Shown piece by piece: positions 1 to 64,000 of a stretch of 64,000 nt of DNA. Position 1 is the first letter of the stretch. The number at the start of each line of letters is the position of its first letter. The translations under genes and the position numbers were made by a program. The notes under the pieces were generated by a model. It was not told where the DNA came from and ran no database searches. It worked only from the letters and a program-made list of their open reading frames with translations. The stretch comes from an archaeon (GTDB lineage Archaea > Nanobdellota > Nanobdellia > Pacearchaeales > GW2011-AR1). The stretch spans positions 568 to 64,567 of the forward strand of contig JAUWIJ010000001.1 of assembly GCA_030605415.1 (NCBI GenBank). The letters run 5' to 3'.

Positions 1-437
1 GAGCGGATGTTACTGATAATTGCTGAGGGTTGGTTGAAGGTCAAGGAAATTAAAAAAGAGCCCCTGCAGAGTTCAAGCCCTCGTCAAAAACGTTGCTCGG
101 CTTAACCCGTTAGTGCTTTTTTGATTGTTGGTACACTCTGCTCAGGCAATAAGCTAAATAATTTATCCTTTTTAAATTTATTTTTTATCTATTCTCCAGT
201 CTTTTGAGGGTTTATTGTTTATATTTACTATTGGAACACAATATTTAGTCTCCTCTCATTAACTTACGTTGATCTTATTAATGGATATGATTATACAGTA
301 ACAGAAACATTCTGGGGAACTGATGATAACGAAAATGCTGTTCAGGCAAGTTATAGTTTTAGCGTGACAGCTTGAGGAAAATGATTGAGGAAAATAAAAA
401 ATTAAAAGAGGCTCCAAAAGGGAGCCATAAAAATTAT

Positions 438-617
438 TTACATACTATAGCATGGCCCTTCCCCATGACAGGGTTGATGGCAAACACAATCACATCTGTC
501 ACAGCTTGCATCATATACATCAGCTTTTAAACCATTTCGTGCTCCTGTAAGAATTTTTGCATCTCCTAACGATTCTAAAACATTACTATCTATACATTCC
601 ATTTTTTCTAAATTCAT
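438..617 (-). CDS. Unannotated 59-aa Cys-rich peptide (MNLEKMECIDSNVLESLGDAKILTGARNGLKADVYDASCDRCDCVCHQPCHGEGPCYSM); candidate RiPP precursor
   Basis: Hand translation of minus strand. ATG at 617-615 is preceded by GGAGGT 5 nt upstream; stop at 440-438. Six Cys lie in the C-terminal 20 aa. Immediately downstream of the radical-SAM/HExxH genes on the same strand. Below the ORF-track size cutoff. Confidence 0.45.
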   Translation of the reverse strand: MNLEKMECIDSNVLESLGDAKILTGARNGLKADVYDASCDRCDCVCHQPCHGEGPCYSM

Positions 618-1275
618 TTTTTATACCTCCTTTTAAGTTGATTAGTTCGTTTATATTTCTTTCAAAATGCTGTACAAATATTTTATTTATTTCAACTTCT
701 TCCATTTGTCCATCAACATTTTTTAAAAACCTAATTATTTTATCCGCTCCAGATTCTCCGAAGTGCTCCATAATTGAACAAATTATTAAATGTCCAACTC
801 CATAATTATATTCTGGGGCACCTCCTTTTAATGAAGAAATATTAAAGTTAATTTTATTACTACAATTTTTATTACGATGATATTGAGCAATGCCCTCGTT
901 AAATAAGGACAAGTCAGCTATCTTAGAATAACCATAAAATAAATGGGATAACTCATGTGCAAAAGTTCCAAGCATACTCTCCTGTTTATGAATAGTAAAT
1001 TTTTCAATAACTGAAGGCGAAAAGATGTTAATTGTTGTGTGATATCCAACCATTGCACACATCCAATTTTGTTTAAATTCTTTCCCTGTAAAAAACAAAA
1101 ATTCTTCAGGAGAATAAATAAAACAAATTCTAATTGTTGGCAAATCTTTATCAAATGAATAAAATTTTTTTATCTCCTGATATTTCTCTTCGAGTTTATC
1201 AAAATCAAAATTTTCTAAATAGTCTTTATCTATTTCTTTATATCTTATTAAAAATCTTCCTTTTCGTATTATCAT
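586..1275 (-). CDS. HExxH-motif protein (putative Zn metallopeptidase-like)
   Basis: 229-aa ORF with HELSH motif in 'GTFAHELSHLFYGYS'. Overlaps the rSAM stop by 4 nt, suggesting an operon. Confidence 0.4.
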   Translation of the reverse strand: MIIRKGRFLIRYKEIDKDYLENFDFDKLEEKYQEIKKFYSFDKDLPTIRICFIYSPEEFLFFTGKEFKQNWMCAMVGYHTTINIFSPSVIEKFTIHKQESMLGTFAHELSHLFYGYSKIADLSLFNEGIAQYHRNKNCSNKINFNISSLKGGAPEYNYGVGHLIICSIMEHFGESGADKIIRFLKNVDGQMEEVEINKIFVQHFERNINELINLKGGIKNEFRKNGMYR

Positions 1276-2552
1276 TCTACTAAAAATCCTCCAGCTTTCA
1301 AAATTTTTCCAAATTCCTCTGCCTTCTCTCTATATTGTTTTGGAAAATTATTCAATTTAAATCCTTTTGGTCGTATACCTTCAACAAACTTTTTCATTGA
1401 TTCGTTTACTAATAATGTACCCCCATTATATAACAAATATTCCTCCTCTTTTTCTTTTCTCGTTCCATACAAATTAACTTTATAATTAATATTTTCGTCA
1501 ACAGAAGGTAATATTTCTGTTACTACCATTTTCTCTAATTTGCCAACCATTCTTGAATCTTTTTTATTTAATTCTTCTCCTTCTTTTAGTCCCTCATATC
1601 TGCATCCACCCAAGCAAGACTTTACTTCTACACATTCTTTACAATCATCTGGAACATATACATTTTTTCTAAAAACATTTAATCTATTCCAGATATTTTT
1701 AAATGGTTCTGTAAAAACATTTCCCTCTGTAAATGGAGAATGTCCACATGCTCTTATGTCACCATTATATGCAATCTGAATTGAACTTCTTCCTGCACTG
1801 CAACTTCTTCTAAAAGTTTTATCTTTTCTTAGGTCTTCAGGTAAAGCACAATATGGAATTACTTCTAAAGCATTTATTTTAATATTAAAATCACTTCTTA
1901 ATTTTACTAAATCTCTTAAAGTAGATACCATTTCATCATTATTCAAATGATAATTTGAGTCTCCTCTGAATGCTGGTCTCAATGCTGGCGTTACTGCAAT
2001 TTTTTTAATACCATAATTTTCTACAAGAAATTTTCCTTGTTCATACACAGAATCTTTATTGATTTTATGAACAACCATATTAATCGTTGGATTAAAACCT
2101 TCTTTAACTAAATTCTCTAAATTCTCCAAAACTTTATTCAACGTATTTATTCCAGTTATTTGTTTAAATTTTTCATTTTGGAAGTATGGTAAAGATACTA
2201 AAAAGCCCATATCTGGATTTACATTTTTCAATTGTGATAATTTGTTTTTATTTAATAAAGATAAATTTGTATTCATACTGCAAGGCGCATTCTTCTTGTA
2301 TAATTGTTTAGCAATTTCTAATGATGCTGGCATATTCATCAAGGGTTCTCCGCCTGTTATCACTGTATCAAAAGGTTTTATTTGACTAAAAAAGATATCC
2401 ATTAATTTTTTTGCTGATTCATTAGACATTTTTTTACTTACAGAATTATTTTCTCTCCAATAATTGTAACAGTAGAAGCATTTATGATTACAATCTTCTG
2501 TAACTTCAATTTGTGCATTTAAAGGATATCTCAATCCAACATTTTCTTCCAT
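1272..2552 (-). CDS. Radical SAM / SPASM-domain peptide-modifying enzyme
   Basis: N-terminal CNHKCFYC (Cx3Cx2C) radical-SAM motif. C-terminal Cys-rich SPASM-like region (CSAGRSS...CGHSPF...CKECVEVKSCLGGCRYEG). Confidence 0.8.
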   Translation of the reverse strand: MEENVGLRYPLNAQIEVTEDCNHKCFYCYNYWRENNSVSKKMSNESAKKLMDIFFSQIKPFDTVITGGEPLMNMPASLEIAKQLYKKNAPCSMNTNLSLLNKNKLSQLKNVNPDMGFLVSLPYFQNEKFKQITGINTLNKVLENLENLVKEGFNPTINMVVHKINKDSVYEQGKFLVENYGIKKIAVTPALRPAFRGDSNYHLNNDEMVSTLRDLVKLRSDFNIKINALEVIPYCALPEDLRKDKTFRRSCSAGRSSIQIAYNGDIRACGHSPFTEGNVFTEPFKNIWNRLNVFRKNVYVPDDCKECVEVKSCLGGCRYEGLKEGEELNKKDSRMVGKLEKMVVTEILPSVDENINYKVNLYGTRKEKEEEYLLYNGGTLLVNESMKKFVEGIRPKGFKLNNFPKQYREKAEEFGKILKAGGFLVE

Positions 2553-2813
2553 TTCGATTTCTCCAGAAACAGTCTGAAGTGCCGACCACCTCTGAATATA
2601 TACCGAGATTAAAGTTTATAAGTTTTATTGCGACTAAGTTTTTGTGTAATTCAATGGAAATGATAAATTAATCCATACAGATAAAAAATTCTCTACACTT
2701 CATGATTGGGAAAAATTTACTCTTAAGTACTGGGGCACCGATGATAATGAGAATTCTGTTTATATAGAGCAGACAGTGTGCGTAGAAAAAGGAACTTTTT
2801 TGTTTGATGTTGG

Positions 2814-3263
2814 TTGTTGAAATGGGAAATAAAAGATTTTATAAACATTATTACTTATGAAATATATATGAAAAAACCAATAATTGATTGTATTGCATTT
2901 CTTCTCATTAAGGGCAACAAAATTCTTTTAGAAAAACGCAAACTAACAAAAAAAGTAGATCCGGGAAAAATTTGTATACCAAGTGGAGGAACAGAAAAAG
3001 GAGAAACTCCAGAGGAGGCTACACTTAGAGAGATAAAAGAAGAATTTGATATTGAAGGAAAGAATCCAAAATTTATTGCAAAAATTATTTATCCTACTGA
3101 AAAAATTAATTTTTTAGTTAGTTATTATGTAATTAAAGAATGGGAAGGTAAAATACAAAATCTTGAAGCCGATAGATTAGAGTGGGTTGAGATAAGTAAA
3201 GACAATGTGGATACATGGATAGATAAAATTGCCATTGATATTTATAAAAATGTTAAATCATAA
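2814..3263 (+). CDS. NUDIX hydrolase (likely true start ATG 2868)
   Basis: Nudix box GGTEKGETPEEATLREIKEEFDI. The in-frame ATG at 2868 gives MKKPIIDCIAF. Confidence 0.75.
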   Translation: MLKWEIKDFINIITYEIYMKKPIIDCIAFLLIKGNKILLEKRKLTKKVDPGKICIPSGGTEKGETPEEATLREIKEEFDIEGKNPKFIAKIIYPTEKINFLVSYYVIKEWEGKIQNLEADRLEWVEISKDNVDTWIDKIAIDIYKNVKS

Positions 3264-3332
3264 TTCTTTCGATAAAAACAATTCACCTTTTCAAGAATAA
3301 TATTAAGCTTTCTTATAAGATAAGCCAATATC

Positions 3333-3959
3333 TTAAAAAAATTCCTCAAAACTCTTTTTTACTTCCTTAAAACTCTTCTCCTTAATATCAAAAATCCTAT
3401 CCTCTCTCTTATTCAAGGTTTCCATCATCTCAATAAATTCCTTTTCTTCAAATATCTCTATCCCCATTTTCTTGCAAACCTTTTTTATTTCCATGATAGA
3501 TTCTTCAACACTTTCTTCATCGGAAATTAATTTTTCTGCTTCAAAATAACAAATATCTCCAGAACGAACTAATGCAAATTCAATGTTTTCCAGCTTGAAT
3601 AAAAAAGTCTTAGTGTCCATTAGAACACCCCTAAACCAACCCAGATGCTTAAAGAATTCCAAAGCCGAACCAAATTTATCTAAATCTATCGGGAACAGAA
3701 ATTCCTTCCTCGCTTCTTCAGCGCCCCAGCGACCATACTTCATAACAATTTCCGCCTCCTTATTAGTCACTCGTAATTTCAAGTCTACCGGATCTTCCCT
3801 AACCGCATTCAAGTCATTAACATCAGAATCTTCTCTAAAATAAATAAAAGAAATTCTGTCTTTCTCTTCCACAAAAATAGCCTCTCGCCTAAATTTCTCT
3901 AAAAGCTCCTCAAAATTTTTTATTCCGCCCCTAACCTCTACTTCTATTTGCTTCGTCAT
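3333..3959 (-). CDS. CYTH-domain (triphosphate tunnel metalloenzyme / CyaB-like) protein
   Basis: N-terminal IEVEVRG (ExExK-like) motif. Size is typical of the CYTH family. Confidence 0.5.
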   Translation of the reverse strand: MTKQIEVEVRGGIKNFEELLEKFRREAIFVEEKDRISFIYFREDSDVNDLNAVREDPVDLKLRVTNKEAEIVMKYGRWGAEEARKEFLFPIDLDKFGSALEFFKHLGWFRGVLMDTKTFLFKLENIEFALVRSGDICYFEAEKLISDEESVEESIMEIKKVCKKMGIEIFEEKEFIEMMETLNKREDRIFDIKEKSFKEVKKSFEEFF

Positions 3960-4015
3960 AAATAACTTAGAAAAGACGGACTTTTATACCTTTTCAAAAC
4001 AATGTTTATGTTTCT

Positions 4016-4513
4016 TCATTTTATCCCAAAAACTTCCTTAGCTTTCCCTAATTGAAACTCTCCGTTGTCATCCCATTTTACAAATTTTAAAAAATCCTTT
4101 GGATCTATGAATTTTCTTAAGGGGATAGCTCCTTCTGCAGGATCCACAGTTTGCTTTTTTATTTTATCAACCTCGGCAACAAATCTAAGAATGTGATGGA
4201 TGCAATTTCTCTTGCAATTATCACCAAGGGGTGTAATTTTAAAACAGCCAACGCGTCTAATGTTTTTAATATCTAAATCAGCCTCCTCGTTAACTTCTCT
4301 AATTAAGGTGTCCTCAAAACTCTTATCGCAATCCTCGGGACCACCTCCGGGCAAACACCAGTATCCTTTATTACAATCAACTATGCAAAGCTTACCATTC
4401 TCGTCAAAAATAAAACCGTATGACTGAATCACATTTTCCAAACTTTCAAAATTGATATTATCGAGCCATTTCATCAAATATTTCTGTCCCTTCCATTCAA
4501 TTTCGGATATCAT
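4016..4513 (-). CDS. NUDIX hydrolase
   Basis: Nudix box GGGPEDCDKSFEDTLIREVNEEADL. Confidence 0.75.
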   Translation of the reverse strand: MISEIEWKGQKYLMKWLDNINFESLENVIQSYGFIFDENGKLCIVDCNKGYWCLPGGGPEDCDKSFEDTLIREVNEEADLDIKNIRRVGCFKITPLGDNCKRNCIHHILRFVAEVDKIKKQTVDPAEGAIPLRKFIDPKDFLKFVKWDDNGEFQLGKAKEVFGIK

Positions 4514-4597
4514 TAAACCATTATTACTTTAAGCACTAAATAAAATTAACTATTAATATCAAGCATAAAATGTTAAATCATAACAGCAATAGCTAAA

Positions 4598-5050
4598 TTA
4601 TTCATCCTTCCTCCTATAATCTTTAATTTCAAGCTTCTGAAAATATTTCTCCCTATTCATTCCCTTTTTCAAAACTTCCCTTAACAATTTCTTATCACCA
4701 CCCCACTTAATCCTCTCAATAAAATCCTCAAGCTCAAGCCACTCATATTTACTATGTTCCTCATTTAAAATAACGTCTGACAAATCAACAAAAGAAATAA
4801 AATTATATTCCTCACAAATATCCTCTTCCCAATTATAAATAGAACTCCAATTCAAAAAAACGGTCTCTCTTACAACTAGACCCGTTTCCTCCATAACTTC
4901 TCTTGTGACAACTGTCTCGTGAGACTCGCTATCTTCAACACCACCAGTTACAACAAACCAGTCGCCCTTTCCGTGCTCCGGATGCGGTTCGCTATACAAA
5001 GCCAACATCTTTTCATCCCTAATAATAAATGTTAAAATCTTTTCTTGCAT
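4598..5050 (-). CDS. NUDIX hydrolase
   Basis: Nudix box GGVEDSESHETVVTREVMEETGL. Confidence 0.75.
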   Translation of the reverse strand: MQEKILTFIIRDEKMLALYSEPHPEHGKGDWFVVTGGVEDSESHETVVTREVMEETGLVVRETVFLNWSSIYNWEEDICEEYNFISFVDLSDVILNEEHSKYEWLELEDFIERIKWGGDKKLLREVLKKGMNREKYFQKLEIKDYRRKDE

Positions 5051-5241
5051 CTCACACTAAAGATTTCTTAATTTTTAAGCTCTTCTAAAATGAGTGTTAC
5101 AGTATATAAAAAGAATTTATCAAAAGAATCAAATCAAAAATATTATTTAATATTAAACTTTTCAGAATTTTTAACACCACTTTTCTGTTATTACTAAAAA
5201 ATGCAAACACTTATAAATGTTAAATATTTTAAAATTCCAAC

Positions 5242-6309
5242 ATGAGTAAAAATATTAATATTGCACTTGTTGGTATAGGAAATGTTGCCAGTGCCCTTAT
5301 TCAAGGAATAGAGTATTACAAATTAAACCCCTCTGAGAAATTAGGGATTCTTCCGGAAATAACTCAATATGATGTTGAAGATTTTAATTTTTCCCTTGGA
5401 ATTGATGTTAATAAAGAAAAAGTGGATAAAGATTTAAGCGAGGCTATTTTCATCAAACCCAATTGCGCGGAATTTCTTCATAAACCCAAATGTTTGGATG
5501 CGAGAGTAATTGGAGGATCCATTTTAGATGGACTTGATAGTGATATAAAAAATTATATTCCAGTTGATGAATCATTCGAGAAGACAGATATCCAGACAGA
5601 ATTAATTAATAATAAAATTGATGTAGTCGTTATTCTTTTACCTACAGGTTCACAAAAGGCTGCGGAATTTTATACTAAAGAAGCAATATCTGCAGGATGC
5701 GCAGTTGTAAATGGGATGCCTGCTTTACTTGCAAACAATAAAGAAATAGTCTCCCTTGCGGAGCAGAAAAATATTCCTTTAATTGGAGATGATGTAAAAT
5801 CTCAAATAGGTGCAACAATTATTCATAGAAGTCTATCTAATCTTTTTCCAATGAGAGGGGCGATTATGGATCGCACTATTCAATTAGACTGGGGTGGAGA
5901 TATGGATTTTTGTAATCTTTTAAGCAATGGTAGATACGAACAAGGAAAAAGGCAATCCAAAACAGGGTCAGTGATAGATCATTTGCCGAATAAAAATTCT
6001 GTGGATGTGCAGATTAGTGCTGTAGACTATATCCCTTTTCTGAAAAATCAAAAAGAAGCATATACAAGAATTGAAGGTAGAATTTTTGGAGGCAAAAATG
6101 TAAGAATTGATGTTACTATGCAGGTTCAAGATGGATATAATTCTGCTGGAATTGTGGCAGATATGATTCGGGTCGCTAAAATTGCAAAAGATAAGAATCT
6201 TGGCGGAGTTATTCATCCAGCATGCTCTTTTTTTAATAAAAAACCCCCTATTCAGACAGAAGACGACACTGCAAAAAAAGAGCTTCTAAATTTATTAAGC
6301 GATAAATAA
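5242..6309 (+). CDS. myo-inositol-1-phosphate synthase (archaeal type)
   Basis: N-terminal Rossmann IALVGIGNVASA. Central 'NGMPALLANNKE...IPLIGDDVKSQIGATIIHRSL' and GGDMDF blocks resemble archaeal MIPS. A TATA-like ttataaat lies ~30 nt upstream. Confidence 0.7.
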   Translation: MSKNINIALVGIGNVASALIQGIEYYKLNPSEKLGILPEITQYDVEDFNFSLGIDVNKEKVDKDLSEAIFIKPNCAEFLHKPKCLDARVIGGSILDGLDSDIKNYIPVDESFEKTDIQTELINNKIDVVVILLPTGSQKAAEFYTKEAISAGCAVVNGMPALLANNKEIVSLAEQKNIPLIGDDVKSQIGATIIHRSLSNLFPMRGAIMDRTIQLDWGGDMDFCNLLSNGRYEQGKRQSKTGSVIDHLPNKNSVDVQISAVDYIPFLKNQKEAYTRIEGRIFGGKNVRIDVTMQVQDGYNSAGIVADMIRVAKIAKDKNLGGVIHPACSFFNKKPPIQTEDDTAKKELLNLLSDK

Positions 6310-6310
6310 A

Positions 6311-7750
6311 ATGATAATTAATTCTACTCTTCATAAAGAGAGAAGGGATGCTAGGATTAAAGCTATGAATCCTCAAATATCTTATTCTGGATTTGATTTA
6401 ATGAGTGATATTTCTCAGATGGCAGAAAGAGCAATTAAAAAATCATATAAGGTTTTAGAAAAAAATTTATTTGAAGAAAAATCTCCTTCTATAGCAATAT
6501 TTTTATATGGCTCTGGAGGAAGAGGGGAAATGACAAATTATTCTGATATAGATATACATTTTATTTCCGCGATAGATGATCCTCAAGCATCAGTTTTTCA
6601 AGAAAAATTACACAAGGAATTAGCTAGTTATCAATTTGGAAAAATTGATGATCCTAATTGGAAAAATATGAAATCTGTCGAGAAATATGCTGCAAGAAGT
6701 ATCACTGAAGCCAATCAAATTTTTGATGCAAAATTGGTAGCAGGAGATAAAGGATTAGCTAAGGAATTAACGAGAATTATAGAAAAATATGATACCCAGG
6801 AAAGAAAAATAAGAAATATGTTATTTCAAAAATTTTATTTAGAGCATTATTATGGTGCGAGGAGTAATGTCGAAGTTCCAAATGTAAAATATTGTTCGGG
6901 TGGATATAGAGATCTTTTAACTTTTGATTGGTTTTCTAATTGGATATCATCTACTAAGGGACTTCCTTCTGATATTATAGGAAAAATGCCTCAGATACAA
7001 TATTCTTTAAAGGATATAGGAGCCAAAGGTATTATTACGAACAAAAAAGAACGTTTAGCTCTAGATTCTGCGGAATTTATGGTTTTATTTAGAAATGAAG
7101 TTCTTCATTCTAATATTGGAACTAAAGATGAAGGAATTACTCATTTGGATATTCCTACTATGGAACGAACCTTTTCTTCATCTCCTGAATATTTTTGTTC
7201 TCTTGGTGTTTTTTCTCCGAATCAACTACTGCCTTTATTTAATGAACATGCCAAGGTTATCAAAAATACTAAGAAAAAAATTTTGGATTATATAATTTCA
7301 GTTGAAGGAAAAAATAGAGGGGGGAAATGGCTAAGGGACTATAAGGATTCTCTCGCAATAAATATCTCAAATCAAAGAAGAAAAGAAATTGCGAAACAAG
7401 ATGATGTTATAACCAAGCTTAGTTCTATTTGGGGAATGAATTATAATGCGGACACAGAATTGTTTAATGAGGTTTGTGGGCAAATGATTGGAACGACTCA
7501 ATGGGAAGCGTTAGCCTCGATGGCATGTAGCCCAAAGAGTTCTCCAGAATTATTGAGCGAGATAGCTAAAACTAGCATGAGTCATGAAGGTTTGGGTTAT
7601 ATTCTTAGGATACTCGGAAGGAATCCCTCTACTTCTAAAGGTACCTTAGAAGATATTGCTGGTAATTCTTCATTGGATAAAAGATATAGAATAGTTGCAA
7701 AATTGAATTTGGAAAAAGGTTTATATATTGCGACGACGAGATCTTCTTAA
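6311..7750 (+). CDS. GlnD/DUF294-like nucleotidyltransferase-domain protein
   Basis: Pol-beta NTase signature LYGSGGRGEMTNYSDIDIHF. Followed by a helical substrate-binding-like region. Confidence 0.5.
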   Translation: MIINSTLHKERRDARIKAMNPQISYSGFDLMSDISQMAERAIKKSYKVLEKNLFEEKSPSIAIFLYGSGGRGEMTNYSDIDIHFISAIDDPQASVFQEKLHKELASYQFGKIDDPNWKNMKSVEKYAARSITEANQIFDAKLVAGDKGLAKELTRIIEKYDTQERKIRNMLFQKFYLEHYYGARSNVEVPNVKYCSGGYRDLLTFDWFSNWISSTKGLPSDIIGKMPQIQYSLKDIGAKGIITNKKERLALDSAEFMVLFRNEVLHSNIGTKDEGITHLDIPTMERTFSSSPEYFCSLGVFSPNQLLPLFNEHAKVIKNTKKKILDYIISVEGKNRGGKWLRDYKDSLAINISNQRRKEIAKQDDVITKLSSIWGMNYNADTELFNEVCGQMIGTTQWEALASMACSPKSSPELLSEIAKTSMSHEGLGYILRILGRNPSTSKGTLEDIAGNSSLDKRYRIVAKLNLEKGLYIATTRSS

Positions 7751-7780
7751 TGGAGTTGAAGATATTATCAAGATTGGGAA
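7676..7780. repeat. ~105-bp direct repeat (copy A) duplicated at 8624-8757, flanking the GNAT+ASCH module
   Basis: ga.aaaagatatagaatagttgcaaaatt.aatttggaaaaaggtttatatattgc.acgacgagatcttcttaat …atattatcaagattgggaa. 3 mismatches in the first 75 bp. Copy B has a 23-bp indel. Confidence 0.85.
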
Positions 7781-7799
7781 GTGAGGAGGTTGAAGTATT

Positions 7800-8243
7800 T
7801 TGGTGATTCGTAAAGTTGAACAAAAAGACAGAAAATTGCTGGAAGAAATGGCTACTAAATATCTTGAGCCATTATATGGCAATCAGGATAAAGCTGTTGA
7901 GAGTTGGATGAATGGAAAAAGAATTGTTTATATAAGTTCGGATGAAAATAATGATGTGAAGGGACTTGTTGCACTTTTAGATAATCTTGATAAGGATTAT
8001 ATAACGATGTCTACATTGTTAATTGATGAAAATTTTCGACATAAGGGGGCTGGTAAAGGATTACTTGAAAAGGCTATTGAATATTCAAGTGGAACTCAAA
8101 ATGATTATTTAATAGTGACTGTTAATGAAAATATTAATAGTACTTTTAACTTGTTAAAAAAATATGGCTTTGAGGTTATAGATAAATTGAAAAATAAGCA
8201 TATTATTGGACAAACTGAGTTTGTACTTAGGAGGGATTTGTGA
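7800..8243 (+). CDS. GNAT family N-acetyltransferase
   Basis: Acetyl-CoA binding motif RHKGAGKGLLEKAIEY. Confidence 0.7.
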   Translation: MVIRKVEQKDRKLLEEMATKYLEPLYGNQDKAVESWMNGKRIVYISSDENNDVKGLVALLDNLDKDYITMSTLLIDENFRHKGAGKGLLEKAIEYSSGTQNDYLIVTVNENINSTFNLLKKYGFEVIDKLKNKHIIGQTEFVLRRDL

Positions 8244-8569
8244 AAATAGTAAGAAAAATGAACTTGCAACAGAAATATTATGATTTTATTGCTAGCGGAA
8301 GCAAGGTTTTTGAGGGGCGACTTGGAATTGGTAAGGATAAGAATTTGAAGATAGGAGATATCATTGTTTTTAATGATTCTTTAAGAGTTAGAATTACGAG
8401 TATTCATATTTTTTCTTCTTATGAAGATGCAATGAGGGTTTTAGATTTTAAAAAGTTGATTCCTGATGCAGAGAGTATTGATGAAGCTGTTGAGGTTTAT
8501 GAAGAGTTTTATTCTGAGAAAAGGCAGATGGAATTTGGAGTATGGGTTTTTGGCTTTGAATTAGCATGA
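8240..8569 (+). CDS. ASCH/PUA-like domain protein
   Basis: 109 aa, with 'YYDFIASGSKVFEGRLG' pattern typical of the ASCH fold. Start overlaps the GNAT stop. Confidence 0.45.
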   Translation: MKIVRKMNLQQKYYDFIASGSKVFEGRLGIGKDKNLKIGDIIVFNDSLRVRITSIHIFSSYEDAMRVLDFKKLIPDAESIDEAVEVYEEFYSEKRQMEFGVWVFGFELA

Positions 8570-8698
8570 CCATATAATAATCATCAAAGAGTGTTTTTAG
8601 TATTTTGAATATATTACTGTCAGACAAAAGATATAGAATAGTTGCAAAATTAAATTTGGAAAAAGGTTTATATATTGCAACGACGAGATCTTCTTAAT

Positions 8699-9424
8699 AT
8701 GAAGTTAAAAATATTATCTCTAAATATCTTTAGATATTATCAAGATTGGGAAACAAGAAAATCAAAAATTATTAATTTTATTAAAAAAACTAAACCTGAT
8801 ATTATCGTTCTTCAAGAATGTTTTGATGATTCTCGTTATAATAAGGAAGGAGATAATCAAGGCACTCAACTAAATAAGGAACTTGGTTTTAAAAATTGTA
8901 TTTATTCTATTGCAGAAAAACTTAAATCCGAAAGAGGAAAATTAATTGACGTCCCTGTTTATGATGGATTATGTCTATTAACCAACCTTTCAATTATTCA
9001 AAATAATGATATTAAATTAAAGAAAGCAATAGATGACAGACATGATAGAATTATTCAGAGAGTTGTTTTATCAAAAGAAGATAATAAATTTATATTATTT
9101 AATACTCATTTTTCCAACAGGGACGATTGGGCAAACGACCATTTAGAGGAAACAATTAATCTTGCCAAAAAAGAAACAAGCACTCCAATTATTATAGGAG
9201 ATTTAAATATAAAAGTTCAGGAAAATATAATGAAAATTACTGGAGAGGATTATAATATTTCTTGGTTTATAAAAAAATACATATCTTTTCCTTCCGAGGA
9301 AGAAACGTTTGATTATGTGCTCTTGCCAAAAATTGGATATAAATTTGAAAATATTTTTTGTTCAGGAAATCATTTATCGGACCATAAAGCGCTTGTTACT
9401 ACAATTTCTAAAGTAGAAAAGTGA
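8699..9424 (+). CDS. Endonuclease/exonuclease/phosphatase (EEP) family protein
   Basis: LKILSLNIF...PDIIVLQE N-terminal EEP motif. ORF track starts at 8675, but ATG 8699 (MKLKIL) is more likely. Confidence 0.6.
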   Translation: MKLKILSLNIFRYYQDWETRKSKIINFIKKTKPDIIVLQECFDDSRYNKEGDNQGTQLNKELGFKNCIYSIAEKLKSERGKLIDVPVYDGLCLLTNLSIIQNNDIKLKKAIDDRHDRIIQRVVLSKEDNKFILFNTHFSNRDDWANDHLEETINLAKKETSTPIIIGDLNIKVQENIMKITGEDYNISWFIKKYISFPSEEETFDYVLLPKIGYKFENIFCSGNHLSDHKALVTTISKVEK

Positions 9425-9585
9425 AAGATACGCCAATTAGTTAAGATTATTGAAGAGATTATTAATATTTAATTCTAATTTAACAAAAAAATATAAGAAG
9501 GTTGTAGAAGATTTAGATTTATCCGATTTTGAAAAAACCAAAGAAGAATATAATACCTTTTTGTAGAAAATCACTTCTAAAATCC

Positions 9586-9771
9586 CTAAAAATCTCCACC
9601 AGGTCCAACCGGTGCTGGCGTAGGAGCTGGTTCACTCGCCGCTGGCGCACTCGTCGTTGATGTACTCGCCGCTGGCGCACTCGGACTACTCAAACCACCA
9701 TTGCTTTGAGTAATTGCATACAAAATCGCTCCACCAACCAAAGCTGTACCAAGAATTGTTAAACGAGACAA
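9586..9771 (-). CDS. Small TM peptide with Pro/Ala/Ser/Thr-rich tail
   Basis: N-terminal hydrophobic helix. Low-complexity tail is encoded by a tandem 'actcgccgctggcgcactcg' repeat. May be spurious. Confidence 0.2.
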   Translation of the reverse strand: MSRLTILGTALVGGAILYAITQSNGGLSSPSAPAASTSTTSAPAASEPAPTPAPVGPGGDF

Positions 9772-9813
9772 CCATTACGCAAGGTTTATTAGTTTGTCTT
9801 TTGTTTTTATTGT

Positions 9814-12426
9814 ATGCCGTTTGATATAATTATTGGAAGAAACGAAAGCGACAAAAAAGCGTTCGGAAATAGAGGACTAGCTTTTATCGGGAAAAGTTTT
9901 GTTACAATGGGAAATTACACGTCGCTGTCGAACCCGATTTTCATGGACGTCGCTCGGTCGCATGTCATTCTAATAAGTGGAAAAAGAGGAAGCGGGAAAT
10001 GTCTTCACGAAGATAGCTTAATTAGTTTAGGAGACGGTTCTCAGGTTTCAATTAAAGATTTGGCTGAAAATTCTGAAAAGATTGTTTCAATGAATAATAA
10101 AATGAAAATGGAATTGGTGGATAAATCTAAGTTTTTTTCCAGAGAGGTTGATAAATTATTAAGTGTTAAACTAAGGAGTGGAAAAGAAATTAAATTAACT
10201 CCAGAGCATCCGCTTTTTACAGTGAAGGGGTGGATTCCTGTTGGTGAATTGGATGTTGGTAGTAGGATTGCGACTCCGAGGGTAATGCCGTGTTTTGGAG
10301 ATTTTCAAATGAAAGAGTGTGAGGTCAAGTTGCTTTCATACCTAATTGCGGAAGGGCATACTAAAAAAGTTGTTTTATTTTCTAATATGGATAAAGAAAT
10401 TGTTGAGGATTTTCGTGAAGCATTAAATAATTTTGATTCATCTCTAAGCTTAATTAAAGAACAAGAAGGTTGTTATAGAATTTCTGATCCTAATTGGAAG
10501 ACAAGTGTTTTGGAACATGATTTATCTCGGACTGATAAGGGGCAGTTTGTGAAAGGTACGAAAAATGTTTGTAGAAAAAGAAGTATTCGGGAATTGATTG
10601 AAAGGGAAAGTATTTTTGGAAAGTTGGCTGTCGAGAAATCCCTTTCTGATAATTTGATGAAACTAAGAAAGAAACAGATGATTTTGTTTTTAAATAGGTT
10701 GTTTAGTTGTGACGGGAGTATATATAAATCAAATAATTATTGGGAGATTTCTTATTCATCTTCTTCGGAAAAATTGATTTGTCAAGTTCAAAGCTTATTG
10801 TTGAGATTTGGTATTTTGTCTAAGCTGAGGGAGAAAAAAGTTAAATATAATGAGAAAATTTTTAATAGTTTTGAGTTGGTTTTGAATTCAGTTAATGTTG
10901 TGAGTTTTATTAAGCAAATTGGTTTTTTTGGACAGAAGGATGCTCGGATGGAAATTGCTCTTGAGGAAATTGATTTAGCCTCGAAGAATCCCAATGTTGA
11001 TATAATACCCAAGGAGATTTGGGATGGGTATCGTCCAAAGAATTGGGCAGAGATTGGTAGAAAATTGGGGTATAAACATCCTAAGGCAATGAGAGAAAGA
11101 ATTAGATATTGCCCTTCTCGAAATACTCTTATGAAGATTGCAGATGCCGATTCTCATGATTTATTTAAACGCTTTGCGAGTTCGGATATTTTTTGGGATG
11201 AGATTATTTCTGTTGATGTTTTAGAGGGAAATGCTACGGTTTATGATATTTGTGTTCCGCGTAATCATAATTTTGTTGCGAATGATATGATTGTTCATAA
11301 TAGCTACACAATTGGCACGATGGCTGAAGCGTTATCTGATTTGGGCGTCGAGGAGTCTGGGAATATAGCACCCTTGATTTTTGACACAATGGGAATTTTC
11401 TGGACGATGAAATATAAAAACGCAAAAGACGAAACCCTATTAGATGAATGGGAATTAGAACCAAAAAATATTCCAATGAGAGTTTTCGCCCCATTCGGTT
11501 ATTATCAAAAATATAAAGATAAGGGAGTTGATGTCGACGCTGAGTTTGCTATTAAAATTTCCGAGTTAGATTCGACAGATTGGGTCGCGCTTTTTGAGTT
11601 AAGGTTTACCGATGCGATTGCAGTTATAATTGAATCCGTAATCAGCGAGTTAAAAGAGTCAAAAGATAATTTTAGTTTTGAAGATATTTATAATTTAATT
11701 AGACGTGCGGAAAATGTTTCGCAGGAAGTCAAAAATTCGGCGATGGCATTATTCGATGCAGCGAAGAGCTGGAAGGTTTTTGACGAAGAAAAGGGAACAT
11801 CGGTCCGGGATTTGATTTCCGCAGGACGAACAACAGTGATTGACTTGTCGATGTATGCTTCGCTCGGAACTTTTAACGTCAGGGCTTTAATTATTAGTCT
11901 GGTTTCAAAGAAAATTTTTAATGAAAGGATGAGCGCAAGGAAAGACGAAGAAATTCAGGCAGTGCAACATGGTGCGGATTATGCGAGATATAAAATTAAA
12001 AGAGAGGTACCATTAGTCTGGATATTTATCGACGAAGCACACGAGTTTCTCCCCAGAGACGGAAAAACACCGGCGACAGATGCCCTGGTTCAAATATTAA
12101 GGGAGGGAAGACAACCCGGGATTTCAATAGTGATGGCGACGCAACAACCCGGAAAAATTCACACGGATGCGATGACCCAATCAGACATTATAATTTCACA
12201 TAGAGTCACAGCGAAGCTAGACGTCGACGCCCTAAATGACATTACGCAAAGCTATATGTATTCAAATATCTCGGAAAAAATTAACGGACTGCCTCGGCTG
12301 AAAGGTTCGGCTATTATTTTAGACGACAACTCGGAAAGAATTTATCCAATGAGAATCAGACCACGATGGACTTGGCACGGCGGCGAAGCACCGACAGCAA
12401 TCAAAAAAGTTGATGAAGAATTGTAG
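9814..12426 (+). CDS. HerA/FtsK-superfamily (COG0433-like) ATPase containing an intein
   Basis: Walker A GKRGSGK|C...HN|SYT is interrupted by the intein. Walker B VWIFIDEAHEF. ATQQPG motif. Confidence 0.8.
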   Translation: MPFDIIIGRNESDKKAFGNRGLAFIGKSFVTMGNYTSLSNPIFMDVARSHVILISGKRGSGKCLHEDSLISLGDGSQVSIKDLAENSEKIVSMNNKMKMELVDKSKFFSREVDKLLSVKLRSGKEIKLTPEHPLFTVKGWIPVGELDVGSRIATPRVMPCFGDFQMKECEVKLLSYLIAEGHTKKVVLFSNMDKEIVEDFREALNNFDSSLSLIKEQEGCYRISDPNWKTSVLEHDLSRTDKGQFVKGTKNVCRKRSIRELIERESIFGKLAVEKSLSDNLMKLRKKQMILFLNRLFSCDGSIYKSNNYWEISYSSSSEKLICQVQSLLLRFGILSKLREKKVKYNEKIFNSFELVLNSVNVVSFIKQIGFFGQKDARMEIALEEIDLASKNPNVDIIPKEIWDGYRPKNWAEIGRKLGYKHPKAMRERIRYCPSRNTLMKIADADSHDLFKRFASSDIFWDEIISVDVLEGNATVYDICVPRNHNFVANDMIVHNSYTIGTMAEALSDLGVEESGNIAPLIFDTMGIFWTMKYKNAKDETLLDEWELEPKNIPMRVFAPFGYYQKYKDKGVDVDAEFAIKISELDSTDWVALFELRFTDAIAVIIESVISELKESKDNFSFEDIYNLIRRAENVSQEVKNSAMALFDAAKSWKVFDEEKGTSVRDLISAGRTTVIDLSMYASLGTFNVRALIISLVSKKIFNERMSARKDEEIQAVQHGADYARYKIKREVPLVWIFIDEAHEFLPRDGKTPATDALVQILREGRQPGISIVMATQQPGKIHTDAMTQSDIIISHRVTAKLDVDALNDITQSYMYSNISEKINGLPRLKGSAIILDDNSERIYPMRIRPRWTWHGGEAPTAIKKVDEEL
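10000..11301 (+). mobile_element. Intein (434 aa) with LAGLIDADG homing endonuclease, inserted in the P-loop
   Basis: Begins with Cys (CLHEDSLISLGDGS, block A). Ends VHN followed by Ser. LAGLIDADG-like motifs LLSYLIAEGH and LNRLFSCDGSIY. Confidence 0.8.
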
Positions 12427-12439
12427 GAAACGTCTTTGA

Positions 12440-12520
12440 CGTTGCGGTTGGGAGTTAGGGGTTGGGAGTTGGGGGCGGGAAACTCCAAACTCCAAACTTC
12501 TAACTACCAACTGGAGAGGG
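12440..12520. repeat. Family-A G-rich repeat element (GGGAGTTGGG / CCAACT-type), intergenic
   Basis: gttgggagttaggggttgggagttggggg...aactccaaactccaaacttctaactaccaact. Related copies at 16845-16935, 19492-19572, 21258-21362, 31417-31555 and 32913-32965. Confidence 0.8.
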
Positions 12521-12562
12521 GGGAAATATTTATAAACAAGTCATTCTTAATATATTCAGAAA

Positions 12563-13234
12563 ATGGTGAAAAAAATTCAGATTAACATGTCGAACAAATC
12601 GTTTTATTCGTTGATTGTGTTTGGGGTTTTGATTTTGGCAGGCATTGGAGTTTACGCTTATAATTCTGGGGCTGACCCGTCGGTGATGGGGCATTCTATT
12701 GATGAGATTGAGGGATTGGGTTCTCTTATGGATAATTATTACACTAAAAGTGAAGTTTATACTCAAAGTGAAGTTTACACCAAAGAACAAATTGATGCTA
12801 TGATTTCTACAATAGAATCTGGCGGAACTGGATGTCCTGTAGGATATACACTTTATAAACAAAGCACTGAAACAGCGAAATGTTATAAGGATGGAAAGAT
12901 TATTACTATTCTATGGTATGCGTATGGTACAGTGATGAGTGGGCGTGACTGGCAGTGTGAAGGACGTATTAATAGTGGGAACCTTCAAACTCGCGCAACT
13001 TCCAACCCTGGAGATTATAATGAGGTTTCTAGTGGTTGGGTAGATGGAACAAGCGAAACATACCAAATGTATTATCCTCAATATAGAATTAGATGTGTTC
13101 CAAATTGGAAAGGAATGATTATGCAATATGAGAATTCAGTATATGGCACTCCAATGTGGCGCCCAACAGCGGAGTATCATCTAAGCCCAAAAGGGTATGA
13201 AGTTAGTTGGGGTAATGTTCTCCAAATTAATTAA
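12563..13234 (+). CDS. Secreted/TM-anchored protein with tail-fibre-like SEVYT repeats
   Basis: N-terminal TM/signal. 'KSEVYTQSEVYTKEQID' repeat. The first ~33 codons and the promoter are identical to the 19611 gene. Confidence 0.45.
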   Translation: MVKKIQINMSNKSFYSLIVFGVLILAGIGVYAYNSGADPSVMGHSIDEIEGLGSLMDNYYTKSEVYTQSEVYTKEQIDAMISTIESGGTGCPVGYTLYKQSTETAKCYKDGKIITILWYAYGTVMSGRDWQCEGRINSGNLQTRATSNPGDYNEVSSGWVDGTSETYQMYYPQYRIRCVPNWKGMIMQYENSVYGTPMWRPTAEYHLSPKGYEVSWGNVLQIN

Positions 13235-13300
13235 CTTCTGACATAATTAAAAATTAATTAAGTGTAATAATATTTATAAAGAGTTGAAAGATAAGATTTC

Positions 13301-13987
13301 ATGGGAGTTATCGCGAGCTCAAGTAACTGGATAGATTATGCCAATGCGGTTGGAGATTTTAATAAAGCTCATAGAAAAGATACCGTTGCTCAAGAGTATG
13401 GTTTAGATAGTAAAATTGCTCCCGGAATGTGGTTGGCTTCGCATATTCAGGGAAAGGAAAAAATTTCTGGCGTAAAACAAATTAAATTTCCCGAAGTGGT
13501 TCACGAGTGGGATTATTTTGAAATTACAAATACTAATGGGAAACCAAAAGAGAGAAATTATAAATTTAATTGTGAGGGCAAAAAAGTATGTGAAATTACA
13601 GGTGTTGCATTTCGAGATTACGATAGTCCCGCGGGAGATTTAGAAGACGTCCTCCATGAATACAAAACAGAGATAAGACAAAACCAAATCAATAACTATT
13701 GGAAATCTATCGGTCATCTTAAAGGAAACGGCAAGACTTTACCTAATATGTATTTAGCGTCACTGTTTGCTCCGGCTCTGTTAGATTTTGGAGAAAAAAC
13801 GGGATTGACAGGTTTTCATGCGACTCAAAATTTTCAAATTCATAAAGATTATTCCGAAGGGAAAATTAACTTTTTAATCGGGGACAGAAAAGACAGAGGA
13901 CCATTAAGTTTTTTGAAATTAAGAGGTTATCAAAATGGCGATATGGTAATTTCCGGAGGGGCAGGAATTCTTCTTTCTGATATGTAA
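13301..13987 (+). CDS. Hypothetical protein, possible MaoC/hotdog-like N-terminus
   Basis: GDFNKAHRKD...IAPGMWLAS resembles the MaoC dehydratase motif. Weak. Confidence 0.3.
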   Translation: MGVIASSSNWIDYANAVGDFNKAHRKDTVAQEYGLDSKIAPGMWLASHIQGKEKISGVKQIKFPEVVHEWDYFEITNTNGKPKERNYKFNCEGKKVCEITGVAFRDYDSPAGDLEDVLHEYKTEIRQNQINNYWKSIGHLKGNGKTLPNMYLASLFAPALLDFGEKTGLTGFHATQNFQIHKDYSEGKINFLIGDRKDRGPLSFLKLRGYQNGDMVISGGAGILLSDM

Positions 13988-14032
13988 TTATTTAACCTTA
14001 AAGCTCACTTGCCAACAGTATCTGTAAGCTCC

Positions 14033-14077
14033 AATATGGGCACAAATAAATTATAGTTTAAATGGTGCCCATATTTT
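14033..14077. repeat. Palindrome ATATGGGCAC-N21-GTGCCCATAT downstream of Fic. A second copy at 15000-15041 lies upstream of Fic
   Basis: atatgggcacaaataaattatagttt aaatggtgcccatat versus atatgggcacatgtttataaatgtttgttttgtgcccatat. Confidence 0.7.
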
Positions 14078-14080
14078 AGA

Positions 14081-14992
14081 TTAATCAAAAAAGTCTTTGA
14101 TGTTTTCTTCGAGTGTCTCAATTAGAAAAAAAAATATTAAATCATATTTTTCGTCGTTTGCTCCCCTTGTTGCTTGTAAGTATTTTTGTCTTTGTTTACT
14201 ATATATGTTTATCCAGGGATAGTTTTTTTTGCTTAGTAGAAAATTCATAATTAGTCTTGAAACTCTTCCGTTTCCGTCTATGAAAGGGTGGATTGTTACG
14301 AATTTCATTGAAACTAAGATTGCTAATTCGAATGGGGAGTAGTTGTTTTTATTTTGTTTATACCAGTAGAGTAAATTTCTTATTAGCTGCGGGACTTTTT
14401 CTGGGACAGGAATCTTGAAGGTGCTGCCGGTGATTCTTACATTTGTTTGTCTGTACTTTCCTGCAAATCTTTCTGAGATATCTTTTAGTATTATGGAATG
14501 TAGTTTTAGGATGAGTTCTTCGGTTAAATCTCCTTTGTATTCTTTTAGATAATTTAGTACCTTTTGGTGATTTTTTGCTTCGTAGATTTCTCTTATCGTT
14601 TTTCCTTCTGGTGAAATATTGTCGTTAATAATTAGAGATGTTTCTTGTAGTGAGAGTGTATTTCCTTCTATCGCGTTGCTGTTATAGGTTAGCTCTGTGA
14701 AAAATGCCTCTTCGAATTTTTCGAATTCGTCTTTGTTTAGTTTTTTAATTTCTTTGTTGTATTTGTTTTTTAGCGTTTCAATTCGAGTTGCTTGGTCTTT
14801 TTCTATGTAGTTGTATTTTTCTGCCATTAATTCTGTTTCGAATTTTTCTTTTAATTCTATTATTTCTTTTTTGGATTTTGTTCCCGTTCCAATGAATTTG
14901 CTTTTTTTAATCCATTTATTGTTAACTCGTTTGTTGTGGATTAGGTAATTTTGGGTTTCTCTATTAACTTTTCTTGTCTCATGATATACCAT
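14081..14992 (-). CDS. Fic/Doc family protein (AMPylase-like)
   Basis: Canonical Fic motif HPFIDGNGRVSRL. Confidence 0.85.
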   Translation of the reverse strand: MVYHETRKVNRETQNYLIHNKRVNNKWIKKSKFIGTGTKSKKEIIELKEKFETELMAEKYNYIEKDQATRIETLKNKYNKEIKKLNKDEFEKFEEAFFTELTYNSNAIEGNTLSLQETSLIINDNISPEGKTIREIYEAKNHQKVLNYLKEYKGDLTEELILKLHSIILKDISERFAGKYRQTNVRITGSTFKIPVPEKVPQLIRNLLYWYKQNKNNYSPFELAILVSMKFVTIHPFIDGNGRVSRLIMNFLLSKKNYPWINIYSKQRQKYLQATRGANDEKYDLIFFFLIETLEENIKDFFD

Positions 14993-15049
14993 ATTTATTT
15001 ATATGGGCACATGTTTATAAATGTTTGTTTTGTGCCCATATGAGATTTA

Positions 15050-15235
15050 TCATTTAACTTTAAATGTTGCTTGCCAACGGTATTTATAAGCTCCGATGTC
15101 GCCGGCTTTTCGGATTTTGATTTTGCCGATTTTACATAGAGTGTCTTTTTTTATTTCGTCCAAGACTTCTTCCCTTGTCCCAAACCCGTGATAAAAAATT
15201 ACCGTTCCCTTTTTAGAAGTCACTAAAATTACAAA
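15050..15235. repeat. Pseudo-copy (~180 bp, ~85% id) of the trm5 3' end
   Basis: Aligns with 16590-16770 (ttgccaacg.tat.tataagc.ccgat...ttcggattttgatt.tgccgatttta...cttcttcccttgtcccaaacccgtgata.aaaatta). A shorter 45-bp copy lies at 13995-14040. Confidence 0.85.
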
Positions 15236-15289
15236 TATATCTTATTTCTATTAACAATGGAAATTATATGACCAATATCTCCATTCTAA

Positions 15290-16579
15290 ATGGATAGTTT
15301 TATAAAGTCTATTCGTCATAGAATGTTTATGAATAAAATAGAGCTTAAAGAAATAATTTTAGATCAAAATAGGGAAAGAAAAGAAGAAAAGCTAATAGAA
15401 AGGGAAGTTTTTTCTAAAATTAAAGATTATGCAAAAAATCGTTTTGTAATAATTATTTCGGGGATACGAAGAAGTGGCAAATCAACATTATTGAGTCAAA
15501 TAAAGAATAAATATCCTGGTTATTATCTTAATTTTGACGACGACAGATTAGTCAATTTTAAATTAGAAAATTTTCAAATTTTATATGAAACTCTTATTGA
15601 GATATATGGTGAAAAAAATAATTTTTATTTTGACGAAATACAAAATATTGCGGGATGGGAAAGATTTGTCAGAAGATTACATGATGAAAGAGAAAAGGTT
15701 TTTGTAACTGGCTCTAATGCTTCTATGCTTAGCAGAGAGCTTGGAACTCATTTAACAGGAAGACATTTAGAAATGAACTTGTTTCCCTTTTCATTTAGAG
15801 AATTTTTAAATTTCAAGGAATTCAGTATAAATAAAAAATCAATTTACCTGACTAAAGAAAAAGCAAAAATAAAAAAATATTTTGAAGAATATTTATTAGA
15901 GGGAGGACTTCCGGAATATCTCAAGACCAATAATAAAGAATATCTTAAAACTCTTTATGATAATATTCTGTATAGGGATATAATAGTAAGATATAAGTTG
16001 TCAAATGAAAAAATTATAAAGGAGCTTGTTTATTTAGCCGTGACTAATATAGCAAAAGAAATAAGTTTCAATTCAATGAAAAAGTTATTGGGTTTTGGAA
16101 GTTCAACCACCGTAAAAGAGTATTTCAGTTATTTAGAGAACAGTTTTCTTATTTTTTTAGTGCCAAAATTTGACTATTCTTTAAAGAAACAAGTTTATTC
16201 AAATAAAAAAGTATACGTGATTGATAATGGTCTTGCGGTGAATTTAGGATTTAGATTTTCAAAAGATTCAGGCAAGTTGTTAGAAAATCTTGTGTTTGTC
16301 GAATTAAAAAGGAAGGGCAGAGAAATATTTTATTATTCTAATAAGCATGAATGTGATTTTGTCATTAGAGATAAAATGAAAATTAAAGAGGCGATACAAG
16401 TTTGTTATGAGTTTAATGAAGAGAATAAAAAGAGAGAGATTGAAGGACTGGTTGAAGCTATGGAAAATTTCAAATTGAAGAATGGCTTAATTTTAACTTA
16501 TGACCAAAATGAAGAATTTATTTTTAAAAAGAAAAATATAAAAGTTATTTCTGTTTGGAAATGGCTGTTAGAAGAATAA
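15290..16579 (+). CDS. AAA+ ATPase with DUF4143-type C-terminal domain
   Basis: Walker A IISGIRRSGKSTLL. Architecture matches the common archaeal 'ATP-binding protein (DUF4143)' family. Confidence 0.65.
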   Translation: MDSFIKSIRHRMFMNKIELKEIILDQNRERKEEKLIEREVFSKIKDYAKNRFVIIISGIRRSGKSTLLSQIKNKYPGYYLNFDDDRLVNFKLENFQILYETLIEIYGEKNNFYFDEIQNIAGWERFVRRLHDEREKVFVTGSNASMLSRELGTHLTGRHLEMNLFPFSFREFLNFKEFSINKKSIYLTKEKAKIKKYFEEYLLEGGLPEYLKTNNKEYLKTLYDNILYRDIIVRYKLSNEKIIKELVYLAVTNIAKEISFNSMKKLLGFGSSTTVKEYFSYLENSFLIFLVPKFDYSLKKQVYSNKKVYVIDNGLAVNLGFRFSKDSGKLLENLVFVELKRKGREIFYYSNKHECDFVIRDKMKIKEAIQVCYEFNEENKKREIEGLVEAMENFKLKNGLILTYDQNEEFIFKKKNIKVISVWKWLLEE

Positions 16580-16588
16580 AGGTTTTAA

Positions 16589-17503
16589 TCATCTAACCTT
16601 AAAACTCGCTTGCCAACGATACTTATAAGCCCCGATATCACCCGCCTTTCGGATTTTGATTCTGCCGATTTTATTTTTAGTGTCTGTTTTTATTTCGCTT
16701 AAAACTTCTTCCCTTGTCCCAAACCCGTGATAGAAAATTATTGTTCCTTTCTTTGAAAGTTTAAGCGCGGTTTTGAGAAAAGTATCTTTGAGGTTTGGTC
16801 GGGGCATCAAGATAATATCGAAGGTTTCGATATTATCAGGGATTAGGAATTTGGGATTTGGAATTTGTGGGAGCAGAGGACTACCAACTACAAACTCCCA
16901 ACTCCGAACTGGGGATGAGGATTTGGAATTAGGGACATGTCTAAGTTTTGTTGGTAATTTCTTCGCGTCGCCATCGACCAATGTTATATAATTTTGAAAT
17001 TTATTCAGAACAATATTTTTCTTCGCTGACTCATTCGCCTTTTTATTAAGTTCATTTGAAATTATGACCGCGTGTTTCCCCGCCTGTTTTAATTTTCTCG
17101 CAATAATAATTGGATAAGGAGCAACTCCGGCAAACATGACAAGGATTTTTGTGCCAGATTTTTTAGATAACTTAACAACCTCGTCGGCGATAATTTTTCT
17201 TTCATTTGACAACCGCGGAGAAAAATAAGATTCGTCGATATTAAATTTGAATACACACTGGTTTTCTCTGTATATTGTTTCCTTTGTTTTGATTCCCGCG
17301 AGGTGTTTTGTTTTCAAGATTCGAAGTTTTCCCGAGAAGCCTTCGGTTTTTTCGACGACAGTCATAACTGTTTTATTCTCTTTCAAAAATTTTCTTGCTT
17401 TTAATTTTTTAATTAACCATAAGGTTCGTCTTGGAAATTTTAGAATCGCGATATTTCCGAGGATGTCCTGAGGAATTTTTTTCATAAATAAATACAATTT
17501 CAT
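16589..17503 (-). CDS. trm5: tRNA (guanine37-N1)-methyltransferase Trm5 family, with in-frame repeat insertion
   Basis: FSPRLSNER and MFAGVAPY SAM-MTase motifs. Carries a ~30-aa insert (HVPNSKSSSPVRSWEFVVGSPLLPQIPNPKF) encoded by a family-A repeat at ~16845-16935. Confidence 0.7.
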   Translation of the reverse strand: MKLYLFMKKIPQDILGNIAILKFPRRTLWLIKKLKARKFLKENKTVMTVVEKTEGFSGKLRILKTKHLAGIKTKETIYRENQCVFKFNIDESYFSPRLSNERKIIADEVVKLSKKSGTKILVMFAGVAPYPIIIARKLKQAGKHAVIISNELNKKANESAKKNIVLNKFQNYITLVDGDAKKLPTKLRHVPNSKSSSPVRSWEFVVGSPLLPQIPNPKFLIPDNIETFDIILMPRPNLKDTFLKTALKLSKKGTIIFYHGFGTREEVLSEIKTDTKNKIGRIKIRKAGDIGAYKYRWQASFKVR

Positions 17504-17545
17504 AGATATAAAAAGTTTTGGAAGCGTTTCTGACGTTACTTTATA

Positions 17546-18271
17546 ATGACCTCATTTCAAAAGATTTATAAAGTCTTATTACTCGCTACAAATATCACTT
17601 GCAGGAAGAAGAGTTCTATCAAGATGGAAAATAAAATTTGGGCGGTTTGGATTTCGGGAATTTTTTTAGCTGTTGCGATTTTGTCAAATTCTGCGTACGC
17701 ATCAGAGAGCACTACCTCGGTAAATTTTACAATTATTTTAAATAACGATTCTCAGAATGAAAATCTTTTTAATGGTTCCGTTGAAAACTTAATTGTTGAA
17801 GACAAATCCTTCGACTGGATTTATTTATCCTGGGATAATCCAGATGGAATATTTTCAAATCTTATTTCTTTAGATAGATTTTTGATAGGAAATACATCTG
17901 GCGAATTTTTTAATATTACTAATTTAACCGAAAACACTTTGTATGATATTTCAATTATTAGCACAGATAATTCTTCCAATTACGGTCCAACAGTTAATTT
18001 GTCTGTAACAACTCTTAGCATAACAAACGGAAATGACGACGAAGAAAACGAAGAAGATAACGACAATTACTACAGAGAATATATCACTCCAAGTTACTTT
18101 TCGAATGACGATTCAAAGAAAAAAGAAAGTGTAACAATTTATTTAAATAACGGCTTCCCAAAAATATCCAAATCCTTTTCATGGCTGAACTCATTTCTAA
18201 TATCCATTAGTTTAGCTATCTGCATTTTAACATTATCAATTTCTATTTTAATAGTAAATAGAAAATATTAA
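17546..18271 (+). CDS. Membrane-anchored secreted protein with FN3-like domain and acidic stretch
   Basis: N-terminal TM. 'DWIYLSWDNPDG...YDISIIS' FN3-like region. DDEENEEDND. C-terminal TM. Confidence 0.4.
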   Translation: MTSFQKIYKVLLLATNITCRKKSSIKMENKIWAVWISGIFLAVAILSNSAYASESTTSVNFTIILNNDSQNENLFNGSVENLIVEDKSFDWIYLSWDNPDGIFSNLISLDRFLIGNTSGEFFNITNLTENTLYDISIISTDNSSNYGPTVNLSVTTLSITNGNDDEENEEDNDNYYREYITPSYFSNDDSKKKESVTIYLNNGFPKISKSFSWLNSFLISISLAICILTLSISILIVNRKY

Positions 18272-18316
18272 CAATTTCCAAAGATATAAAAAGGTTGTTT
18301 GATTTGATTTATTGAG

Positions 18317-18607
18317 GTGAAAATGTTATCTGATATTCCAAAAAGCTTAGAGAAAGTTTCTGGCGCTAATTTAGATAAAGAAATTCTTAGAGTTGGAATA
18401 ATTGCCGAACTTGATGCTATTTCCTTATACGAACAGTTATCTGCCACGACAAAGGATAAAAATTTAAAAAAAGTTTTATTGGATATTGCGAAAGAAGAAA
18501 AAACTCATGCAGGAGAATTTGAAGAATTACTAAAAAGGACAGATAAGGAATATGCTAAAGAAATTGAATCTGGAAAAGAGGAAGTGGAAGAATTAACAAG
18601 CAAATAA
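18317..18607 (+). CDS. Ferritin-like/rubrerythrin-like small protein
   Basis: E...EEKTHAGEFEE ExxH-type diiron-like motif. Confidence 0.35.
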   Translation: MKMLSDIPKSLEKVSGANLDKEILRVGIIAELDAISLYEQLSATTKDKNLKKVLLDIAKEEKTHAGEFEELLKRTDKEYAKEIESGKEEVEELTSK

Positions 18608-18879
18608 TGGCAAAGAAAAAAAAGGTGAGCAAAATGAAAGTTTCTGAGGATTCTTGGTTTAGAAAAAGAACCGAAAATTCAGAAAAAAGCTGGGGTTTTA
18701 TTCCAGTTAATTGGAAAGGCTGGGTAGCTTTAATTTTACTGATTGGAGTAAATGCTTTTGCGGCGAATTATTTTGATGTAATGAATGTTAGATTTAGAGA
18801 AGTGAGCAAATTTCTGGTCGTGTTTTTGTTTTCACTTGTTGTTTTTATTCTAATTGCGAAAAAGAAGACAAAAGTTTAG
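18607..18879 (+). CDS. Small membrane protein
   Basis: Two predicted TM helices. Start overlaps the upstream stop. Confidence 0.3.
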   Translation: MAKKKKVSKMKVSEDSWFRKRTENSEKSWGFIPVNWKGWVALILLIGVNAFAANYFDVMNVRFREVSKFLVVFLFSLVVFILIAKKKTKV

Positions 18880-19050
18880 TTCTGAGTTCTTTCCCAAGAC
18901 CGCTCATTCCTCGCTCTTAGATCTCAGACCGCTCATTTCATTCACTCTTAGAACCACCCCCGGGACGTGCCCCCTTCCCCCTCTAAGTTCTGAGAGCGAA
19001 GCGGTCTGAGTTCTGAGTTCTAGTTGGAGTTCTCAGTTCTGCAAGATTAG
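18880..19050. repeat. Family-B repeat element (GAGTTCTGAG tandem + 'gaccgctcatttcattcactcttaga' core)
   Basis: Shares the core with 35470-35790 (inverse orientation) and 55545-55730. Confidence 0.8.
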
Positions 19051-19084
19051 AAAACTATTAAAGTAAAAGAATCTATTATCTTTA

Positions 19085-19492
19085 ATGAGTTATAGGTTTT
19101 TGGAACATATGGCCGATGTGAAGTTTCGGGCTGAGGGTCCAACAATTGAAAAAGCATTTATTTCGGCGGCCGATGCGTTAAATGAGACGATTCGGGGAGA
19201 TATTAAAATTTTAGAACAGCAGGAAAAAAGTTTTGAGATTGAGGGCAAAGATGCGGAAAGTTTGCTATACAATTTTTTAGAAGAATTTTTATTTTTATTG
19301 GACGCTGAAGATTTTTTGACTGCAAGAATAAAGTCGATTTCAATTAAGCAAAATAAGTTAAGTTGCATTATTGTCGGCGATAATGCAGAACACTACAAAT
19401 TCACAAACGACGTAAAGGCAGTGACCTATAACGATATGTTTGTCCGCGAAGAAAATGGGAAGTTTATTTGTCAGGTTGTCTTGGATGTATAG
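19085..19492 (+). CDS. Archease
   Basis: N-terminal FLEHMADVKFRAEGPTIEKAF matches the archease signature (F.yL.HTADv..ra.G.tleEaF). Confidence 0.8.
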   Translation: MSYRFLEHMADVKFRAEGPTIEKAFISAADALNETIRGDIKILEQQEKSFEIEGKDAESLLYNFLEEFLFLLDAEDFLTARIKSISIKQNKLSCIIVGDNAEHYKFTNDVKAVTYNDMFVREENGKFICQVVLDV

Positions 19493-19610
19493 GTTAGGTG
19501 TTTGGGGTTCGGAGCGGGGGGGACTACTAACTCCTAACTACCAACTTCTAACTACCAACTGGAGAGGGGGGAAATATTTATAAACAAGTCATTCTTAATA
19601 TATTCAGAAA

Positions 19611-20108
19611 ATGGTGAAAAAAATTCAGATTAACATGTCGAACAAATCGTTTTATTCTTTGATTGTGTTTGGGGTTTTGATTTTGGCAGGCATTGGAGTT
19701 TACGCTTATGGGACTTCTAACCCTGCTGTTTTTGGGCATAGTGCTGGAGAGATTGAAGGTTTAGGAGAATTATTAATTCCTTCTGGGGCTGTGATGGCGT
19801 TTAATTTAGCAAGTTGCCCGTCTGGCTGGAGTACATATGCTTCTGCAAAAGATAGAGTTATTGTTGGTTCAGGAAGTTCATATTCTCTTGGTAAAAAAGG
19901 CGGAGCAAAAACACATACATTGACAATTGCTGAGATGCCGAAGCATAGACATGCATATACAAATGCAGGAAATTTTGGAGGGGGAGGGAAACATTATCCC
20001 TCTGGATATAGTCCTCAGGAAATGACTTACACTGATTATGTAGGTGGCAACCAACCTCACAACAATATGCAACCATATATTGCACTTTTATATTGTCAGA
20101 AAAATTAA
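19611..20108 (+). CDS. Phage tail-collar domain protein with N-terminal TM/signal
   Basis: THTLTIAEMPKHRHAY...HNNMQPY motif of the tail-collar (microcystin-dependent protein-like) domain. N-terminus is identical to the 12563 gene. Confidence 0.6.
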   Translation: MVKKIQINMSNKSFYSLIVFGVLILAGIGVYAYGTSNPAVFGHSAGEIEGLGELLIPSGAVMAFNLASCPSGWSTYASAKDRVIVGSGSSYSLGKKGGAKTHTLTIAEMPKHRHAYTNAGNFGGGGKHYPSGYSPQEMTYTDYVGGNQPHNNMQPYIALLYCQKN

Positions 20109-20267
20109 AATTTTTTCCTGAAAAATCGGGAATAAATCTTGAAATCATTTTAGAAATATAATATTTCTCAAATTAATAAAAACTATTTTTTATAAAGGGT
20201 ATTATTGATTTAGGGAACAGAATAAACAGAACAGAAGATTTATTAATTTGAGAAGTATCTTTTTATA

Positions 20268-21782
20268 ATGAAATTAAAAAAAATTAGCAATGTCGAATGG
20301 GAAATTCCTATCGAGGGCAAAATGAATGTTCCGGGAAGAATTTTTGCCAGCGAGGAAATGGTTAAAAATTTTGACGATAAGTGCTTAGAGCAAGTGAAAA
20401 ATGTTGCGAAATTGCCCGGGATTCTGAAAGCAAGTTATGCTATGCCAGATATGCATTTGGGCTACGGTTTTCCAATCGGCGGAGTCGCTGCGTTTGACAT
20501 TGACAAAGGTGTAATTAGTCCGGGTGGCGTCGGCTATGACATTAATTGTTCTGTGCGTTTATTGAAAACGAATTTGAAAGCGGAGGATTTAGTTGGTAAA
20601 GAAAAAGAGTTGGCACATTCGTTGTTTCGCACGGTGCCGTCGGGAATTGGTAGAAAAGGTAAAATTTTATTAGATGCTAAAGAACTAGATGAAGTTCTAA
20701 TCGGCGGGGCACAATGGGCTGTTAAAAAAGGTTATGGACAGAAAGAAGATTGTTTGCATATTGAAGAAGAGGGAAAAATGGAAGGAGCAAATCCGTCGGC
20801 AGTGTCGCAGAGAGCGAAAGGCAGAGGAATGTCTCAACTGGGTTCTCTCGGCGCAGGGAATCATTTTTTGGATGTATTAATTGTTGATGAGATTTTTGAT
20901 GAAAAAGTTGCAAAAGTTTTTGGTCTGGAAATTGGACAGATTGTGATTTTAATTCATTGCGGTTCGAGAGGGCTCGGACATCAGGTCGCGTCAGATTATA
21001 TTAAATTGATGGAAAATAAATATGGTTATCCGGATTTTGACAGAGAGTTAGTAAACGCGCCGATTAAGTCCGAACTCGGACAGAAATATCTGGGAGCGAT
21101 GGCGGCCGCGGCGAACTTTGCATTCGCAAACAAACAAATAATTACTCATTTCGTCCGCGAAAATATGAAACATTATTTTCCAAATTTTAAAGCAGACGTC
21201 GTCTACGATATCTGTCATAACATTGCGAAATTTGAGAAGCACGACGTAGGAACGAAGAACTCAAAACTCAGAGGGTTAGGTGTTAGGAGTTTGGGGTTAG
21301 GGGAGACTACCAACTACCAACTACCAACTATCAACTACCGACATCCGACATCCGACATCCGAAAACAAACGGTTCTCATCATGAGAAAGGGAGCGACCCG
21401 AAGTTTTGGTCCGGGCAGAGAAGAAATCCCAGAAGATTACAGAGAGGTTGGTCAGCCAGTTTTACTACCAGGCTCGATGGGAACACCAAGTTATGTTTTA
21501 TGCGGAACCAAAAAAGCAGAGGAAATTTCTTGGGGCTCGACGGCACACGGAGCAGGTCGGGTCAAAAGCAGAACTCAGGCGCATAGAGATATGAGTTTCA
21601 ACGACGCCAAAAAAGATATGGAAAAGCGGGGCGTGTTTGTTGAGTTCGGAGGACAAAAGGGTTTGGTAGAAGAATCACCATTTTCATACAAAGATGTCGA
21701 CGAGGTTGTCCGAATTTCTGACGAAGCAGGAATTGGAAAGAAAGTTGCGAAGCTGAAACCGGTTATTGTCATAATAGGATAA
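20268..21782 (+). CDS. rtcB: RNA-splicing ligase RtcB with in-frame repeat insertion
   Basis: GGVGYDINCSVR, HCGSRGLGHQ and HNIAKFEKHDV...RKGATR motifs. A ~40-aa insert (GTKNSKLRGLGVRSLGLGETTNYQLPTINYRHPTSDIRKQT) is encoded by a family-A repeat at 21258-21362. Confidence 0.9.
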   Translation: MKLKKISNVEWEIPIEGKMNVPGRIFASEEMVKNFDDKCLEQVKNVAKLPGILKASYAMPDMHLGYGFPIGGVAAFDIDKGVISPGGVGYDINCSVRLLKTNLKAEDLVGKEKELAHSLFRTVPSGIGRKGKILLDAKELDEVLIGGAQWAVKKGYGQKEDCLHIEEEGKMEGANPSAVSQRAKGRGMSQLGSLGAGNHFLDVLIVDEIFDEKVAKVFGLEIGQIVILIHCGSRGLGHQVASDYIKLMENKYGYPDFDRELVNAPIKSELGQKYLGAMAAAANFAFANKQIITHFVRENMKHYFPNFKADVVYDICHNIAKFEKHDVGTKNSKLRGLGVRSLGLGETTNYQLPTINYRHPTSDIRKQTVLIMRKGATRSFGPGREEIPEDYREVGQPVLLPGSMGTPSYVLCGTKKAEEISWGSTAHGAGRVKSRTQAHRDMSFNDAKKDMEKRGVFVEFGGQKGLVEESPFSYKDVDEVVRISDEAGIGKKVAKLKPVIVIIG

Positions 21783-21818
21783 GATTATAAACCTGTTTTT
21801 CTATTGAAATAAAATAAG

Positions 21819-23795
21819 ATGGAATCAAAAAAGAGGACATTAATTATAATATGTTTATTCTTAGTTGTATTTTCTTTAAGTATTATTAACGCAAAAAGTT
21901 GTGATGTCCAGAGTTCATGTAATACAGCCAATACAGTAATGAAATTATCTTCTACATCGAATGCCCATGGTGCGTTATATAATCAGGGAAATCATAATAA
22001 TTTTTTATGTTGTGATTTTTCCGGGACACATAGCAATAATGGAGATAATAAAATAATTGGATTATCTTCTACAGCAAATGCACATGCAGAAATACCGACA
22101 CTGAGTAATTACGGAACAGGTGTTTATTTTGGCGATTTAAAATGTAGTAGTAAAAGTGGCAGTTGTCCTACTGGTTATAATATTCCGATGATTTCTTTAT
22201 CTTCCACGACAAATGCTCATGTTGCAAGTTTTAATAGTTATCCTGTAAAAATTTGTTGTTGTGCCCCTGGCGAATGGGAATGGACAGGTAACTACCGATG
22301 TGTTGGAGATATAAGACAGGGAGAGCAGCGTAGAACTCTTTGTCCTTCGGGTTACGAATATCAGTGGGTTGATTCTGCCTGCTCTTCGGGACAAAGATGT
22401 ATCGGAGCTGGGCAATGTGTTGATAATTGCATATTTACAAGCGCTTCATGGAGTAAGAGTTCAGCGGTTGAAGGAGACAGCATCCAGATGATTTTAGAAG
22501 GAACTAATTGTAATGGAAAATCAGTGAGTTTTGAAATTTATGAAGACGATTTAGTGGGAGATGATTACATGACAACAATAAGCGGGGTATTTGACAGAGG
22601 AACATGGACTGCTGAATGGGTAGAAGATGTAAGTAGTGACCCTGAATATTATTTTATAGCGATACTGGATGCTTATACTGCTGTAACAAAACAAAGTGGA
22701 TTATTAACAGTAACTACTGCATGCGGTAACGGTGTCATAACTGGAACTGAAATATGTGATGATGGAACAAACAATGGAGAGTATGGTTATTGCAAAGATG
22801 ATTGTAACGGGATGGGACCCTACATGGGAGATGGTATAATTAATGGACCCGAAGAGTGTGATGATGGGAATCAGGATAATAATGATGGATGTTCGAGTAT
22901 AGGATTATTAGAAACAGAAGTTTATTGGATGGATATGGATGGTAATAGAGTTAACGAAGCAGATTTTGGAGATACAATTCGGATGATTATAACTTGGGCG
23001 GAGTCAGGAACTTTTGAAATTAAAGAAAATAACTTATTATTTGATGATAAAATTAAAATCATAGAAGGTGTTTCTATTGAAAACGATGTCGTCGCTGAAT
23101 GGACAATAACACAGGAAGACATGGACAAGGCAGATGATTATGACGAATTTTATTTTAAAGTCGATGGAGGGGAAAAGAGTGAGTATTTAAAAATTAATCT
23201 AAGGAGAAATGATGACCCAACGAATATTACAATCATATCTCCTGAATGCGGCTCGTATTTTGATGAGAGCACAGAAGTTATTATTAATATTAATGTTGAT
23301 GATGCTGATGACGTGATTGCTGGAACTATTAGTATTGACGGAAGCCAGGTAAAGACATTCAGCAATGACGGTGCGAGTTTTAGTAGAATTTTTGATTCAT
23401 CTGGCAATTTTCAGATTGTTGTTGAAACTATTAGCGACAGAGGTGGAAGAGCCAGGTCAATTTCTAATATTATGGTTTTAAATAAAGAATCTGGAAGTTA
23501 TGTCGATGGTAAATATGTCGCGGCATGTATTACGAAACCTAAAGATTTCAGTTATATTGATGGTGGTGAGGTTGAATTTGATGCTTCGGCTACTCGAGCT
23601 GTGAGGATTACTAATAAAGTTCTTGATTTACTTGTACCTGACGAGGGTGATATTTTCAGTTGGTATTGGAAATTTCTACCCGAAGAAGTTGTAAGGAAAT
23701 TTGTTAATAGTTCCGACCTCTTAGCATATAAATTTACTGCAGAGTTCCCTATCGCCGGAGATAATTCAGCGACTCTGAGGGTTGAGATTAATTAA
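21819..23795 (+). CDS. Large secreted Cys-rich surface protein (triplicated S-x-N-x-H module, Cys-rich repeats, Ig-like C-terminus)
   Basis: Signal peptide. Three 'LSSTxNAH...CC' modules. CGNGVITGTEICDDGTNNGEYGYCKDDC repeats resemble Myxococcus Cys-rich repeats. C-terminal ~150 aa is shared with the 23840 gene. Confidence 0.5.
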   Translation: MESKKRTLIIICLFLVVFSLSIINAKSCDVQSSCNTANTVMKLSSTSNAHGALYNQGNHNNFLCCDFSGTHSNNGDNKIIGLSSTANAHAEIPTLSNYGTGVYFGDLKCSSKSGSCPTGYNIPMISLSSTTNAHVASFNSYPVKICCCAPGEWEWTGNYRCVGDIRQGEQRRTLCPSGYEYQWVDSACSSGQRCIGAGQCVDNCIFTSASWSKSSAVEGDSIQMILEGTNCNGKSVSFEIYEDDLVGDDYMTTISGVFDRGTWTAEWVEDVSSDPEYYFIAILDAYTAVTKQSGLLTVTTACGNGVITGTEICDDGTNNGEYGYCKDDCNGMGPYMGDGIINGPEECDDGNQDNNDGCSSIGLLETEVYWMDMDGNRVNEADFGDTIRMIITWAESGTFEIKENNLLFDDKIKIIEGVSIENDVVAEWTITQEDMDKADDYDEFYFKVDGGEKSEYLKINLRRNDDPTNITIISPECGSYFDESTEVIININVDDADDVIAGTISIDGSQVKTFSNDGASFSRIFDSSGNFQIVVETISDRGGRARSISNIMVLNKESGSYVDGKYVAACITKPKDFSYIDGGEVEFDASATRAVRITNKVLDLLVPDEGDIFSWYWKFLPEEVVRKFVNSSDLLAYKFTAEFPIAGDNSATLRVEIN

Positions 23796-23839
23796 TTTGA
23801 TTAAGTAAAGTTTAAATAGTATAATATTATTAATAAATT

Positions 23840-25201
23840 ATGAAAAAAGAATTGGTGGCTGGATTCGTTTTAATTTTACTCGGTAGTTTTGTAGTTATTG
23901 CCGGAACGTGCGACGACGATCAGACAATTATGAGATTATATAGTGCTTCAAATTCGCATGTTTCTTTCTGGAATGAAGATACCGCAGATTATACGGTAGA
24001 GATTTGCTTTGATGAAATTTTCGGTTCAACATATACCGGAGCAAACCCGCATGATTGCACCGGAGAAAATAAAGTTTTAAGTTTATTTGATGTAGAGAAT
24101 TCTCATGCATCGAGCACAGCCGATAGTAACTATAATAATGAAGTTTGTTATGGACGTTTAAAATGCGTTTACGATAGTAGTGATAATGATGAATGTTCAA
24201 ATGACGGGAAAATCGTAGCGAGAATGTACAGCGAATACAATACTCATGTTTCGGTTGCATCAGATACAAATTATGACGTGAAAGTTTGCTGTAAAGCATC
24301 GGAAGCTTATTGGGCAAACATGAATGGCGATAGAATTACCGAAGCAGATTTTGGCGATACGGTTAAATTAGTTTTGACAGGTACTTCTGATATTCATGAT
24401 TTTGAAATTTTCGAAGAAGACGATGGAATAATAGGATTCCTTACTGGCGGTGACGATTCAATTAAAACTGTGACAGGAAGCGCAACTGACGGTAATCTTA
24501 TTACCAAATGGACGATAACACAAGAAGATTTAGACAAGACAAATGATTATGATAATTTTAGGTTTATGGCTAATGGCGAGATAAGCAAAGATTTGAAAAT
24601 CAATTTAAATGGTGATGATAGCGAAATGGATGTTACAATTTCATCTCCAAAATGTGGCTCGCATTTTGATGAGGGTACAGAAATTACTATTACCGTTGAT
24701 GCTAATGACGCTGACGATGCAATTGAAGGAACCATTACTATTGACGGAGATGTCGTAAAAACGTTTAGCAACGGAGGCATTACCTTTAATAAAATTTTCA
24801 GTTCATCAGGCAATTCCCAAATTGTTGTCGAAGCGGTTAACAGCAGAGGAAAAAATGTTAGAGCAATTTCTAATATTATGGTTTTGGATAAGGAAGCTGG
24901 AAGTTATGTTGATGGTAAATATGTCGCGGCATGTATTGCAAAACCTAAAGATTATAGTAACATTGACGGAAGCGTAGTTGAGTTTGATGCTTCGACCACT
25001 AGAGCCATAAAAGTTGTTAACGGAGTTCTTGATTTGCTTGTGCCCGACGAGGGTGATGTTTTTAGCTGGTATTGGAAATTTATGCCAGAAAACATAGTCA
25101 GAGAGTTTATTCAGAGTTCCGAATCTATTGCATACAAATTTACCGCAGAGTTTCCTATTGCCGGAGATAATTCAGCGACGCTAAGAGTTGAAATAGATTA
25201 A
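23840..25201 (+). CDS. Paralogous secreted Cys-rich surface protein
   Basis: Signal peptide. Three 'S-x-N-[ST]-H' modules. C-terminal domain ~75% identical to 21819's (ISNIMVL...FPIAGDNSATLRVEI). Confidence 0.5.
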   Translation: MKKELVAGFVLILLGSFVVIAGTCDDDQTIMRLYSASNSHVSFWNEDTADYTVEICFDEIFGSTYTGANPHDCTGENKVLSLFDVENSHASSTADSNYNNEVCYGRLKCVYDSSDNDECSNDGKIVARMYSEYNTHVSVASDTNYDVKVCCKASEAYWANMNGDRITEADFGDTVKLVLTGTSDIHDFEIFEEDDGIIGFLTGGDDSIKTVTGSATDGNLITKWTITQEDLDKTNDYDNFRFMANGEISKDLKINLNGDDSEMDVTISSPKCGSHFDEGTEITITVDANDADDAIEGTITIDGDVVKTFSNGGITFNKIFSSSGNSQIVVEAVNSRGKNVRAISNIMVLDKEAGSYVDGKYVAACIAKPKDYSNIDGSVVEFDASTTRAIKVVNGVLDLLVPDEGDVFSWYWKFMPENIVREFIQSSESIAYKFTAEFPIAGDNSATLRVEID

Positions 25202-25256
25202 TTTGATTAAGTAAAGTTTAACGCAATATTTATAAAGAACTGATTTATGTAATTAT

Positions 25257-26219
25257 ATGAAGTGGTTGATATTAATTTTGTTAGGAATTTTTTTATTTAG
25301 TTTTGTCAGTGCAGATGGTTCATCAGAAACACAAACTGATTTTAATATTCAAGGATGTACTTTTGATTTTAATAGTGAGTTAATCGGGGTTGTAGCTGGT
25401 GAATGTTCAAGAGGAGATGCCGAGGGGCATTTTTATTGTGATGATGATAAATTCGGCTGGATTACCACAGAAGAAGGAAGAGGATGTTCATTGGGAGAGG
25501 AGACTTATACTCTTGGAGATAATTTTTGTTGTCCATCCGGGATGTTTTGTAATAAGACTGGAGACAAACTGTTTAGATGTGACCGTAGAATCGAGAATTG
25601 TTTTAATATGACAACCAAACCGGATTGTGAAGCAATAGGTTGCATTTGGTTTAATGATATTTGCGTAGAAAATGTAAGAGATTTTGATTGTGGAATTTAT
25701 GATAATAAACCAGATTGTGACGAGGATATTTGGAACCTTGGACAAACAGGCATAGGAACAGAGTTCTGCGGAACAACTATAGAATGTAATAACGGAACGA
25801 TTTATACAATTTCCGAGGACGAATGTGGATGCGAATGGTATCCAAGTGCCCCCGAAGATAAACGTTGTCAGGTTAAATTAGTAGGAGTGCAAATGTTTTC
25901 TGACGATATTGATACCAGAGATGAATTTTGGTGCTCAAATGTTTATGAATCTGGAGAATGTATTGACGGTGAACAAAATATAACATGGTATTCGACCAGT
26001 TCTGCAGACCAAGGTTTTGATACATTTGGTGGCATTGTCCCTGATGATTGCTTAGGTATATTAGGATGCAACGGAGGAGAGACGACGAGGTTTTGCGGGG
26101 AGCCAATAATTAAGTTGTCCGGATTTAGTCTGTTTAGTTTATTTGCTTCTTTATTCATTGTAGGAATATATTATTTTTTAAGTCAGAATGCGGAAGGTTT
26201 AAATAAGAGAATGCATTAA
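25257..26219 (+). CDS. Secreted Cys-rich protein with C-terminal TM anchor
   Basis: Signal peptide. Many Cys. C-terminal hydrophobic LFSLFASLFIVGIYYFL. Confidence 0.4.
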   Translation: MKWLILILLGIFLFSFVSADGSSETQTDFNIQGCTFDFNSELIGVVAGECSRGDAEGHFYCDDDKFGWITTEEGRGCSLGEETYTLGDNFCCPSGMFCNKTGDKLFRCDRRIENCFNMTTKPDCEAIGCIWFNDICVENVRDFDCGIYDNKPDCDEDIWNLGQTGIGTEFCGTTIECNNGTIYTISEDECGCEWYPSAPEDKRCQVKLVGVQMFSDDIDTRDEFWCSNVYESGECIDGEQNITWYSTSSADQGFDTFGGIVPDDCLGILGCNGGETTRFCGEPIIKLSGFSLFSLFASLFIVGIYYFLSQNAEGLNKRMH

Positions 26220-26226
26220 AATAATT

Positions 26227-26514
26227 ATGAAAGAGGCAATTTGGAGTTTGTTATTGATTGTTGTTTTGTCTAGTTTGGTGATGGCAGGATCTGAAATCAA
26301 TACAAATTTTATCATTGGAGAAAAGGAAGTTGTTATTGAGAATTATATTCCTAACGGAAGTTTCTGGAATAATTACAGTAATTATATAATCGCAGTTCTG
26401 GTCATTTTCGTTATCGGTTATTTTGTATTGAAAATAAAAGACAAAAAGTTACATAAGAGCAAGAAGATTTCTAAGAAGCAAATTAAGAAAAAAAGTAATT
26501 TGAAATGTTTATAA
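26227..26514 (+). CDS. Small membrane protein with Lys-rich tail
   Basis: Signal/TM, a second TM, and KK-rich C-terminus. Confidence 0.3.
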   Translation: MKEAIWSLLLIVVLSSLVMAGSEINTNFIIGEKEVVIENYIPNGSFWNNYSNYIIAVLVIFVIGYFVLKIKDKKLHKSKKISKKQIKKKSNLKCL

Positions 26515-26518
26515 ACTA

Positions 26519-29224
26519 TTGTTGCTAATTTATTTTATGAGAAAGTGGTTGATATTTTCATTTTTAATTTGCGCTTTGATTAGTGCCGTTTCAGCATCGG
26601 TGACCGTGCACAATTATAGTGTTGTTGACACCTACTCTCCGTTTGAACTAATTAAAGGCGAAATTAATTTAACAATTTCCGAAGAGGAATATGATGCGAA
26701 AATATTTTCTAACGATGGAGACGAAATTGGACTTGGGAATTTTCTGTATACGAGCGGAATGATTTTTGAATGTTCGCCACCAGATTGCTCTAAAGATTAT
26801 AATTTTTCTACAGGAACTAAAGACAAAAGTTTTAGCGTTCCCGTTGCGGGGACGAAGTATATAGGCTTTGTCGTGGATGGAGAAAATGTCGTTGTGGATA
26901 GTTTAAATTTCAAAATGGGGAGTGATTTTATGGAGAGTGCAAGACGACCACTAACCATTGAATTTTTTGAAAAAGAAGAATGGAAATTTAATGAATTTTC
27001 TGATTCGTTTTTACCGAAAAACTGGGGATGTTATAGTCAAATTGATGGAGCCCAAGGCTCTTTAATTGGCAATTCGTTTTACTGCGAGATGATTTCAATT
27101 TCGGATAGTGGAAAATTATATATTGGGGCAAATATCGGCGGGACAGATACAGTAAAATTAGACATGATAGTTTATCCAGAAAGCGGAATGGGCGCTTCTT
27201 GGGAATGCAATTTCGACCCTAATTCAGAGGAAGGTTGCTTAATCACTCCCGATATCGGCGAAATTTTTTCAGCAGGGGATTATCAGGTTTGTGTAGGTTC
27301 GGACACATTGACCGGTTATAAAATTTATCAGGAAAATGTCGGAGATAACTGTGGGTTCAATTACGTTTCAGGACCAGGAGGAAGCACAAAAGATTACGCG
27401 ATTTTTGCCCAAACTACGAAATATGCAAGTGCGGATTCTTTCAATATAGACGACTTCGACAAAGAGGACATCATCACTGCGGCTAATACACTCATCACGG
27501 AGAGATATGGAGGAGATTGCTCCGATGGATGCATTTTGCCGCTATCATTCTCTGGGGTGTCCCAAAATGCCCGAATTTATGATATGCAGTTGGCATACAC
27601 AAGAGATTTGGAATGGTACTCTACAAATGACATTTATGATTTAGATATTACCCCCGTCAAAATTGATTTCAGCGGAGTCCTCGATTTAAGCACACTTGGC
27701 TTTAGCGTTTCTAAAACTATGGACTACATCGTTTCACTTAATGGGACAAATCTTTTCGAAGAAAGTATAAATATTTTACCCGCGCCAATTATCCTACTAA
27801 TTTTACCCTTAAATCCCCCTGCAGGAGTGCCGATTGAGTTTTATGCTGGAGTTGACTTTGGCGGAAACAATTCGTTAAATTATAAATGGGATTTTGGAGA
27901 CGAAAAAACTACTACAACAAATGTGCCGTTTGCTTTTCATACTTATGCCGATTTGAAAAACTATACATTAACTCTCGAGGTTAGTGCAGGCGGAAATTTA
28001 ACTTCTAAGAAAACTTTTAATATTGAAACAATTAGTCCTGAAACAGCGATTAATACGAGTTTGACCCTTAAGAAAAATGCCTTAGAAAAAGTTATGTCCA
28101 GTATCGAGAATTTCCCTTTTTGGTATAGTGAAGCATTGTCAAAAGTTATTAATGTAGCTTTTTTCAAAAGTGAGTTAGATAGATTAGACAGGGCGAGAAA
28201 TAATTCTTTTAATGAGCAGGATTTTATTAAAATTGCCGAAGAACTTTATGCCTTGAATGTTCCGACCAGACTTAATATCAACAGTTTTGAAGTTCCTTAC
28301 TTAATGACAGAGTTGAAAGATATTAATATTAATCCCATCGAGATAATCAGCGGAAGCGTCAGCGAAAGCAACGACGACGATTATGCAAATTCTATTTTAA
28401 ACTGGCAGAATACTAACATTAATACTAATTATGTAATGAAAGAATTTACGATTTCGTTGTGGAACGGAGAAGATAGTCCGGTTTTTACAGTGTATAGTTT
28501 TAACGTCAACTCGAAGAGCGATAGAGAAAGTTACTTTGTAATTAATCGACCATTCAGCGAGCTGTATTTCAAAGAAGATGTAGAGGCAAGGAAAGCAGGA
28601 GATTCGACGATTATTATTTTGGCCCCGGAAGATAAAAAAACATTTGAATTTTATTACAAAAGCACCGAACCGACATCGTTTTTTGTTTCTCCAAAATTAA
28701 GTTCGATAGTTATTGATGCCGATATTGATACAACTTGCAATTATAATTTAGTTTGTGAAAAAGAATTTGGCGAAAATTCCGAGAATTGTCGAAACGACTG
28801 CAAACCAGTTAACCGGGCGATTTTCTATATGATTTTATCACTGGTATTTATGTTAATTATTTACGCCATTTTGCAGATTTGGTATAAGCATCGTTACGAA
28901 AAATATTTATTCAAAGACGAGAGACAGCAATACAATCTTTTAATGTACGTGACAAATGCCAGGGCGCGAGGGATGAACGATTCGAGAATTGGTGCGGAAT
29001 TAAGGTCAAAAGGATGGTCAGGCGAAAGAGTAAATTATATCATTAAGAAATCGAGAGGGGACAGAACGGGATTATACGAAATTATTCCATTTGAAAAAGT
29101 TTCGGCTTATTTTAGGAATCGAAAAGCCAGAAAAATTGTGGAAGCAAAAATAAATATCGCTACTGAGAATCGACAACAAATAGGGAGAAACATTAATAAA
29201 TCTAACTTTCAAAGAAGAATATAA
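26519..29224 (+). CDS. Large surface protein with PKD domain, C-terminal TM and cytoplasmic tail
   Basis: Signal peptide. PKD motif YKWDFGDEKTTTTNVPFAFHTY. TM IFYMILSLVFMLIIYAILQIW followed by a basic tail. Confidence 0.5.
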   Translation: MLLIYFMRKWLIFSFLICALISAVSASVTVHNYSVVDTYSPFELIKGEINLTISEEEYDAKIFSNDGDEIGLGNFLYTSGMIFECSPPDCSKDYNFSTGTKDKSFSVPVAGTKYIGFVVDGENVVVDSLNFKMGSDFMESARRPLTIEFFEKEEWKFNEFSDSFLPKNWGCYSQIDGAQGSLIGNSFYCEMISISDSGKLYIGANIGGTDTVKLDMIVYPESGMGASWECNFDPNSEEGCLITPDIGEIFSAGDYQVCVGSDTLTGYKIYQENVGDNCGFNYVSGPGGSTKDYAIFAQTTKYASADSFNIDDFDKEDIITAANTLITERYGGDCSDGCILPLSFSGVSQNARIYDMQLAYTRDLEWYSTNDIYDLDITPVKIDFSGVLDLSTLGFSVSKTMDYIVSLNGTNLFEESINILPAPIILLILPLNPPAGVPIEFYAGVDFGGNNSLNYKWDFGDEKTTTTNVPFAFHTYADLKNYTLTLEVSAGGNLTSKKTFNIETISPETAINTSLTLKKNALEKVMSSIENFPFWYSEALSKVINVAFFKSELDRLDRARNNSFNEQDFIKIAEELYALNVPTRLNINSFEVPYLMTELKDININPIEIISGSVSESNDDDYANSILNWQNTNINTNYVMKEFTISLWNGEDSPVFTVYSFNVNSKSDRESYFVINRPFSELYFKEDVEARKAGDSTIIILAPEDKKTFEFYYKSTEPTSFFVSPKLSSIVIDADIDTTCNYNLVCEKEFGENSENCRNDCKPVNRAIFYMILSLVFMLIIYAILQIWYKHRYEKYLFKDERQQYNLLMYVTNARARGMNDSRIGAELRSKGWSGERVNYIIKKSRGDRTGLYEIIPFEKVSAYFRNRKARKIVEAKINIATENRQQIGRNINKSNFQRRI

Positions 29225-29862
29225 TGATAAAAATAATTAGAAATTTTGCACGGAGAATCTTTTCAGGCATTTTTAAAAAGAGAGGAGAAATTAAGCTGGG
29301 CTTCTATGGTTCACCAAATGCAGGGAAAACAAGTTTGGCTAATCGGATTTGTCAGGATTGGTTGGGCGAGGACTTGGGTTCAGTTAGCAAAATGCCACAC
29401 GAAACGAGAGAAATTCAGATTAAAGAAAAGGTTGTACTTGAGAGAGACGGAAAGAGAATTGAATTTAAACTAATTGATACGCCAGGAATTGCAACAAAAA
29501 TAGATTTTGAAGATTTTATGAAATTTGGTCTAAATAGAAAGGCAGCTCAGAAAGTAGCGAAGGAAGCGACTCAGGGAATTATCGAATCAATTAAGTGGCT
29601 TGACGACGTGGATGTGGTTATTATTTTAATTGACGCGACAATAAATCCGTATTCTCAAGTCAATATTACAATTATTGGAAATTTAGTAGCGAGGAAAATT
29701 CCCATTTTAATTGTTGCCAATAAGATAGATTTAAAAAAGTCGAATGTTAAAAAGGTATGTGGCGCTTTCCCGGAATATGAAGTTGTGGGAATTTCGGCAA
29801 AAAATGGTGATAATATCGAAGAGTTTTATGAAGAACTTTTCAAGTTGGTAAAAAAAATTTAA
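29224..29862 (+). CDS. Small Ras-like/Era-like GTPase
   Basis: G1 GSPNAGKTS, G3 DTPGI, G4 ANKID, G5 SAK. Confidence 0.7.
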   Translation: MIKIIRNFARRIFSGIFKKRGEIKLGFYGSPNAGKTSLANRICQDWLGEDLGSVSKMPHETREIQIKEKVVLERDGKRIEFKLIDTPGIATKIDFEDFMKFGLNRKAAQKVAKEATQGIIESIKWLDDVDVVIILIDATINPYSQVNITIIGNLVARKIPILIVANKIDLKKSNVKKVCGAFPEYEVVGISAKNGDNIEEFYEELFKLVKKI

Positions 29863-29863
29863 G

Positions 29864-30253
29864 ATGGTGATGAAGAATATTAGAGAGTTTGAGAAGTGGT
29901 TTAGACAGGCAGAAGCAGATTTTGCGAAAATACAGATTCTCATAAATAGTAATAGTCTTGATGGGGCAGCGTTTTATTCTCAGCAATCGATTGAGAAAGG
30001 TTTAAAGGCATTAATAATCAAAACTAAGAAGCAATTGCCTCGTATTCATGATCTTTTGGCTTTATCAAAAATGGCGAATTGCCCTGAAGAAATAATTGAC
30101 AAATGTAAAATTATTAATCCCTATTATATTGAAACAAGGTACCCGGATTTTCTTGGAAAAATTCCTGCGGAGTCTTTTGAAAAAAAAGAAATAAAAAAGG
30201 TTTTAAAATTATGTAGTGAGGTATTAGAATGGATAAAAAAAGTATTGTATTAA
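29864..30253 (+). CDS. HEPN-domain protein (toxin-antitoxin-like)
   Basis: HEPN-like IHDLLALSK and ETRYPD motifs. Immediately precedes the MNT gene. Confidence 0.55.
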   Translation: MVMKNIREFEKWFRQAEADFAKIQILINSNSLDGAAFYSQQSIEKGLKALIIKTKKQLPRIHDLLALSKMANCPEEIIDKCKIINPYYIETRYPDFLGKIPAESFEKKEIKKVLKLCSEVLEWIKKVLY

Positions 30254-30546
30254 ATGTGATTAAAAGATTCAAAGAGAGAATTAAACCTATTTACAATATA
30301 AAGAAAATTATTTTGTTTGGTTCTTTTGCAAGGGGAGATTATAATAAATGGAGTGATGTGGATGTGATTATTGTTTCAGATGATTTCAATGATTTAAAAA
30401 AAGTTGAGAGACCTGTAAAACTTTATGATTATTGGACATCTGGTTATCCAGTTGATTTTTTGTGTTATACTCCCAAGGAATTTAATAGTTTAAAAAGTAG
30501 GGTCACTATTGTCAGAGAGGCAGTGAAAGAGGGGATTGAAATTTAA
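30229..30546 (+). CDS. Minimal nucleotidyltransferase (MNT) partner of HEPN
   Basis: LFGSFARGDYNKWSDVDVIIV pol-beta NTase motif. Confidence 0.75.
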   Translation: MDKKSIVLNVIKRFKERIKPIYNIKKIILFGSFARGDYNKWSDVDVIIVSDDFNDLKKVERPVKLYDYWTSGYPVDFLCYTPKEFNSLKSRVTIVREAVKEGIEI

Positions 30547-30985
30547 GATGGTTGGTGAAAAAAAGAAGGTTATTAAGAAAGGTAAAAAAATTACTAAGAA
30601 AAATATTGGCGATTTAATGATTCATTTTATGCCATATTCGGAAATTGCAAGGGAAGATGCAATTGGAAGGATTAAAAAAATTATGGGGTTAATTCTCGAC
30701 CATAAAATTATTATTTTACAGGGACGGTTAAGTTCAGATGAAGAGGCGCGTCTGATTGAAAATTCGATGGTTTTAATTGGCAACGTTAAGGGCTTCCAGG
30801 GAATTGAAATTGCAGCGATGTCGGGAGAAAACGAATATAGGAGCTTGTTTGAGAGGATAAGACGTAACATTGCGAAAATTTTAGTAGGAGAACAAGATGC
30901 GATTACAATTATTGGTCCGGCTTCAGTTGTAAAAGAGATTACTAAAAATCCTAAAAAACTTGAGTTGATGTTGCAGAAAAGGTAG
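30536..30985 (+). CDS. Conserved archaeal hypothetical protein (possibly DUF2073-like)
   Basis: Lys-rich N-terminus and globular C-terminus. The family assignment is from memory of the GTPase/DUF2073/Zn-ribbon archaeal neighbourhood, not sequence proof. Confidence 0.3.
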   Translation: MKFKMVGEKKKVIKKGKKITKKNIGDLMIHFMPYSEIAREDAIGRIKKIMGLILDHKIIILQGRLSSDEEARLIENSMVLIGNVKGFQGIEIAAMSGENEYRSLFERIRRNIAKILVGEQDAITIIGPASVVKEITKNPKKLELMLQKR

Positions 30986-31047
30986 AGCAAAACTTATAAC
31001 AGGAAGGTTTATTAATTTCTTAATTCTATAAATTTAAGGAGATAAAA

Positions 31048-31416
31048 ATGCCACACCAATGCGTCCACTGTTCGAAAATAATTGAAGTAGGGAGTAAGGA
31101 AATTCTTGAGGGTTGTAATAGTTGTGGTGGGAAGTTTTTTTTCTATATTCGTGATGAACAGGCGTTACAAATAAAAGAATCAAGGGAGACGCCGATTCCA
31201 GAATTTGATACCGTTGATAAGAAAAAAATTGAAAAAGACGTCAGAAGCATCTTAAAAATTGAGGACGAAACAAAGCCGGTTATTTTAGACATAGAAAGCA
31301 TTAGAGTTTTAGGACCAGGACAATTTGAAATTGATATTGTTTCTTTGATGAATCGTCGACCGATTGTTTTTAAGTTACAAGAAGGTAAGTATTTGATTGA
31401 TATAGAAGGGATGTGA
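31048..31416 (+). CDS. Zn-ribbon protein (possibly DUF2072-like)
   Basis: N-terminal CxxC...CxxC (CVHCSK...CNSCGG). Confidence 0.35.
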   Translation: MPHQCVHCSKIIEVGSKEILEGCNSCGGKFFFYIRDEQALQIKESRETPIPEFDTVDKKKIEKDVRSILKIEDETKPVILDIESIRVLGPGQFEIDIVSLMNRRPIVFKLQEGKYLIDIEGM

Positions 31417-31555
31417 GACTGGGAATTTGGGACACGAGCTAGGTATTTGGTATTTGGGATTTGGGATTTGTGGGAGCAGGGGACTACCAACTACAAACTC
31501 CCAACTCCGAACTGGGGATGGGGATTTGTGAGAAACAGGGAAGGGGATTGGAAGC
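31417..31555. repeat. Family-A repeat element, intergenic; ~75 nt near-identical to the copy inside trm5
   Basis: gatttgtgggagcaggggactaccaactacaaactcccaactccgaactggggatgggga matches 16858-16932 with 2 mismatches. Confidence 0.85.
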
Positions 31556-31570
31556 TTTAGTTCTGAAAAT

Positions 31571-32947
31571 ATGGAGAATAACTTTACAAACTTTAATAAA
31601 CCGATTTTTCTTGTCTGGATTATGACCATGAAAGATATTTTAAAAAAAGAGATTGAATTAATTTCACTTTCTCGTGAGGAAATTTTAAAATTATCCAAAG
31701 TTGCTAAAGAATTTATTACCTCTCTTAAAGCGGAGGGGCTTAATGCTTACGTCGGTGGCAGTTTAGCAAAAGGGACTGTAATTAAAGGGGAGGGTTTGTT
31801 TCCGTCTATGGATACTTCCGGAGAACCTCAGGATGTAGATATTTTTGTTGTATTTAATTACAGCGAAGATATTAAAAAACTGGAAGGAATTTTAAAGAAG
31901 ATTAATTTACCTGGCATTTTAAAAAAAGTTCATGGCTCAAGAGATTATTTTCAAATTAATTGTGGCACACCCAAGGGTATACCTCCTGCCCAGATGGCAT
32001 CCACTGACGCGGACAAGGTCGGCAATGCTTTATTAGAAGTAATTCCCGTTGTAAAAAATAACGACCCCGAGCTGGCGGAAAACGTGACAGATGTTTCGCT
32101 TAGTCACGTTAAATATATTGGCGGGGAGATAAAGAAAAATCCGAAAATTGCCGACGATATTAAATTAGCGAAAGCGTTTTGTCGGGCAAATCGTTGCTAC
32201 GGCGCAGAGGGTTATGCCCGAGGTTTTAGTGGCTATTCGCTGGAAGTGTTAGTTATTTATTTTGGCGGATTTGTGAAATTTTTAAAAAGAATTCAAAAAA
32301 AGCGGGTGATTGACCCATTAAAATATTTTAGAAGTGAGCGGGAAATTTTAAGTGAGTTAAATGCGTCGAAACTAAACTGTCCCGTGGTTTTAATTGACCC
32401 GACTTACAAATATAGAAATATTTCAGCAGGATTAGGACTTGAGAGTTTTGAAAGATTTATTGATACCGCTAAGAAATTTTTAAAATCACCGTCGTTGAAG
32501 TTTTTTGAGAAGAAAGATATCGACATTGAAGAAATAAAAAAGTTTGCTAAAAGTAGAAAGGCAAAGTTTATCGAAATAGATTTGAAGACAGATAGACAAG
32601 ATGGAGATATTGCTGGGACGAAGATGAAAAAGTTTTTGGATTTTTTTGCTAAAGAATTGGTTCGAAAACAGCAAAAGGTTCTTAGAAAGGAATTTGATTA
32701 TTTGGGCGGGAAGAAAGCCAAAGGATATTTGGTTGTCGAGGAGAAAATGGAAATTGAGTTACGGGGACCTTCGGTTGGACTAGAAGAAGCGGTTAAAAAT
32801 TTCAAGAAAGCAAAAGGCAGAAAAATCTTTGAAAGAAAAAATTATTGGTGGTGCAAAGAAAAAAGCGGAGTTGCTGAGGTGTTTAAATTGGTTGGAAAAG
32901 TTGAGGGAGAGATGGGAGCGAGGATGGAATTAGGGATTGGGGATTAG
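31571..32947 (+). CDS. cca: CCA-adding tRNA nucleotidyltransferase (archaeal class I), with in-frame insert and repeat-extended C-terminus
   Basis: GGSLAKGT...DVDIFVV NTase motif. 18-aa insert PKGIPPAQMASTDADKVGNA identical to one in GatB. C-terminal 'GARMELGIGD' is encoded by a family-A repeat. Confidence 0.7.
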   Translation: MENNFTNFNKPIFLVWIMTMKDILKKEIELISLSREEILKLSKVAKEFITSLKAEGLNAYVGGSLAKGTVIKGEGLFPSMDTSGEPQDVDIFVVFNYSEDIKKLEGILKKINLPGILKKVHGSRDYFQINCGTPKGIPPAQMASTDADKVGNALLEVIPVVKNNDPELAENVTDVSLSHVKYIGGEIKKNPKIADDIKLAKAFCRANRCYGAEGYARGFSGYSLEVLVIYFGGFVKFLKRIQKKRVIDPLKYFRSEREILSELNASKLNCPVVLIDPTYKYRNISAGLGLESFERFIDTAKKFLKSPSLKFFEKKDIDIEEIKKFAKSRKAKFIEIDLKTDRQDGDIAGTKMKKFLDFFAKELVRKQQKVLRKEFDYLGGKKAKGYLVVEEKMEIELRGPSVGLEEAVKNFKKAKGRKIFERKNYWWCKEKSGVAEVFKLVGKVEGEMGARMELGIGD

Positions 32948-32984
32948 GTATTTGTGGGGAAGGAAAAGTTGATATTAGAATTTT

Positions 32985-33284
32985 TTATAGCCATCTGGGA
33001 GGTTGTTTAAAAACAGAATATTCTATTTTTTTATACGTGAATCTTGTTTCATGTGAATAATCTTTGCTCCCCTTGGGTCCCTTGAATCCTATAATTTCTC
33101 CATTAATAGGATATACCCTTATTAAATTTTTTACCGAAACTGGAGAATCTATTCCTATATCTTCTGTAGACTCAAGAGACTCAAGAGATTTTAGTGTTTC
33201 TTTTGGCAATTTTTTTAAATGCTTAGTTATCCAATTTATCTCTTTTATAGTGTTTGCGTAAAATGTGAATTTTTCTATAGCCAT
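32985..33284 (-). CDS. Hypothetical 99-aa protein (weak RelE/ParE-like features)
   Basis: KKLPKE segment. Flanked by duplicated cca 3'-end sequence. Confidence 0.25.
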   Translation of the reverse strand: MAIEKFTFYANTIKEINWITKHLKKLPKETLKSLESLESTEDIGIDSPVSVKNLIRVYPINGEIIGFKGPKGSKDYSHETRFTYKKIEYSVFKQPPRWL

Positions 33285-33431
33285 AAAATTATAAATATTG
33301 TTTAGTTTAAATTAATTGTGGTGTTCAAATTAGTTAAGAAAGTTGAGGGAGAGATGGGTGCTTTCGGGAAAATTATTTAGCTCGAACAAAATAGGAAGGT
33401 TTATATACAAACTTCTATATAAAGATATATA

Positions 33432-33689
33432 ATGAAACAGGTATTACACTATCCTAATTTGAAAACTATGTTATCTATAGAAAGGACTTTAAGAGATGCG
33501 GAAATGATGATTAATAGGGAAGAATTAAAAAGAAGATTGCCGATGAAAATAATGCACCAAACAATGAATATAGTTTTAGATTATTTGGAACAGAGAGGAA
33601 TGCTAATTGATAGCCATAAAGGAATATTATGGATTTACAATCCAAGTTCTAAATTAAAAAAAGCAATTGAGAAAGGAAGAGAAATTTGA
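33432..33689 (+). CDS. Putative antitoxin (partner of RelE-like)
   Basis: 85 aa. Stop overlaps the downstream start (ATGA). Weak. Confidence 0.3.
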   Translation: MKQVLHYPNLKTMLSIERTLRDAEMMINREELKRRLPMKIMHQTMNIVLDYLEQRGMLIDSHKGILWIYNPSSKLKKAIEKGREI

Positions 33690-34063
33690 TGTTTGAAAAT
33701 AAGGAGATAAAGGTGATTCTATCTAATGAGGCAGATGATGTGTATAAAGAGTTAAATCAAATTGTGGGCAAGGAAAAGAAAAATAATGTTGAGTCTTCTT
33801 TTCATCAATCTTTGTTAAGGTCGATAAATAGAGCTGTAGACTTATTGAAAGAAAATCCATTTGCGGGAAACCAAATTCCAAAAAGACAAATTCCAGAAAA
33901 ATATATTGTCACATATGATACTGAAAATATTTGGAGAATTGAAATTGCTAATCGCTGGAGATTAATTTATACAATAACTGGAAATCAGTTGGAAATAATT
34001 AATTTTATTGTAGACATTTTTGATCATAAAAAATACGATAAAGTTTTTGGATATAAGCATTGA
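33686..34063 (+). CDS. RelE/ParE-family toxin-like protein
   Basis: NPFAG...IWRIEIANRWRLIYTI...DHKKYDKVF resembles RelE/ParE toxins. Confidence 0.5.
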   Translation: MMFENKEIKVILSNEADDVYKELNQIVGKEKKNNVESSFHQSLLRSINRAVDLLKENPFAGNQIPKRQIPEKYIVTYDTENIWRIEIANRWRLIYTITGNQLEIINFIVDIFDHKKYDKVFGYKH

Positions 34064-34098
34064 ATTAAATAAATTGTATAGTCATTTTTCCCCCCATC

Positions 34099-34881
34099 TT
34101 AATCCCTCCACGCCATCTCAAACATATATGCCAGAGAACTTGTGAAAAATGGCGAGTTAATCCAAACGCCATAATCAAAATCTTCGTGGACGTTAGTAGG
34201 CTTGATTGTAAAGATTAATTCTTTTCTATCCGAAATTACAAATCGCGCATTGATTGGTTTCGACCTAACCTCTACCCCAAGTTTCTTAGAAATTTTTGCC
34301 GCATCCTCTTCACCGTCGCTAATCATTACTTTAATATCCACTTTTCTTTTCTTTAATTTATCAAAAGTTTCTTTAAATATTTTTGATTTTGAAGAAAGCT
34401 CGTACGCAGATGATACCAGATGAATCGTGCTTTCCGCCGTTTCCATAATCGCCCGCATCTGAACATAAAGATTACTTCGCCCCTTAATAGACGTCGAAAG
34501 CTCGTGGTTCTTAATCGGCTCAACTCCCGTTTTATGAAGCTGTTCAAGTTCCTTATATTCAACCGTGTCTTTCAAATTAGAAAGCGTCTTGATTTTTTCC
34601 TCCGCGTGTTGCGTCGTATTATTTTTCAATTTCTCAATAACAGTCTTAGGTTTTATCGCAATATATTTCACAGGCTTACCCAATTTCTGAATCACAAATC
34701 CTCGCTTCTCTAAAGATTCCAAAACATCATAAGTTCTCGAACGTGGCACGCCAGAAAGTTCCGCAATCTCACCAGCCGAGGAAATACCCTTTGACAGCAA
34801 CGCTACCCAGACCTTCGTCTCATAAATATTAAGGTCAAAACATCCTCTTAATCTTTTTATTAATTCTTGTTTAGCTATCAT
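34099..34881 (-). CDS. TrmB-family transcriptional regulator
   Basis: N-terminal TrmB wHTH (YETKVWVALLSKGISSAGEIAELSGVPRSRTYDVLESLEKRGFV). Confidence 0.75.
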   Translation of the reverse strand: MIAKQELIKRLRGCFDLNIYETKVWVALLSKGISSAGEIAELSGVPRSRTYDVLESLEKRGFVIQKLGKPVKYIAIKPKTVIEKLKNNTTQHAEEKIKTLSNLKDTVEYKELEQLHKTGVEPIKNHELSTSIKGRSNLYVQMRAIMETAESTIHLVSSAYELSSKSKIFKETFDKLKKRKVDIKVMISDGEEDAAKISKKLGVEVRSKPINARFVISDRKELIFTIKPTNVHEDFDYGVWINSPFFTSSLAYMFEMAWRD

Positions 34882-34964
34882 TTCACCACTACGACATAAT
34901 GACCCTTTATAAATCTTTCTGTATGTTGTCTTTTCTTAGGGGTTACATCAGAAAGATTTAAATA

Positions 34965-35468
34965 ATGAGATTTGATTTAGATTTTATGAAACCAAAATAT
35001 ATACTTGTATTTTTCCTGGGTTTTTTTAGCTGCGCATTTTTGTTTTACGGTTTTAGTTATTCAAATATTGAAGTTCCATTTGGGACAGGACTAATTGGCT
35101 TAAATAGCGACGCTATTGCCCCTTCCGATTGGGTTTCCGAGAAGGATATTATTGTTTTCGACGACATGGTGATTTTGCGAGTTCCAAATACAACGTTATC
35201 CAACTACGCAGATAGCGGGAGCATGAAACCGGTTTTTGACAAAGGGGCAAACGGAATTCGTGTTGTGCCCGATAGCGAGGATGATGTGAACGTCGGGGAT
35301 ATTGTCAGCTACAGATTTGGAGACATTTTAGTTGTCCATCGTGTTATCGAAAAAGGAATCGACAACAAGGGAATTTATTTCGTAATGCAAGGAGATAATA
35401 ATATTTTAAGCGATGGAAAAATTAGGTTTGAAGATATTGAGTATGTAACTATTGGTGTGATTTGGTAG
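34965..35468 (+). CDS. Signal peptidase I (S26/Sec11-type)
   Basis: N-terminal TM. Catalytic Ser motif SGSMKP. GDIVSY/GDNN boxes. Confidence 0.6.
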   Translation: MRFDLDFMKPKYILVFFLGFFSCAFLFYGFSYSNIEVPFGTGLIGLNSDAIAPSDWVSEKDIIVFDDMVILRVPNTTLSNYADSGSMKPVFDKGANGIRVVPDSEDDVNVGDIVSYRFGDILVVHRVIEKGIDNKGIYFVMQGDNNILSDGKIRFEDIEYVTIGVIW

Positions 35469-35469
35469 G

Positions 35470-35790
35470 AAAAACAAGAAGTTTTTCCAGAGCTTAGAAC
35501 TCGGTGGACAGGAAGTCCAGAGCTTAGAACTCGATGGACAGAAAGTCCAGAACTCAGAACTGAGAACTGAGAACTCAGAGGGGGCAACCGACGGGGAAGC
35601 GGGGGGTTGCTCTCAGAGTGAATGAAATGAACGGTCTAAGTTCTGAGTTCTCAGTTCTAGGGAGTGAAACGACCTCTAAGAGTGAATGAAATGAACGGTC
35701 TGAGTTCTGAGTTCTAGGGAGTGGAACGACCTCTAAGAGCGAATAAAATGAGCGGTCTGAAATCTCAGATCTGAGTTCTATTTTAAAACA
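35470..35790. repeat. Family-B composite repeat element (largest copy, internally duplicated)
   Basis: Contains two copies of 'tctaagagtgaatgaaatgaacggtctgagttctgagttc' and 'ccagagcttagaactcg(g/a)tggacag(g/a)aagtcc' modules. Confidence 0.8.
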
Positions 35791-36769
35791 CAAACATTCT
35801 CCAAACTAACATTCCCAAAAAAATCCCGGTTGTTATATATGGCATTGCAGGATAAGCTTTACCTTTTTCAGAAAATAAAAATATTGATGTCAGACCAATC
35901 AACGCTCCGCCTATTATAAAAAGCGCAGGAATTAATCCACCTATTCCAAACAAAACCTGATTCGGATAAGCCCACATAAATACACCCGCCGTGATTATCG
36001 GGAAAATGACATCGCCACCCCCAAGAATTGCAAGATTAACTTTGAACTTTTTATCCTTAATTTTCTTTGGCATTTTTTTATTTTTGTACTTTTGTTTTAT
36101 TTTCGCAATTTGATTTTTAACTTTTTTAGAGATAGACGGAACCAAAAAACCACCGAATATTTTTAACTCACTCATCTGAAACTTTGCCATTTTTTGCATA
36201 ATGCCCGAACGCCAGACTGCCCACATGTCGTAAATTGATATTAAAATTAAAAGCCCGATGATTGAAATTGGAGTTAAAATCGGGACAAATACAGCCGCGA
36301 TACCGGGATAAATTAAAAGTTCAGTTAGATTATGAGTGTAGGGATTTGGTTTAAATATTTTAAAGAAAGAGAGCGGGATTGCGATTGCCAGTGCGATAAC
36401 CGAGATATTTGTCAGCGTCGTGTATTTCAGAAAAGCATTAAACGCGATGCCGAGAGATAGTGTTACAACGAAGAAAAACCAAAGCCGGATTACCATTTTC
36501 CATTTATATTTCATTAGAATAAAAATAAGAGCGAAAGCCAACGCAAACGCGAAAACAATTGAAAGGAAACCCGGAGTCGGTTCGTCCTGAGGAGTTTGGA
36601 GACCAAACGGAAGACTGCCCTCGGTAAAAATAATTTCAGACTCGCCCGTCGCTGGATTAATCACTGTATGAGAAACTGGAGCGTAAGCATTAATGACAAA
36701 AACCCCAATGAACTGCGTTACTACGAACATACTTAACAGAATTAATGTTATAGAAATTTTGTGTTTCAC
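35783..36769 (-). CDS. Presenilin/signal-peptide-peptidase-like intramembrane aspartyl protease (A22 family)
   Basis: Multi-TM protein with ordered YD (SIYDMW), GxGD (LGGGDVIF) and PAL (LIPALFI) motifs. Confidence 0.5.
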   Translation of the reverse strand: MKHKISITLILLSMFVVTQFIGVFVINAYAPVSHTVINPATGESEIIFTEGSLPFGLQTPQDEPTPGFLSIVFAFALAFALIFILMKYKWKMVIRLWFFFVVTLSLGIAFNAFLKYTTLTNISVIALAIAIPLSFFKIFKPNPYTHNLTELLIYPGIAAVFVPILTPISIIGLLILISIYDMWAVWRSGIMQKMAKFQMSELKIFGGFLVPSISKKVKNQIAKIKQKYKNKKMPKKIKDKKFKVNLAILGGGDVIFPIITAGVFMWAYPNQVLFGIGGLIPALFIIGGALIGLTSIFLFSEKGKAYPAMPYITTGIFLGMLVWRMFVF

Positions 36770-36874
36770 TTTTACCTCTTAATTAAATCAAACAAACAAT
36801 GTTTTTAAGGGTTGGGATTGGATGTTAAAAACGACAGTAGTTAGTTATTTATATCTTGGTTTCTTAGTTTCTTT

Positions 36875-37441
36875 ATGGATAGAAAAATTGATGATAGAAA
36901 TATCTTAGATAAATTTGCTGAAGAATTTTGTGCCGTCGTGAATAGACATGTCAAATATATGATTGTGTCCGGATTTGCGGCAATTTCAAGTGGGAGGACG
37001 AGAGGAACAGAAGATATTGATATGATTATTGAAGTGATGCCAAAGGAAAAGTTTGTGGAGATGCATAACGATTTAGTAAAAAATAATTTTGAATGTATGC
37101 AATCTTCAAATCCCGAAGAAATTTTTGAGTTCTATTTGAAAGGGAAAAATAGTATTAGATATACATGGAAGGGGAAACATTTGCCTGAGATGGAAATTCA
37201 TTTTGCTAAAGATTCTGTTGATGAGTATCAGTTAGAAAGAAGAATAAAAATGAAAATTACAGGATTGAATATTTATTTTGCTTCGCTTGAGGGGAATATA
37301 GCGTTTAAAGAAGAATGGCTAAAGAGCGATAAAGATATTGAGGACGCAAGACATTTGAGAATTGTTTATTCCGATGAAATTAATGAAGAAGAAATTAATA
37401 AAATTAAGAAAATGATTAGGGACGTTAAGCATGAGAGATAA
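36875..37441 (+). CDS. Nucleotidyltransferase-fold protein (hypothetical)
   Basis: GFAAISSGRTRGTEDIDMII resembles minimal NTase. Confidence 0.3.
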   Translation: MDRKIDDRNILDKFAEEFCAVVNRHVKYMIVSGFAAISSGRTRGTEDIDMIIEVMPKEKFVEMHNDLVKNNFECMQSSNPEEIFEFYLKGKNSIRYTWKGKHLPEMEIHFAKDSVDEYQLERRIKMKITGLNIYFASLEGNIAFKEEWLKSDKDIEDARHLRIVYSDEINEEEINKIKKMIRDVKHER

Positions 37442-37653
37442 AACACATTTGGAGCAAATTGAGAGATGGGGTAAATTTGTTAAGGAAAATCCAGATAGTT
37501 GGAAAAAAGAACATACGCAGTTTATTGATGCTCAGATTGAAAAGTCGTGGAAATTTTATGAGAGATTGAAAAAGACTTCTGGTGGAGATGAGAAGATAAG
37601 GAAGCTGAGGGCGATTTAGATATTATAGCGATAATTTTATATATCACTAAATA

Positions 37654-38349
37654 ATGACTATATTTATGAGTTTAAGTTTGGCTGAACAAATAAAAGAAAC
37701 ATCTTGGGCATTGATGCTTGAAAGGATAGATGGAAAATCACAATTACCAATAAATCCATTTAATCAAGCAGATTTATCTTTCGATTATTCTAAAGTTAAT
37801 TTAAAATATCACGCAAGTGCAAATCCCGATGATGAAATTATTTTATACAAAGGTACACCAAGAGGATATGAAAGTAAGGGGTTATTGTCTATGGCTTTAA
37901 GTAGGGGATTAACAAGTCATGTTGCAGAAGTTAAAGATATCATTGAAAATGGGAATAATAATTTAATATATGAATTATTTAATGAGCACACATCATACTA
38001 TCATCATACAGCATTATTGTCGGCGACATTTAATCCTGAAGAGGCACAAGTATTCGCACCAACTCATCCGATTACAAAAAAAAAGAAAGATAATACAATT
38101 TATCAACTTAGAATAAAAACAAATAGGTGTGTTCTTGATTGTTATGACACAGGTAATTGTGGTTTGAGCAAAGAATTACTAATTCTTGGAGCGATATTTC
38201 CTGAAGAGATTTCTGCCGTAAAAATAGATAATGATGAGCATCATTCTGAATTGCTCTCTCTATGTGGTCATTACATAAAGTGGCATCCAAATAAAGATTC
38301 TAGAAATACGAATGTAAAGAATACGGCAAATTGGAAGTATTTGAAATAA
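37654..38349 (+). CDS. Hypothetical protein
   Basis: ORF only. No confident motif. Confidence 0.25.
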   Translation: MTIFMSLSLAEQIKETSWALMLERIDGKSQLPINPFNQADLSFDYSKVNLKYHASANPDDEIILYKGTPRGYESKGLLSMALSRGLTSHVAEVKDIIENGNNNLIYELFNEHTSYYHHTALLSATFNPEEAQVFAPTHPITKKKKDNTIYQLRIKTNRCVLDCYDTGNCGLSKELLILGAIFPEEISAVKIDNDEHHSELLSLCGHYIKWHPNKDSRNTNVKNTANWKYLK

Positions 38350-38351
38350 CC

Positions 38352-40241
38352 TCACCTCAACCTAATCGTCTCCAAATTTTTAGGTACGGTTGTTTCAACT
38401 CGTTGAGATTTGTAAATACTTGACGCCAAATCCAAACACTTAGACTGCTCGCCGTGATTGATAATAATTTTTTTCGGCTTCGGATTTATATTATTTACAA
38501 ATGCCATTAGTTCGTTCCGAGATGAGTGTCCAGAAAATCCGTCAATACTCAAAAACTTTAATTTAATCGGAACGACCTCTTCTTTTCCGTTTACATTAAA
38601 CCTCGCCTCCTTCAATCCTTCCTTAAGTTGTCGGCCAAGTCCTTTCGGTGGCTGATAACAAGATAGACAGAGCCCATTGTTTGGACTATCTGCGAATTCT
38701 CTTAAATATTCAACCGATGCACCGCCGACAAGCATTCCCGATGTTGCCAGAACGATACACGGTCCGCCCTCAATTACATTCTTTCGTTCGTGTGGCGAGC
38801 CGACCTGACTAAATACTTCTGATACAAATGGATTCTTGTCTGCAAAAATACTTGCCCGAAGTGAATTCGACAAAAAATCAGGATACGCAGTATGAACCGC
38901 ATTGATATCCCAAATCATTCCGTCAATATAAATCGGAACCTTCGGAATTTTCCCGTTTTGCATCGCATCGTCCAGCAAAAGCATTTTCTCCTGAGCGTGA
39001 CCAGTTCCCAATTCGGGAAGCAACACTTTCCCGCCATTTGACACAACATCATTTACAAAATTAAGCAACTCTTCTTCAGATTCTTTTCGCGGAGGGTAAT
39101 TATTATCTCTACCACCATATGTCGCTTCAAGTTGCAGAGTTTCTAATCTTGGAAAATAAGATGTTGCGGATTCCAACGAACGCGATTTGCCGAATTTTAT
39201 GTCGCCAGAGTAAACGTAATTATGCAGTCCGTTTCCGATGTTAAAATGTATCATCGCGGAACCCAGTGTGTGACCGGCGTTGTAAAACGTGATTCGGATA
39301 TCAGGTGTAATATCAGTTACCTCCTGATAATTCAGCGTGATTGAATGCTTCACCATATTCCGAACATCAGACGATTTAAACAAAGGAGCGGCGGCTTGTT
39401 TATAAGCCACGCCAATAAAATCAAGTGCCATTAGCGCAGAAATATCCCGCGTCGGAGCGGTCATATAAACCGGACCTTTATATCCCATTTTGTACAAGTA
39501 GGGAATTAACCCTGAATGGTCAAGGTGCGCGTGCGACAAAATTACCGCATCAAGCGTTGACAAGTCCAGTTCCGGAGCTTCAAGATATGGATATTTATCT
39601 TTGCCACTTGAAGATACGTCCACACCACAATCAATTAACACTTTAGAAATCGGAGTTTGTAAAAGAAAACAACTTCGTCCAACCTGCCGTCCGCCCCCAA
39701 GTACCGTAATCCGAATCCATTCTTCTATTTTATCGGGGTTCCATCCCTTGTAAATTTTTTCACCAATACTATTTAAGAATTTTTTCCTGTAAGAATTATC
39801 CTGATACAGAACCTCTCTTATTTTGTCTGTGATTTTCGATTTAATCGCGGCCGAACGTTGAACTTGCGGAGTCCATAAAGTTTCGGCCTTAACTTCTTGT
39901 AAAACCGAGCCACCCTTCCCAATTGCCAATCCCGGTCTTTTCGCCTCGATAATCACTATGCTTCGCTGCGGGTCAAAAATTAATTGTGTCAGCTCGGCCT
40001 CTTTCGGAATTATATCTCGGATTTTTGCCTCAGTCTCTTCTTGCGGTACCAACAACGACTTATCCGCCCGCAATTCGACTCGTTTCTTAATTATATTTAC
40101 AATTTCTTTAATCTGGGAATCGCCACTTTTGAAAAACGCCACGTCGGTAGTATAAACTACAATATTAGCACCTTCAAATATCGACGAACCAATCACGCCC
40201 CGCGGTAATTGATTCTCTATTGTTTTTAGAATATCCGCCAT
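38352..40241 (-). CDS. aCPSF1/FttA (KH + metallo-beta-lactamase + beta-CASP RNase)
   Basis: N-terminal KH region. HAHLDHSG MBL motif. ~630 aa, typical of archaeal CPSF1. Confidence 0.9.
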   Translation of the reverse strand: MADILKTIENQLPRGVIGSSIFEGANIVVYTTDVAFFKSGDSQIKEIVNIIKKRVELRADKSLLVPQEETEAKIRDIIPKEAELTQLIFDPQRSIVIIEAKRPGLAIGKGGSVLQEVKAETLWTPQVQRSAAIKSKITDKIREVLYQDNSYRKKFLNSIGEKIYKGWNPDKIEEWIRITVLGGGRQVGRSCFLLQTPISKVLIDCGVDVSSSGKDKYPYLEAPELDLSTLDAVILSHAHLDHSGLIPYLYKMGYKGPVYMTAPTRDISALMALDFIGVAYKQAAAPLFKSSDVRNMVKHSITLNYQEVTDITPDIRITFYNAGHTLGSAMIHFNIGNGLHNYVYSGDIKFGKSRSLESATSYFPRLETLQLEATYGGRDNNYPPRKESEEELLNFVNDVVSNGGKVLLPELGTGHAQEKMLLLDDAMQNGKIPKVPIYIDGMIWDINAVHTAYPDFLSNSLRASIFADKNPFVSEVFSQVGSPHERKNVIEGGPCIVLATSGMLVGGASVEYLREFADSPNNGLCLSCYQPPKGLGRQLKEGLKEARFNVNGKEEVVPIKLKFLSIDGFSGHSSRNELMAFVNNINPKPKKIIINHGEQSKCLDLASSIYKSQRVETTVPKNLETIRLR

Positions 40242-40247
40242 TTTAAA

Positions 40248-40913
40248 TTAATTATGTTCTTCATAAACCGCTTCGCTCTTTTGTTTCGAAACTTGTTTTA
40301 TTCCGTCTTTTGTAATTGTAAAAACATCAACACCACATCCCGAAGCAGTGTCTCTTTCCGAGGAAGCTTTAATTGCTTCAATCGCCAAAACAACTCCCTC
40401 TTCGATTGATAGGTCTTTTTTATATGATTTCTCCAAAAGCCCCAAAATATACGGCATTCCTGAAGAAAAATTTGCATCGAAGTCTTTTACTTTCATTACG
40501 CTACCAGCTGGTTCAATAGAATAGAGTTCCGTTGCGCCATCTTCATTTAGTCCGCCAACCATTAAGCCCGCAATAAATTGAATCATCGTGGGCTGACGAA
40601 TATTTTTGTAGTTCATTGCAGCAATCAGGTTTGCTGCTTCCTTAACTGTAGGTCTTTTTTTATCTCGTAATTCTTTGATTTTTAATTGGGCTTTTGCTAA
40701 TTTTTGTAACATATCTATATCCGAAGAAACTCCAGTTCCAGAAGTAATTAGATATTCATTAATTGGTATAATTTTATCTGCATTTTTATTCATTACAACT
40801 TGCCCGCCAGCCGTTGCCCGCCTGTCGCCTGCCATAACCACGCCGTCTTTACACACTATTCCAACTAAGCTCGTACCGCTTGACAAAATATTTTTTTTCA
40901 AATCCGTATCCAT
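40248..40913 (-). CDS. psmB: Proteasome subunit beta
   Basis: Propeptide then TTLVGIVCKDGVVMAGDRRAT active-site N-terminus. Confidence 0.85.
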   Translation of the reverse strand: MDTDLKKNILSSGTSLVGIVCKDGVVMAGDRRATAGGQVVMNKNADKIIPINEYLITSGTGVSSDIDMLQKLAKAQLKIKELRDKKRPTVKEAANLIAAMNYKNIRQPTMIQFIAGLMVGGLNEDGATELYSIEPAGSVMKVKDFDANFSSGMPYILGLLEKSYKKDLSIEEGVVLAIEAIKASSERDTASGCGVDVFTITKDGIKQVSKQKSEAVYEEHN

Positions 40914-41033
40914 TTTAGAATTGTAGAGTAATCTCTAGAATTTATATTAATTCTTATTTTATTTTATTTATAAGGCTTTCGGTGGAAATTCTCTCGTGTA
41001 AATTTTTATAAAGGAGGTTATCATGAAAATTCT

Positions 41034-41435
41034 ATGAATTATGAGACTTTATTAGATAAAGCGTATGAAAATGTTAAGGCGACTGTTGAGTGCGGACGAT
41101 TTGAGATTTTGAAAGTTAAAGGACATCACGAGGGAACACGGACGGTGATTTCGAATTTTATGCAGGTCGCCATGTGCGTCAGACGGACACCAGAGCATTT
41201 ATTAAAATTTTTAACCAAAGAACTAGCCAGCTCAGGAGAAATCAAAGGAGAAAGACTAATTTTATCACGAAGATTGTCCAGTAAAGATATTAACGAAAAA
41301 ATTGAAAAATATGTAAATCGATTTGTGCTATGTCCAAAATGCAAAAAACCTGATACTGAGTTAAATGAAGAAAAAGGCAAGATGTTTTTGAGGTGTTTAG
41401 CGTGTGGAGAGAAACAAGAAATTCAAAAGATTTAA
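41034..41435 (+). CDS. Translation initiation factor aIF-2 beta
   Basis: C-terminal Zn ribbon CPKCKKPDTEL...CLACG. Size ~135 aa. Confidence 0.8.
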   Translation: MNYETLLDKAYENVKATVECGRFEILKVKGHHEGTRTVISNFMQVAMCVRRTPEHLLKFLTKELASSGEIKGERLILSRRLSSKDINEKIEKYVNRFVLCPKCKKPDTELNEEKGKMFLRCLACGEKQEIQKI

Positions 41436-41466
41436 CTTAAGAAATTAAATAAAATAGGAGGTAAAA

Positions 41467-41661
41467 ATGACAATTGAAGGAAGATGTATGAGATGTAAAG
41501 AACAAAAAGCTATGAAAGACGTTAAGATGACAAAAACGTCTCGTGGTGGCTTTATGGCTAAAGGAAAGTGTTCTGTATGCGGATGTGGCATGTGCAGAAT
41601 CATGTCTAAGGATAACGCCGAAAAAGCAGTAGCCGACGGCGAAGCCAAGAAAGCTTATTAG
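41467..41661 (+). CDS. Small Zn-ribbon protein
   Basis: CMRC...CSVCGCGMC. 64 aa. SD-like GGAGGT upstream. Confidence 0.3.
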   Translation: MTIEGRCMRCKEQKAMKDVKMTKTSRGGFMAKGKCSVCGCGMCRIMSKDNAEKAVADGEAKKAY

Positions 41662-41766
41662 TTTTTATTTTAATAATTCCCCTAGGGAGTGGGGAATTTA
41701 ATTTTTTTATAAATTTAATCTAAATAATATTAAACATCCAAAGATAATAAAAAAAAGTGGAAGGAA

Positions 41767-41833
41767 AACGACCGAAGTCGTTAACCAACCGATTATTTAA
41801 CCGAAGTTAAACAATATTCAACCGAAGTTGAAT
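41767..41833 (+). ncRNA. Three tandem hairpins with identical CGAA loops and covarying stems
   Basis: aacgac-cgaa-gtcgtt (41767-41782). tttaac-cgaa-gttaaa (41796-41811). attcaac-cgaa-gttgaat (41816-41833). Perfect stems of different sequence around a constant C-CGAA-G core. Confidence 0.35.
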
Positions 41834-41866
41834 AATAAACAATAAACAATTGAGTATATAAACATT

Positions 41867-42217
41867 TTGGTCGAACGATTATTTTATAAAGTCGTGAATT
41901 TTGTTTTTATTATGGGAAAAATTTTATTGAAGATTCACAAATCGTATCGATGGGTCGTTGCCGTTTGCGATGAAGACATTTTTGGACGGAAGCTCGTCGA
42001 TGGAAAGCGAGTCATAGATGTAAGCGGGGAATTTTTTAATGGCAAGGAAATGAATAATAAAGAAGTAGCGACGGAAATTATAAGGTGCAACCGTGAAGAC
42101 GCGACTTTTAATCTTGTTGGAGAAAATTCAGTCAGAATTGCAAAAGAACTAGGAATTATAAAAAACGAAGGCATCGTCAGCATCGACGGAGTTCCGTTTG
42201 CATTAGTTTTACTGTGA
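41867..42217 (+). CDS. Conserved archaeal hypothetical (DUF424-like?)
   Basis: ORF of ~110 aa. Weak recollection only. Confidence 0.25.
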   Translation: MVERLFYKVVNFVFIMGKILLKIHKSYRWVVAVCDEDIFGRKLVDGKRVIDVSGEFFNGKEMNNKEVATEIIRCNREDATFNLVGENSVRIAKELGIIKNEGIVSIDGVPFALVLL

Positions 42218-42264
42218 CATAATTTTCTGGGTAGTTTTATAAAGCGATTTCTTTTTATCTAATT

Positions 42265-42621
42265 ATGGCATTTAGTAAATTTAAAGATAAGTCAAAAAAG
42301 AACAAAGAAAGAGTTTTTGTTCCGGGACAAGAAGGACCAGTCCGAGTGAAGCTACCGCACGGGCGCGAGATTATCGGAATTATTACACAGAGATGTGGTG
42401 CGAGCCGAATGATGGTTTCATGTATGGACGGTAAAACAAGAAATTGCCGAGTGCCCGGCAGAAAGAGAAGAGGATTATGGCTAAGAGAAGGAGACGCGAT
42501 TATCATTGAGCCGTGGGAATTTGATGATGACAAGGGAGATGTCTTGTTTAAATATACAATAAATCAAGTTACGAAGCTGAAGCAGATGGGGAAGCTAACT
42601 ACTGATGAAAATGAGTTTTAA
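42265..42621 (+). CDS. Translation initiation factor aIF-1A
   Basis: S1-like fold sequence VRVKLPHGREIIGIITQRCGASRMMVSCMDGKTRNCRVPGRKRRGLWLREGD. Confidence 0.85.
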   Translation: MAFSKFKDKSKKNKERVFVPGQEGPVRVKLPHGREIIGIITQRCGASRMMVSCMDGKTRNCRVPGRKRRGLWLREGDAIIIEPWEFDDDKGDVLFKYTINQVTKLKQMGKLTTDENEF

Positions 42622-42671
42622 TTCTTCCGAATACTAACATAGTTTTAAAAGTTTGATATCTGTTAAATGGT

Positions 42672-42947
42672 ATGAGATTGAGAAATAGCGCCTTGGTTTT
42701 GTTGTTAGTTATGTCGATTGGTGCGGCTGGTTGTGTGAAATCCGAGAAACGGAATCCTTATAGTCAGGTGCCTACGAACCCTCAAGAGTATCAACGATTT
42801 ATAGATACTAAACGTCATTATGATAACCAGACGCGCAAAGGGAAATGGGCGGGGCAGTATAAATCCGGTAAGCCAATACGCAGAATACCGACTGAGTCGT
42901 ATAATGGATATCGAAGTTTAAAGAGGGGAATAAAGAGAGGATATTAA
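42672..42947 (+). CDS. Small putative lipoprotein
   Basis: Signal peptide with lipobox-like IGAAGC. Confidence 0.3.
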   Translation: MRLRNSALVLLLVMSIGAAGCVKSEKRNPYSQVPTNPQEYQRFIDTKRHYDNQTRKGKWAGQYKSGKPIRRIPTESYNGYRSLKRGIKRGY

Positions 42948-42986
42948 ATCCCACAATCTTATAAACTTCTTTTTATTTATTGTAAT

Positions 42987-43514
42987 ATGAGAAATGTGTT
43001 AGTTAATAATATGCAGAAGGTCAAGAAAGCTGTGCCTGTAATCGAAAATAAAGTTAAAGTTAAAATTGGCTTCGGAAAAGAAACTATTAGTATTAAAAGC
43101 ACAGAGCTAAACGAATATTTAATTGAACAAGTTATTCGGGCGGTTGATTTTGGATTTTGTGCTGATGATGCGTTGTTATTAATTAATGAGGATTTCGTTT
43201 TGGAATTTATTGAGGTTAAAGAACACACAAGACGAAAGAATTTGAAAGATGTCCGGGCGCGATTGATTGGAACGGGGGGAAAAGCGCGGAAGACAATTGA
43301 AAACCTGACCGGAGCGGAAATTGTTATTCATGGAAACACCGTCGGTGTAATCGTTGATTCAATTCATTTGGACGCAGTTGTGCAAGCAATAGAATCATTA
43401 ATTCAGGGAGCCAAACACGGGAATGTTTTTGCGTATTTAGAAAAACAGAACATCTCAAGACGAAAATTTGAGGAAGATGATTTAGGTTTGAAGAAAGGAG
43501 TTAAGACAGATTAA
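42987..43514 (+). CDS. KH-domain RNA-binding protein (Dim2/Pno1-like)
   Basis: Two KH-like segments, including IGTGGKARKTIENLTGAEIVI. Confidence 0.6.
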   Translation: MRNVLVNNMQKVKKAVPVIENKVKVKIGFGKETISIKSTELNEYLIEQVIRAVDFGFCADDALLLINEDFVLEFIEVKEHTRRKNLKDVRARLIGTGGKARKTIENLTGAEIVIHGNTVGVIVDSIHLDAVVQAIESLIQGAKHGNVFAYLEKQNISRRKFEEDDLGLKKGVKTD

Positions 43515-43562
43515 GAACGAGATTAGTTAGTTTTAAAAATGATTTAAATTTCTATTTATTAT

Positions 43563-43665
43563 GCTTTCGTAGCTCAGCAGGTAGAGCGCACGGCTGTTAC
43601 ATGGGTTTGCTTTGGTAGATTTTGCAGAGACCGTGATGTCGGAGGTTCGAGTCCTCCCGAAAGCG
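43563..43665 (+). tRNA. tRNA-Asn(GUU) with ~30-nt intron in the anticodon loop
   Basis: Hand fold. Acceptor GCTTTCG/CGAAAGC. D arm GCTC-AGCAGGTA-GAGC. Anticodon stem CACGG/CCGTG with loop CTGTTA + intron (43600-43629) + A. T arm GGAGG-TTCGAGT-CCTCC. Discriminator G. No encoded CCA. Confidence 0.75.
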
Positions 43666-44215
43666 TAGCTGAGTCGAACCGACGACGTCGGAGGCGAAAA
43701 CCTTTGCTCGAATTTTGCACAAACAGAAATATATCGCAAAATTTCAGAGTGAAGTTTGAGTAGAGTCCTCCCGAAAGCGTAGCTGAGTAGGACATCGAAC
43801 CGTAGACGTCGGAGGCGAGCAATTTACTCGAATTTTTCTCAACAAGAAAATAAAATCGACAAAATTTCAGTGTGCCCCGCCCAGTTTCAAATATATTTGG
43901 TAGGGTATAGAGTGAAGTTTGAGTAGAGTCCTCCCGAAAGCGTAGCTGAGTAGGACATCGAACCGTAGATTGTCGGTGTGAGTTTCGAGCTGTTTGACTA
44001 AATCCAAATACACAAATTGCTCGGAACGAAAGAAAATCTTTGCTCCTCGCAGAGGTTCCTGTGACCCTTGTGGTTACGAATTTTGTCTAAAAAATAAAAA
44101 TAAAATCGACAAAATTTCAGTATGCCCCGCCCAGTTTCAAATATATTTGGTAGGGTATAGAGTGAAGTTTGAGCAGAGTCCTCCCCGAAGTGTAGTTAAG
44201 TCAAACCGACGACGT
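43666..44215. repeat. Array of three degenerate copies of the tRNA-Asn 3' end with ~240-nt duplicated spacer
   Basis: gagtcctcccgaaagcgtagctgagt recurs at ~43757, ~43927 and ~44175 (last copy degenerate). Spacer 43838-43960 duplicates 44090-44200 (aaaataaaatcgacaaaatttcagt.tgccccgcccagtttcaaatatatttggtagggtatagagtgaagtttgag). Confidence 0.7.
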
Positions 44216-44271
44216 CTAACACCCAAACCAATTTCCAAATAATTTATAAACTTCTTTTTCTATTTTATTCT

Positions 44272-44838
44272 ATGAAATTAGATGATGCAATCAAACAAAG
44301 AAGGAGTGTTCGACGATTTGATTTGAAGAAACCAGATTGGCAGAAAATTATTCGGGCAATTGATTCGGCACGTTTTGCTCCATGTGCGGGGAACCAATTT
44401 GTAACAAAATTTATTTTAGTTTCGGATGAGAAGAAAATAAAAGAATTAGCGACGGCATCTCAGCAAAATTTTGTCGGAACCGCCAAATACATTGTCGTCG
44501 CTATTTCAGACGATTCTAATTTAATTAGGGATTATGACAAGAGGGGAACTCGTTATTGTGCACAACAGGCAGGAGCGGCGATTGAAAATTTTTTATTAGC
44601 CCTAATGGATCAAAAGTTAGTGACGACGTGGGTTGGGCATTTTTATGAAGAACAAGTCAGAAGAACTTTAGGCATTCCCGAAGGTCTACATATTGAAGCA
44701 CTTTTTCCGATTGGCATTGAGACTAAGATAAAAACAAGAGAGAAAAGAAAAATAAATTTAGACCACATTCTTTATTTCGATAAATGGAAGAATAATAAAA
44801 TGGCGCCGATGATTAAAGTAAGTAAGGAAGCTATTTAA
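44272..44838 (+). CDS. Nitroreductase family protein
   Basis: KQRRSVRRF...FAPCAGNQ motif. Confidence 0.7.
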   Translation: MKLDDAIKQRRSVRRFDLKKPDWQKIIRAIDSARFAPCAGNQFVTKFILVSDEKKIKELATASQQNFVGTAKYIVVAISDDSNLIRDYDKRGTRYCAQQAGAAIENFLLALMDQKLVTTWVGHFYEEQVRRTLGIPEGLHIEALFPIGIETKIKTREKRKINLDHILYFDKWKNNKMAPMIKVSKEAI

Positions 44839-44884
44839 TTTAATTTTAATTTTTAGCGAAAATAAAAATAATTGTTTATAAAAA

Positions 44885-45169
44885 CTAATAATTAAAATTC
44901 TTTTCAAATAATAAGTAAGGTTGATTTTTTACCATATTGCATATATCTTCTTTAAATGAAACAATATAGGATAAAAAAGAAGCTTTATCGTTGTAAGAAT
45001 TGTTTTCGTCATACATTCTATTTTGAGAGAAGCAAAACCATTGTTTTAATGCGAATTCTTGTCCCAATATCTTAGATGAAGGGATGTTTAGATAACTTCT
45101 TTCATTGGTAACAAGAAGTTCGATTCTTTTTTGCAAAAAACTTTTCTTGTTTACATCAATTTTTTCCAT
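44885..45169 (-). CDS. Hypothetical protein
   Basis: ORF only. Confidence 0.2.
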   Translation of the reverse strand: MEKIDVNKKSFLQKRIELLVTNERSYLNIPSSKILGQEFALKQWFCFSQNRMYDENNSYNDKASFLSYIVSFKEDICNMVKNQPYLLFEKNFNY

Positions 45170-45300
45170 TTAAATATAATTCCTGAATTTATCATTAATA
45201 TATTCACATCCGTAGAGTATATAAAAATTGTGGTAACAAAATCCAACCCTCTGCTCGTAAGAGCAGAGGAATAAAAATAAAAATAAAAATATTTTTTGAC

Positions 45301-46380
45301 TTAACTTAAATCATCTAAGCCAAGTTCGTTGACGCTGATTTTTTCTTCGTTGTCGAAACTACTGGTATTTTTTCCTAAGATGTAAGGGGATTTTACTCCC
45401 GTCATAATTGTAATGACTCTTACTCTTCCCTGGAATTCTTTATTGACTCTTGCTCCGATGATAACCTGTGCTTCTGGTGACAAGTTTTCGGTTACGAGTC
45501 GTCCAATAGTGTCGAATTCTTCAAGTTTTAAATCAGGACCGCACGTAATGTGAATCAACGCTCCAGTCGCGCCCCTATAATCTACATCCAACAACGGATG
45601 CGTCAGAGCTTGCTGTACCGCTGCGTCTACCCGTGTGCTCGAATTATCTTCGCCGATACCAATCACTGCTACGTCGCCGTTTCTCATAATCGAAGATACG
45701 TCTGCATAGTCCAGATTAATTAATGACGGAAGAGTGATTGTCTCAACAATACCCTTAATCATTGTGGAAACCAACTCGTTCGCAACCGCAAAAGCTTGTT
45801 CCATTGGTAACTGACCAGCGATGTCGACTAACCGATTATTGTCTAATACAATTACCGTATCAACCGTTTCTCTCAATTCCTGAAGACCGAACTCCGCCTT
45901 ATCAATTCTTGCTTTTTCTGCCTCAAAAGGCATTGTAACTACCGCGATTACTACCGCGCCTGCTTCCTTAGCTAATTGAGCAACTACTGGAATGGACCCA
46001 GTTCCGGACCCGCCTCCCATACCAGCCAGAACAAAAACCATATCCGAATTCGAAACAGCTTTTTTCAAGTCAGTAAGAGATTCCTTAGCAGCCTCTCGTC
46101 CTTTTTTAGGGTATCCTCCGCATCCAAGACCTCGTGTCAATTCCTTACCTATAAGGATTTTTTCGTCAGTCTTTGTGATAGATAAATGAAGCGCGTCGGT
46201 ATTGATACCGTAAATTGTCGCACCACTAATACCTTTATTGAAAAGCCAGGTAGCCATATTACATCCACAACCACCCATTCCGAAAACTTTAATGTTAGCT
46301 TTTCCAGCTTTCAAATCGTCAAAATTAATGGAGTTCGCCTCCGCAGTTTGTATCGCTTCTTTTGCAAAATCTAATGGCAT
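45301..46380 (-). CDS. ftsZ: Cell division GTPase FtsZ
   Basis: Tubulin signature GMGGGSGTGSIPVVAQLAKE. N-terminal GMGGCGCN. Confidence 0.9.
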   Translation of the reverse strand: MPLDFAKEAIQTAEANSINFDDLKAGKANIKVFGMGGCGCNMATWLFNKGISGATIYGINTDALHLSITKTDEKILIGKELTRGLGCGGYPKKGREAAKESLTDLKKAVSNSDMVFVLAGMGGGSGTGSIPVVAQLAKEAGAVVIAVVTMPFEAEKARIDKAEFGLQELRETVDTVIVLDNNRLVDIAGQLPMEQAFAVANELVSTMIKGIVETITLPSLINLDYADVSSIMRNGDVAVIGIGEDNSSTRVDAAVQQALTHPLLDVDYRGATGALIHITCGPDLKLEEFDTIGRLVTENLSPEAQVIIGARVNKEFQGRVRVITIMTGVKSPYILGKNTSSFDNEEKISVNELGLDDLS

Positions 46381-46447
46381 ATTCTCTTTTTTAAACCTCC
46401 TTTCAATAAATTGACTGAATTTATTGGGTGAAGCACCTCTGGTGCTA

Positions 46448-46533
46448 CTTTCAAATCTTTCAGTATGACAAGATTTGCATGATGGACATTTGGTCTTTCT
46501 TTCAAATCTTTCAGTATGACAAGATTTGCATGA
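46448..46533. promoter_or_regulatory. Two tandem copies of a 36-bp palindromic element upstream of ftsZ
   Basis: ctttcaaatctttcagtatgacaagatttgcatgat at 46448-46483 and 46498-46533. Each contains inverted repeat CAAATCTT-N10-AAGATTTG. Flanked by ctttcaataaat at 46400 and 46550. Confidence 0.5.
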
Positions 46534-46625
46534 TAGTTTTCCAAACTTTCTTTCAATAAATGAAATGTATAATAATAAGGGGATATTTTTATTTAAAAAG
46601 ATATATGTGGTTGGAGGCGTTGTTA

Positions 46626-47864
46626 TCAGGGAGATATCCTGTTACTTTGCTTTGTTAGAACACTAAACGCCCATGGAATGTTGGCTGATTTTACATTAAG
46701 TTTCGTATCGCCTACGCCAGAATAGAATATGACAGTGTTTTTATCGGTTGGGTCTTTTAAAATTCCCATTGAAAACATTATATATTTTTTTTCATTCTTT
46801 CCAAATAGAGTATCTCCTTTTTCCATTGATGGTATTAGATAATTGTGTCTCTGTGCAGAAACTATTTGTCCGATTCGCGGGTCGTACTCAAATAATGAAC
46901 TTGTATAAAAAAATTTTGTAATATTATCTTCTTCTTTTCTTTCTACTCCGTGATAGTGTGCAATATATTTCCCGTTAATTAATATTGGAGGTCCTCCGAG
47001 TCCTATTTTTTCTGAGTTCCATGTTCCCGAGCCAGCTCTCAGCACTGTTGAGTAAGTTATGTTTTTAAGTTGGTTAGTCCAATATGTTTCTTCCAAAAAA
47101 TCTTCTATATTTTTTGCTTTTGCAATTTGAATATGCGGTTCAATTCGATGCCATAAATTCCATTCGTTTCTGCCGTAATTGAATTCAAGAGCGGCATCTT
47201 TGTCAGTTATAAGAAAATCCGAATCGGTTAAAAGCGGGTTTGATTTTAATTTTTCTGAGAGTCGTAATTTTGCGCAGTCTCGATATCCGAATTCTTCCGG
47301 AAGATATGCAATCGCTTTTTTGTAAGGAATTTGCGGTCCGATGATTCCAAAGGGAATTACTTTTTCGAAATTTTCGGTCAAATCTAATCTTATTCTTGGA
47401 TTTCTGCCATCAAATGCCACAGAAGTTAGTGCATAGATTTTCTCTTTTGTAAATTCGTTTCTGATTTTGTCTGGAAGTTTGTCTCGTGGGATTTGTGTTA
47501 TTCGTGTGTCTTCTATTCCATTTTGGGAGAATTTGTCGTCTTGTCCGAGGAGCATTTGTTTGTTGTAGTGTATTTTAAATGGGTCGTTTGGATCTATAAA
47601 CGCAAGATGTATTTCTGAAGATTCACCTCTTGTATTGTAGGCTTTTTTTATTACTCGGATTGTCATTGGATAACCGCAGATTTTTTTCTTTGTATCGATG
47701 TGAATTTCAGGATATACTGATGGGTTCAAAAATGCCAAAATCTCTGGATTGTTTTCGTCCGGACTTAAAAGGGTTTTTTCTTTGTCGATTATTGCTATCT
47801 CTAAACCAAGGATATTATCACTTTCCCTTACGCCATTAAATGGTTCAGCATAATCATCTTCCAT
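46626..47864 (-). CDS. Hypothetical beta-propeller glycosidase-like protein (GH130/DUF377-like?)
   Basis: Repeated E/D-x-R-I motifs (IEDTRITQI, YDPRIGQI). Weak. Confidence 0.3.
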   Translation of the reverse strand: MEDDYAEPFNGVRESDNILGLEIAIIDKEKTLLSPDENNPEILAFLNPSVYPEIHIDTKKKICGYPMTIRVIKKAYNTRGESSEIHLAFIDPNDPFKIHYNKQMLLGQDDKFSQNGIEDTRITQIPRDKLPDKIRNEFTKEKIYALTSVAFDGRNPRIRLDLTENFEKVIPFGIIGPQIPYKKAIAYLPEEFGYRDCAKLRLSEKLKSNPLLTDSDFLITDKDAALEFNYGRNEWNLWHRIEPHIQIAKAKNIEDFLEETYWTNQLKNITYSTVLRAGSGTWNSEKIGLGGPPILINGKYIAHYHGVERKEEDNITKFFYTSSLFEYDPRIGQIVSAQRHNYLIPSMEKGDTLFGKNEKKYIMFSMGILKDPTDKNTVIFYSGVGDTKLNVKSANIPWAFSVLTKQSNRISP

Positions 47865-47967
47865 AAAGCGGAGGAATTATTTTGGTTTTTAAGTCTTGTT
47901 ATTTTTGTGTTGAAATTTGTTGGTTTACTTATAAAGAGATGTATTTAGAAAGTGCTATTCACAAAAA

Positions 47968-48978
47968 TTATTCCGATATAAACTTCCTAATATTTTCTTT
48001 AAACTTCTCAATATCTTTTGTGAGAATCATTCCGCCTGCCGATGCTGGGTGTCCGCCAGCAGAACCATCCCCTAATCCTGCAACTCCCGCCCGTAGAAGT
48101 TCCGTCATATTTATTTTTTGAGAAGTATTTCTTGCGGATAGCCCGATGTGCTTGCCGTCACTTTTTGGAGTTGCAAAAATATATATTTGATTTTTATCCC
48201 GATAGCTAATTATTCCGCAGACCGGAGCTTTCACAGGAAAATGTGGTGCAAAATAATAAAAATCCACATCTCCCAATCTTTCTTTTTTGTCCTCATATTG
48301 CTCGACGAATTTTTGAACTTCTTTCTCAACCGATTCAGAGTATTTTTTCAACTTAGATATTTCTTCAATTGAATTAATTTGCCGTAAAATTTCGAAAGCC
48401 TTTTTAAAATCTTTATCAAAGTAGACCAAAAAGTTTGTGACAATACTTGTTGCATTTTGCTGAAACTCATCCAGTGTCATATTAAGTTTTTTTAAATGTT
48501 CGTCGATAAAGTCTTGATTTTCTGAATAAAGCTGCCCGGAATCAGTAACTGTTCCAATCAAAGCCAACCACGGTTTTAGCCCCGTTAATTCTCCTGCAGT
48601 TCGCGACGAAGGAATATATCCCTTACCTGTTGTCACTAACTCTAAAATTTCTTTTGGGATAGGAGTACCCCTCGGATGATGGTCAGAATATAAAACCTGC
48701 TTGTCTTTTATCAATTCAAATTCTTTCGCCATAAAATCTGGACCAAGGTCACAAACAATTATTTTGTTGAATTTTTCTAAATCAAAGTTTTTTAATTTTG
48801 ATTTACTGATAGAATAAGCAAAGTGCTCAGCTACCACCTCTTTATTTTTACACCAATCGTAATACAATATCCCAGCACAGAACCCATCCCCGTCATCGTG
48901 GTGAATAATCGCAACTTTGTCCTCGCTGATTATACTATCTAAAAATTCTTTTGCTTGACTAAATGTTATTTCTGGCAT
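47968..48978 (-). CDS. DHH-family phosphoesterase (NrnA/RecJ-like) with DHHA1
   Basis: HHDDGDG motif I. SDHHP motif III. C-terminal GGHPASAGG. Confidence 0.7.
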   Translation of the reverse strand: MPEITFSQAKEFLDSIISEDKVAIIHHDDGDGFCAGILYYDWCKNKEVVAEHFAYSISKSKLKNFDLEKFNKIIVCDLGPDFMAKEFELIKDKQVLYSDHHPRGTPIPKEILELVTTGKGYIPSSRTAGELTGLKPWLALIGTVTDSGQLYSENQDFIDEHLKKLNMTLDEFQQNATSIVTNFLVYFDKDFKKAFEILRQINSIEEISKLKKYSESVEKEVQKFVEQYEDKKERLGDVDFYYFAPHFPVKAPVCGIISYRDKNQIYIFATPKSDGKHIGLSARNTSQKINMTELLRAGVAGLGDGSAGGHPASAGGMILTKDIEKFKENIRKFISE

Positions 48979-49079
48979 TTTAGATTAGATGGTTTTGGGT
49001 TGATAAAGGTTGTTATTTGGTTTTTAACAGTTATGATGGAAGACATAAATGTTTTTATACAAAAAATAATTTCAATTGA

Positions 49080-49547
49080 ATGGCAAATGAAAAATTAGAA
49101 GTATTAATTGAGTTATTTAGTGCTATGGAAAACGCGTTTCTGACTCGGTGTTACGAAGTTTATGATTTAGACTTTGAGGAAACATTAAAAACAGCATTAA
49201 AATCTGCGGAGAATTCAGGATTAAAATGGGGCGATTTCTATGATTTGCATGAACGACAACTGGGAGGATATAAACAAAAACAACGTTGCGCACTAATATA
49301 CAACGGATTAGAAGCTCAGGCACTTGAAAAAGAGAGTAAGGGAGCAGCGAAAATTGGTTCACCATCTAATTATTTTGAATTAGGCGCAAGTATGATATTA
49401 GGAGATGCTTATAGTCAATTATATAAAAAACGAGTGACAGAGATAGAAAATATGCAGATAACTAAAAAGTTTCCGGAAAACAAATTGATTAATTCGAAAG
49501 ATTTTTCAAAAGCCGAATCTTATTTCAAAAACAATTTAACTAAATAG
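49080..49547 (+). CDS. Hypothetical protein
   Basis: ORF only. Confidence 0.25.
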   Translation: MANEKLEVLIELFSAMENAFLTRCYEVYDLDFEETLKTALKSAENSGLKWGDFYDLHERQLGGYKQKQRCALIYNGLEAQALEKESKGAAKIGSPSNYFELGASMILGDAYSQLYKKRVTEIENMQITKKFPENKLINSKDFSKAESYFKNNLTK

Positions 49548-49548
49548 T

Positions 49549-50973
49549 TCACTCAAAATCCTTCGCTAGTTTAAAAATTAATTCCTCTTGAAAATGTGGT
49601 GCCACAATTTGGAGTCCGACATCTTTGTTATCGAGTTTCCCTACTGGAATTGAGATTGCCGGGAGTCCTGCGATTGAAGCTGGCGTTGTGAAGACATCGT
49701 AAGCATACATATCTTTAACAGAGATTATCTCGCCAATTTTATGTGGAGTTCTCGGAACAGTTGGAAGAATTATAATATCGACCTCTTGGAAAATTTTTTC
49801 AAATTGTTGCTTGATAAAATTTCTTGCTTTTAGCGCCTCTCTATAATACTTCCCCTCGTGCTCGGCTTTCGTAATTTCGGAACCACCAATAATTCTTCTG
49901 ATGACTTCCGGACCCACAACTTCTTCAATTTTTTTTCCAAATCTTCGACCATCAAATTTTCGCGTTGCTGAGAAAAATTCGGTGTAAACAATTATATAAT
50001 AAGTTTGAATTGTAATATCTAACGGCAAATTTATTTTTTTAATTTTCCAATTATTTTGTTTTCCAATTTCTTTTGTTTTAGTTTCGATTAATTCTGCAAT
50101 TTCTTTCGGGCAAAAATCCTGAACATTCACCAATCCGATTACTCCCTTGTGCGGGTCTGAGGTCTGAGGTCTGAGTCGGCGTGCCCCAACCCATTTGAGT
50201 CTGCCCCAACCTGATTCTCTTTCATATTTGTGAGGGTATTCCCTTTTATCTGTGAGGGTATCTGAGGTCTGAGTCGTCTGGTCAAAGTTGTCTTGTCCTT
50301 TAATTATATTGAAAATTAATCTTGCGTCTTCCGGAGTTTGTGTTAACGGTCCGATGCAATCGAAAGACATTGTGTTATCTATTAGCCCGTATCGCGACAC
50401 CGCTCCATAAGTTGGTTTTAGTCCGACGATTCCGCAGTGCGATGCCGGATTTCGAATTGAACCACCAGTATCTGAACCTAACGAAAAATCGCAAAGTTCT
50501 GCAGCAACCGCCGCCGCTGAACCTGAGCTTGTCCCACCCGGAACTAATTCTGGATTTCTAGGATTTTTTGTTGGACCAAATGCCGACGTCTCTCCCGACG
50601 ACCCACAAGCGAACTCGTCCATGTTAACCATTCCTAAAATTATCGCATCCTCGGCTAAGAGTTTGTTTATTACCGTCGCATTATAAGGAGAAACATATCC
50701 TTCCAAAACTTTCGAGCCGCAATTTGTCTCAAGCTCTCTAACTGAAATATTTGATTTTACGGCGAAACATAAACCTGCTAGTTTTCCCGCCGTTCTCTTT
50801 TTTATTCGCTTATCTATTTCTTTTGCCTGCTCAATTGCGTTTTCATTCAAAGATAAAAAAATATTCAAGTCTTTTGTTTTTGGTGTTGCAATTTTTTTAG
50901 AAAAATTCATTAGGTTTTCAACTGCGGTTAGTTTTCCTGATTTGATTTGTTTGAGTTTATGTTTAAGTGTCAT
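49549..50973 (-). CDS. gatA: Glu/Asp-tRNA amidotransferase subunit A (amidase family) with in-frame repeat insertion
   Basis: Amidase signature GGTSSGSAAAVAA. A ~46-aa in-frame insert (…DTLTDKREYPHKYERESGWGRLKWVGARRLRPQTSDPHKG) is encoded by the family-C repeat at 50150-50290. Confidence 0.8.
   Translation of the reverse strand: MTLKHKLKQIKSGKLTAVENLMNFSKKIATPKTKDLNIFLSLNENAIEQAKEIDKRIKKRTAGKLAGLCFAVKSNISVRELETNCGSKVLEGYVSPYNATVINKLLAEDAIILGMVNMDEFACGSSGETSAFGPTKNPRNPELVPGGTSSGSAAAVAAELCDFSLGSDTGGSIRNPASHCGIVGLKPTYGAVSRYGLIDNTMSFDCIGPLTQTPEDARLIFNIIKGQDNFDQTTQTSDTLTDKREYPHKYERESGWGRLKWVGARRLRPQTSDPHKGVIGLVNVQDFCPKEIAELIETKTKEIGKQNNWKIKKINLPLDITIQTYYIIVYTEFFSATRKFDGRRFGKKIEEVVGPEVIRRIIGGSEITKAEHEGKYYREALKARNFIKQQFEKIFQEVDIIILPTVPRTPHKIGEIISVKDMYAYDVFTTPASIAGLPAISIPVGKLDNKDVGLQIVAPHFQEELIFKLAKDFE
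50150..50290. repeat. Family-C repeat (GGTCTGAG tandem + 'ccccaacc' + 'tgtgagggtat' duplications) inside gatA
   Basis: gggtctgaggtctgaggtctgag...ctgtgagggtatctgaggtctgag. In-frame within the amidase ORF. Confidence 0.75.
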
Positions 50974-51378
50974 TTAATATTCCTTCTCTATCAATGCTTT
51001 AACATTCGGAGAAACATTTCCCTTGCCCTGTTTAATTTCTTCTATACCAACCCATTTAATATCTTGACTAGGCGGTAAGGGCGTTATCTCCTCTTTGTTT
51101 TTTAGTTTAGCTAAATAATTAATCAAGATGATTGTCATCTTCTCTTTTGTCTTCGGGTTTTCATAAAGAATATGAGGCATTAGAGGGCGGATGATTTCGA
51201 CATCTGCATTAATTTCTTCCCTTGCTCTTCGCATACAACCATCTTCTAAACTTTCTCTTTCTTTTACCGTTCCTCCCGGAAGTTTGTAAAATGGATCTTT
51301 GTTATCTTTTACAACTAACAATTTGTTATCTTCAATAATTACAGGTCCTGATGCTACTATGAATTTCCCCTCAGGCAT
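50974..51378 (-). CDS. NUDIX hydrolase
   Basis: Nudix box GGTVKERESLEDGCMRRAREEINAD. Confidence 0.7.
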   Translation of the reverse strand: MPEGKFIVASGPVIIEDNKLLVVKDNKDPFYKLPGGTVKERESLEDGCMRRAREEINADVEIIRPLMPHILYENPKTKEKMTIILINYLAKLKNKEEITPLPPSQDIKWVGIEEIKQGKGNVSPNVKALIEKEY

Positions 51379-51379
51379 T

Positions 51380-51652
51380 TTATTTCTTCCAGCCTCCCTT
51401 TTCTGCTACAATTGAATCATCCTCGACAAATGGTGCATTAGATAGCGTTATACTTCGAAACTCCGAGTCAGTATTCCAACCATCGCCTTCTTCCCGTGTT
51501 CCAGAGACGTTTTCTTCCTGTTCTTTAATCAATGTCGAAGTCTTAATCTTAGACAACTCGGACGCAAACTCGTTTAAAAGATTCTTAGATTCCTTCCTGA
51601 TTTCTTCCTTTTCTTTCTCGCTAACTTCGTGCCAGAGTGAATTATTTGTCAT
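51380..51652 (-). CDS. gatC: Probable GatC subunit
   Basis: 90 aa. Position upstream of gatA in the same orientation. Size typical of GatC. No strong motif. Confidence 0.4.
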   Translation of the reverse strand: MTNNSLWHEVSEKEKEEIRKESKNLLNEFASELSKIKTSTLIKEQEENVSGTREEGDGWNTDSEFRSITLSNAPFVEDDSIVAEKGGWKK

Positions 51653-51700
51653 ATATATAGTTAGAGGGAGAGTTTATAAATTTGGGGTTATTATAATATC

Positions 51701-52048
51701 ATGGACGATTGTATTTTTTGTAAGATTGTGGCGGGGGAAATTCCGAGCGAGAAAGTTTTAGAAAGTGAAAATTTTATTGTGGTTAAAGATGCTTTTCCTA
51801 AACTTAACGGACATTCACTCGTAATTTCCAAAAAACATTATGATAGTTTTCTGGATATGCCATCGGAATTGTATGAAGAGTTATTGAAGACAAGTAAGGA
51901 GGCGACTTTAAAAATTGTTAAAGAAGTTGGAGCAGAGGGATTTAATCTTGTCGTAAATAACGGAAGAGTTGCCGGGCAAATTGTTCCACATGTTCACTGG
52001 CATATTTTACCAAGAAAAAAGGACGACGGTTTTGAGTTTGGGGTTTAA
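51701..52048 (+). CDS. HIT-family hydrolase
   Basis: CIFCKI N-terminus. HVHWHILPR histidine triad. Confidence 0.8.
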   Translation: MDDCIFCKIVAGEIPSEKVLESENFIVVKDAFPKLNGHSLVISKKHYDSFLDMPSELYEELLKTSKEATLKIVKEVGAEGFNLVVNNGRVAGQIVPHVHWHILPRKKDDGFEFGV

Positions 52049-53331
52049 GGAATAATTCTATCTCTATCTCTCGGAAACATACAAGCTTCCCGAATATTTG
52101 ATATATCTAAAAGAACTTGTGTAAATCTTTCTATGCCAATAGACCAGCCCGCGTGAGGCGGAGCACCAAATCTGAAACTATTAATGTAAGATTTAAAATC
52201 TTTTAGATTTAGCTTATTAGCTTTCAATCTTTTTTCTAACAACTCAGGAATATGAATCCTCTGTCCACCAGAGCTAATTTCCATCCCCTTGTAAATAGCA
52301 TCAAAACCTTCACTTAATTCCGCATCGGCTTTCTCATCTTTTGGCATAATATAAAATGGCTTCCCCGCCATTGGCCAATCGTAAACAAAAATAAGCGTAT
52401 CAGAATATAATTCACTAAGCTTCTTTTCAGCCTCGCCAGTCAAATCATCATCTCTAATTTTAATTTTGTTTTTATCCATCAAACTCTTTGCCTCCGCAAA
52501 AGTCAGATATTTAACTTTAGGAATTTTTAAGTTGACATTAAGTATTTCCAAATCTTCTTTATTCTTTTTAATGACCTGCTCAACAATATATTTAACGGAG
52601 TCCTCCATTTCTTTCATAACAATTTTAGAATCGGCAAACGCCATTTCGATATCCATCTGTCTGCACTCGTTGAGATGTCTGACCGTATTATGTTTTTCTG
52701 CTCTCCAAACTGGAGTAATTGTAACCATATTTTCCATCGAGCACGCAATCATTTGTTTATACAACTGAGGAGACTGTGCAAGAAAAACATCCTTTTCAAA
52801 ATATTTTGCTTTGAATAATTCTGTTCCGCCCTCGGAGCTGGAGCTAATTATTGAGGGAGGATGAGCATAAACAAAACCCTTGTTTGTAAAATATTCAATG
52901 AATGAACTTCCAACCGTGGACTGTATTTTGAAAATTGCCTGTGTTCTTTGAGAGTGTAAATCAACAGCCCGATTATCCAACCTCAAAGGCAGTTCCGTCT
53001 TTGAATAATCCGAAGTATCAATCGGCAACGGATTTATCGCTTCTGCAATTACCGTTATAGATTCTGGCAAAATTTCTTTCCCGCCGGGTGCCTGTTTGCA
53101 CTCTTTCAATTCTCCAATAACTTCCACAACCGACTCCCTGTTTAAATTATCTAACAACTCAAAAGTTTCGGGATTTGTTTTGCCATCAATTCCAGTTATC
53201 TGAATTCGCCCCGAAATATCTTTAAGAATCAAAAATCTCACTTTTTTCAAATCCCGAGTTTCATGCACCCATCCCTTAACCAAAACCTTCCCGCTTTTCT
53301 CAAACGAATCTTTAATCATTGTTCTTTCCAT
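52045..53331 (-). CDS. aspS: Aspartyl-tRNA synthetase (archaeal class IIb, probably non-discriminating)
   Basis: N-terminal OB fold. Motif 2 VWRAEKHNTVRHLNE. Motif 3 FGAPPHAGWSIGIER. The GatCAB genes nearby imply Asn-tRNA is made by transamidation. Confidence 0.7.
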   Translation of the reverse strand: MERTMIKDSFEKSGKVLVKGWVHETRDLKKVRFLILKDISGRIQITGIDGKTNPETFELLDNLNRESVVEVIGELKECKQAPGGKEILPESITVIAEAINPLPIDTSDYSKTELPLRLDNRAVDLHSQRTQAIFKIQSTVGSSFIEYFTNKGFVYAHPPSIISSSSEGGTELFKAKYFEKDVFLAQSPQLYKQMIACSMENMVTITPVWRAEKHNTVRHLNECRQMDIEMAFADSKIVMKEMEDSVKYIVEQVIKKNKEDLEILNVNLKIPKVKYLTFAEAKSLMDKNKIKIRDDDLTGEAEKKLSELYSDTLIFVYDWPMAGKPFYIMPKDEKADAELSEGFDAIYKGMEISSGGQRIHIPELLEKRLKANKLNLKDFKSYINSFRFGAPPHAGWSIGIERFTQVLLDISNIREACMFPRDRDRIIP

Positions 53332-54108
53332 ATTGGATGGAAGTTATGAGGTTTTTTAAGTTTGTTGGCTTGTTGTGGGATTTAATATATTGAAGTATAA
53401 CAATTTTTATAAAGTGAGTTTAGTTTTTTAAGAGATGGAAGATGCGGGAAATGAATGTTCTTCAGAGGAAAGAATTTTACGGAGAGTTGGATTCGATTTT
53501 ATGACTAATCGTCCAATGTATGGAGCATATAGCATTAAATCTTTTGATAAGGGCAGGTTGTGTTCTTTAGAAAGGATGTATAGGAAAACTAACAAGGAGA
53601 AATCTATTACGAGTTTTGGTAAGGTTTTTCCTAGATATGTAAATCATTATCGAGATTAATTAAAATCCTGAAGTTGATAAGCAAGTTTTTAAACTAAAAA
53701 GTTTTTGAGGTGTTATGGACGTTGATAATTTAGAGAACGCAATTAATTCCGCAAAAAATCCCGATGACAAAACCGTCGAAGAGAATAAAACTCCAGAGAT
53801 GTCGCAAGAGCAGGAAATCGGTTTTCATAAAGGAGCTTTGAATACGTTGGTTGCCGAGAGGACGGAGCTGGTTAAAATGGTTGGAAATATCGAAGCAATA
53901 ATGCAGGCACATATTAAAAGATTAAAAGAGTTGGGAGTTGATATCAAATAATGGAAGTGCGAAAAAGGAGTTTAATTCTCGCCGGAATTGGTGCTGCCAT
54001 TGGTGGTGCTTTGGGTGCAGTTTGCGGTTCAAATAGCTGGGTTGTCGTCGCTGTTGTTTCCGCCGTGTTTGCTATCTTAACAGTTTGGGGATTAGAAGGG
54101 ACGATTAA

Positions 54109-55725
54109 CTAACCACACAATTCCCTCAAAACTTCACTTACTTCTTTCCCAGAAACCTGACCCTTGAATTTTCCCATAACTAATCCCATATAAGCTCCCT
54201 GAGATAATCCCGGTTTTTCTCTAATCAACTTCTCAACTTCTTCTTTCAAATTAATATCAGACTTTTCCATTGCTTCATCCAAAGACATTCCCTGCGCAAT
54301 TTTTTGCATTACCGTTTTCACATCGTTGCTCGAAATGTTTTTACCGACGTGTTCGAGAATCGCCTCAAGAGTGTGAGCATTAAAAATTTCCTCAAGTTCC
54401 CCTTTGGACTTATTTTCCTTTTTCCCAATCTCAGTTTGAAACAGCGTTAAGGATTTTGCGATTAGTTCGTAATTAGAAATTGTTTTAGCGAGAACTTTAA
54501 AATCTTCTACCTTGTTTCGTTTCAAAACCAGTTTCATCAATTCATCATTAAGACCAAATTCGCTCAGATAAGATTTATGTTCGGATGCAAGTTTCGGCAG
54601 ATTCTTTCTCGTTTTGTTAATTAGTTCTCTTGATATTTTCAGGAGCGGAACGTCGGTTTCGGGATACATCCGCGCAGCACCAGGCATTGGTCGGAGGAAT
54701 TCCGTTGTTCCGTCGGGAAGAGCATTTCGAACTTCATTTTTGCAAGATTTTTCTTTAATACGTTTCTGTTGCCTTGCGATTTCCATATCTATAGTTTTTA
54801 TCATCATCTTCGTATCCTGAAAACCCTTAATCTCAACTCGCTTACTTTCCTTAATCGAAATATTAACATCCTGACGAATCGTCCCAATTCCCCGCTTAAT
54901 TTTACATGCCCGCAAAATTTCCCCAATTTTCAAAGCCGCCTCTTTAATTTCTTCCGGCGTATGCATATGAGGACCCGTCGCAATTTCAACCAACGGAATT
55001 CCCAACCTGTCTAACTTGTAAGTTGTAGTTTCTTCATCTCTGGCAACCACTCGCGCAGAATCCTCTTCGAGCATTATCGCATCAATCGGAATTTTCCCCG
55101 ACGAGATTTCAATGTATCCGTCGTGAGCAATCAATACCGTTCGCTGAAACCCCGTTGTATTTGAACCATCAATCACAGTCTTACGCATGACCTGAGCGAC
55201 CGGAAATATTTTACAATTTAAAAGATGCGAAATCTGCAATGCAATTTTCAGAGCTTCCCGATTTATTGAATGTGGTGGTTCCTCGTCAATTTCAACAAGA
55301 CAATTTGTGTCATAAACCTGATAGATAAATTTCTTGTTTTGCAATTTTTCGTGAGCAACCGCTACATCAATTTTACCCGTTTCACCGACGACAGGATTCA
55401 ACGTTCTCTGGATTTCATACTGTGGCTTATCATTCCGCAAAAGACTTGGGCAGTCACAAAAAAGTTTATGCGTGTCCAACTGCTGATGAATTTCCAGCCC
55501 CGATTTCAATCCAACTTTTTTATAGTCGTAAACTGTGGGGGCTGAGGTTGTTTCACTTCCAGAACTGAGACCGCTCCGCTCTGAGAACTTAGACCGCTTT
55601 GCTCTTAGAGATTCTTCCGCTTTCCCGTCCCTGCCCCCGTCGGTTTCCCCTTCTGAGTTCTGAGTACCGAGTTCTGAGTTCTGGACTTCCCGTCCACCGA
55701 GTTCTGAATTCTTGTCGGATTTCAT
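54109..55725 (-). CDS. gatE: Glu-tRNA(Gln) amidotransferase subunit E with repeat-encoded N-terminal extension
   Basis: GLEIHQQLDTHKLFCDC motif. N-terminal ~65 aa (SELGGREVQNSELGTQNSEGETDGGRDG...) is encoded by family-B repeat 55545-55725. Confidence 0.85.
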   Translation of the reverse strand: MKSDKNSELGGREVQNSELGTQNSEGETDGGRDGKAEESLRAKRSKFSERSGLSSGSETTSAPTVYDYKKVGLKSGLEIHQQLDTHKLFCDCPSLLRNDKPQYEIQRTLNPVVGETGKIDVAVAHEKLQNKKFIYQVYDTNCLVEIDEEPPHSINREALKIALQISHLLNCKIFPVAQVMRKTVIDGSNTTGFQRTVLIAHDGYIEISSGKIPIDAIMLEEDSARVVARDEETTTYKLDRLGIPLVEIATGPHMHTPEEIKEAALKIGEILRACKIKRGIGTIRQDVNISIKESKRVEIKGFQDTKMMIKTIDMEIARQQKRIKEKSCKNEVRNALPDGTTEFLRPMPGAARMYPETDVPLLKISRELINKTRKNLPKLASEHKSYLSEFGLNDELMKLVLKRNKVEDFKVLAKTISNYELIAKSLTLFQTEIGKKENKSKGELEEIFNAHTLEAILEHVGKNISSNDVKTVMQKIAQGMSLDEAMEKSDINLKEEVEKLIREKPGLSQGAYMGLVMGKFKGQVSGKEVSEVLRELCG

Positions 55726-56129
55726 AGTAAAGAGAATATGATAAGGTTTAAATAATCTTTCTTCGTGTCTTAATCAAGAAAGGAGGTAAGAATGAAATTA
55801 ACAAAAATTGATTATAAATCGGCTGCGTTTTTTGGAGCACTTGCTTTAGTGATGTATCTGCCTTTCGGTTTGCTTATGTGGAGTTCACGAGACGTTTTAT
55901 TGGCTCAGGGAGTTTCCATAACAGCAGTTCAGACATTTATTATTGCACCAATCCAGTCTGGTATCATAGGATGTTTAATTACGCTGATTGCGATTCTGGT
56001 CTACAATTTTGTGGCGAAAAAATATCCGATTTCTTGGGAAGTAGATAAGAAGTAATTTTTATATCCTCTTTAATTTCTATAGGATTTAATTTTTGAAAGA
56101 TTTATATAGTTTGCTTTTTATTTCTTTTT

Positions 56130-57755
56130 ATGAACAAGAGAGGAATTTCATTAGTTGTGGCATCGGTTTTGTTGATTTTAATGGTTGTTGTTTTGATTGC
56201 TCTTTTATGGCTTTTTCTTTTGCCCTACTTACAAAAGATTGATCTCGAACAGGATACTGGTATTTTAATAAATTTTGCAGAGGGATACACTTGTTACGAT
56301 GCCAGTAATAATGTTTCTATGGTTCAAATTACCAGAGGGGCGAGTGACACGAATCTTTCTGGTTTGAATGTAGTTTTTTTGAAGGATGGAAACAGTCATA
56401 GTTTTTATCCTGACTCTTTAGACCCCAATTCAAAAAAAGTTTTCACATTCGAAATTCCTGGGGAGATAGATGAAGTTCGAGTTGCACCAATTTTTTTAAA
56501 GGGCGGAAAAGAAGTTTTGGGAGATTTTTCTTCTTCGGGTAAAATTTTTCCATGCAGTAATACTATAACTGTTGCCGATTTACTGTACGAGGATTGTGGG
56601 AATGGGAAGATAGATGATGGCGAAGAATGTGGGGAACCAGGGTTGCCTGAATGTGAATCCGGTAAGAACTGCGAGGGATGTAAGTGTAAAGTAGCGAACT
56701 GTGAGGAATGTACCAGTTGGCAAGATAGTGATTGCGGAGAAGGAGAATGCGCATTAAATCAGATGTATCAGACATGCAATACTCCCCCAGAATGTTCTAT
56801 GGAAACAAGATGTATTGATCATTCTAATTGTTCTTGTAATATTTTATTAAGTCCGGGAACCAATGTTATTTACAATGAAATTTTGAATGTTCCCGATAGT
56901 TCGGAATTAGGATATAATCAATATACGATTTGTTTAAATCCAGGAAATTATTTTGAAAGTTTATTGGGAAGCAATGGTATTTCTAATAAGAGCGGAATTA
57001 GTTTAATAGGTTATAGTGGAAGACCTAAGATTGATTTAATGGAGGAATTAGGGATAAAGTTGATTAATTCTTCGTATATGATTTTAGATAATTTGGAAAT
57101 ATTTAATACCTCAAATCATGGAGTTTATATGTTTAGCGGTTCTAATAATATTCTTAATAATTCTATTATTCATGACACCGGAAATGATGCAATAACTATT
57201 GAACAGGGAGAGAATCATTTGATTAGTTATAATACTGTTTATAATAGCGATGATTCTGCGATTTATGTGAGAAACGGAGAACCAAAAAATGTTGTTTTTA
57301 AGAATAATTATCTTTGGAAAGGAATTGGATTGCAGTATTCAAATGGGATTATTTATATTTCTTCTGATAATATTATTATAGATTATTATTGTAATTATAT
57401 GAATGCTTCTGACGAGGCTGGCGGAGGTTTTGCTGCTGCGATAGGAGTCCACAGAACAGATAATTTACATCTTAATTTTTCTTATAATTATATTGATGAA
57501 AAAATTTCTTATGATGAAACAACTACTAATCTTTATTGGGAAGATTTGTCTGGCTCTTGTGTTCATGGAAATAAAACAGTAATTATTTCCAATTGTTCTG
57601 GAAGTGCTACAATTGGAACATTTATATTTGAAAATAATTATTGTAACGAATTTAATAATCCGGCTTATTGTGATTTTTCTGCGGATAGTGGTAATTATGC
57701 TTCATGGAAGACAGTTTGCGGACACGTTGGAGCTTATGATATGGACTATTCTTAA
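56130..57755 (+). CDS. Secreted protein with prepilin-like N-terminus, Cys-rich repeat and right-handed beta-helix repeats
   Basis: MNKRGISLVVASVLLIL resembles an archaeal class III signal. CGNGKIDDGEECGEPG Cys-rich repeat. NNSIIHDTGNDAITIE...NSDDSAIYV PbH1-like repeats. Confidence 0.5.
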   Translation: MNKRGISLVVASVLLILMVVVLIALLWLFLLPYLQKIDLEQDTGILINFAEGYTCYDASNNVSMVQITRGASDTNLSGLNVVFLKDGNSHSFYPDSLDPNSKKVFTFEIPGEIDEVRVAPIFLKGGKEVLGDFSSSGKIFPCSNTITVADLLYEDCGNGKIDDGEECGEPGLPECESGKNCEGCKCKVANCEECTSWQDSDCGEGECALNQMYQTCNTPPECSMETRCIDHSNCSCNILLSPGTNVIYNEILNVPDSSELGYNQYTICLNPGNYFESLLGSNGISNKSGISLIGYSGRPKIDLMEELGIKLINSSYMILDNLEIFNTSNHGVYMFSGSNNILNNSIIHDTGNDAITIEQGENHLISYNTVYNSDDSAIYVRNGEPKNVVFKNNYLWKGIGLQYSNGIIYISSDNIIIDYYCNYMNASDEAGGGFAAAIGVHRTDNLHLNFSYNYIDEKISYDETTTNLYWEDLSGSCVHGNKTVIISNCSGSATIGTFIFENNYCNEFNNPAYCDFSADSGNYASWKTVCGHVGAYDMDYS

Positions 57756-58982
57756 AATAGATTCTCCAACATCTTTTCTTTTACATTCCATTTCTTGTGT
57801 CCGAGCACCCACCCAAGTTTTATCAAAGCAGTTTCTGAAAGCATTCCCCCGAGAAAAATAATTCCAGTTTTTTGTAACTCTCGTCCTGTAGAATACACAT
57901 TTGGATTAAGTTGTCCGTAAATAGTTTGTGGCGTTGCGCAAATTGTGATTCCGTTTTGAATCGCCTTTTTAATTTTTGGAAGCCAATTTGTCGAGGATTG
58001 TTTTCCCGGGACTTGTCCTAATCCAGTGACTTCTAAAATTATTCCTTTGTATCCTTGTTGTTCATAATATTCTAAAATTGCTGGGTCTTGTCCTGGGTGA
58101 ATTTTTATTAGCGTAACTTTATCTGAAAATTTTATATCTATTTTTGATTTGTTATTCGAACGAGCATTGAAGGTTTTTAATATATTTATTTTATCTGGGG
58201 TGATTTCTGCAATAGGAGTGTCGTTAATTATTTTGAAAGCGTCTCGTTTTGAGGTGTGCATTTTTCTGACTTTGGTTGCGGGCATTGCTAAACAAATTTC
58301 ATCGTTTGTATTTTTGTGTCCGACTAGTGCGATTTCTGCGATGTCTGATGTTGCGTATTTTGCTGAGCAAATTAAGTTGAGGGCGGCGTCGGTTGAGGCT
58401 CGGTCGATGGAACGTTGGGAATATGTTAGGGCAATTGGTTTGTTGAGTTTTTGAATGAAAAAAGATAATGCCGCGGCGGTGTAATGCAAAGTGTCGGTTC
58501 CGTGTGTGATAATTATTCCCTTGATTGATTTGTCGTTTAAATATAGTTCACAAGTTTCGGCTAATCTTTTCCAATCTTTTGGATCCATGTCCTCAGAGAA
58601 TTTCATAAACGGGCTGACAATTATTGGATTGCAAATGTTTTTTATTTCTGGCGCGATGTCTAATATTGCTTCTTTATCGGTCGAGATTACTCCACCCGTT
58701 TTTGAATCAAGCCGAGAAGAAATTGTTCCGCCTGTAATGACAAAAACTACGTTGGGTAATTTTTGTAGGACGCTTCGCTGGTAGGACGCTTCGCTGGTAG
58801 GACGCTTTCTCCAGAATTGTTGCATCAAGAATTTCACCTTCCCGTATTCCAATGTTATAACCACTTGGTAATTTTAGGAGAATTATTTCAGGGTCGTGAG
58901 ACTCAAGAATATATCCCTCCCACGTTCTATTCTTGGTTTGGATTTTTACTTTGTCTCCAGGTGCGAATGCTTTTATTTCCAT
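57752..58982 (-). pseudogene. gatD: Glu-tRNA(Gln) amidotransferase subunit D, split across two frames at a 16-nt tandem repeat
   Basis: ORF 58982-58707 encodes the GatD N-terminal domain (…LLKLPSGYNIGI…). ORF 58864-57752 encodes the asparaginase-like body (VVFVITGGTISS). The frames differ and the junction coincides with (gtaggacgcttcgctg)x2.7 at 58765-58807. Confidence 0.7.
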
Positions 58983-59090
58983 AGAATAGATAGTTTGAGA
59001 AGATATAAAAAGGTTTCCGACGGAACCAAGGTTCCCTACAGGTAGCCTCCTTTGAGTTAGATTAATAAATGAGAGTTTCTATAAAATTTT

Positions 59091-60554
59091 ATGAAAACCA
59101 AAACATTTCCCATAAAAATTGGCTTAGAAATCCACGGATATTTAGACACGAAAGAAAAGTTATTTTGTATGTGCTTAGTTTCGGGGTGTCGGTGTTCGGG
59201 GGTCGGAGGGTCGGAAGATATACCTAACTCGAGAATCTGCCCAATTTGCACAGGGACGCCGGGGTCAAAACCAATGGCACCTAATATTGAAGCAGTTAAA
59301 AAAATGATTCAGATTGCATTGGTCTTTGGGTCGAAAATTAGTTTTGAAACGACCTGGCAGAGGAAACATTATAACTGGGCAGATTTGCCGAAGGGATATC
59401 AGACGACAATTTCCGGAGCGCACGCGACGCCAAATGCTGTCGGGGGAAAATTTAAAGGGATTAATCTGACTGAGTTGCATCTTGAGGAAGACCCGGCGCA
59501 GTGGAATCCGGATTCGGGGAAAATTAATTATAATCGTTCGGGGTTACCCCTGATTGAGATTGTGACCGAGCCGGAGTTTTCGGATTCGGAGCAGGTTGTT
59601 GAGTGGCTAAAGAGTTTAATTTTATCTTTGAGTTATATTAAGGCAGTTCGAAAGAACGCGGGAATCAAAGTTGATGTAAATATTTCGACTTACGGCGAGC
59701 GGGTTGAGATGAAGAATTTGAATTCGTTGGAGAAGATTCGGAAAGCGATTGATTATGAAATTTTGAGACAAGTTGAAGCTAACGAGAAAGGAGAAGTTCA
59801 GAAAATGGAGACACTTGCGTTTGATGAGAAACTTGGCAAGACAATTAAGATGAGGTCGAAGGAAGGGGCGGCGGATTATAGGTTTATTCCCGACCCTGAT
59901 TTGCTTACGATTAAAATAGATAAAAAAATGGTCAATAAAATTAAATCGGAATTACCTGAGATGCCTGAAGTTAAATTGGCTAAACTACTGAAGACACATA
60001 AAGTTGACAAAAAGAATGCTGAGGTATTGACAAGAAATTTAGAACTGGTTGAGTTTTTTGAAAAATTAGCTATGATTACTGCACCCAAGGGTGTACCTCC
60101 TGCCCAGATGGCATCCGCTAAAGCGGACAAGGTCGGCAATGTGAATAAAAATTTGTCGTGGGTGACGATTGAATTATTGAGGGTTCTAAATTATAATAAA
60201 AAAACTTTGGAGGATGAGGATGTTGAGATTTTACCTGAGCATTTGGCGGAGTTGATTAAGGCGGTTGAATCGGGGAAGATTACGGTTTTGAAAGGGAAAC
60301 AGATTATGAATGATTTTGTGCCGAAGTCGTTTTCGTTGAAGGAGCATAAGGGAGAGATTGGGAATATTGATGAGGCTGCGATTGAGAATTTGTGTAGGCA
60401 GGTGATTGATGAGAATTTAAAAGTTGTTGATGAGTATAAATCTGGGAAGGGTGCGTCGTTGAATTATTTGATTGGGCAGGTTATGAGGTTGTCGGAGAGA
60501 CGGGCAGATTTTAAAGTTGCTGGAGAGATTTTGAAGAGGTTGATTGGGAATTGA
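59091..60554 (+). CDS. gatB: Asp/Glu-tRNA amidotransferase subunit B with in-frame 18-aa insert
   Basis: GLEIHGYLDTKEKLFCMC...ICPICTGTPG...DLPKGYQ GatB/E motifs. Insert PKGVPPAQMASAKADKVGNV at 60082-60144. Confidence 0.8.
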   Translation: MKTKTFPIKIGLEIHGYLDTKEKLFCMCLVSGCRCSGVGGSEDIPNSRICPICTGTPGSKPMAPNIEAVKKMIQIALVFGSKISFETTWQRKHYNWADLPKGYQTTISGAHATPNAVGGKFKGINLTELHLEEDPAQWNPDSGKINYNRSGLPLIEIVTEPEFSDSEQVVEWLKSLILSLSYIKAVRKNAGIKVDVNISTYGERVEMKNLNSLEKIRKAIDYEILRQVEANEKGEVQKMETLAFDEKLGKTIKMRSKEGAADYRFIPDPDLLTIKIDKKMVNKIKSELPEMPEVKLAKLLKTHKVDKKNAEVLTRNLELVEFFEKLAMITAPKGVPPAQMASAKADKVGNVNKNLSWVTIELLRVLNYNKKTLEDEDVEILPEHLAELIKAVESGKITVLKGKQIMNDFVPKSFSLKEHKGEIGNIDEAAIENLCRQVIDENLKVVDEYKSGKGASLNYLIGQVMRLSERRADFKVAGEILKRLIGN

Positions 60555-60878
60555 GTTGATGAAGATTTTAAAGAATGAGAAGTTGGCGAGATTATGACTT
60601 GGTAAAACCGATGGGATAATCTTATAAAGTCCCGATTGTTAGTTGGTTCATGGGTGATGAAATTGTTAAGACTCCTGATGTAGCAAATACTCCAGCTGCA
60701 GCAAAGACTTCCGATGTTGCAAATACCCCAGCCGTTGAGGGGACAAGCAAGAAGTGGATTTTTTGGGCTGTCGGGGCTGCTGTGGTGATTGTGGCGTTGC
60801 TGTTAGTTTGGATGTTTATATAAAAATGCTATTACTGCGATTAGAAAGTTCTAAAAATAGCTGTTGCCAGTAAAGAGT

Positions 60879-61345
60879 ATGGAAATTAGGAAAGCTACAA
60901 TCAGAGATTTAAAGAGAATTCAAGATTTGAATTTTTTACTTTTTGAGAAAGAGAAAAAAGAGTATGACAAGTTTCTGAATATGGATTGGACTTTTGGCGA
61001 AAAGGGAACGAAATGTTTTAAAATCATTTAACTAAAGAAAATTCTTGCGCTTTTGTTGTTGAGGATAATGGAAAAATTATTGGATATTTAGCAGGGGGCG
61101 AGATTAAAGCAGAAAATTATAGGAATATTTCTAAAATAGTGGAATTAGATAATATGTTTGTTTTGGAAGAATATCGTGAAAGGGGTGTTGGTGGAATGTT
61201 ACACGATGCTTTTGTTAAATGGTGTAAAGGGAGAGGAGTTAAGGTATTAAGAGTTGAAGCTTCGGCGGAAAATAAACAAGCTATTGGATTTTATAGGAAG
61301 AGAGGATTTGGAGATTGTAGTTTGGTTTTAGAGAGGGAGATTTGA
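60879..61345 (+). pseudogene. GNAT acetyltransferase interrupted by a frameshift
   Basis: N-terminal frame (60879-61031) stops at KCFKII*. The C-terminal GNAT core (RGVGGMLHDAF...) continues in another frame from 61022. The shift lies in an A/T homopolymer run. Confidence 0.45.
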
Positions 61346-61543
61346 TGAAACAAATACAAATAAACAAAATATTGAAAGAGAATAAGGATTTGTTTGATAC
61401 TCTGGAGAGGCATGACGAAACGATGGAGTTGCCTTTTCAGAGAAAGAAGATAAACCTAACTTTGTCAGTTGAAATTATTAACAAACTTAAACAGATGAGG
61501 GAAAAAACCGGAAAGCCGATTTCGCAGATTATAGAGGAAAAGT

Positions 61544-62236
61544 TTGTGTAAAGTTTTTAAAGCTGGTTTGGGTAATATTTTTATGGAAAAAGAATATTAT
61601 TGTTCAAAATGTAAAGAAAATATAGATAAAAAAGTTTATGAGTATTCTAAGAAAAATTGTGGAAAGGTTTTGTGTCGTGGGTGTCAAGAAGGTTTTGTTT
61701 TGAAGGTGAAAGATGTCAAGAAGGATGTGGAAAAAAATGGTGAAAAATCTGGATTGAGTAATAAGCAAAGTAGCTACAGGGAAAATATGATTAAGGGAAG
61801 AATAGCGGAAACACTTATTGAAGAACTGTTTTTGTCCTTAGATTACGACGTTTTTAGATATGGAATGGAGAATACAGTTCCAGGAATTATGAAATTACTC
61901 AAGGGCGTTAAGGGGGATGTTGCTACAAATATTAGAAGAATGCCAGATTTTGTGATTAAGAAAGGTGAGGATGTATTTTTTGTTGAGGTTAAATTTAGAG
62001 CGAATGAAACTTTTACAAAAAAGAATTTACCTGAAGATTATCCTTTTCTGAATGCATATTTTATTGTTGTATCTAAAAAGCATATTAAATGTATTACTTA
62101 TGCAGAACTGATAGAGGGAAAAGAAGTAACTCCAGCATCTAAAAACTACTTAGGAAGTAGAAAAGAATTTGACTTAGACAAAGAAGTGATTATTGATTTC
62201 TGTAAATTTGCTGTTAAATTTTTTGAAAATGTATAA
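61544..62236 (+). CDS. Zn-ribbon + PD-(D/E)xK-like nuclease-fold protein (hypothetical)
   Basis: N-terminal CSKC...CRGC. Later PDFVIKKGEDVFFVEVK resembles a D...(D/E)xK motif. Confidence 0.3.
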   Translation: MCKVFKAGLGNIFMEKEYYCSKCKENIDKKVYEYSKKNCGKVLCRGCQEGFVLKVKDVKKDVEKNGEKSGLSNKQSSYRENMIKGRIAETLIEELFLSLDYDVFRYGMENTVPGIMKLLKGVKGDVATNIRRMPDFVIKKGEDVFFVEVKFRANETFTKKNLPEDYPFLNAYFIVVSKKHIKCITYAELIEGKEVTPASKNYLGSRKEFDLDKEVIIDFCKFAVKFFENV

Positions 62237-62278
62237 AAAATTTAAAATAAAAAAAATAAATTTAAAACATAAAGATTA

Positions 62279-62734
62279 TTAGTCTTTGTCTTTATCGTCT
62301 TCAGCGTCTTCCTTAGCTTCTTCAGCTGTTTCGATGTCTTCTTCGTCGTCTTCAGCGTCGGAATTATCGTCAACTACTTCTGGAGCTTCATCTTTAGCGT
62401 TATCTTCATTGATAACTGATGAGTCTGCCATTGGAGCTTCTGCTGATTCTTCTGACCGGTTTGAATCGTTGTATCTTGGCGCATTGTCCCGTGGAACCAT
62501 TGGTTTTGCCTCACTAACTGTTAGAGCTCGACCTTCGATATCTTTCTCGTGCATTTCAGAGATTGCTTTTTTAGCTGCCTCGTCGTCCGCGATAGTTACA
62601 AATCCGAATCCTTTAGATCTACCCGAGTATTTATCTTTGATTAACACTGCTTCTTCTACATCAAAAGACGCGAAAAGTTCCTTTAGCGCTTTATCATCAA
62701 CCGACCAAGGCAGATTACCTACGTATAATTTCAT
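62279..62734 (-). CDS. RRM-type RNA-binding protein with acidic C-terminal tail
   Basis: RNP-2 LYVGNL and RNP-1 KGFGFVTI. D/E-rich tail. Confidence 0.7.
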   Translation of the reverse strand: MKLYVGNLPWSVDDKALKELFASFDVEEAVLIKDKYSGRSKGFGFVTIADDEAAKKAISEMHEKDIEGRALTVSEAKPMVPRDNAPRYNDSNRSEESAEAPMADSSVINEDNAKDEAPEVVDDNSDAEDDEEDIETAEEAKEDAEDDKDKD

Positions 62735-62826
62735 ATTTTCCTCCTGTGTTATTTAATAATTTTAATAGAATTCTCATTTGGGCTCTTGGTCATTTACATA
62801 ATTTCATAGAAAGAGGCTTTTTAAAG

Positions 62827-63942
62827 TTAATGCATAAATTGCAAAATAATGCCCATAATAAAAACTAGCGATAAAATAACTATTAGTGCCCAATTTAGCG
62901 GAACTTCAATTTCCGGCTTTTTATTGTTTCGCGTGTTAGACTTCGCCCTTTTAGCAATTAGAAGAATTAATATTCCAGTCAGTCCGCCCGAGATTACACC
63001 ACCAATACTCAAGACTAAAGCAAAACTGATAAAGTCAAACTGAGTTACCAGAACATAAAAGATTAACGGAACCAGCGACGCAAAAAGAAATCTTTTTTTC
63101 TTAGATGCTTTAATATCATATTTGAATGTATTTAAGAGGGAAAACGAAAGAACGAAATAAGACGTTAACATCGTAAAAATTCCGAGTATTGTTACAACAG
63201 GACCGAACGATAAAGTCGCGATTTGTGTAATATCCGTGCCGAAAACTCCGACAAAAACTGCACTAAAAATAACATAGAGAACAATTGGAATCAAACTACC
63301 GAGGATAATTGCTCGTTTAAGGAGTTTCTCCTGGCCCCTAATTTCCCGACGAAGTTCTGGGATTGACGTAAACCCGAGAAGAGCAAACATAACGACCCCG
63401 ATTGGAGTTATAAAATTTGCCGAATTCCATGTCGCCAGATTTGCCGGGTTTACCAACGGAACAAATCTAATAAAAATACCCAAGATGATTACAATAATTG
63501 CGATGACACCCCACGTTTCAATTTTCTTTAATCCCTTCAGCCCTTCTCTCAAAAGCAAAGTCATAACGAGCCAGAACATTATACCGAAGATAATTGGCGG
63601 AATATCGCCCGGCAAAAGTTTAGACAAAGATTCACCCTCCCCGATAAGATAAGCCATAAGCGCAGAATAAATACCAAAAATCATTGCAAAAAACATCGCT
63701 CGCCTGCCCCATTTGCCCAAATATTTCTCAGCATAACCCGAAAGCTGATGTCTACCCCGCGTCCGCAACGTGATTTCCCCAAGTGTTAAATTTATAAAAA
63801 GTGCCACTGCACCGAGGACAACCAGCCAAAACAAACCTGCAATAAAACCCGATTTCGCAAAAACATATGGCAACCCCAAAATACCCGCGCCTATAATAGA
63901 ACCCGAAAGCGTAAAAGTCGTTGCCCAAAATTTTTTATTCAC
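62827..63942 (-). CDS. Amino-acid permease (AAAP/HAAAP-like, ~11 TM)
   Basis: N-terminal LSGSIIGAGILGLPY motif. Multiple TM helices. Confidence 0.5.
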   Translation of the reverse strand: MNKKFWATTFTLSGSIIGAGILGLPYVFAKSGFIAGLFWLVVLGAVALFINLTLGEITLRTRGRHQLSGYAEKYLGKWGRRAMFFAMIFGIYSALMAYLIGEGESLSKLLPGDIPPIIFGIMFWLVMTLLLREGLKGLKKIETWGVIAIIVIILGIFIRFVPLVNPANLATWNSANFITPIGVVMFALLGFTSIPELRREIRGQEKLLKRAIILGSLIPIVLYVIFSAVFVGVFGTDITQIATLSFGPVVTILGIFTMLTSYFVLSFSLLNTFKYDIKASKKKRFLFASLVPLIFYVLVTQFDFISFALVLSIGGVISGGLTGILILLIAKRAKSNTRNNKKPEIEVPLNWALIVILSLVFIMGIILQFMH

Positions 63943-64000
63943 TTTAATTACCTAATTTATTTAAGAATTGGAGATTTTTAAGAGTTTGGGGGATGCACTA

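Follow-up and report, generated by a model that had tools for sequence, protein, structure and literature searches.

Do the short repeats of an archaeal genome also settle, in frame, inside its conserved housekeeping genes, as palindromic elements do in Rickettsia? The question was raised by a preliminary description of a stretch of 64,000 nucleotides (the window, by which we mean the whole of the DNA analysed) from a small, uncultured, Pacearchaeota-like DPANN archaeon, which reported dispersed repeats both between genes and within rtcB, trm5, cca, gatA and gatE. Our analysis supports this claim: most orthologs lack the segments, and in a sister genome that is syntenic and 88-95% identical at the amino-acid level, the sites of the Trm5, GatE and GatB inserts and of one intergenic family B copy are empty. 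In our best reading, these hairpin and heptamer-array repeats are selfish and translated, and only in-frame copies in tolerant loops have been kept by selection; we consider it likely that the host genome has been colonised by short, selfish, non-coding repeat modules of several families.

Repeat families and their intergenic copies

Families A and B are imperfect palindromes whose arms are arrays of tandem 7-nt units with a common AACTC core, laid out as (GGGAGTT)n-loop-(AACTCCN)n in family A and as (AGAACTC)n-GC-rich core-(GAGTTCT)n in family B. The C-arm pattern of family A, (ACTNCNA)x4.4, gave six matches against none in 100 shuffles, and the family B pattern, (AGAACTN)x3, gave eight, at 18.9, 35.5 and 55.6 kb, again with none in shuffles; the same arrays were recovered by Tandem Repeats Finder and by a period-7 scan. 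Elements are present, far above chance, where the preliminary description had placed them. Three further modules, C, D and E, were found alone or together with A or B elements. Family C proved to be a real family, since its units recur in related genomes (intergenically in L084, in the sister Trm5 and in the sister spacer following HerA), but a second copy within the 64-kb window was not found. The families are common to related genomes (L084, L205-L207), and there is a burst of arrays in this lineage, with nine heptamer arrays in the window but a single one in 80 related loci that total 1.2 Mb. Hairpins of AACT-core heptamers and arrays inside ORFs also occur in many bacterial metagenome contigs.

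Features of the window, by position (strand as reported; a point marks intergenic elements)
Feature	Position	Strand	Remarks
Family A, intergenic	12436..12522	.	begins 10 nt downstream of the HerA-like stop codon
Family A in frame in trm5, aa ~187-228 (...RHVPNSKSSSPVRSWEFVVGSPLLPQIPNPKFLIPDNI...)	16823..16945	-	
Family B, intergenic	18880..19045	.	upstream of archease; hairpin z = -3.99
Family A, intergenic	19488..19572	.	overlaps archease stop codon; family A pattern match
Composite insert in rtcB, aa 329-365	21252..21362	+	B-type arm remnant + family A
Family A, intergenic	31417..31555	.	directly after oapC stop, upstream of cca; pattern match
Family D in frame in cca (TPKGIPPAQMASTDADKVGN)	31968..32027	+	93% identical to 60082-60141 over 60 nt
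G-rich family A half	32905..32960	+	last ~11-14 codons and stop codon of cca
Family B composite, intergenic	35486..35772	.	starts 18 nt after stop codon; z = -5.80
Variable segment in gatA, aa 235-275	50149..50271	-	family C units, direct (GGTCTGA)n flanks
Family B in frame after gatE codon 2, 64 aa	55528..55719	-	
Family E 16-nt array (GTAGGACGCTTCGCTG x2.7) in gatD	58765..58807	-	
G-rich short-repeat insert in gatB, +9 aa, VSGCRCSGVGGSEDI	59172..59225	+	tandem repeat TCGGAGGG
Family D in frame in gatB, +18 aa, APKGVPPAQMASAKADKVGN	60082..60141	+	match to cca copy
Family A C-arm pattern matches	12482, 16880, 19523/19530, 21306, 31483		

Each of the window's five intergenic copies begins 0-18 nt past, or on, a stop codon, and canonical G4 motifs are present in two of them (12436..12522 and 31417..31555). 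Their DNA hairpins reach z scores of -4 to -5.8, save for the decayed copy at 19488 (-0.03), as against -1.6 to +1.9 for the genic copies, consistent with decay of hairpin potential within genes. The copy at 12436, which consists of a G-rich heptamer arm, a loop and an AACTCCN/AACTACC arm and matches the family A pattern, folds at -19.3 kcal/mol (z = -5.55); the sister genome carries a B+C composite in this spacer. The family A copies first listed at 12440 and 19492 are both present, but they do not represent two independent insertions, because they lie within one segmental duplication of 290 nt (12432-12720 vs 19478-19765, 84.5% identity) that also includes the promoter and 5' end of a gene. 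The family B copies at 18.9 kb (the empty site in the sister genome) and at 35.5 kb (with tandem sub-repeats of 30 and 57 nt) are homologous to each other and to the copy in gatE, the latter matching the 35.5-kb copy at 85% over 78 nt. Copying between unrelated loci is likewise seen in cca and gatB (see table).

In-frame copies in conserved genes

The insert in rtcB is composed, in this order, of a B-type arm remnant (gaacgaagaactcaaaactcaga), the family A core and (CCGACAT)x3.6. RtcB has 504 aa, compared to 465-466 aa in close orthologs without the insert, a gain of 39 aa that agrees with the ~40 aa first estimated. By DNA alignment, the same site is empty in L082 and holds a family B hairpin in L084. 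In P. horikoshii RtcB (1uc2), the position of the insert corresponds to the turn of a beta-hairpin, and in an AlphaFold2 model (pTM 0.84) pLDDT falls below 50 only for residues 329-365. We recovered 80 species-level rtcB loci by tblastn, independently of gene calling, and each yielded one full-length, single-frame HSP; five of the 80 carry inserts, and all seven of these inserts are in frame, which for unconstrained lengths would occur by chance with a probability of (1/3)^7, about 5e-4.

The Trm5 copy (16838-16925) shares 82 of 88 nt (93%) with the intergenic copy at 31441-31528; within the central 75 nt the two differ at ~3 positions, which is close to the "about 2 nt" of the preliminary description. 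That description rightly recognised an insert here but put it at ~30 aa; it measures +43 aa relative to orthologs of 260-261 aa and +37 aa relative to the sister genome, neither of which has it, and it corresponds to a 1-residue gap in the alignment with Trm5b (PDB 5yac). The sister Trm5 has a family C insert of its own elsewhere in the protein. In the AlphaFold2 model of Trm5 (pTM 0.82), pLDDT is below 50 only for residues 191-217 and the first 7 residues. Both inserts are thus predicted as low-confidence loops between well-predicted elements of confident folds; the modelling is in line with survival at tolerant surface positions, as had been proposed, and the in-gene copies are probably extra, floppy protein loops.

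The remaining inserts lie in cca and the gat genes, and here the initial list was incomplete: it had overlooked family D in cca and gatB and the G-rich insert in gatB. The part of CCA that harbours family D exceeds its counterpart in A. fulgidus CCA (1r89) by ~29 aa. The element that had been read as the last 15 aa of CCA is indeed there; in fact it is a G-rich half element, forming no hairpin, which replaces the 3' end of the gene, and the displaced original C-terminus (...VEGEMGAFGKII and stop) persists at 33317-33381. The GatA insert likewise exists, though with a net gain of 31 aa over a 443-aa baseline rather than ~46 aa; it does not form a hairpin, its core matches an intergenic element of L084 at 87% identity over 45 nt, and the orthologous insert of the sister genome is 15 aa shorter. 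The ~65-aa family B extension of GatE was confirmed as 64 aa placed directly after codon 2, the start codon having been retained, as the sister GatE reads MK-FDYKK... Alignments of GatE with 150 representatives, and likewise with PDB GatE structures, begin at query residue ~66, and the encoded peptide is similar to that inserted into RtcB of P0004. As for GatB, the G-rich insert is lacking in the sister protein and in PDB GatB structures, and the family D insert in the sister protein and in Aquifex GatB (3h0l). The earlier statement that every insertion keeps an open frame holds for all inserts, but gatD, which carries a family E array, is split by a frameshift in an A5 run right after the array; the sister GatD is intact and has an equivalent peptide, and the family E peptide motif is that of N-terminal Trm5 extensions in P0305 and P0353.

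Reading frames and repeated use of the same loops

The translated frame of every genic copy is stop-free, and the other five frames mostly contain stops, though in GatA, in family D and in the half element of CCA one or two of them are open as well. Frame-neutral insertion, considered in the preliminary description, accounts for this less well: with 0-10 stops per frame in the intergenic copies, the elements are not intrinsically frame-neutral, and as they carry stops in most frames, selection after insertion is the better explanation. A single family is read in differing frames and orientations among its hosts.

The loops that hold inserts here are hot spots throughout Pacearchaeota; inserts are found in them in 7-27% of the best 119 orthologs and differ in content, often being heptamer-derived. 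Elements are also nested or exchanged for other families at one site, as in RtcB (a B remnant plus A) and in GatA (family C units within a heptamer array). With hot-spot loops, nesting and family replacement, the picture is more complex than a single insertion at each site.

Alternative explanations

Among the alternatives, one holds that nothing moves: heptanucleotide microsatellites would form and lengthen in place, through slippage of the polymerase at fragile spots such as loops and gene ends, their units resembling one another by convergence from favoured heptamers, as in bacterial heptameric repeats. The 7-nt periodicity of the arrays fits this, as do the GatA array, which differs in length and composition between window and sister at an orthologous site, short array-only variants (e.g. 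TTQNSELRTQNS in P0127, which adds just 3 aa), and arrays of this type from unrelated bacterial contigs (31-66% GC), in part located within long ORFs. Heptamers are also reported to be the commonest of 5-11 nt repeats, which is ascribed to slippage (PMC4679880, PMC4692102). What slippage cannot explain is that non-periodic stretches of 88, 78 and 60 nt, namely loops, GC-rich cores and family C and D units, are shared at 85-93% identity across unrelated loci and genomes, nor that sites which are otherwise colinear either hold or lack whole elements of 110-190 nt. We therefore regard slippage as the sole cause as unlikely, yet since the units are heptamer arrays like those of bacteria, it contributes alongside copying.

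Could the peptides instead be adaptive, for example as flexible appendages with which tRNA-maturation enzymes bind tRNA or partners, under positive selection? Among ~24 orthologous gene pairs, in-frame indels of at least 9 aa relative to the sister genome were found only in tRNA-related enzymes (5/7 vs 0/17 other genes; Fisher p about 5e-4, from a post-hoc test on a small sample), and the hot-spot loops described above also speak for this. However, the inserts of one site are unrelated in sequence across lineages and change fast, they are predicted by modelling to be disordered, identical DNA is present in spacers too, and the frame and orientation of one family vary by host, making an adaptive origin a rather improbable one.

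Removal of the segments after transcription or translation, as BHB introns (by tRNA splicing endonuclease and RtcB) or as mini-inteins, seems very improbable. The elements are self-complementary, their hosts are tRNA-processing genes, RtcB and archease are encoded in the genome, introns are known in archaeal protein-coding genes (Cbf5; PMC2738675) and a bona fide intein resides in the neighbouring HerA-like gene. Nevertheless, a scan for h-B-H-B-h motifs returned no candidate with both bulges bracketing any insert, the excess of weak matches being due only to self-complementarity, and we found no Hint/intein domain in inserts that are merely 18-64 aa long. Every insert is a multiple of three and stop-free (including the seven found independently of gene calling), neither of which splicing needs, and the best hairpins are the intergenic copies, which cannot be introns.

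That the segments are ancient, vertically inherited Pacearchaeota loops, coincidentally similar to intergenic repeats, is scarcely credible: the same positions do vary in many lineages, and a diverged GatA insert is common to window and sister, but the RtcB, Trm5, GatE and GatB inserts are missing from relatives that are 83-95% identical, the trm5 genes of window and sister diverge more than the Trm5 insert and its intergenic match, and PDB and ortholog alignments revealed no homologous segments in distant and most close orthologs. The empty sites largely refute this. Finally, although repeats are known to cause mis-assembly in metagenome-assembled genomes and the GatD frameshift suggests that the sequence may contain errors, an assembly or binning artefact can practically be dismissed, with the identical insert-bearing RtcB in independent NCBI, ENA and Logan assemblies, homologous inserts in other samples and the frame intact over every junction.

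Comparison with known systems

Rickettsia palindromic elements (RPEs) are short, multi-copy palindromes found in spacers and in frame in unrelated housekeeping genes, where the encoded peptide is tolerated if compatible with the fold (PMC10969869). The heptamer-built repeats in frame inside tRNA-processing genes behave like RPEs and are their archaeal counterpart, sharing occurrence in spacers and at fold-compatible positions in genes. They differ from RPEs in their archaeal host, without evidence of a sequence relationship, in arms of tandem heptamer arrays with a composite or nested build, in families read in varying frames and orientations instead of one conserved peptide per family, and in the re-use of the same loops by different families.

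Bacterial heptameric repeats include the cyanobacterial STRR, G-rich GGGNATC in Xanthomonas and Nostoc and TAACTGA repeats scattered across lineages (Beggiatoaceae, Cyanobacteria, Bacteroidetes; PMC4679880); they lie preferentially 0-50 bp from, or overlapping, a stop codon (PMC4692102), and such repeats in archaea are not described in either study (PMC4692102, PMC4679880). The window elements resemble them in the 7-nt unit, variable copy number, G-rich strand, G4 potential, proximity to stop codons and scattered lineage distribution, but have two inverted arrays forming a long hairpin, non-periodic cores copied between loci and frequent copies within essential genes.

MITEs, REP/REPINs and the archaeal MITEs, PATEs and SMRs (Sulfolobus, Haloquadratum) are small, non-autonomous, palindromic and multi-copy, vary in presence between strains and tend to enter other elements, and in-frame colonisation of core genes by the archaeal ones is not described in the cited literature (PMC3119063, PMC3116915, PMC10969869). 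The window elements are likewise small, non-autonomous, palindromic, multi-copy, present or absent between genomes, and nested. They differ from MITEs and REP/REPINs in that we found no transposon-matching terminal inverted repeats; a Pfam scan of ~56 ORFs across the 64 kb yielded no candidate mobilising enzyme such as a transposase or RAYT, and neither target-site duplications nor clean termini could be defined at filled and empty sites. Similarly to the Cbf5 BHB introns, they intervene in conserved archaeal genes, with RtcB and archease encoded nearby, but they lack a boundary BHB motif, preserve the frame and also occur in spacers.

A possible route of spread

If the repeats are selfish, as we prefer to read them, new copies would be made as DNA, through copy-and-paste or gene conversion, probably via single-stranded hairpin or slippage intermediates, and would often land in or beside existing arrays, which slippage would then lengthen, shorten and erode. 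Spacer elements would persist as stable hairpins right behind stop codons. In coding DNA, the majority of insertions would be lethal, and survivors would be those with a length that is a multiple of three and a stop-free host frame, at a chain end or in a surface loop; they would be translated as disordered low-complexity peptides tolerated by the enzyme, and their hairpin potential would subsequently erode. Counting against this are the negative results on mobilising enzymes, target-site duplications and clean termini given above, and the lack of hairpin folding in the genic copies and in families C, D and E. Nor would one expect, under random insertion and subsequent selection, that different families repeatedly occupy precisely the same loop, a pattern suggestive of targeting, conversion or evolution in situ.

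As a separate observation, all inserts lie in tRNA-related enzymes, a bias that a purely neutral model does not predict.

Host genes and source organism

The GC content of the window is ~35%, and its archaeal housekeeping genes have their closest database relatives in MAGs of Candidatus Pacearchaeota, Nanoarchaeota or Woesearchaeota, indicating that the source organism is a DPANN archaeon. Pfam confirmed the identities that the preliminary description had given to five host ORFs, namely those for RtcB, Trm5, the CCA-adding enzyme, GatA and GatE.

Coordinates of the host genes
Gene product	Position	Strand	Basis	Remark
RtcB	20268-21782	+	Pfam	
Trm5/TYW2-type methyltransferase	16589-17503	-	Pfam	
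Archaeal CCA-adding enzyme	31571-32947	+	Pfam	
GatA	49549-50973	-	Pfam	
GatE	54109-55725	-	Pfam	
GatB	59091-60554			Also in the window
GatD	57752-58982	-		Split in two ORFs

Heptamer arrays with shared non-periodic cores

Arrays of 7-nt units were located by Tandem Repeats Finder and a period-7 autocorrelation scan at 12.4, 16.8, 19.5, 21.3, 31.4, 32.9, 35.5 and 55.6 kb, so that the repeats reported in the preliminary description are real and lie far above the level of shuffled sequence. The pattern of the family A C-arm, (ACTNCNA)x4.4, matched six times (none in 100 shuffles) and that of family B, (AGAACTN)x3, eight times (none in shuffles), while a search for family C with a pattern of fixed spacing gave no matches because the spacing in this family is variable. 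All matches to the family A pattern were on the + strand, an orientation bias that we discounted, since the palindrome is the same on both strands and only its C-arm is well preserved. In family A elements, a short loop joins a G-rich arm made of GGGAGTT, GGGATTT or GGTTAGG units to a C/A-rich arm of AACTCCN or AACTACC units; in family B elements, a GC-rich core separates (AGAACTC/G)n from (GAGTTCT)n, and the copy at 35.5 kb has added sub-repeats of 30 and 57 nt. AACTC is common to the unit cores of both families, and the elements built of these heptamer arrays measure 85-290 nt.

Self-BLAST paired genic copies with intergenic ones: the Trm5 copy is identical to the 31.4 kb copy at 82 of 88 nt, the GatE copy matches the 35.5 kb copy at 85% over 78 nt and the RtcB copy the 19.5 kb copy at 78% over 69 nt, with homology extending past the periodic part. 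It also revealed a family that the preliminary description had missed, family D, a 60-nt segment found in frame in both cca (31968-32027) and gatB (60082-60141) at 93% identity. The non-periodic loops and cores show 85-93% conservation, both from locus to locus and from genome to genome; judged by these alignments, slippage alone, an explanation suited to purely periodic sequence, would not account for the elements.

Two larger duplications were also observed in the window. One (12432-12720 and 19478-19765) takes in an element A together with a promoter and the 5' portions of two paralogous genes, of which one is Gp10_C-like; the other concerns adjacent genes for Big_7-domain proteins (21819-23795 and 23840-25201), which are 75% identical over 718 nt (23098-23815 and 24507-25221).

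Predicted hairpins in intergenic copies close to stop codons

The elements were folded as single-stranded DNA and compared with shuffles. Strong hairpins were obtained for the intergenic copies at 12436-12522 (z = -5.55), 35540-35662 (z = -5.80) and 18905-19045 (z = -3.99). Folding was no better than in shuffles for the intergenic copies at 19488-19572 (z = -0.03) and 31425-31545 (z = -1.6), for the genic copies in Trm5 (z = -1.2), RtcB (+0.8), GatA (+1.9) and GatE (-0.9), and likewise for families D and E and the first GatB insert. All five intergenic copies start 0-18 nt past the stop codon of the upstream gene or overlap it. The only two canonical G4 motifs in the window (0.24 expected) both lie in intergenic copies of family A, and G4 formation by the G-rich strand is predicted at the motif level.

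The family A element at 31417-31555 lies directly downstream of the origin-associated protein genes oapB and oapC (30548-31416), and the cumulative GC skew climbs from ~6 kb to ~34 kb; a replication origin near oapB/oapC is possible.

Filled and empty sites in close relatives

The decisive comparison for insertion was that with a sister genome (contigs L205, L206 and L207), which is syntenic with the window at 88-95% amino-acid identity and has empty sites. Sister GatE starts MK-FDYKK, from which it follows that the window gatE kept its start codon and gained 64 family B codons after codon 2; sister GatB is without both inserts of the window protein (+9 and +18 aa), and the trm5 site comprises 12 nt in the sister versus 123 nt of family A in the window. 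The sister trm5 has an 84-nt insert of its own at a different site, made of two family C units. The site of the intergenic B element upstream of the archease gene is empty in the sister. The GatA insert is common to both genomes, the sister version being 15 aa shorter and diverged, with different arrays.

At the rtcB site, one relative is empty (contig L082, protein 86% identical) and another carries a family B hairpin at the exact position of the window insert (contig L084); the window insert itself begins with the remnant of a B-type arm, followed by an A-type core. In the spacer after the HerA-like gene, similarly, the window has family A where the sister has a B+C composite. This re-use and nesting of sites suggests that arrays or hairpins already in place are preferred, or else that gene conversion is involved.

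The HerA/DUF87-like ATPase gene (9814-12426) contains an intein with a LAGLIDADG endonuclease domain, and a 1303-nt segment (10001-11303) is missing in the sister, making this intein a presence/absence polymorphism between the two genomes.

Genic copies are predicted to occupy turns and chain ends

The window RtcB has 504 aa, compared with mostly 465-472 aa among its 119 best homologs, its extra 39 aa falling between FEKH and VL(V/I)MRKGATR, at a beta-hairpin turn in P. horikoshii RtcB (1uc2). Trm5 has 304 aa against a baseline of 260-261 aa, and its extra segment, between GDAKKLP and FDIILMPRPN, corresponds to a 1-residue gap relative to Trm5b (5yac). GatA has 474 aa against a baseline of 443 aa, the alignments of 150 GatE cluster representatives and of both PDB GatE chains begin at query residue ~66, opposite their residues 1-5, and PDB alignments of GatB and CCA show additional residues at the family D site. 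The inserts of RtcB, Trm5, GatA, GatE, GatB and CCA are in frame in conserved ORFs and missing from most orthologs.

AlphaFold2 models built with the ortholog alignments were confident overall (pTM 0.84 for RtcB and 0.82 for Trm5), with pLDDT below 50 solely at RtcB 329-365, at Trm5 191-217 and in the first 7 Trm5 residues. The low-confidence loops lie between strands 320-327 and 367-374 in RtcB and between helix 180-188 and strand 228-233 in Trm5, and in the PDB alignments the insert gaps fall at turns or chain ends. The suggestion that the insertions reside in surface loops agrees with these predictions, in which the RtcB and Trm5 inserts are low-pLDDT loops between well-predicted elements.

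Probable translation of the inserts

The reading frame of the host stays open through each genic copy, and a few copies are also open in one or two other frames. The preliminary description had proposed frame-neutral insertion, a reading that we rejected, as the intergenic copies carry 0-10 stops per frame and the elements are therefore not intrinsically open. In 80 species-representative rtcB loci, found by tblastn independently of gene calling, a single full-length rtcB HSP in one frame was present in 80 of 80; seven inserts, several of them small hairpins, occurred across five of these loci and all seven were in frame (chance ~5e-4 if length were free).

Removal of the inserts from the RNA or the protein was also weighed. 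A custom scan for bulge-helix-bulge (BHB) motifs (h-B-H-B-h, sense strand, seven host regions) gave non-specific matches, none bracketing an insert, and we discarded the BHB-intron reading because no candidate spans any inferred insert; frame preservation in all inserts would likewise argue against their absence from the mature mRNA. The intein reading was rejected as well, since the hosts have no Hint domain: in each of the five proteins Pfam detects the host domains alone, and the same search detects the true intein in the neighboring ORF 9814-12426. The length of the inserts is 18-64 aa. The host enzymes most likely carry the inserts as translated, disordered loops.

Related arrays in other archaea and in bacteria

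Among 119 best orthologs, ~13% of RtcB, ~7% of GatA and ~27% of Trm5 proteins are clearly longer than baseline, the N-terminus or a small set of recurring loops holding most of the additional residues, and the insertion sites are hot spots across the clade. Many of the ortholog inserts contain peptides encoded by heptamer arrays, such as QNSELRT from (CAGAACT)n, and TNYQLPT, TDYRLPT or QIPNPK from (AACTACC)n. Heptamer arrays number nine in the 64-kb window compared with one in 1.2 Mb of 80 related loci, pointing to a burst in the window lineage. The rtcB genes of two other Pacearchaeota species carry AT-rich double-hairpin inserts encoding KIFGNSKTKSF-like peptides, one at two distinct sites of the gene (contig L037, 10337-10393 and 10973-11023) and the other at 1790-1846 (contig L038), pointing to a separate element family with the same behavior.

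A metagenome scan for the A-type pattern (ACTNCNA)x4.4 returned at least 120 heterogeneous contigs (GC 31-66%), many of them bacterial. Among the matches listed, many evidently bacterial contigs have an inverted-array hairpin or arrays inside long ORFs, and none of these matches was a further copy from the window organism. This shows that the inverted-array architecture is widespread beyond this organism, and the bacterial contigs link it to the heptameric repeats of Xanthomonas and Nostoc, which are G-rich and close to stop codons (PMC4692102), and to the bacterial TAACTGA heptameric repeats (PMC4679880). Inverted heptamer hairpins or arrays with an AACT core were seen in loci L085-L204 (e.g. 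L086, L089, L104, L139, L143, L161; L152, L155, L106, L097), and the long ORFs with arrays encode putative AMP-binding/NRPS-like, EPSP-synthase-like and nitrilase-like proteins, as judged by eye. Viral carriage was dismissed: six viral contigs contain (AGAACTC)n, in plain direct arrays that have neither a hairpin partner nor a common core.

Comparison with known repeats

Palindromic repeats that colonize core genes in frame are textbook for Rickettsia and sporadic for bacterial MITEs; for archaea, DPANN included, no description of in-frame repeat colonization of core genes was found in the literature searched. The arms of the elements are inverted heptamer arrays with no defined termini, and filled and empty sites, whose flanks have diverged, show no clear target-site duplication. 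Pfam found neither a transposase nor a RAYT partner among ~56 ORFs scanned within the 64-kb window, nor was a Y1 transposase found there, and the sole find of an Rfam scan of the whole window at the gathering threshold was one intron-containing tRNA. The elements do not conform to such MITE and REP criteria as were testable here: a cognate transposase sharing the element ends was not found in the window, and REP/REPIN-RAYT systems have palindromes of 20-40 bp with GTAG or CGTC tags, unlike the 85-290 nt elements, which show no such tags in the sequences read. The heptameric repeats (STRR or GGGNATC-type) resemble them in their tandem 7-nt units of variable copy number, their position near or over stop codons and, at the motif level, their G-rich, G4-type strand, but the elements described here have inverted arrays and copied non-periodic cores.

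In behavior, the elements resemble Rickettsia palindromic elements (RPEs). Families A and B are dispersed multi-copy repeats in the ~50-200 bp range with palindromic hairpin potential, decayed in the genic copies, and they too have in-frame copies in conserved ORFs, here at positions predicted to be compatible with the fold. Each RPE family encodes one conserved peptide, whereas a single family here is read in varying frames and orientations across hosts, and the host is an archaeon. By analogy, the elements would appear to work like RPEs (PMC10969869) and not to be members of that group, being set apart by host and by frame and orientation use.

A proposed model of copying and selection

We propose that the elements are selfish, non-autonomous DNA repeats that are copied between loci, a step shown by the shared non-periodic cores together with the filled and empty sites. 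After copying, the arrays would evolve by slippage; selection would keep only stop-free, in-frame copies in tolerant loops or chain ends, and the hairpin potential of genic copies would decay afterwards. Mis-assembly, slippage alone, RNA or protein splicing and ancient loops are each contradicted by specific results.

The in-frame inserts detected were all in genes for tRNA maturation or tRNA-dependent amidotransferases (RtcB, Trm5, CCA, GatA, GatB, GatD and GatE), with none in ~17 other orthologous pairs, and among ~24 gene pairs compared with the sister, in-frame indels of at least 9 aa were found solely in tRNA-related enzymes, a bias with a post hoc p of ~5e-4. This restriction may be due to chance, given the small post hoc sample. 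A bolder reading, which we hold to be improbable, is that the hairpins constitute archaeal mobile elements of a new class, which insert non-randomly, homing to existing arrays or specific structured sites and favoring these seven tRNA-maturation genes. Possible causes of the bias are handling of the mRNA hairpins by the tRNA-maturation machinery, modulation of tRNA binding by the flexible encoded peptides, or coupling of insertion to transcription or replication of the loci. If this homing reading were true, the bacterial AACT-core hairpins would indicate one copying mechanism across domains.

If in-frame colonization of core genes by such repeats were general, it would explain part of the length variation and "low-complexity loops" of DPANN housekeeping proteins, variation that bears on annotation, alignment and the quality of phylogenomic markers in these lineages. 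The positions of the inserts also map, in natural proteins, the loops of RtcB, Trm5, GatCAB and GatDE that tolerate insertion. Furthermore, inverted heptamer arrays join two literatures, on bacterial heptameric repeats and on RPE-like elements, and raise the testable question of how such repeats copy without a recognizable transposase.

Further features of the window

Compared with the intact 413-aa sister GatD, the split gatD has one extra A in an A5 run (cctacaaaaattaccc) directly after a perfect 16-nt tandem array (58765-58807). This comparison favors the extra A over an additional 16-nt unit as the origin of the frameshift; the split may reflect an error in the sequence, a variant within the population, or a true frameshift or pseudogene. 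The peptide encoded by the array (ASYQRSVLPAKR) also makes up N-terminal extensions of Trm5 in other genomes (P0305 and P0353).

Duplicated gene ends were observed at trm5 and at two further loci (7676-8718 and 32875-33381). At trm5, the 3' end of the gene (16585-16757) recurs at 15046-15218 (83% over 173 nt), with a further copy at 13985-14037. The copies are separated by a Fic/DOC gene (14081-14992) and by an AAA_14/DUF4143 ATPase gene (15290-16579), neither of which is present in the sister; it looks as if accessory gene cassettes had been inserted here one after another, with a duplication of the trm5 end each time. At the second locus, a GNAT acetyltransferase cassette is flanked by the end of ORF 6311-7750 and its repeat at 8623-8718 (92% over 96 nt). 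At the third, the cca end (32875-32919) has a second copy at 33317-33361, the two enclosing ~440 bp with a small ORF on the minus strand, and a ParE/YoeB-like toxin gene (33689-34063) lies just downstream of the second copy. Lastly, ARAGORN missed the intron-containing tRNA found by Rfam (43563-43665). After this tRNA come tandem repeats of ~121 nt (43649-44229) in which its 3' part recurs and which may be remnants of integration events.

What the first reader, a model, noticed from the sequence alone, without database searches (positions are those of the whole stretch)
31973..32033. Identical 18-codon insert (PKG[IV]PPAQMAS..ADKVGN) present in both the CCA-adding enzyme and GatB
The sequences cacccaagggtatacctcctgcccagatggcatccactgacgcggacaaggtcggcaatgc (cca, 31973-32033) and cacccaagggtgtacctcctgcccagatggcatccgctaaagcggacaaggtcggcaatgt (gatB, 60082-60144) are about 90% identical. 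They are in-frame in two unrelated housekeeping proteins. The 5' end is a near-palindrome (CACCCAAGGGTG). This is a distinct, higher-complexity mobile mini-element, which is not low-complexity and not intein-like (no Cys/Ser…HN ends).
Basis: seen in the sequence. Interest (0 to 1): 0.65.

Follow-up and report, generated by a model that had tools for sequence, protein, structure and literature searches.

The report
In-frame mobile mini-element in DPANN archaea
A 57-base, GC-rich piece of selfish DNA has copied itself, always in the same direction and reading frame, into dozens of unrelated housekeeping genes of tiny DPANN archaea, where it reads through as a 19-20 amino-acid surface loop, much like the Rickettsia palindromic elements but shorter and stricter.

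Summary
Window 31968-32024 (archaeal CCA-adding enzyme) and 60082-60138 (GatB) hold two copies of a 57-nt, 65% GC core in a 35% GC genome. They are 53/57 identical and in the same frame (…PKG[IV]PPAQMAS..ADKVG…).

Scans of public genomes and metagenomes, plus loci fetched through protein hits, gave 35 distinct insertion sites. All lie in Pace-/Woesearchaeota-like DPANN archaea. Hosts include uS5, eL31, eS24, TatD, helicases, Dus, methyltransferases, MutS-like, HAD and a giant surface protein. Every copy is sense-oriented and in one frame, although five of the six frames are open.

Orthologues that are about 81-90% identical lack the element. Two clean filled/empty comparisons show an insertion of exactly 57 nt splitting a GAC codon (G|AC), with no target duplication and no terminal inverted repeats.

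Three small sense-strand helices show compensatory changes (7 of 17 pairs against 1.9 in shuffles). The compensated variants recur in unrelated hosts, which marks propagating subfamilies. Old copies decay towards AT at roughly the rate of their flanks.

Best reading: a non-autonomous, structured selfish mini-element that is tolerated as a flexible loop. It is an archaeal analogue of the RPEs. How it moves is unknown. It is a new variant of a known kind.

The parts
31968..32024 (+). 57-nt core of the element, copy 1, in the CCA-adding enzyme gene. With flank base A31967 and A32025-T32026 it is read as TPKGIPPAQMASTDADKVGN.
   Evidence: Orthologues L048 and L050 lack exactly 57 nt here, while L007 and L049 carry it.
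31968..31981 (+). Block B1 (CACCCAAGGGTATA), the 5' hairpin. Together with base 31967 it makes helix 1.
   Evidence: Pairs 2-13 and 3-12 show compensatory changes in other copies.
31982..32002 (+). Block B2 (CCTCCTGCCCAGATGGCATCC, PPAQMAS). It is the subfamily-specific middle and the 5' strand of helix 2.
32003..32011 (+). Variable tip (ACTGACGCG). It holds part of the stem and the loop of helix 3.
   Evidence: One search shows most between-copy variation here. One search shows compensatory pairs 36-45, 37-44 and 38-43.
32012..32024 (+). Block B3 (GACAAGGTCGGCA), the 3' end and the 3' strand of helix 2.
60082..60138 (+). 57-nt core of the element, copy 2, in gatB. With G60081 and A60139-T60140 it is read as APKGVPPAQMASAKADKVGN.
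   Evidence: Five GatB orthologues (L043-L047) are empty at this site. AlphaFold2 pLDDT is 46-59 over residues 331-350, between helices 317-330 and 351-368.
31631..32947 (+). Host gene 1: archaeal class I CCA-adding enzyme. The insert sits in the hairpin just before the LLEVIPVV strand, which aligns to AfCCA residue 108 onward.
59091..60554 (+). Host gene 2: GatB. The insert sits in the linker between the helical domain and the YqeY-like tail domain.

Best explanation
The two stretches are copies of a family of short, GC-rich, non-autonomous selfish DNA elements. The family has repeatedly inserted into protein-coding genes of Pacearchaeota/Woesearchaeota-like DPANN archaea.

Anatomy (shown). 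The core is 57 nt: CACCCAAGGGTGTACCTCCTGCCCAGATGGCATCCGCTGACGCGGACAAGGTCGGCA. Longer forms of 72, 87 and 99 nt carry extra in-frame sequence between the conserved blocks. In the resolved cases the core lies between the first and second base of a GAN codon, or less often an AAN codon. There is no target-site duplication and there are no terminal inverted repeats. Because the length is a multiple of three, the host frame is kept.

Expression (inferred). The element is translated as (A/T)PKGVPPAQMASxxxDKVG(K/N). This is a hydrophilic Pro/Gly/Ala-rich segment without Cys or aromatic residues. It sits in loops, interdomain linkers and terminal tails, where it is tolerated.

Propagation (inferred). 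The strand that is the sense strand in every host folds into three small helices. Copies appear to spread only from structurally intact masters, so the structure is probably what the mobilising machinery recognises, as single-stranded DNA or as RNA. A hairpin-recognising single-strand (HUH/IS200-IS605-like or REP/RAYT-like) mechanism is my leading guess, at about 0.25. After insertion the copies decay towards AT like neutral sequence.

Frame and orientation (inferred). The single frame probably reflects purifying selection against the stop-containing frame and the basic/aromatic sense frame. The strict sense orientation needs either a strand-specific mechanism or selection at the RNA level. 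No benefit to the host is required.
For: Copies and hosts. There are 35 distinct sites, drawn from one genome scan, one metagenome scan, an nhmmer search of the held loci and loci fetched through protein hits. Hosts are unrelated families (Pfam). Three unrelated sites carry the identical consensus 60-mer.

Filled against empty. At the GatB Zn-loop site, orthologues of about 88-90% protein identity differ by exactly 57 nt. The same is true at the cca site. The window gatB site is +54 nt against five empties, that is 57 nt less a separate 3-nt indel. In both clean cases native G|AC becomes G[core]AC. Across the 35 sites the 5' flank base is G in 26 and A in 8, the 3' flank base is A in 33, and removing the core rebuilds 25 GAN and 7 AAN codons.

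Orientation and frame. All 35 copies are sense and in one frame. Five of the six frames of the consensus are open. The chance of a single orientation under random orientation is about 6e-11.

Structure. On 30 distinct copies, 7 of 17 pairs carry compensatory changes, against 1.9±1.1 in shuffles (0/500) and 0-2 in slid controls. The compensated variants are shared by copies in unrelated hosts: 38-43 A-U in L005 and L030, and 36-45 U-A in L047/L053 and L052.

Decay. The orthologous copies in L044 and L047 differ at about 9 of 60 positions, in the same range as their flanks by eye on the alignment, and most of L047's changes from the consensus are GC→AT transitions.

Tolerance. The insert is a gap against solved GatB 3h0l_B. 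It has low pLDDT between two helices. In cca it precedes the strand aligned to AfCCA residue 108.

Precedent. In-frame selfish repeats are known in Rickettsia, Wolbachia and M. jannaschii (PMC10969869, PMC2229807, PMC2996958).
Against: No mobilising enzyme was identified. None of the 40 largest window ORFs matches a transposase, HUH or reverse-transcriptase family. No copy was found on viral contigs, plasmids or phages.

The strict sense orientation is not explained by tolerance alone. The antisense frame LPTLSASADAIWAGGTPLG looks benign, yet it is never seen.

No intergenic copy was found among 35. That has P of about 0.025 at 10% non-coding DNA, which is only weakly surprising, but it is unlike the RPEs.

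Many base pairs are also broken in single copies, for example 27-54 in 7 of 30. AT-biased double transitions on G-C pairs, or palindrome-templated mutation, could produce some compensation without selection.

Translation of the insert is inferred from frame conservation only. No transcript or peptide data were available.
Confidence: 0.8

Rival explanations
1. Domesticated functional module. The inserted segment, as peptide or as structured mRNA, has a shared host-level function such as a docking, cleavage or modification motif, or a regulatory RNA site. It is kept by host selection. The mobile origin is only the delivery route.
For: Frame and orientation are invariant at 35 of 35 sites. A sense-strand structure with compensatory changes is kept even in diverged copies such as L047 and L049, where no pair is broken. 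The uS5 orthologous copies differ only at two synonymous positions, while their flanks are 77-78% identical.
Against: Close orthologues of the same essential proteins do without it. Substitutions among copies are as frequent at first as at third codon positions, about 27, 11 and 32 at positions 1, 2 and 3 by my tally. The cca orthologous copies differ by four non-synonymous and one synonymous change. Diverged peptides exist (PPARLAS, PPAWLAS, PRGVPSARLAS). The extra conservation seen is biased by having selected copies with an exact 21-mer. The hosts share no common pathway.
Confidence: 0.1
2. RNA-level intervening sequence. The element is removed from the mRNA, for example by the archaeal bulge-helix-bulge splicing endonuclease followed by RtcB ligation, so the proteins are native. 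The sense-only orientation arises because removal needs the sense RNA structure.
For: The orientation is sense-only and the G·U-containing structure is valid only on the sense strand. The host encodes RtcB (20268-21782) and has a tRNA gene with a roughly 32-nt extra segment (Rfam against ARAGORN), so a splicing system is probably present. The inserts lie very close to catalytic elements of cca.
Against: All lengths are multiples of three (57, 72, 87, 99) and all copies are open in one frame. An excised intron would not need either property. The predicted fold has no bulge-helix-bulge: it has a 2-nt bulge, a 3-bp helix and a 4×4 internal loop, and the 5' and 3' ends do not pair. The z-scores are weak, -1.3 for RNA. 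There is no Rfam match. Diverged copies keep the ORF.
Confidence: 0.04
3. Copying without a dedicated transposase. The segment spreads by ectopic gene conversion or microhomology-mediated template switching from existing copies during repair or replication.
For: There is no TIR, no TSD and no partner enzyme. Short direct repeats occur inside the element (CAAGGGT and CAAGGT). The same permissive loops collect several different insert families. Tandem diverged copies occur in a HAD hydrolase, P0124.
Against: The boundaries are sharp and identical at 28 sites, each exactly 57 nt. Template switching would be expected to give ragged ends that carry donor flanks. The junction R|A is constant. Structure-preserving subfamilies suggest that a folded substrate is recognised.
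Confidence: 0.15
4. Not a mobile element: either a convergent native motif, or an assembly or contamination artefact.
For: None beyond the a priori possibility. Aquifex GatB happens to have EPKGI near the site.
Against: Nucleotide-level identity, including synonymous sites, is shared by unrelated genes. The copies come from many independent studies and assemblers. The presence/absence differences are clean 57-nt steps. The chance expectation is 0.00. The single Verrucomicrobiota hit (L012) has no flanking similarity and is the one chance match.
Confidence: 0.01

Closest known systems
Rickettsia palindromic elements (RPE-1 to RPE-10; Ogata et al. 2000, 2002) and the related protein-coding palindromic repeats of Wolbachia
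   Same: They are interspersed selfish repeats of a reduced-genome, host-dependent microbe. They insert in frame into unrelated, often essential genes and are read through as an extra peptide in non-structured surface segments. No transposase is known. Different families proliferate in different lineages (PMC10969869, PMC2229807, PMC1779305).
   Different: RPEs are 100-150 bp, have about 12-bp terminal inverted repeats and fold end-to-end into one long stem-loop. They are abundant in intergenic DNA and also occur in RNA genes. Here the unit is 57 nt and has only local hairpins, with no TIR. All 35 sites are coding and sense-oriented. The host is an archaeon, and no sequence similarity is expected or seen.
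[quoted passage not shown]
   Same: This is the archaeal precedent for repeat DNA fused in frame into protein genes. It is cited in PMC2229807 and PMC2996958.
   Different: The paper itself is not held in the library, so the details could not be compared. The title calls those elements palindromic, which this element is not. The lineage is different (Methanococcales against DPANN).
[quoted passage not shown]
   Same: They are small, non-autonomous and multi-copy. Families share their ends and differ inside. Here the '(G/S)VPS…SSGK' sister family shares GGTGTACCCTC at the 5' end and TCGGGCAAG at the 3' end.
   Different: MITEs are defined by TIRs and TSDs and by a cognate IS transposase. None of these is present here.
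IS200/IS605-derived PATEs and REP/RAYT elements (HUH single-strand transposition)
   Same: They have no TIR and no TSD. They carry hairpins that are read on one strand only, they insert in a strand-specific way, and they can excise seamlessly. REPs are of similar size.
   Different: Those elements insert 3' of a defined 4-5-nt target and are extragenic. Here only an R|A junction is conserved and all copies are intragenic. No TnpA or RAYT was found in the window, and whole genomes were not searched. This is a mechanistic lead, not a membership claim.
Inteins and archaeal bulge-helix-bulge introns
   Same: They are in-frame (inteins) or sense-only (introns) parasites of essential genes. The same window carries a real intein with a LAGLIDADG domain (9814-12426).
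   Different: This element has no splicing domain (19 aa, with no Cys/Ser…His-Asn ends) and no BHB motif. It is therefore most likely not removed at all.

Membership tests
RPE-type protein-coding selfish repeats | Multi-copy interspersed repeat inserted in frame into unrelated ORFs without disrupting them | tested here: met
   35 sites in more than 20 host families, all with an open frame.
RPE-type protein-coding selfish repeats | Palindromic architecture: terminal inverted repeats and a long end-to-end stem-loop, 100-150 bp | tested here: not met
   The core is 57 nt. The fold gives three local helices and the ends do not pair. No inverted termini were seen on inspection.
RPE-type protein-coding selfish repeats | Copies also in intergenic DNA and RNA genes | tested here: not met
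   0 of 35 sites are intergenic or in an RNA gene. The sample is limited to loci that contain an exact 21-mer or were reached through protein hits.
RPE-type protein-coding selfish repeats | Insert lies in surface or unstructured segments of the host protein | tested here: met
   The insert is a gap against PDB 3h0l_B. pLDDT is 46-59 between two helices. In cca it sits in a hairpin. It lies in the N- or C-terminal tails of uS5, eL31 and eS24.
MITE | Terminal inverted repeats | tested here: not met
   The 5' end CACCCAAGGGTG and the reverse complement of the 3' end, TGCCGACCTTGTC, do not match (sequence inspection).
MITE | Target-site duplication | tested here: not met
   Two clean filled/empty pairs show G|AC becoming G[57 nt]AC with nothing duplicated.
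MITE | Cognate autonomous IS with the same ends | tested here: inconclusive
   No B1…B3 pair lies more than 99 nt apart in 357 kb of loci. There is no transposase among the 40 largest window ORFs. Whole genomes were not available.
IS200/IS605 PATE or REP | Strand-specific subterminal hairpins | tested here: met
   Helices 1-3 carry compensatory changes, and the G·U pairs are valid only on the sense strand.
IS200/IS605 PATE or REP | Insertion 3' of a fixed tetra- or pentanucleotide target | tested here: not met
   The only constant features are a purine at -1 (34 of 35) and A at +1 (33 of 35).
IS200/IS605 PATE or REP | Y1 HUH transposase (TnpA or RAYT) in the genome | not tested
   Only 64 kb of the genome was scanned, and none was found.
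Archaeal BHB intron | Bulge(3)-helix(4)-bulge(3) at the two boundaries | tested here: not met
   The MFE and centroid structures lack it. The flanks are unrelated between copies, so the motif would have to lie inside the element.
Archaeal BHB intron | Removal from the mature RNA | not testable with these tools
   No transcript data. Lengths that are always multiples of three and frames that are always open argue against it.
Intein | Splicing domain with N-terminal Cys/Ser and C-terminal His-Asn followed by Cys/Ser/Thr | tested here: not met
   The 19-20 aa peptide APKGV…DKVGK has none of these. No Pfam intein hit lies over the insert, whereas the window's true intein is detected.
Diversity-generating retroelement target (VR) | Adenine-specific TR/VR differences in a C-terminal variable region, with a reverse transcriptase nearby | tested here: not met
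   The differences are not restricted to adenines of one copy. The hosts are housekeeping enzymes. No reverse transcriptase is in the window.

The most novel reading that the evidence does not exclude
The element is a new kind of archaeal mobile element that lives only inside coding sequence. Its strict sense orientation, its fixed codon phase (it splits GAN codons) and its conserved sense-strand fold would then reflect a transcription- or RNA-coupled mechanism rather than selection alone. One version is insertion into the single-stranded non-template strand of transcribed genes by a hairpin-reading enzyme. Another is insertion of a structured 57-nt RNA into mRNA or cDNA, followed by recombination. 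The independent occupancy of the very same G|AC site in distant cca lineages (window/L007 against L049, with empties in between) would then be true site-specific homing, or seamless excision.
Probability: 0.15. Interest if true: 0.85.

Novelty: new variant of a known kind. Interest (0 to 1): 0.6.

Why it matters
In-frame selfish DNA has so far been described mainly in Rickettsiales, with one report in a methanogen. This family shows the same phenomenon in DPANN archaea, another group of reduced, host-dependent cells, and in a more extreme form. The unit is 57 nt, has no inverted repeats or duplications, and was found only in genes, only on the sense strand and only in one frame.

There are three practical consequences. 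First, the element inflates and perturbs alignments of marker proteins used for DPANN phylogeny, including uS5, eL31, eS24, GatB and the CCA enzyme, so it should be masked. Second, it offers natural presence/absence markers for strain and lineage tracing. Third, it is a natural experiment on which loops of essential enzymes tolerate 19 extra residues.

Mechanistically, the sharp junction and the structure-preserving subfamilies make the mobility question directly testable. The same genome holds several other in-frame mini-insert families. In-frame insertion may therefore be a general mode of protein-sequence gain in these archaea.

Tried and rejected
1. A box C/D or K-turn reading of CAGATGG…CTGA was rejected. 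The CTGA lies in the most variable part of the element (GCTAAA, GCTGGT and GATGAA variants), and no C-stem can form.

2. Rfam gave no family for the element. The window's only hit is one tRNA.

3. A peptide search of the 5.8-billion protein database with the doubled peptide returned only P0001. The word index evidently misses short queries, since the window's own GatB (P0002) is in that database. A profile search of the 50% representatives gave 14 hits, 12 of them real. This was useful for finding diverged copies but is not a census.

4. 'The element is more conserved than its host gene' has been downgraded. The pairs compared had both been selected for an exact 21-mer. The unselected orthologous pair L044/L047 diverges about as much as its flanks.

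5. Anti-Shine-Dalgarno mimicry (ACCTCCT) and an internal start at the ATG were considered. The spacing is inconsistent across length classes, so this was not pursued.

6. A viral, plasmid or phage carrier was sought with three viral scans and two BLAST searches. All were empty.

7. An autonomous long version was sought. No B1 and B3 blocks lie further apart than 99 nt in the held loci.

8. A target-site motif beyond R|A was sought. Gly codons precede the element in about a third of sites and GAT or GTT often follow, by eye, but there is no fixed word.

9. My first attempt at the extended alignment used wrong coordinates. It was redone with extracted sequences.
Full report
**1. The observation**

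The two stretches exist as described. The repeat finder lists them as a two-copy family, 31968-32027 and 60082-60141, 60 nt, 93% identical. Their shared 21-mer occurs twice in the window, against 0.00 expected in shuffles.

Both copies lie in the same frame of long ORFs. The ORFs are an archaeal class I CCA-adding enzyme and GatB. The core is 65% GC in a window of 35.2% GC.

The window is typical DPANN housekeeping DNA. It encodes GatA, GatD, GatE, AspRS, FtsZ, a proteasome subunit, FttA, RtcB, Trm5 and an intein-bearing protein. The closest named GatB relatives are Candidatus Pacearchaeota.

**2. It is a dispersed family**

One scan of 185,579 species genomes with the 21-mer gave 14 loci. Thirteen are Woesearchaeota, Pacearchaeota, Nanoarchaeota or unclassified archaeal MAGs. 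The fourteenth is a Verrucomicrobiota contig with no similarity outside the 21-mer, which makes it the one chance hit.

One metagenome scan added 28 contigs. An nhmmer profile found two more diverged copies in the held loci. Protein-level hits led to six further diverged copies.

After collapsing identical flanks there are 35 distinct insertion sites. By Pfam the hosts are:
- ribosomal proteins uS5, eL31 and eS24;
- an MMR_HSR1 GTPase;
- two methyltransferases;
- TatD, at three different positions;
- a CCG-domain protein with two copies;
- a MutS-like ATPase;
- DEAD-box and UvrD helicases;
- dihydrouridine synthase;
- a class V aminotransferase;
- a pyridine-nucleotide disulphide oxidoreductase;
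- HAD hydrolases;
- a Bro-N protein;
- a surface protein longer than 2,600 aa;
- GatB, at two different positions;
- the CCA enzyme.

No copy was found on viral contigs, plasmids or phages. There is no Rfam family.

**3. It is an insertion, and its edges can be read**

Within one 90%-identity GatB cluster some members carry the element in the zinc-binding loop and others do not. At the DNA level the filled genes (L044, L047) exceed the empty ones (L045, L046) by exactly 57 nt.

At the cca site the window, L007 and L049 are filled, while the close orthologues L048 (P0141) and L050 (P0142) are empty. The difference is again exactly 57 nt.

At the window's own gatB site five orthologues are empty and the difference is 54 nt. 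That equals 57 nt less an unrelated 3-nt indel in a variable linker.

In both clean cases the only reading that needs no extra mutation at the junction is that a native GAC codon was split after its first base. G|AC becomes G-[CACCC…GGCA]-AC, which gives GCA (Ala) at the start and AAC (Asn) at the end. Nothing is duplicated and the termini are not inverted repeats.

This rule generalises:
- the base before the core is G in 26 and A in 8 of 35 sites;
- the base after it is A in 33 of 35;
- removing the core rebuilds a Glu or Asp codon 25 times and a Lys or Asn codon 7 times.

It also explains why the first residue is Ala or Thr and the last is Lys or Asn. Twenty-eight sites carry the 57-nt form. 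Others carry 72, 87 or 99 nt, with extra in-frame sequence between the conserved blocks. One 98-nt copy, at the C-terminus of a Bro-like gene, is frameshifted.

**4. Orientation and frame**

All 35 copies are co-oriented with their host gene and read in the same frame. The consensus is open in five of six frames.
- The used frame gives a hydrophilic, Cys-free and aromatic-free peptide.
- The second sense frame is strongly basic and aromatic.
- The third sense frame has a stop.
- Of the three antisense frames, one (LPTLSASADAIWAGGTPLG) looks harmless.

Selection can plausibly explain the choice of frame among the sense frames. The complete absence of antisense copies has P of about 6e-11 under random orientation, so it calls for a strand-specific mechanism or for selection at the RNA level. 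The absence of intergenic copies is only weakly significant (P about 0.025 at 10% non-coding DNA).

**5. A conserved fold**

The sense strand is predicted to form three helices:
- a 5' hairpin (positions 1-5 with 10-14);
- a 3' domain closed by UGCC/GGCA (21-24 with 55-58);
- an apical hairpin (34-38 with 43-47).

Thermodynamic z-scores are unimpressive, between -1.0 and -2.3. The comparative signal is better. On 24 copies, 4 pairs show changes on both sides, against 0.7 in shuffles. After adding six diverged copies, 7 of 17 pairs do, against 1.9±1.1 (0/500), with 0-2 in the slid controls.

Two diverged copies, L047 and L049, have 9-10 substitutions and not one broken pair. Several pairs are G·U, which is valid only on the sense strand. 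The compensated variants recur in unrelated host genes. They therefore mark subfamilies that themselves propagated. This is what is expected if the fold is needed for mobility.

There are caveats. Individual copies also carry broken pairs; 27-54 is broken in 7 of 30. AT-biased double transitions, or palindrome-templated mutation, can mimic compensation.

**6. What happens after insertion**

Young copies are near-identical across genomes. Three unrelated sites carry the exact consensus.

Older orthologous copies diverge about as much as their flanks, and mostly by GC→AT changes (L044 against L047). More decayed peptides exist, such as PRGVPSARLASAGADEEGN.

My earlier impression that the element is more conserved than the host gene is at least partly an artefact of selecting copies with an exact 21-mer. 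Substitutions are as common at first as at third codon positions, so the peptide is not under strong constraint.

The insert is a gap against solved GatB. It has low model confidence between two helices. In cca it precedes the strand that aligns with A. fulgidus CCA residue 108. In ribosomal proteins it sits in terminal tails.

**7. Interpretation**

The best-supported account is a non-autonomous, structured, selfish mini-element that is tolerated as a flexible loop (confidence 0.8).

What is shown:
- multi-copy dispersal;
- clean 57-nt presence/absence;
- the R|A junction;
- a single orientation and frame;
- covarying helices;
- decay of old copies.

What is inferred:
- translation of the insert;
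- selection as the filter on frame;
- the fold as the substrate for mobility;
- a single-strand, hairpin-reading enzyme as the mobiliser (about 0.25).

The rivals are a domesticated functional module (0.1), RNA-level removal (0.04), transposase-free copying by conversion or template switching (0.15), and artefact or convergence (0.01). They are set out with their tests in the structured fields.

**8. Comparison with what is known**

The concept is established. In-frame selfish repeats are described in Rickettsia (RPEs), Wolbachia and M. jannaschii (PMC10969869, PMC2229807, PMC2996958, PMC1779305).

This family works like an RPE but fails the structural definition. It is 57 nt rather than 100-150 bp. 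It has no terminal inverted repeat or end-to-end palindrome. No intergenic or RNA-gene copies were seen. It also fails the MITE definition, having no TIR, no TSD and no cognate IS.

It shares with IS200/IS605-type and REP elements the lack of TIR and TSD and the one-strand hairpins. It does not share their fixed target word.

Five full-text searches aimed at this question found no description of such elements in DPANN archaea. The library is incomplete, so prior description cannot be excluded. I rate it a new variant of a known kind, with interest 0.6.

Noticed in passing
window 12436-12497, 16838-16925, 19483-19553, 21276-21336, 31441-31528: This is a second repeat family: low-complexity hairpin-like elements with a G/T-rich arm followed by an A/C-rich arm (for example GGGATTTGGGATTTGTGGGAGCAGGGGACTACCAACTACAAACTCCCAACTCC). 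Three copies are intergenic. Two are in frame inside genes: Trm5-like ORF 16589-17503(-), read as NSKSSSPVRSWEFVVGSPLLPQIPNPKFLIP, and RtcB 20268-21782(+), read as LGVRSLGLGETTNYQLPTINY. In RtcB the insert splits the Pfam match into two stretches.
   Followed up: partly
window 31790-31831 (cca) and the L007 orthologue: The CCA enzyme carries a second insert of about 14 aa, EGLFPSMDTSGEPQ, directly before the catalytic DVDIF motif. It is shared with L007, P0141 and relatives, and absent from P0147-P0150. Other orthologues have different inserts at this spot.
   Followed up: partly
window 59175-59222 (gatB): GatB carries an insert LVSGCRCSGVGGSEDI, rich in GGTCGG, in the zinc-binding loop. This is exactly where P0004, P0006, P0136 and P0042 carry the PPAQMAS element. 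The loop is a hot spot for several insert families.
   Followed up: partly
L010 7090-7185(-), L047 501-566, L002 536-616; proteins P0039, P0064, P0193: A sister family '(G/S)VPS…(D)SSGK' (for example RNSVPSELGTSPEVPDSSGK) shares the 5' GGTGTACCCTC and the 3' TCGGGCAAG with the PPAQMAS element. The 99-nt class of the element also starts APKGVPSQI…. This suggests a superfamily defined by its ends.
   Followed up: partly
GatB orthologues P0045, P0069, P0070 (alignment A2, columns about 420-465): Another insert family, (E)GKI.T.MNTDEH… / GKILATDYTDSH, occupies the same GatB linker site as the window copy in other lineages.
   Followed up: no
window 9814-12426 (+): An 870-aa ORF contains a full intein with a LAGLIDADG homing-endonuclease domain (Pfam Intein_splicing residues 70-496, LAGLIDADG_3 residues 289-370). 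The host extein was not identified.
   Followed up: no
window 43563-43665 (+) and 43632-44219: Rfam calls a tRNA spanning 103 nt, covering model positions 1-71, so about 32 nt are extra and intron-like. ARAGORN finds no tRNA in the window. Downstream lie repeats that reuse the tRNA 3' part (families D5 and D6).
   Followed up: no
window 35486-35772, 18938-19010, 55600-55672, 50140-50217: Further GC-rich repeats of the GAGAACTGAGAACTCAGAGGGGG / CTCTCAGAGTGAATGAAATGAACGG type occur, partly in tandem with periods of 57-64 nt.
   Followed up: no
window 7676-7751 / 8623-8698 and 12481-12661 / 19529-19709: There are two longer near-identical direct repeats: 76 nt at 96% and 181 nt at 98%. Each overlaps ORF ends or starts. 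Their nature was not examined.
   Followed up: no
L051 (protein P0124, HAD hydrolase): Two diverged copies of the element lie head to tail (APKGVLPARLASAGADKLV-APKGVPPARLASAGADKGGK). This is the only tandem arrangement seen.
   Followed up: partly

Follow-up and report, generated by a model that had tools for sequence, protein, structure and literature searches.

What are the short non-coding stretches that follow the tRNA-Asn gene in this Pacearchaeales genome, each of them closed by a copy of the end of that gene? The first-pass annotation of the window (the whole 64,000-nt stretch of DNA analysed here) had described a complete tRNA-Asn with a 30-nt anticodon-loop intron and, behind it, an att-duplication pattern, left either by serial integration and deletion or by very small tRNA-targeting elements. 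The tRNA gene was borne out by Rfam, where RF00005 matched 43563-43665 on the plus strand with 59.5 bits (E 2.4e-10) over the entire model (1-71), interrupted by 30 inserted nucleotides between positions 37 and 38. RNAfold returned a cloverleaf with an intron hairpin, and reading by hand placed the splice sites in two 3-nt bulges, U36 A37/C38 and A66 G67/A68 (slash at the cut), with a helix of 4 bp between them (CUGU:GCAG, C32-U35 with G62-G65). The intron is a canonical bulge-helix-bulge (BHB) motif at 37/38. The anticodon is GTT, the discriminator is G and CCA is not encoded; the tRNA-Asn of one relative, L011, has the same exons without an intron. ARAGORN, the one tool that made no call for this gene, recovered as run zero tRNAs from the whole 64-kb window and was also blind to other intron-containing tRNA-Asn genes in related loci. 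This miss is a limit of the tool with introns and no evidence against tRNA-Asn.

For comparison we used 29 species-representative loci and 11 true metagenome loci. All related loci (denoted by L numbers; 431 kb in total) were retrieved via tRNA-Asn or its neighbour gene. The KH-domain gene on the upstream side of the window array has 450 homologues and precedes tRNA-Asn in most related loci. The nitroreductase gene on the downstream side follows the array or a bare tRNA in L014, L027, L034, L037, L052, L067 and L076. The fetched loci contain only two other tRNA genes, and the tRNA-Asn gene of the clade is found with BHB introns, group I introns, 5′-fragment insertions and 3′ cassette arrays. 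The coordinates of the features in the window are collected in Table 1.

Table 1. Features of the tRNA-Asn locus in the window (positions are those of the 64,000-nt stretch).
Feature	Position	Strand	Basis or remark
KH-domain (KRR1/PNO1-like) gene, upstream flank	42987-43514	+	Pfam PF22891/PF21800
tRNA-Asn(GTT)	exon 1 43563-43599, BHB intron 43600-43629, exon 2 43630-43665	+	Rfam, RNAfold, hand reading
Repeat copy 1, the tRNA's own G57-G73	43649-43665 (26 nt to 43674)	+	exact match
Unit 1, A-type, 97 nt	43666-43762	+	covariance model R2 122.8 bits, consensus fold
Repeat copy 2	43763-43779 (26-mer to 43788)	+	exact 17-mer
Unit 2, A-type, 146 nt	43780-43925	+	R2 60.5 bits over 43784-43942
Repeat copy 3	43926-43942 (26-mer to 43951)	+	exact 17-mer
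Unit 3, expanded A-type, 233 nt	43943-44175	+	R2 34.3 bits over 44084-44192
Repeat copy 4, degenerate, GAGTCCTCCCCGAAGTG	44176-44192	+	distal copy, also in three other assemblies
Fourth unit, only its start (trailer + CAAACCGACGACGTC; break within the palindrome)	44193-44216	+	41-nt similarity to 43649-43689
Nitroreductase-family gene, downstream flank	44272-44838	+	Pfam PF00881

Exact copies of the 26-mer GAGTCCTCCCGAAAGCGTAGCTGAGT stand at 43649, 43763 and 43926; there are no further ones in the 64 kb, and 100 shuffles gave 0. The repeat extends from G57 in the T-loop to exactly the discriminator G73 (17 nt; 26 nt with the trailer). The three additional copies of the 3′ segment counted at first, the last of them degenerate, were all recovered, the nearest at 43763 instead of about 43757, and the spacers, put at 80-200 nt, are somewhat longer (97, 146 and 233 nt between the 17-nt cores). 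We observe a direct repeat of the 3′ part of a tRNA with the intact gene at one end, as in insertions of the integrase type. The three proximal copies are identical to each other. The similarity of the fourth extends to 44216 (41 nt, 85 %, against 43649-43689), and this copy has three mismatches to the window's own tRNA-Asn allele but only one to the other allele, CCCCGAAGCG, as found in the close relative L067. The most distal fragment has an older tRNA allele, and this gradient suggests that units were added next to the tRNA. A 61-nt exact repeat (43746-43806 and 43909-43969) contains copies 2 and 3, and the segments 43847-43951 and 44097-44201 are 93 % identical. Independent short-read assemblies of the same organism back both branches, as one contig (L001) ends in copy 2 and another (L002) begins in copy 3; the distal copy was seen again in two other samples. 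The exact count of unit-2-type copies thus rests on the window's own assembly.

The window array consists of three non-coding hairpin modules in one direction, each closed by the 17-base copy of the tRNA 3′ end, and no conserved ORF was found in the units. Unit 1 starts with the trailer TAGCTGAGT and continues with the palindrome CCGAC-GAC-GTCGG (43679-43691), the T-arm-like GTCGGAGG-CGA (43687-43697), a long hairpin (43698-43757) and GAGTA (43758-43762). Its minimum free energy is -29.1 kcal/mol, with a z of -2.08 on the plus strand versus -0.23 on the minus strand, and it shares about 96 % identity with unit 1 of L011. In unit 2 the trailer contains an additional AGGACAT, and the 3′ arm of the hairpin is enlarged by 38 GC-rich nucleotides (43871-43908), an insertion for which the related loci contain no homologue. 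The same insertion is present in unit 3 (44121-44158), together with an extra stem (43982-43990 paired with 44019-44027) and a second insertion of roughly 32 nt in 44046-44077 (coordinates approximate). The left part of unit 3 is common to L034, L038, L046 and L067. Truncated array ends like the one that closes the window array occur in L020, L029, L044, L051 and L067. The sequence CAAAATTTCAG appears three times, at 43737, 43860 and 44110 (0.16 expected). It is the 3′ arm of the hairpin, located 15-55 nt from the tRNA fragment, and does not abut the repeat; the motif caaaatttcag, initially taken for an element-side att arm, is one hairpin arm instead.

The A-type family and at least three other families are found behind tRNA-Asn in many Woese- and Pacearchaeota species, and the same 90-105-nt unit recurs in many of them. 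The A-type fold, a T-stem-like helix plus a long hairpin, is backed by compensatory base changes, which affect 6 of the 26 pairs of the consensus; four G.U pairs are invariant. In the B-type, 94.5 % of cells are paired and compensatory double changes were seen at 12 of the 22 pairs. None of 500 shuffles reached the observed values, shifted registers gave 34-58 %, and the GGAGG of this family pairs with the CCTCC of the tRNA fragment. C-type units contain cUUCGg tetraloops. Stem sequences are identical between species with flanking DNA about 75-80 % identical. On the tRNA strand, all 12 A-type units are more stable (by 1.8-13.7 kcal/mol), and the B and C types display no strand preference in folding stability. 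The block common to all module families ends exactly at G73, and everything beyond is family-specific; such a common end would be predicted if a rebuilt tRNA is selected for. The left edge differs between families: it is G57 in the A and B types, about T54 in the C type and C61 in gene-bearing inserts.

Rfam 15 recognised only the tRNA itself when searched with the units, and nothing else fell below E = 0.26. Matches to the A and B covariance models on both strands of the 431 kb were confined to arrays 3′ of tRNA-Asn on the tRNA strand, except for weak partial matches within the 3′ part of the tRNA itself and a single marginal match in L015, on the strand opposite to its tRNA and 400 nt upstream of it. 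As the loci were retrieved via tRNA-Asn or its neighbour, the restriction to this tRNA holds only within those 431 kb.

Across the comparison set, tRNA-Asn is often followed at 90-240 nt by that species' own 3′-end copy, whose core differs between species (..CTCTCCGAAGCG, ..CCCCGAAGCG, ..CTCAAAAGCG, ..CCCGAAAGCG). The clearest case of turnover is the pair L037 and L051, which have one mismatch in 4253 nt upstream including the tRNA (99.976 %) and differ from the base after G73. One of them continues with a B-type unit, a fragment, an A+B hybrid, a fragment and the nitroreductase gene, the other with a C-type unit, a fragment, an A-type unit, a fragment and other DNA. In L011, the species representative nearest to the window in nucleotide sequence, an A-type unit is followed by a B-type unit and a glycosyltransferase gene, and the array ends in a fragment of a foreign allele. 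The tRNA-Asn loci of L071, L016, L013 and L032 are module-free. Three independent hybrid junctions of the form GAGyAGA/body were identified (L037, L038 and L046), with breakpoints at the 'GA' of GGAGGCGA and GAGTAGA(GTCC). The segment of tRNA and array is inverted in L046 and L057, and L015 has an inverted fragment. The same site also takes up gene-bearing insertions. In L022, the tRNA is separated from a 14-nt fragment by an insert of 1 kb that contains a 301-aa ORF, with TAAGTTTAAG inverted near both ends of the insert in addition to the 14-nt repeat. In strain L060 the break falls exactly at the T-stem; a test of the tail past this breakpoint for a local inversion gave no match within the sequence covered. 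A possible terminator T-run stands right after the tRNA and before the module in several species (L007, L038).

The tRNA-Asn 3′ end is a real recombination hot spot in the clade. The att-duplication pattern proposed at the outset is supported, with repeats that run from the T-loop to the very last base of the tRNA. Relatives do carry such modules, but this does not amount to the conserved operon leader that the first-pass annotation had named as a refutation of its own reading: the number, type and order of modules vary, even when strains are nearly identical, and some species are without them. The same families in other numbers and orders in relatives indicate a fast-changing insertion hot spot and not the debris of large elements. 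Regarding excision and occupancy, near-identical strains differ in modules and the sites of some species are empty; the junction of an excised circle would be indistinguishable from a tandem array.

We searched the array and its surroundings for an enzyme and for free copies of the modules. The initial impression that neither cargo nor integrase is present holds at and near the array: no recombinase was found among the 39 ORFs of at least 150 aa in the window, nor in the Pfam annotation of L001 and L002, about 10 kb on each side. The Pfam annotation of the loci from six relative protein look-ups lists none either; no integrase, transposase or Cas1 was found in the window or in the annotated parts of the related loci. 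Virus contigs, scanned with the 26-mer and 17-mer, the right-end junction and the left ends of the A and B types, gave only two chance matches in coding regions, and BLAST of the array against phage and plasmid collections resulted in no match. No free, viral or plasmid copy of the modules emerged, and no long element with module ends was found in these collections or among the 40 related loci.

We consider the chances about even that the window units are miniature non-autonomous site-specific insertion modules. The version of this reading that involves an integrase and an attachment site is, for us, slightly less probable than that. Of the two origins offered at first, very small tRNA-targeting elements comes closest to the data, which are conserved non-coding modules at tRNA-Asn. 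Fragments of tRNA genes normally mark the insertion of mobile elements (bioRxiv 10.1101/2022.07.05.498093). Each module would bring or create the tRNA segment from T-loop G57 to G73, and an incoming one would carry its own copy of the tRNA 3′ end, so that the gene is rebuilt. The crossover, presumably of the integrase/attachment-site type, may fall at the G57-A58 'GA' of the T-loop. The older 3′ end would be displaced downstream, leaving the newest module next to the tRNA and the oldest and most decayed farthest away. Such a module would be little beyond an attachment site, with its family-specific trailer, a short palindrome, the mimic of the T-arm 5′ half (GTCGGAGG-CGA), an imperfect hairpin of ~60 nt and GAGTA. 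Because it encodes nothing, it would have to be moved by an enzyme whose gene lies elsewhere, or be passed on when strains exchange the locus by homologous recombination. If the T-arm mimic recombined with a fragment downstream of it, the stretch in between would be lost and hybrid modules would result. Independent excision and transfer of single modules is doubtful, since double-stranded circles of 114-250 bp recombine poorly. The foreign-allele fragment of L011 does not fit a simple series of integrations unless an extra horizontal exchange took place.

The conserved structure, which in the A-type is preferentially that of the tRNA strand, suggests that the modules may be kept for a function as RNA and not for mobility. 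In its full form, this explanation takes the units as structured RNA genes or processing modules made with or behind tRNA-Asn, each imitating the T-arm and the 3′ strand of the acceptor, with a hairpin that extends from the T-loop. They would be maintained by selection, and unequal crossing-over together with homologous exchange would lengthen, shorten or reshuffle the arrays without a dedicated recombinase. It is rather unlikely in our view, and it draws on the covariation of the A and B types (6/26 and 12/22 pairs), the 12/12 A-type units favouring the tRNA strand, the cUUCGg tetraloops of the C-type, the stems that stay identical across species despite flanks of only ~75-80 % identity and the location of all copies on the tRNA strand. 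However, the units are absent in many species and strains and swapped between near-identical strains, the B and C types lack a strand preference, a possible terminator separates tRNA and module in L007 and L038, and Rfam has no match; covarying complementarity would be equally expected of inverted repeats bound by a protein. An RNA function and mobility are compatible and not exclusive. A staggered cut by a casposase/Cas1-like or another integrase, duplicating 17 bp at each insertion with the T-arm as 'leader', would explain why the duplicate always bears the host's own allele, and the one-directional array and the allele gradient of the window fit it as well. The casposon of Aciduliprofundum requires the T-psi-C-loop segment of tRNA-Pro in its target and forms tandem arrays with the new copy inserted upstream (PMC5137440). 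The 17 bp are inside the casposon range of 15 +/- 2, and the L022 insert with its inverted TAAGTTTAAG and 14-nt repeat likewise speaks for this mechanism. Nevertheless we find this mechanism improbable, since a ruler-type cut does not predict an end at G73 in every family or a left edge that varies by family, only 5 bp of the casposon duplication fall within its tRNA, the modules lack inverted repeats at their termini because the hairpin is internal, and no Cas1 was seen.

The other origin proposed at first, by which full-size elements entered tRNA-Asn serially, lost their interiors and left their two ends between att copies, has about the same small probability. The att-like repeats, the one-directional array, the gene-bearing insertions at the same site in relatives and the truncated units at array ends would all be in line with such scars. 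Yet a 90-105-nt unit common to many species would not arise from independent deletions, nor would a left and a right half that pair with each other and co-vary; the spacers are conserved hairpin families with compensatory changes across species. No long element with module ends was found in the 40 related loci or the collections of viruses, phages and plasmids, and no coding remnant is left, loop-length differences of 3 or 4 nt ruling out a conserved frame. Plain local tandem duplication or replication slippage downstream of the tRNA, or an artefact of repeat assembly, could account for the 105-nt block (93 %) and the 61-nt exact repeat common to units 2 and 3, at which the short-read assemblies break. 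We deem this very improbable, as units 1, 2 and 3 are diverged relatives and not fresh copies, the same families appear in dozens of independent assemblies and species, and an independent assembly contains the repeat with both of its branches. Slippage would also leave unexplained why different families have only the tRNA segment in common.

Several other identities were considered for the units and rejected. A decayed integrase gene of the SSV type, with the att site inside it, would suit the open minus strand (an 82-aa ORF), but loop differences of 3 or 4 nt and indels break the frame. For C/D-box and H/ACA guide RNAs, we saw by eye no C box and no pseudouridylation pocket, and Rfam was silent. 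We dismissed the idea of a tRNA 3′ half from which a T-loop intron could be spliced, as there is no BHB at the hairpin base (an asymmetric loop, GA versus GAGyAGA) and the rebuilt loop would be without U54 and U55. A mini-helix of trailer and acceptor 3′ strand holds only in the TAGCTTT clade, with no co-variation in other alleles.

Among known systems, the insertion modules that we favour resemble tRNA-targeting integrative elements in the direct repeat of the tRNA 3′ part from the T-loop to the gene end, in the functional gene at one end with displaced fragments downstream, and in several insertions stacked at one tRNA with inversions tied to the site. Williams is said to have described, in 2002, a T-loop sublocation class of tRNA-gene attachment sites. 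The differences are in size (97-233 nt instead of 9-23 kb or more), in the missing integrase or any gene, and in the interior, which here is a conserved hairpin plus a T-arm mimic whose families recur across many species. In Pyrococcus yayanosii, PYG1 covers 21.4 kb between 44-bp repeats (bioRxiv 10.1101/2022.07.05.498093), and integrase-driven inversions between tRNA attachment sites are reported for Thermococcales (PMC5495485). Att-bounded non-autonomous units in tandem also link the window array to CIMEs, from which it differs in having structured units of about 100 nt. The CIMEs of Streptococcus are decayed integrative conjugative elements, kilobases long and still gene-carrying; in CIMEs and accretion arrays the att-bounded units are non-autonomous, stand in tandem at one site and obtain the integrase from elsewhere. 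Small non-coding elements with long imperfect hairpins, in which the structure is kept better than the loop sequence, are known as MITEs, as the PATEs of haloarchaea and as attC sites of integrons and CALINs, and MITE-type and attC arrays occur without a recombinase gene nearby. The window units are alike in all these respects, but unlike MITEs they stand at a single locus and are flanked by 17 nt of tRNA instead of duplications of 2-10 bp. Many dispersed copies, as expected of MITEs, are not seen in the 64-kb window or the 431 kb, apart from the weak and marginal matches mentioned above, and by eye no attC core (GTTRRRY / RYYYAAC; R''/R') is present at the hairpin base.

Casposon arrays and the leader-repeat logic of CRISPR share with this locus the tRNA 3′ end as a target with the T-psi-C region as recognition 'leader' (PMC5137440), the short duplication of ~15 bp between units and, presumably, the addition of new units on the tRNA (leader) side. 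Unlike in casposons, no Cas1 is present and the repeat lies wholly inside the tRNA, ending at G73. Neither a Cas1 casposase nor a family B polymerase occurs in the window or the annotated related loci. In place of terminal inverted repeats inside the ~15-bp duplication, each unit has termini (TAGCTGAGT... and ...TTTGAGTA) of which neither is the inverted form of the other, and the inverted repeat of the unit begins about 30 nt inside its left end. The 'spacers' come from few conserved families and are not captured foreign DNA. Regarding RNA, 3′ETS-leuZ of E. coli is a functional RNA derived from the 3′ external transcribed spacer of a tRNA. The units are similarly structured, directly 3′ of a tRNA and on its strand, and could be freed by tRNA 3′ processing; they differ from 3′ETS RNAs in that they end in a copy of the tRNA 3′ end and are repeated and strain-variable.

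More tentatively, and as a reading that is less likely than not, the units would be an undescribed class of miniature, self-contained 'attachment-site cassettes'. These would combine a T-arm mimic with a hairpin out of the T-loop, use only the T-loop-to-3′-end part of tRNA-Asn in Woese- and Pacearchaeota, build up in one direction via some recombinase, as casposons or CRISPR repeats do, and possibly double as structured RNAs. If so, the tRNA-Asn gene would be a hot spot for multiple parasites, given the introns of both kinds, 5′-fragment insertions and 3′ arrays seen there. On the practical side, such arrays break short-read assemblies, and an intron-containing tRNA of this kind escapes a default run of ARAGORN. 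An array of ~100-nt cassettes that varies between strains is also a marker of strain history which can be read directly from metagenomes. Very little is known of mobile DNA and site-specific recombination in DPANN archaea, and the tRNA-Asn T-arm as a defined DNA target, with the modules as defined substrates, offers a way to look for the recombinase responsible. The locus provides a natural case for an old proposal by which the disruption of tRNA genes, seen as introns, split genes and fragments, is driven by the mobile elements that attack them.

The tRNA-Asn gene lies in a DPANN archaeon window of low GC content (about 35%), among genes for aCPSF1, a proteasome subunit, aIF2-beta, aIF1A, a KH-domain protein, FtsZ and GatA. 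The first-pass annotation described the gene as interrupted by an intron in the anticodon loop, and this was confirmed by the Rfam match, a predicted cloverleaf fold and our manual reading of the splice sites. In the Rfam alignment the 30-nt insertion separates position 37 from position 38. On manual inspection, GCAG at the intron 3′ end forms pairs with C32-U35, and each splice site falls in a 3-nt bulge, the two bulges being on opposite strands; this is the canonical bulge-helix-bulge (BHB) motif. The tRNA has the anticodon GTT and the discriminator base G, and no CCA is encoded. ARAGORN as run reported zero tRNAs across the window and also overlooked the intron-bearing tRNA-Asn genes of six related loci (L010, L017, L027, L028, L033 and L038). 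Their BHB-position introns measure 29-57 nt and differ in sequence between species, one intron family being common to L010, L017 and L028; the exon part is identical across these loci by construction, as it served as the retrieval query. The 5′ part of the L038 tRNA appears aberrant and a second disruption is possible. Most species have no intron in tRNA-Asn, which suggests that intron gain and loss at this gene are frequent. L011 is the species representative whose nucleotide sequence is nearest to the window's (flanking genes 81-95% identical); its tRNA-Asn has the same exons and lacks the intron.

The array behind the tRNA consists of three non-coding modules (units 1-3), each terminated by a copy of the tRNA 3′ end. 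The recurrence of this end, noted earlier, holds: the exact 26-mer is found at 43649, 43763 and 43926 (chance expectation 0), with a degenerate fourth copy at 44176, and the rest of the 64 kb contains no sequence similar to the repeats. A 61-nt exact repeat encloses copies 2 and 3 and is the precise point at which short-read assemblies of this organism break; these assemblies contain both exits of the repeat, and the distal copy was confirmed by two further samples. The repeat features of the window are real, and the copy number of unit 2 alone rests on the window's own assembly.

Scanning a genome collection with tRNA exon 1 gave 29 species representatives, and loci retrieved in this way were labelled Woesearchaeota, Pacearchaeota or Nanoarchaeota. 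Metagenomes were scanned with the junction of a unit's right end and the fragment (the displaced tRNA 3′-end copy), which resulted in 16 loci, 11 true and five chance matches in high-GC coding DNA; strain series were obtained by look-ups via the upstream KH protein. Many related loci carry one to three short units after tRNA-Asn, each closed by a copy of the species' own tRNA 3′ end. The units belong to families A to D (see table), none of which matched an Rfam family. The sole segment common to all families is G57-G73 of the tRNA, from the T-loop to the discriminator base, and the sequence beyond G73 differs by family. Units 2 and 3 of the window hold a 38-nt insertion in the identical hairpin bulge, with no homologue in any related locus.

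Features of the window and of related loci (window coordinates unless a locus is named)
Feature	Location	Strand	Description
tRNA-Asn	43563-43665	+	Rfam tRNA model, end-to-end match, 59.5 bits
A-type unit	Window units 1-3; L007, L011, L020, L036, L038, L041, L046, L051		...CGAACCG..GAC..GTCGGAGGCGAA-loop-TTTGCTCGAATTTT...AAAATTyAGAGTGAA....GAGyA
B-type unit	L011, L021, L022, L034, L036, L037, L039, L044, L067, L068		...GGAGGCGAA..TTCGCTTyGAGCAA...GCGAAATGCAAATT.TGAGyA
C-type unit	L015, L027, L046, L051		cUUCGg hairpins; repeat begins at T-stem
D-type unit	L008; similar sequence after tRNA in L026, L031, L068		Contains GAACCTGAGGTTCC
38-nt insertion	43871-43908, 44121-44158		GC-rich, TGTGCCCCGCCCAGTTTCAAATATATTTGGTAGGGTAT; palindrome CAAATATATTTG at centre
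Unit end truncated in palindrome	44193-44216; L020, L029, L044, L051, L067		CCGAC-GAC-GTCGG
Trailer 7-mer AGGACAT	43789-43795, 43952-43958; L011 unit 2; L039 unit 2		Just before CGAACCG
Gene-bearing insertion	L022 (oriented) 4064-5107		1 kb, between tRNA and 14-nt fragment
tRNA-Asn 5′ fragment	L036 (oriented) 1818-1853		tRNA-Asn nt 1-36
tRNA-Asn 5′ fragment	L068 6625-6650		D-arm and anticodon-stem strand
Promoter-region duplication	L068 6520-6550 = 6652-6682		32 nt
tRNA-Asn with group I intron, L067	7183-7760 of JBDRJI010000030.1		Intron: Rfam RF00028, 65.1 bits, E 8e-16
tRNA-Asn with group I intron, L076	4570-4905		Intron resembles that of L067
Trm5-like methyltransferase, RtcB splicing ligase, CCA-adding enzyme, GatA	16589-17503, 20268-21782, 31571-32947, 49549-50973		tRNA-related genes
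AspRS-type synthetase, two GatB/E-family proteins, GatD-like asparaginase	about 52045-53331, 54109-55725, 57752-58864, 59091-60554		tRNA-related genes
Intein in 870-aa ORF	9814-12426		LAGLIDADG homing endonuclease domain; Pfam PF14890, PF14528
Fic/DOC-family protein and AAA_14/DUF4143 ATPase	14081-16579		
ORFs around the Fic/DOC and AAA_14/DUF4143 genes	12563-13987, 17546-18271		No Pfam match

RNAalifold folded the A-type body into a single long imperfect hairpin of 26 pairs, six of them with compensatory double changes, and with four invariant G.U pairs. The motif caaaatttcag, proposed in the first-pass annotation as the element-side att arm, turned out to be the 3′ arm of this hairpin. The fold of window unit 1 reaches -29.1 kcal/mol, with z -2.08 on the + strand and -0.23 on the - strand. 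The tRNA strand gives the more stable fold in each of the 12 A-type units, a preference not seen in B and C units. In the B-type consensus, GGAGG:CCTCC closes the unit, so that an upstream T-stem mimic pairs with the fragment; inside this stem follow an asymmetric loop (GA vs GAGyAGA) and a long hairpin. Double changes occur in 12 of the 22 B-type pairs, and 94.5% of the cells are paired, against 82.5% in shuffles (observed values reached by 0/500) and 34-58% in a shifted-register control. The left part of the unit, GTCGGAGG(T)CGA, is similar to tRNA positions 46-58, and the unit thus resembles a T-arm with a hairpin inserted in its loop, followed by the acceptor 3′ strand.

Regarding turnover, two loci from different samples (L037 and L051) differ at one base in 4253 nt upstream, tRNA included, and diverge from the first base past G73. 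One of the pair continues with a B-type unit, fragment, A+B hybrid, fragment and the nitroreductase gene; the other with a C-type unit, fragment, A-type unit, fragment, truncated B-type unit and other DNA. The order in L011 is A-type, fragment, B-type, a fragment of a different tRNA-Asn allele and a glycosyltransferase gene absent from the window. In four loci (L071, L016, L013 and L032) the tRNA is bare: a T-run comes next, and both unit and CGAACCGAC trailer are missing, which indicates that the trailer is part of the inserted unit. The species of L014 and L052 retains a 39-nt remnant only, identical in the loci shown, which represent 23 contigs. At three independent hybrid junctions (L037, L038 and L046), GAGyAGA is joined directly to a body that normally follows GGAGGCGA, placing the breakpoints at the 'GA' that matches T-loop G57-A58. 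Arrays often end in a unit truncated within a small palindrome.

Copies 1-3 have the window's present allele, CCCGAAAGCG. Copy 4 has three mismatches to it and one to CCCCGAAGCG, the allele of L067, a locus with a KH protein 91% identical to that of the window; at this distal position L067 also carries the beginning of unit 3. Judged from these sequences, the distal part would be the oldest and the array would have grown by additions on the tRNA side.

Insertions with genes occupy the same site as the modules in L022 and L060. The L022 insertion encodes a 301-aa ORF with a hydrophobic C-terminus and no Pfam match; the 10-mer TAAGTTTAAG is inverted near both its ends, a transposon-like layout. 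Strain L060 breaks at ...CGCTTTCGGGAGG|, followed by unrelated DNA with TrmB and methyltransferase genes. Relative to the KH and nitroreductase genes, the segment with tRNA-Asn and array is inverted in L046 and in the L057 series (L057-L066); in the L057 series a duplicated piece of the KH gene 3′ end adjoins the segment. An inverted tRNA 3′-end copy is present in L015, 398 nt upstream. Fragments of the tRNA-Asn 5′ part lie 100-170 nt upstream of the intact gene in L036 and L068, in the latter with a duplication of the promoter region, which suggests a second kind of insertion that duplicates the 5′ part of the gene.

The search for an integrase, a transposase or Cas1 was negative in three sets: the window's 39 ORFs of 150 aa or longer, two Pfam-annotated short-read contigs of the same organism (L001 and L002, ~10 kb each side of the array), and the Pfam-annotated loci from six relative protein look-ups. 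Virus contigs, phage records and plasmids gave no match to the array. Covariance models of A and B, searched against 431 kb, matched in arrays behind tRNA-Asn on the tRNA strand; the only other matches were weak partial ones to the 3′ part of the tRNA itself and a single marginal one on the opposite strand, upstream of the tRNA in L015.

A group I intron lies between T35 and T36 of tRNA-Asn in two close relatives, L067 and L076/L077, whose KH proteins share 91% and 85% identity, respectively, with that of the window. The L067 intron has an ORF of 135 aa, putatively HNH-like by sequence motifs, and the L076/L077 intron, judged by its similarity in sequence to that of L067, appears ORF-less. A tRNA host looks new for archaea, because all 39 group I introns in a 2018 survey were in rRNA genes (PMC6125680). 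The first 7 nt of the L067 and L076 introns, after ...GCTGT, are AGGACAT, a 7-mer also present in trailers (as AAGACAT in L067 units); the match may be chance, or a tRNA copy with an intron may be the source of the units' left parts. Many genes of the window are tRNA-related, and those of the tRNA-dependent Asn/Gln pathway lie within about 15 kb of tRNA-Asn, a linkage kept in relatives. The window also encodes an intein, and its GC content falls to 0.29 at 14-16 kb, so the Fic/DOC-AAA_14 region may be a small variable island.

The repeat anatomy, hot-spot behaviour and allele gradient are consistent with repeated site-specific insertion at the tRNA 3′ end. Fragments of tRNA genes are a known by-product of element integration, and in the described archaeal cases repeats of about 44 bp flank elements of 9-23 kb (bioRxiv 10.1101/2022.07.05.498093). 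For DPANN archaea, a full-text literature search found no account of structured ~100-nt units arrayed like cassettes behind a single tRNA. The earlier suggestion that the units are deletion scars was rejected, since pairing with covariation links the two halves of a unit and different species share the same ~100-nt unit. Another candidate is a casposase-type target duplication by a staggered cut measured from the T-arm. The casposon is a close functional analogue: 15 bp are duplicated, the T-psi-C loop serves as leader and, in tandem arrays, the new copy lies upstream (PMC5137440). A staggered cut of this kind does not predict a block ending at the last base of the tRNA in all families. We favour the attachment-site (integrase-type) version because the shared block ends exactly at this base in every family, as selection for an element-borne copy that restores the gene predicts. 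The units may persist through mobility, an RNA function or both. Excision of single units as double-stranded circles is doubtful because the period is only 114-250 bp, and homologous recombination of the locus, or movement with larger neighbours, may be more important.
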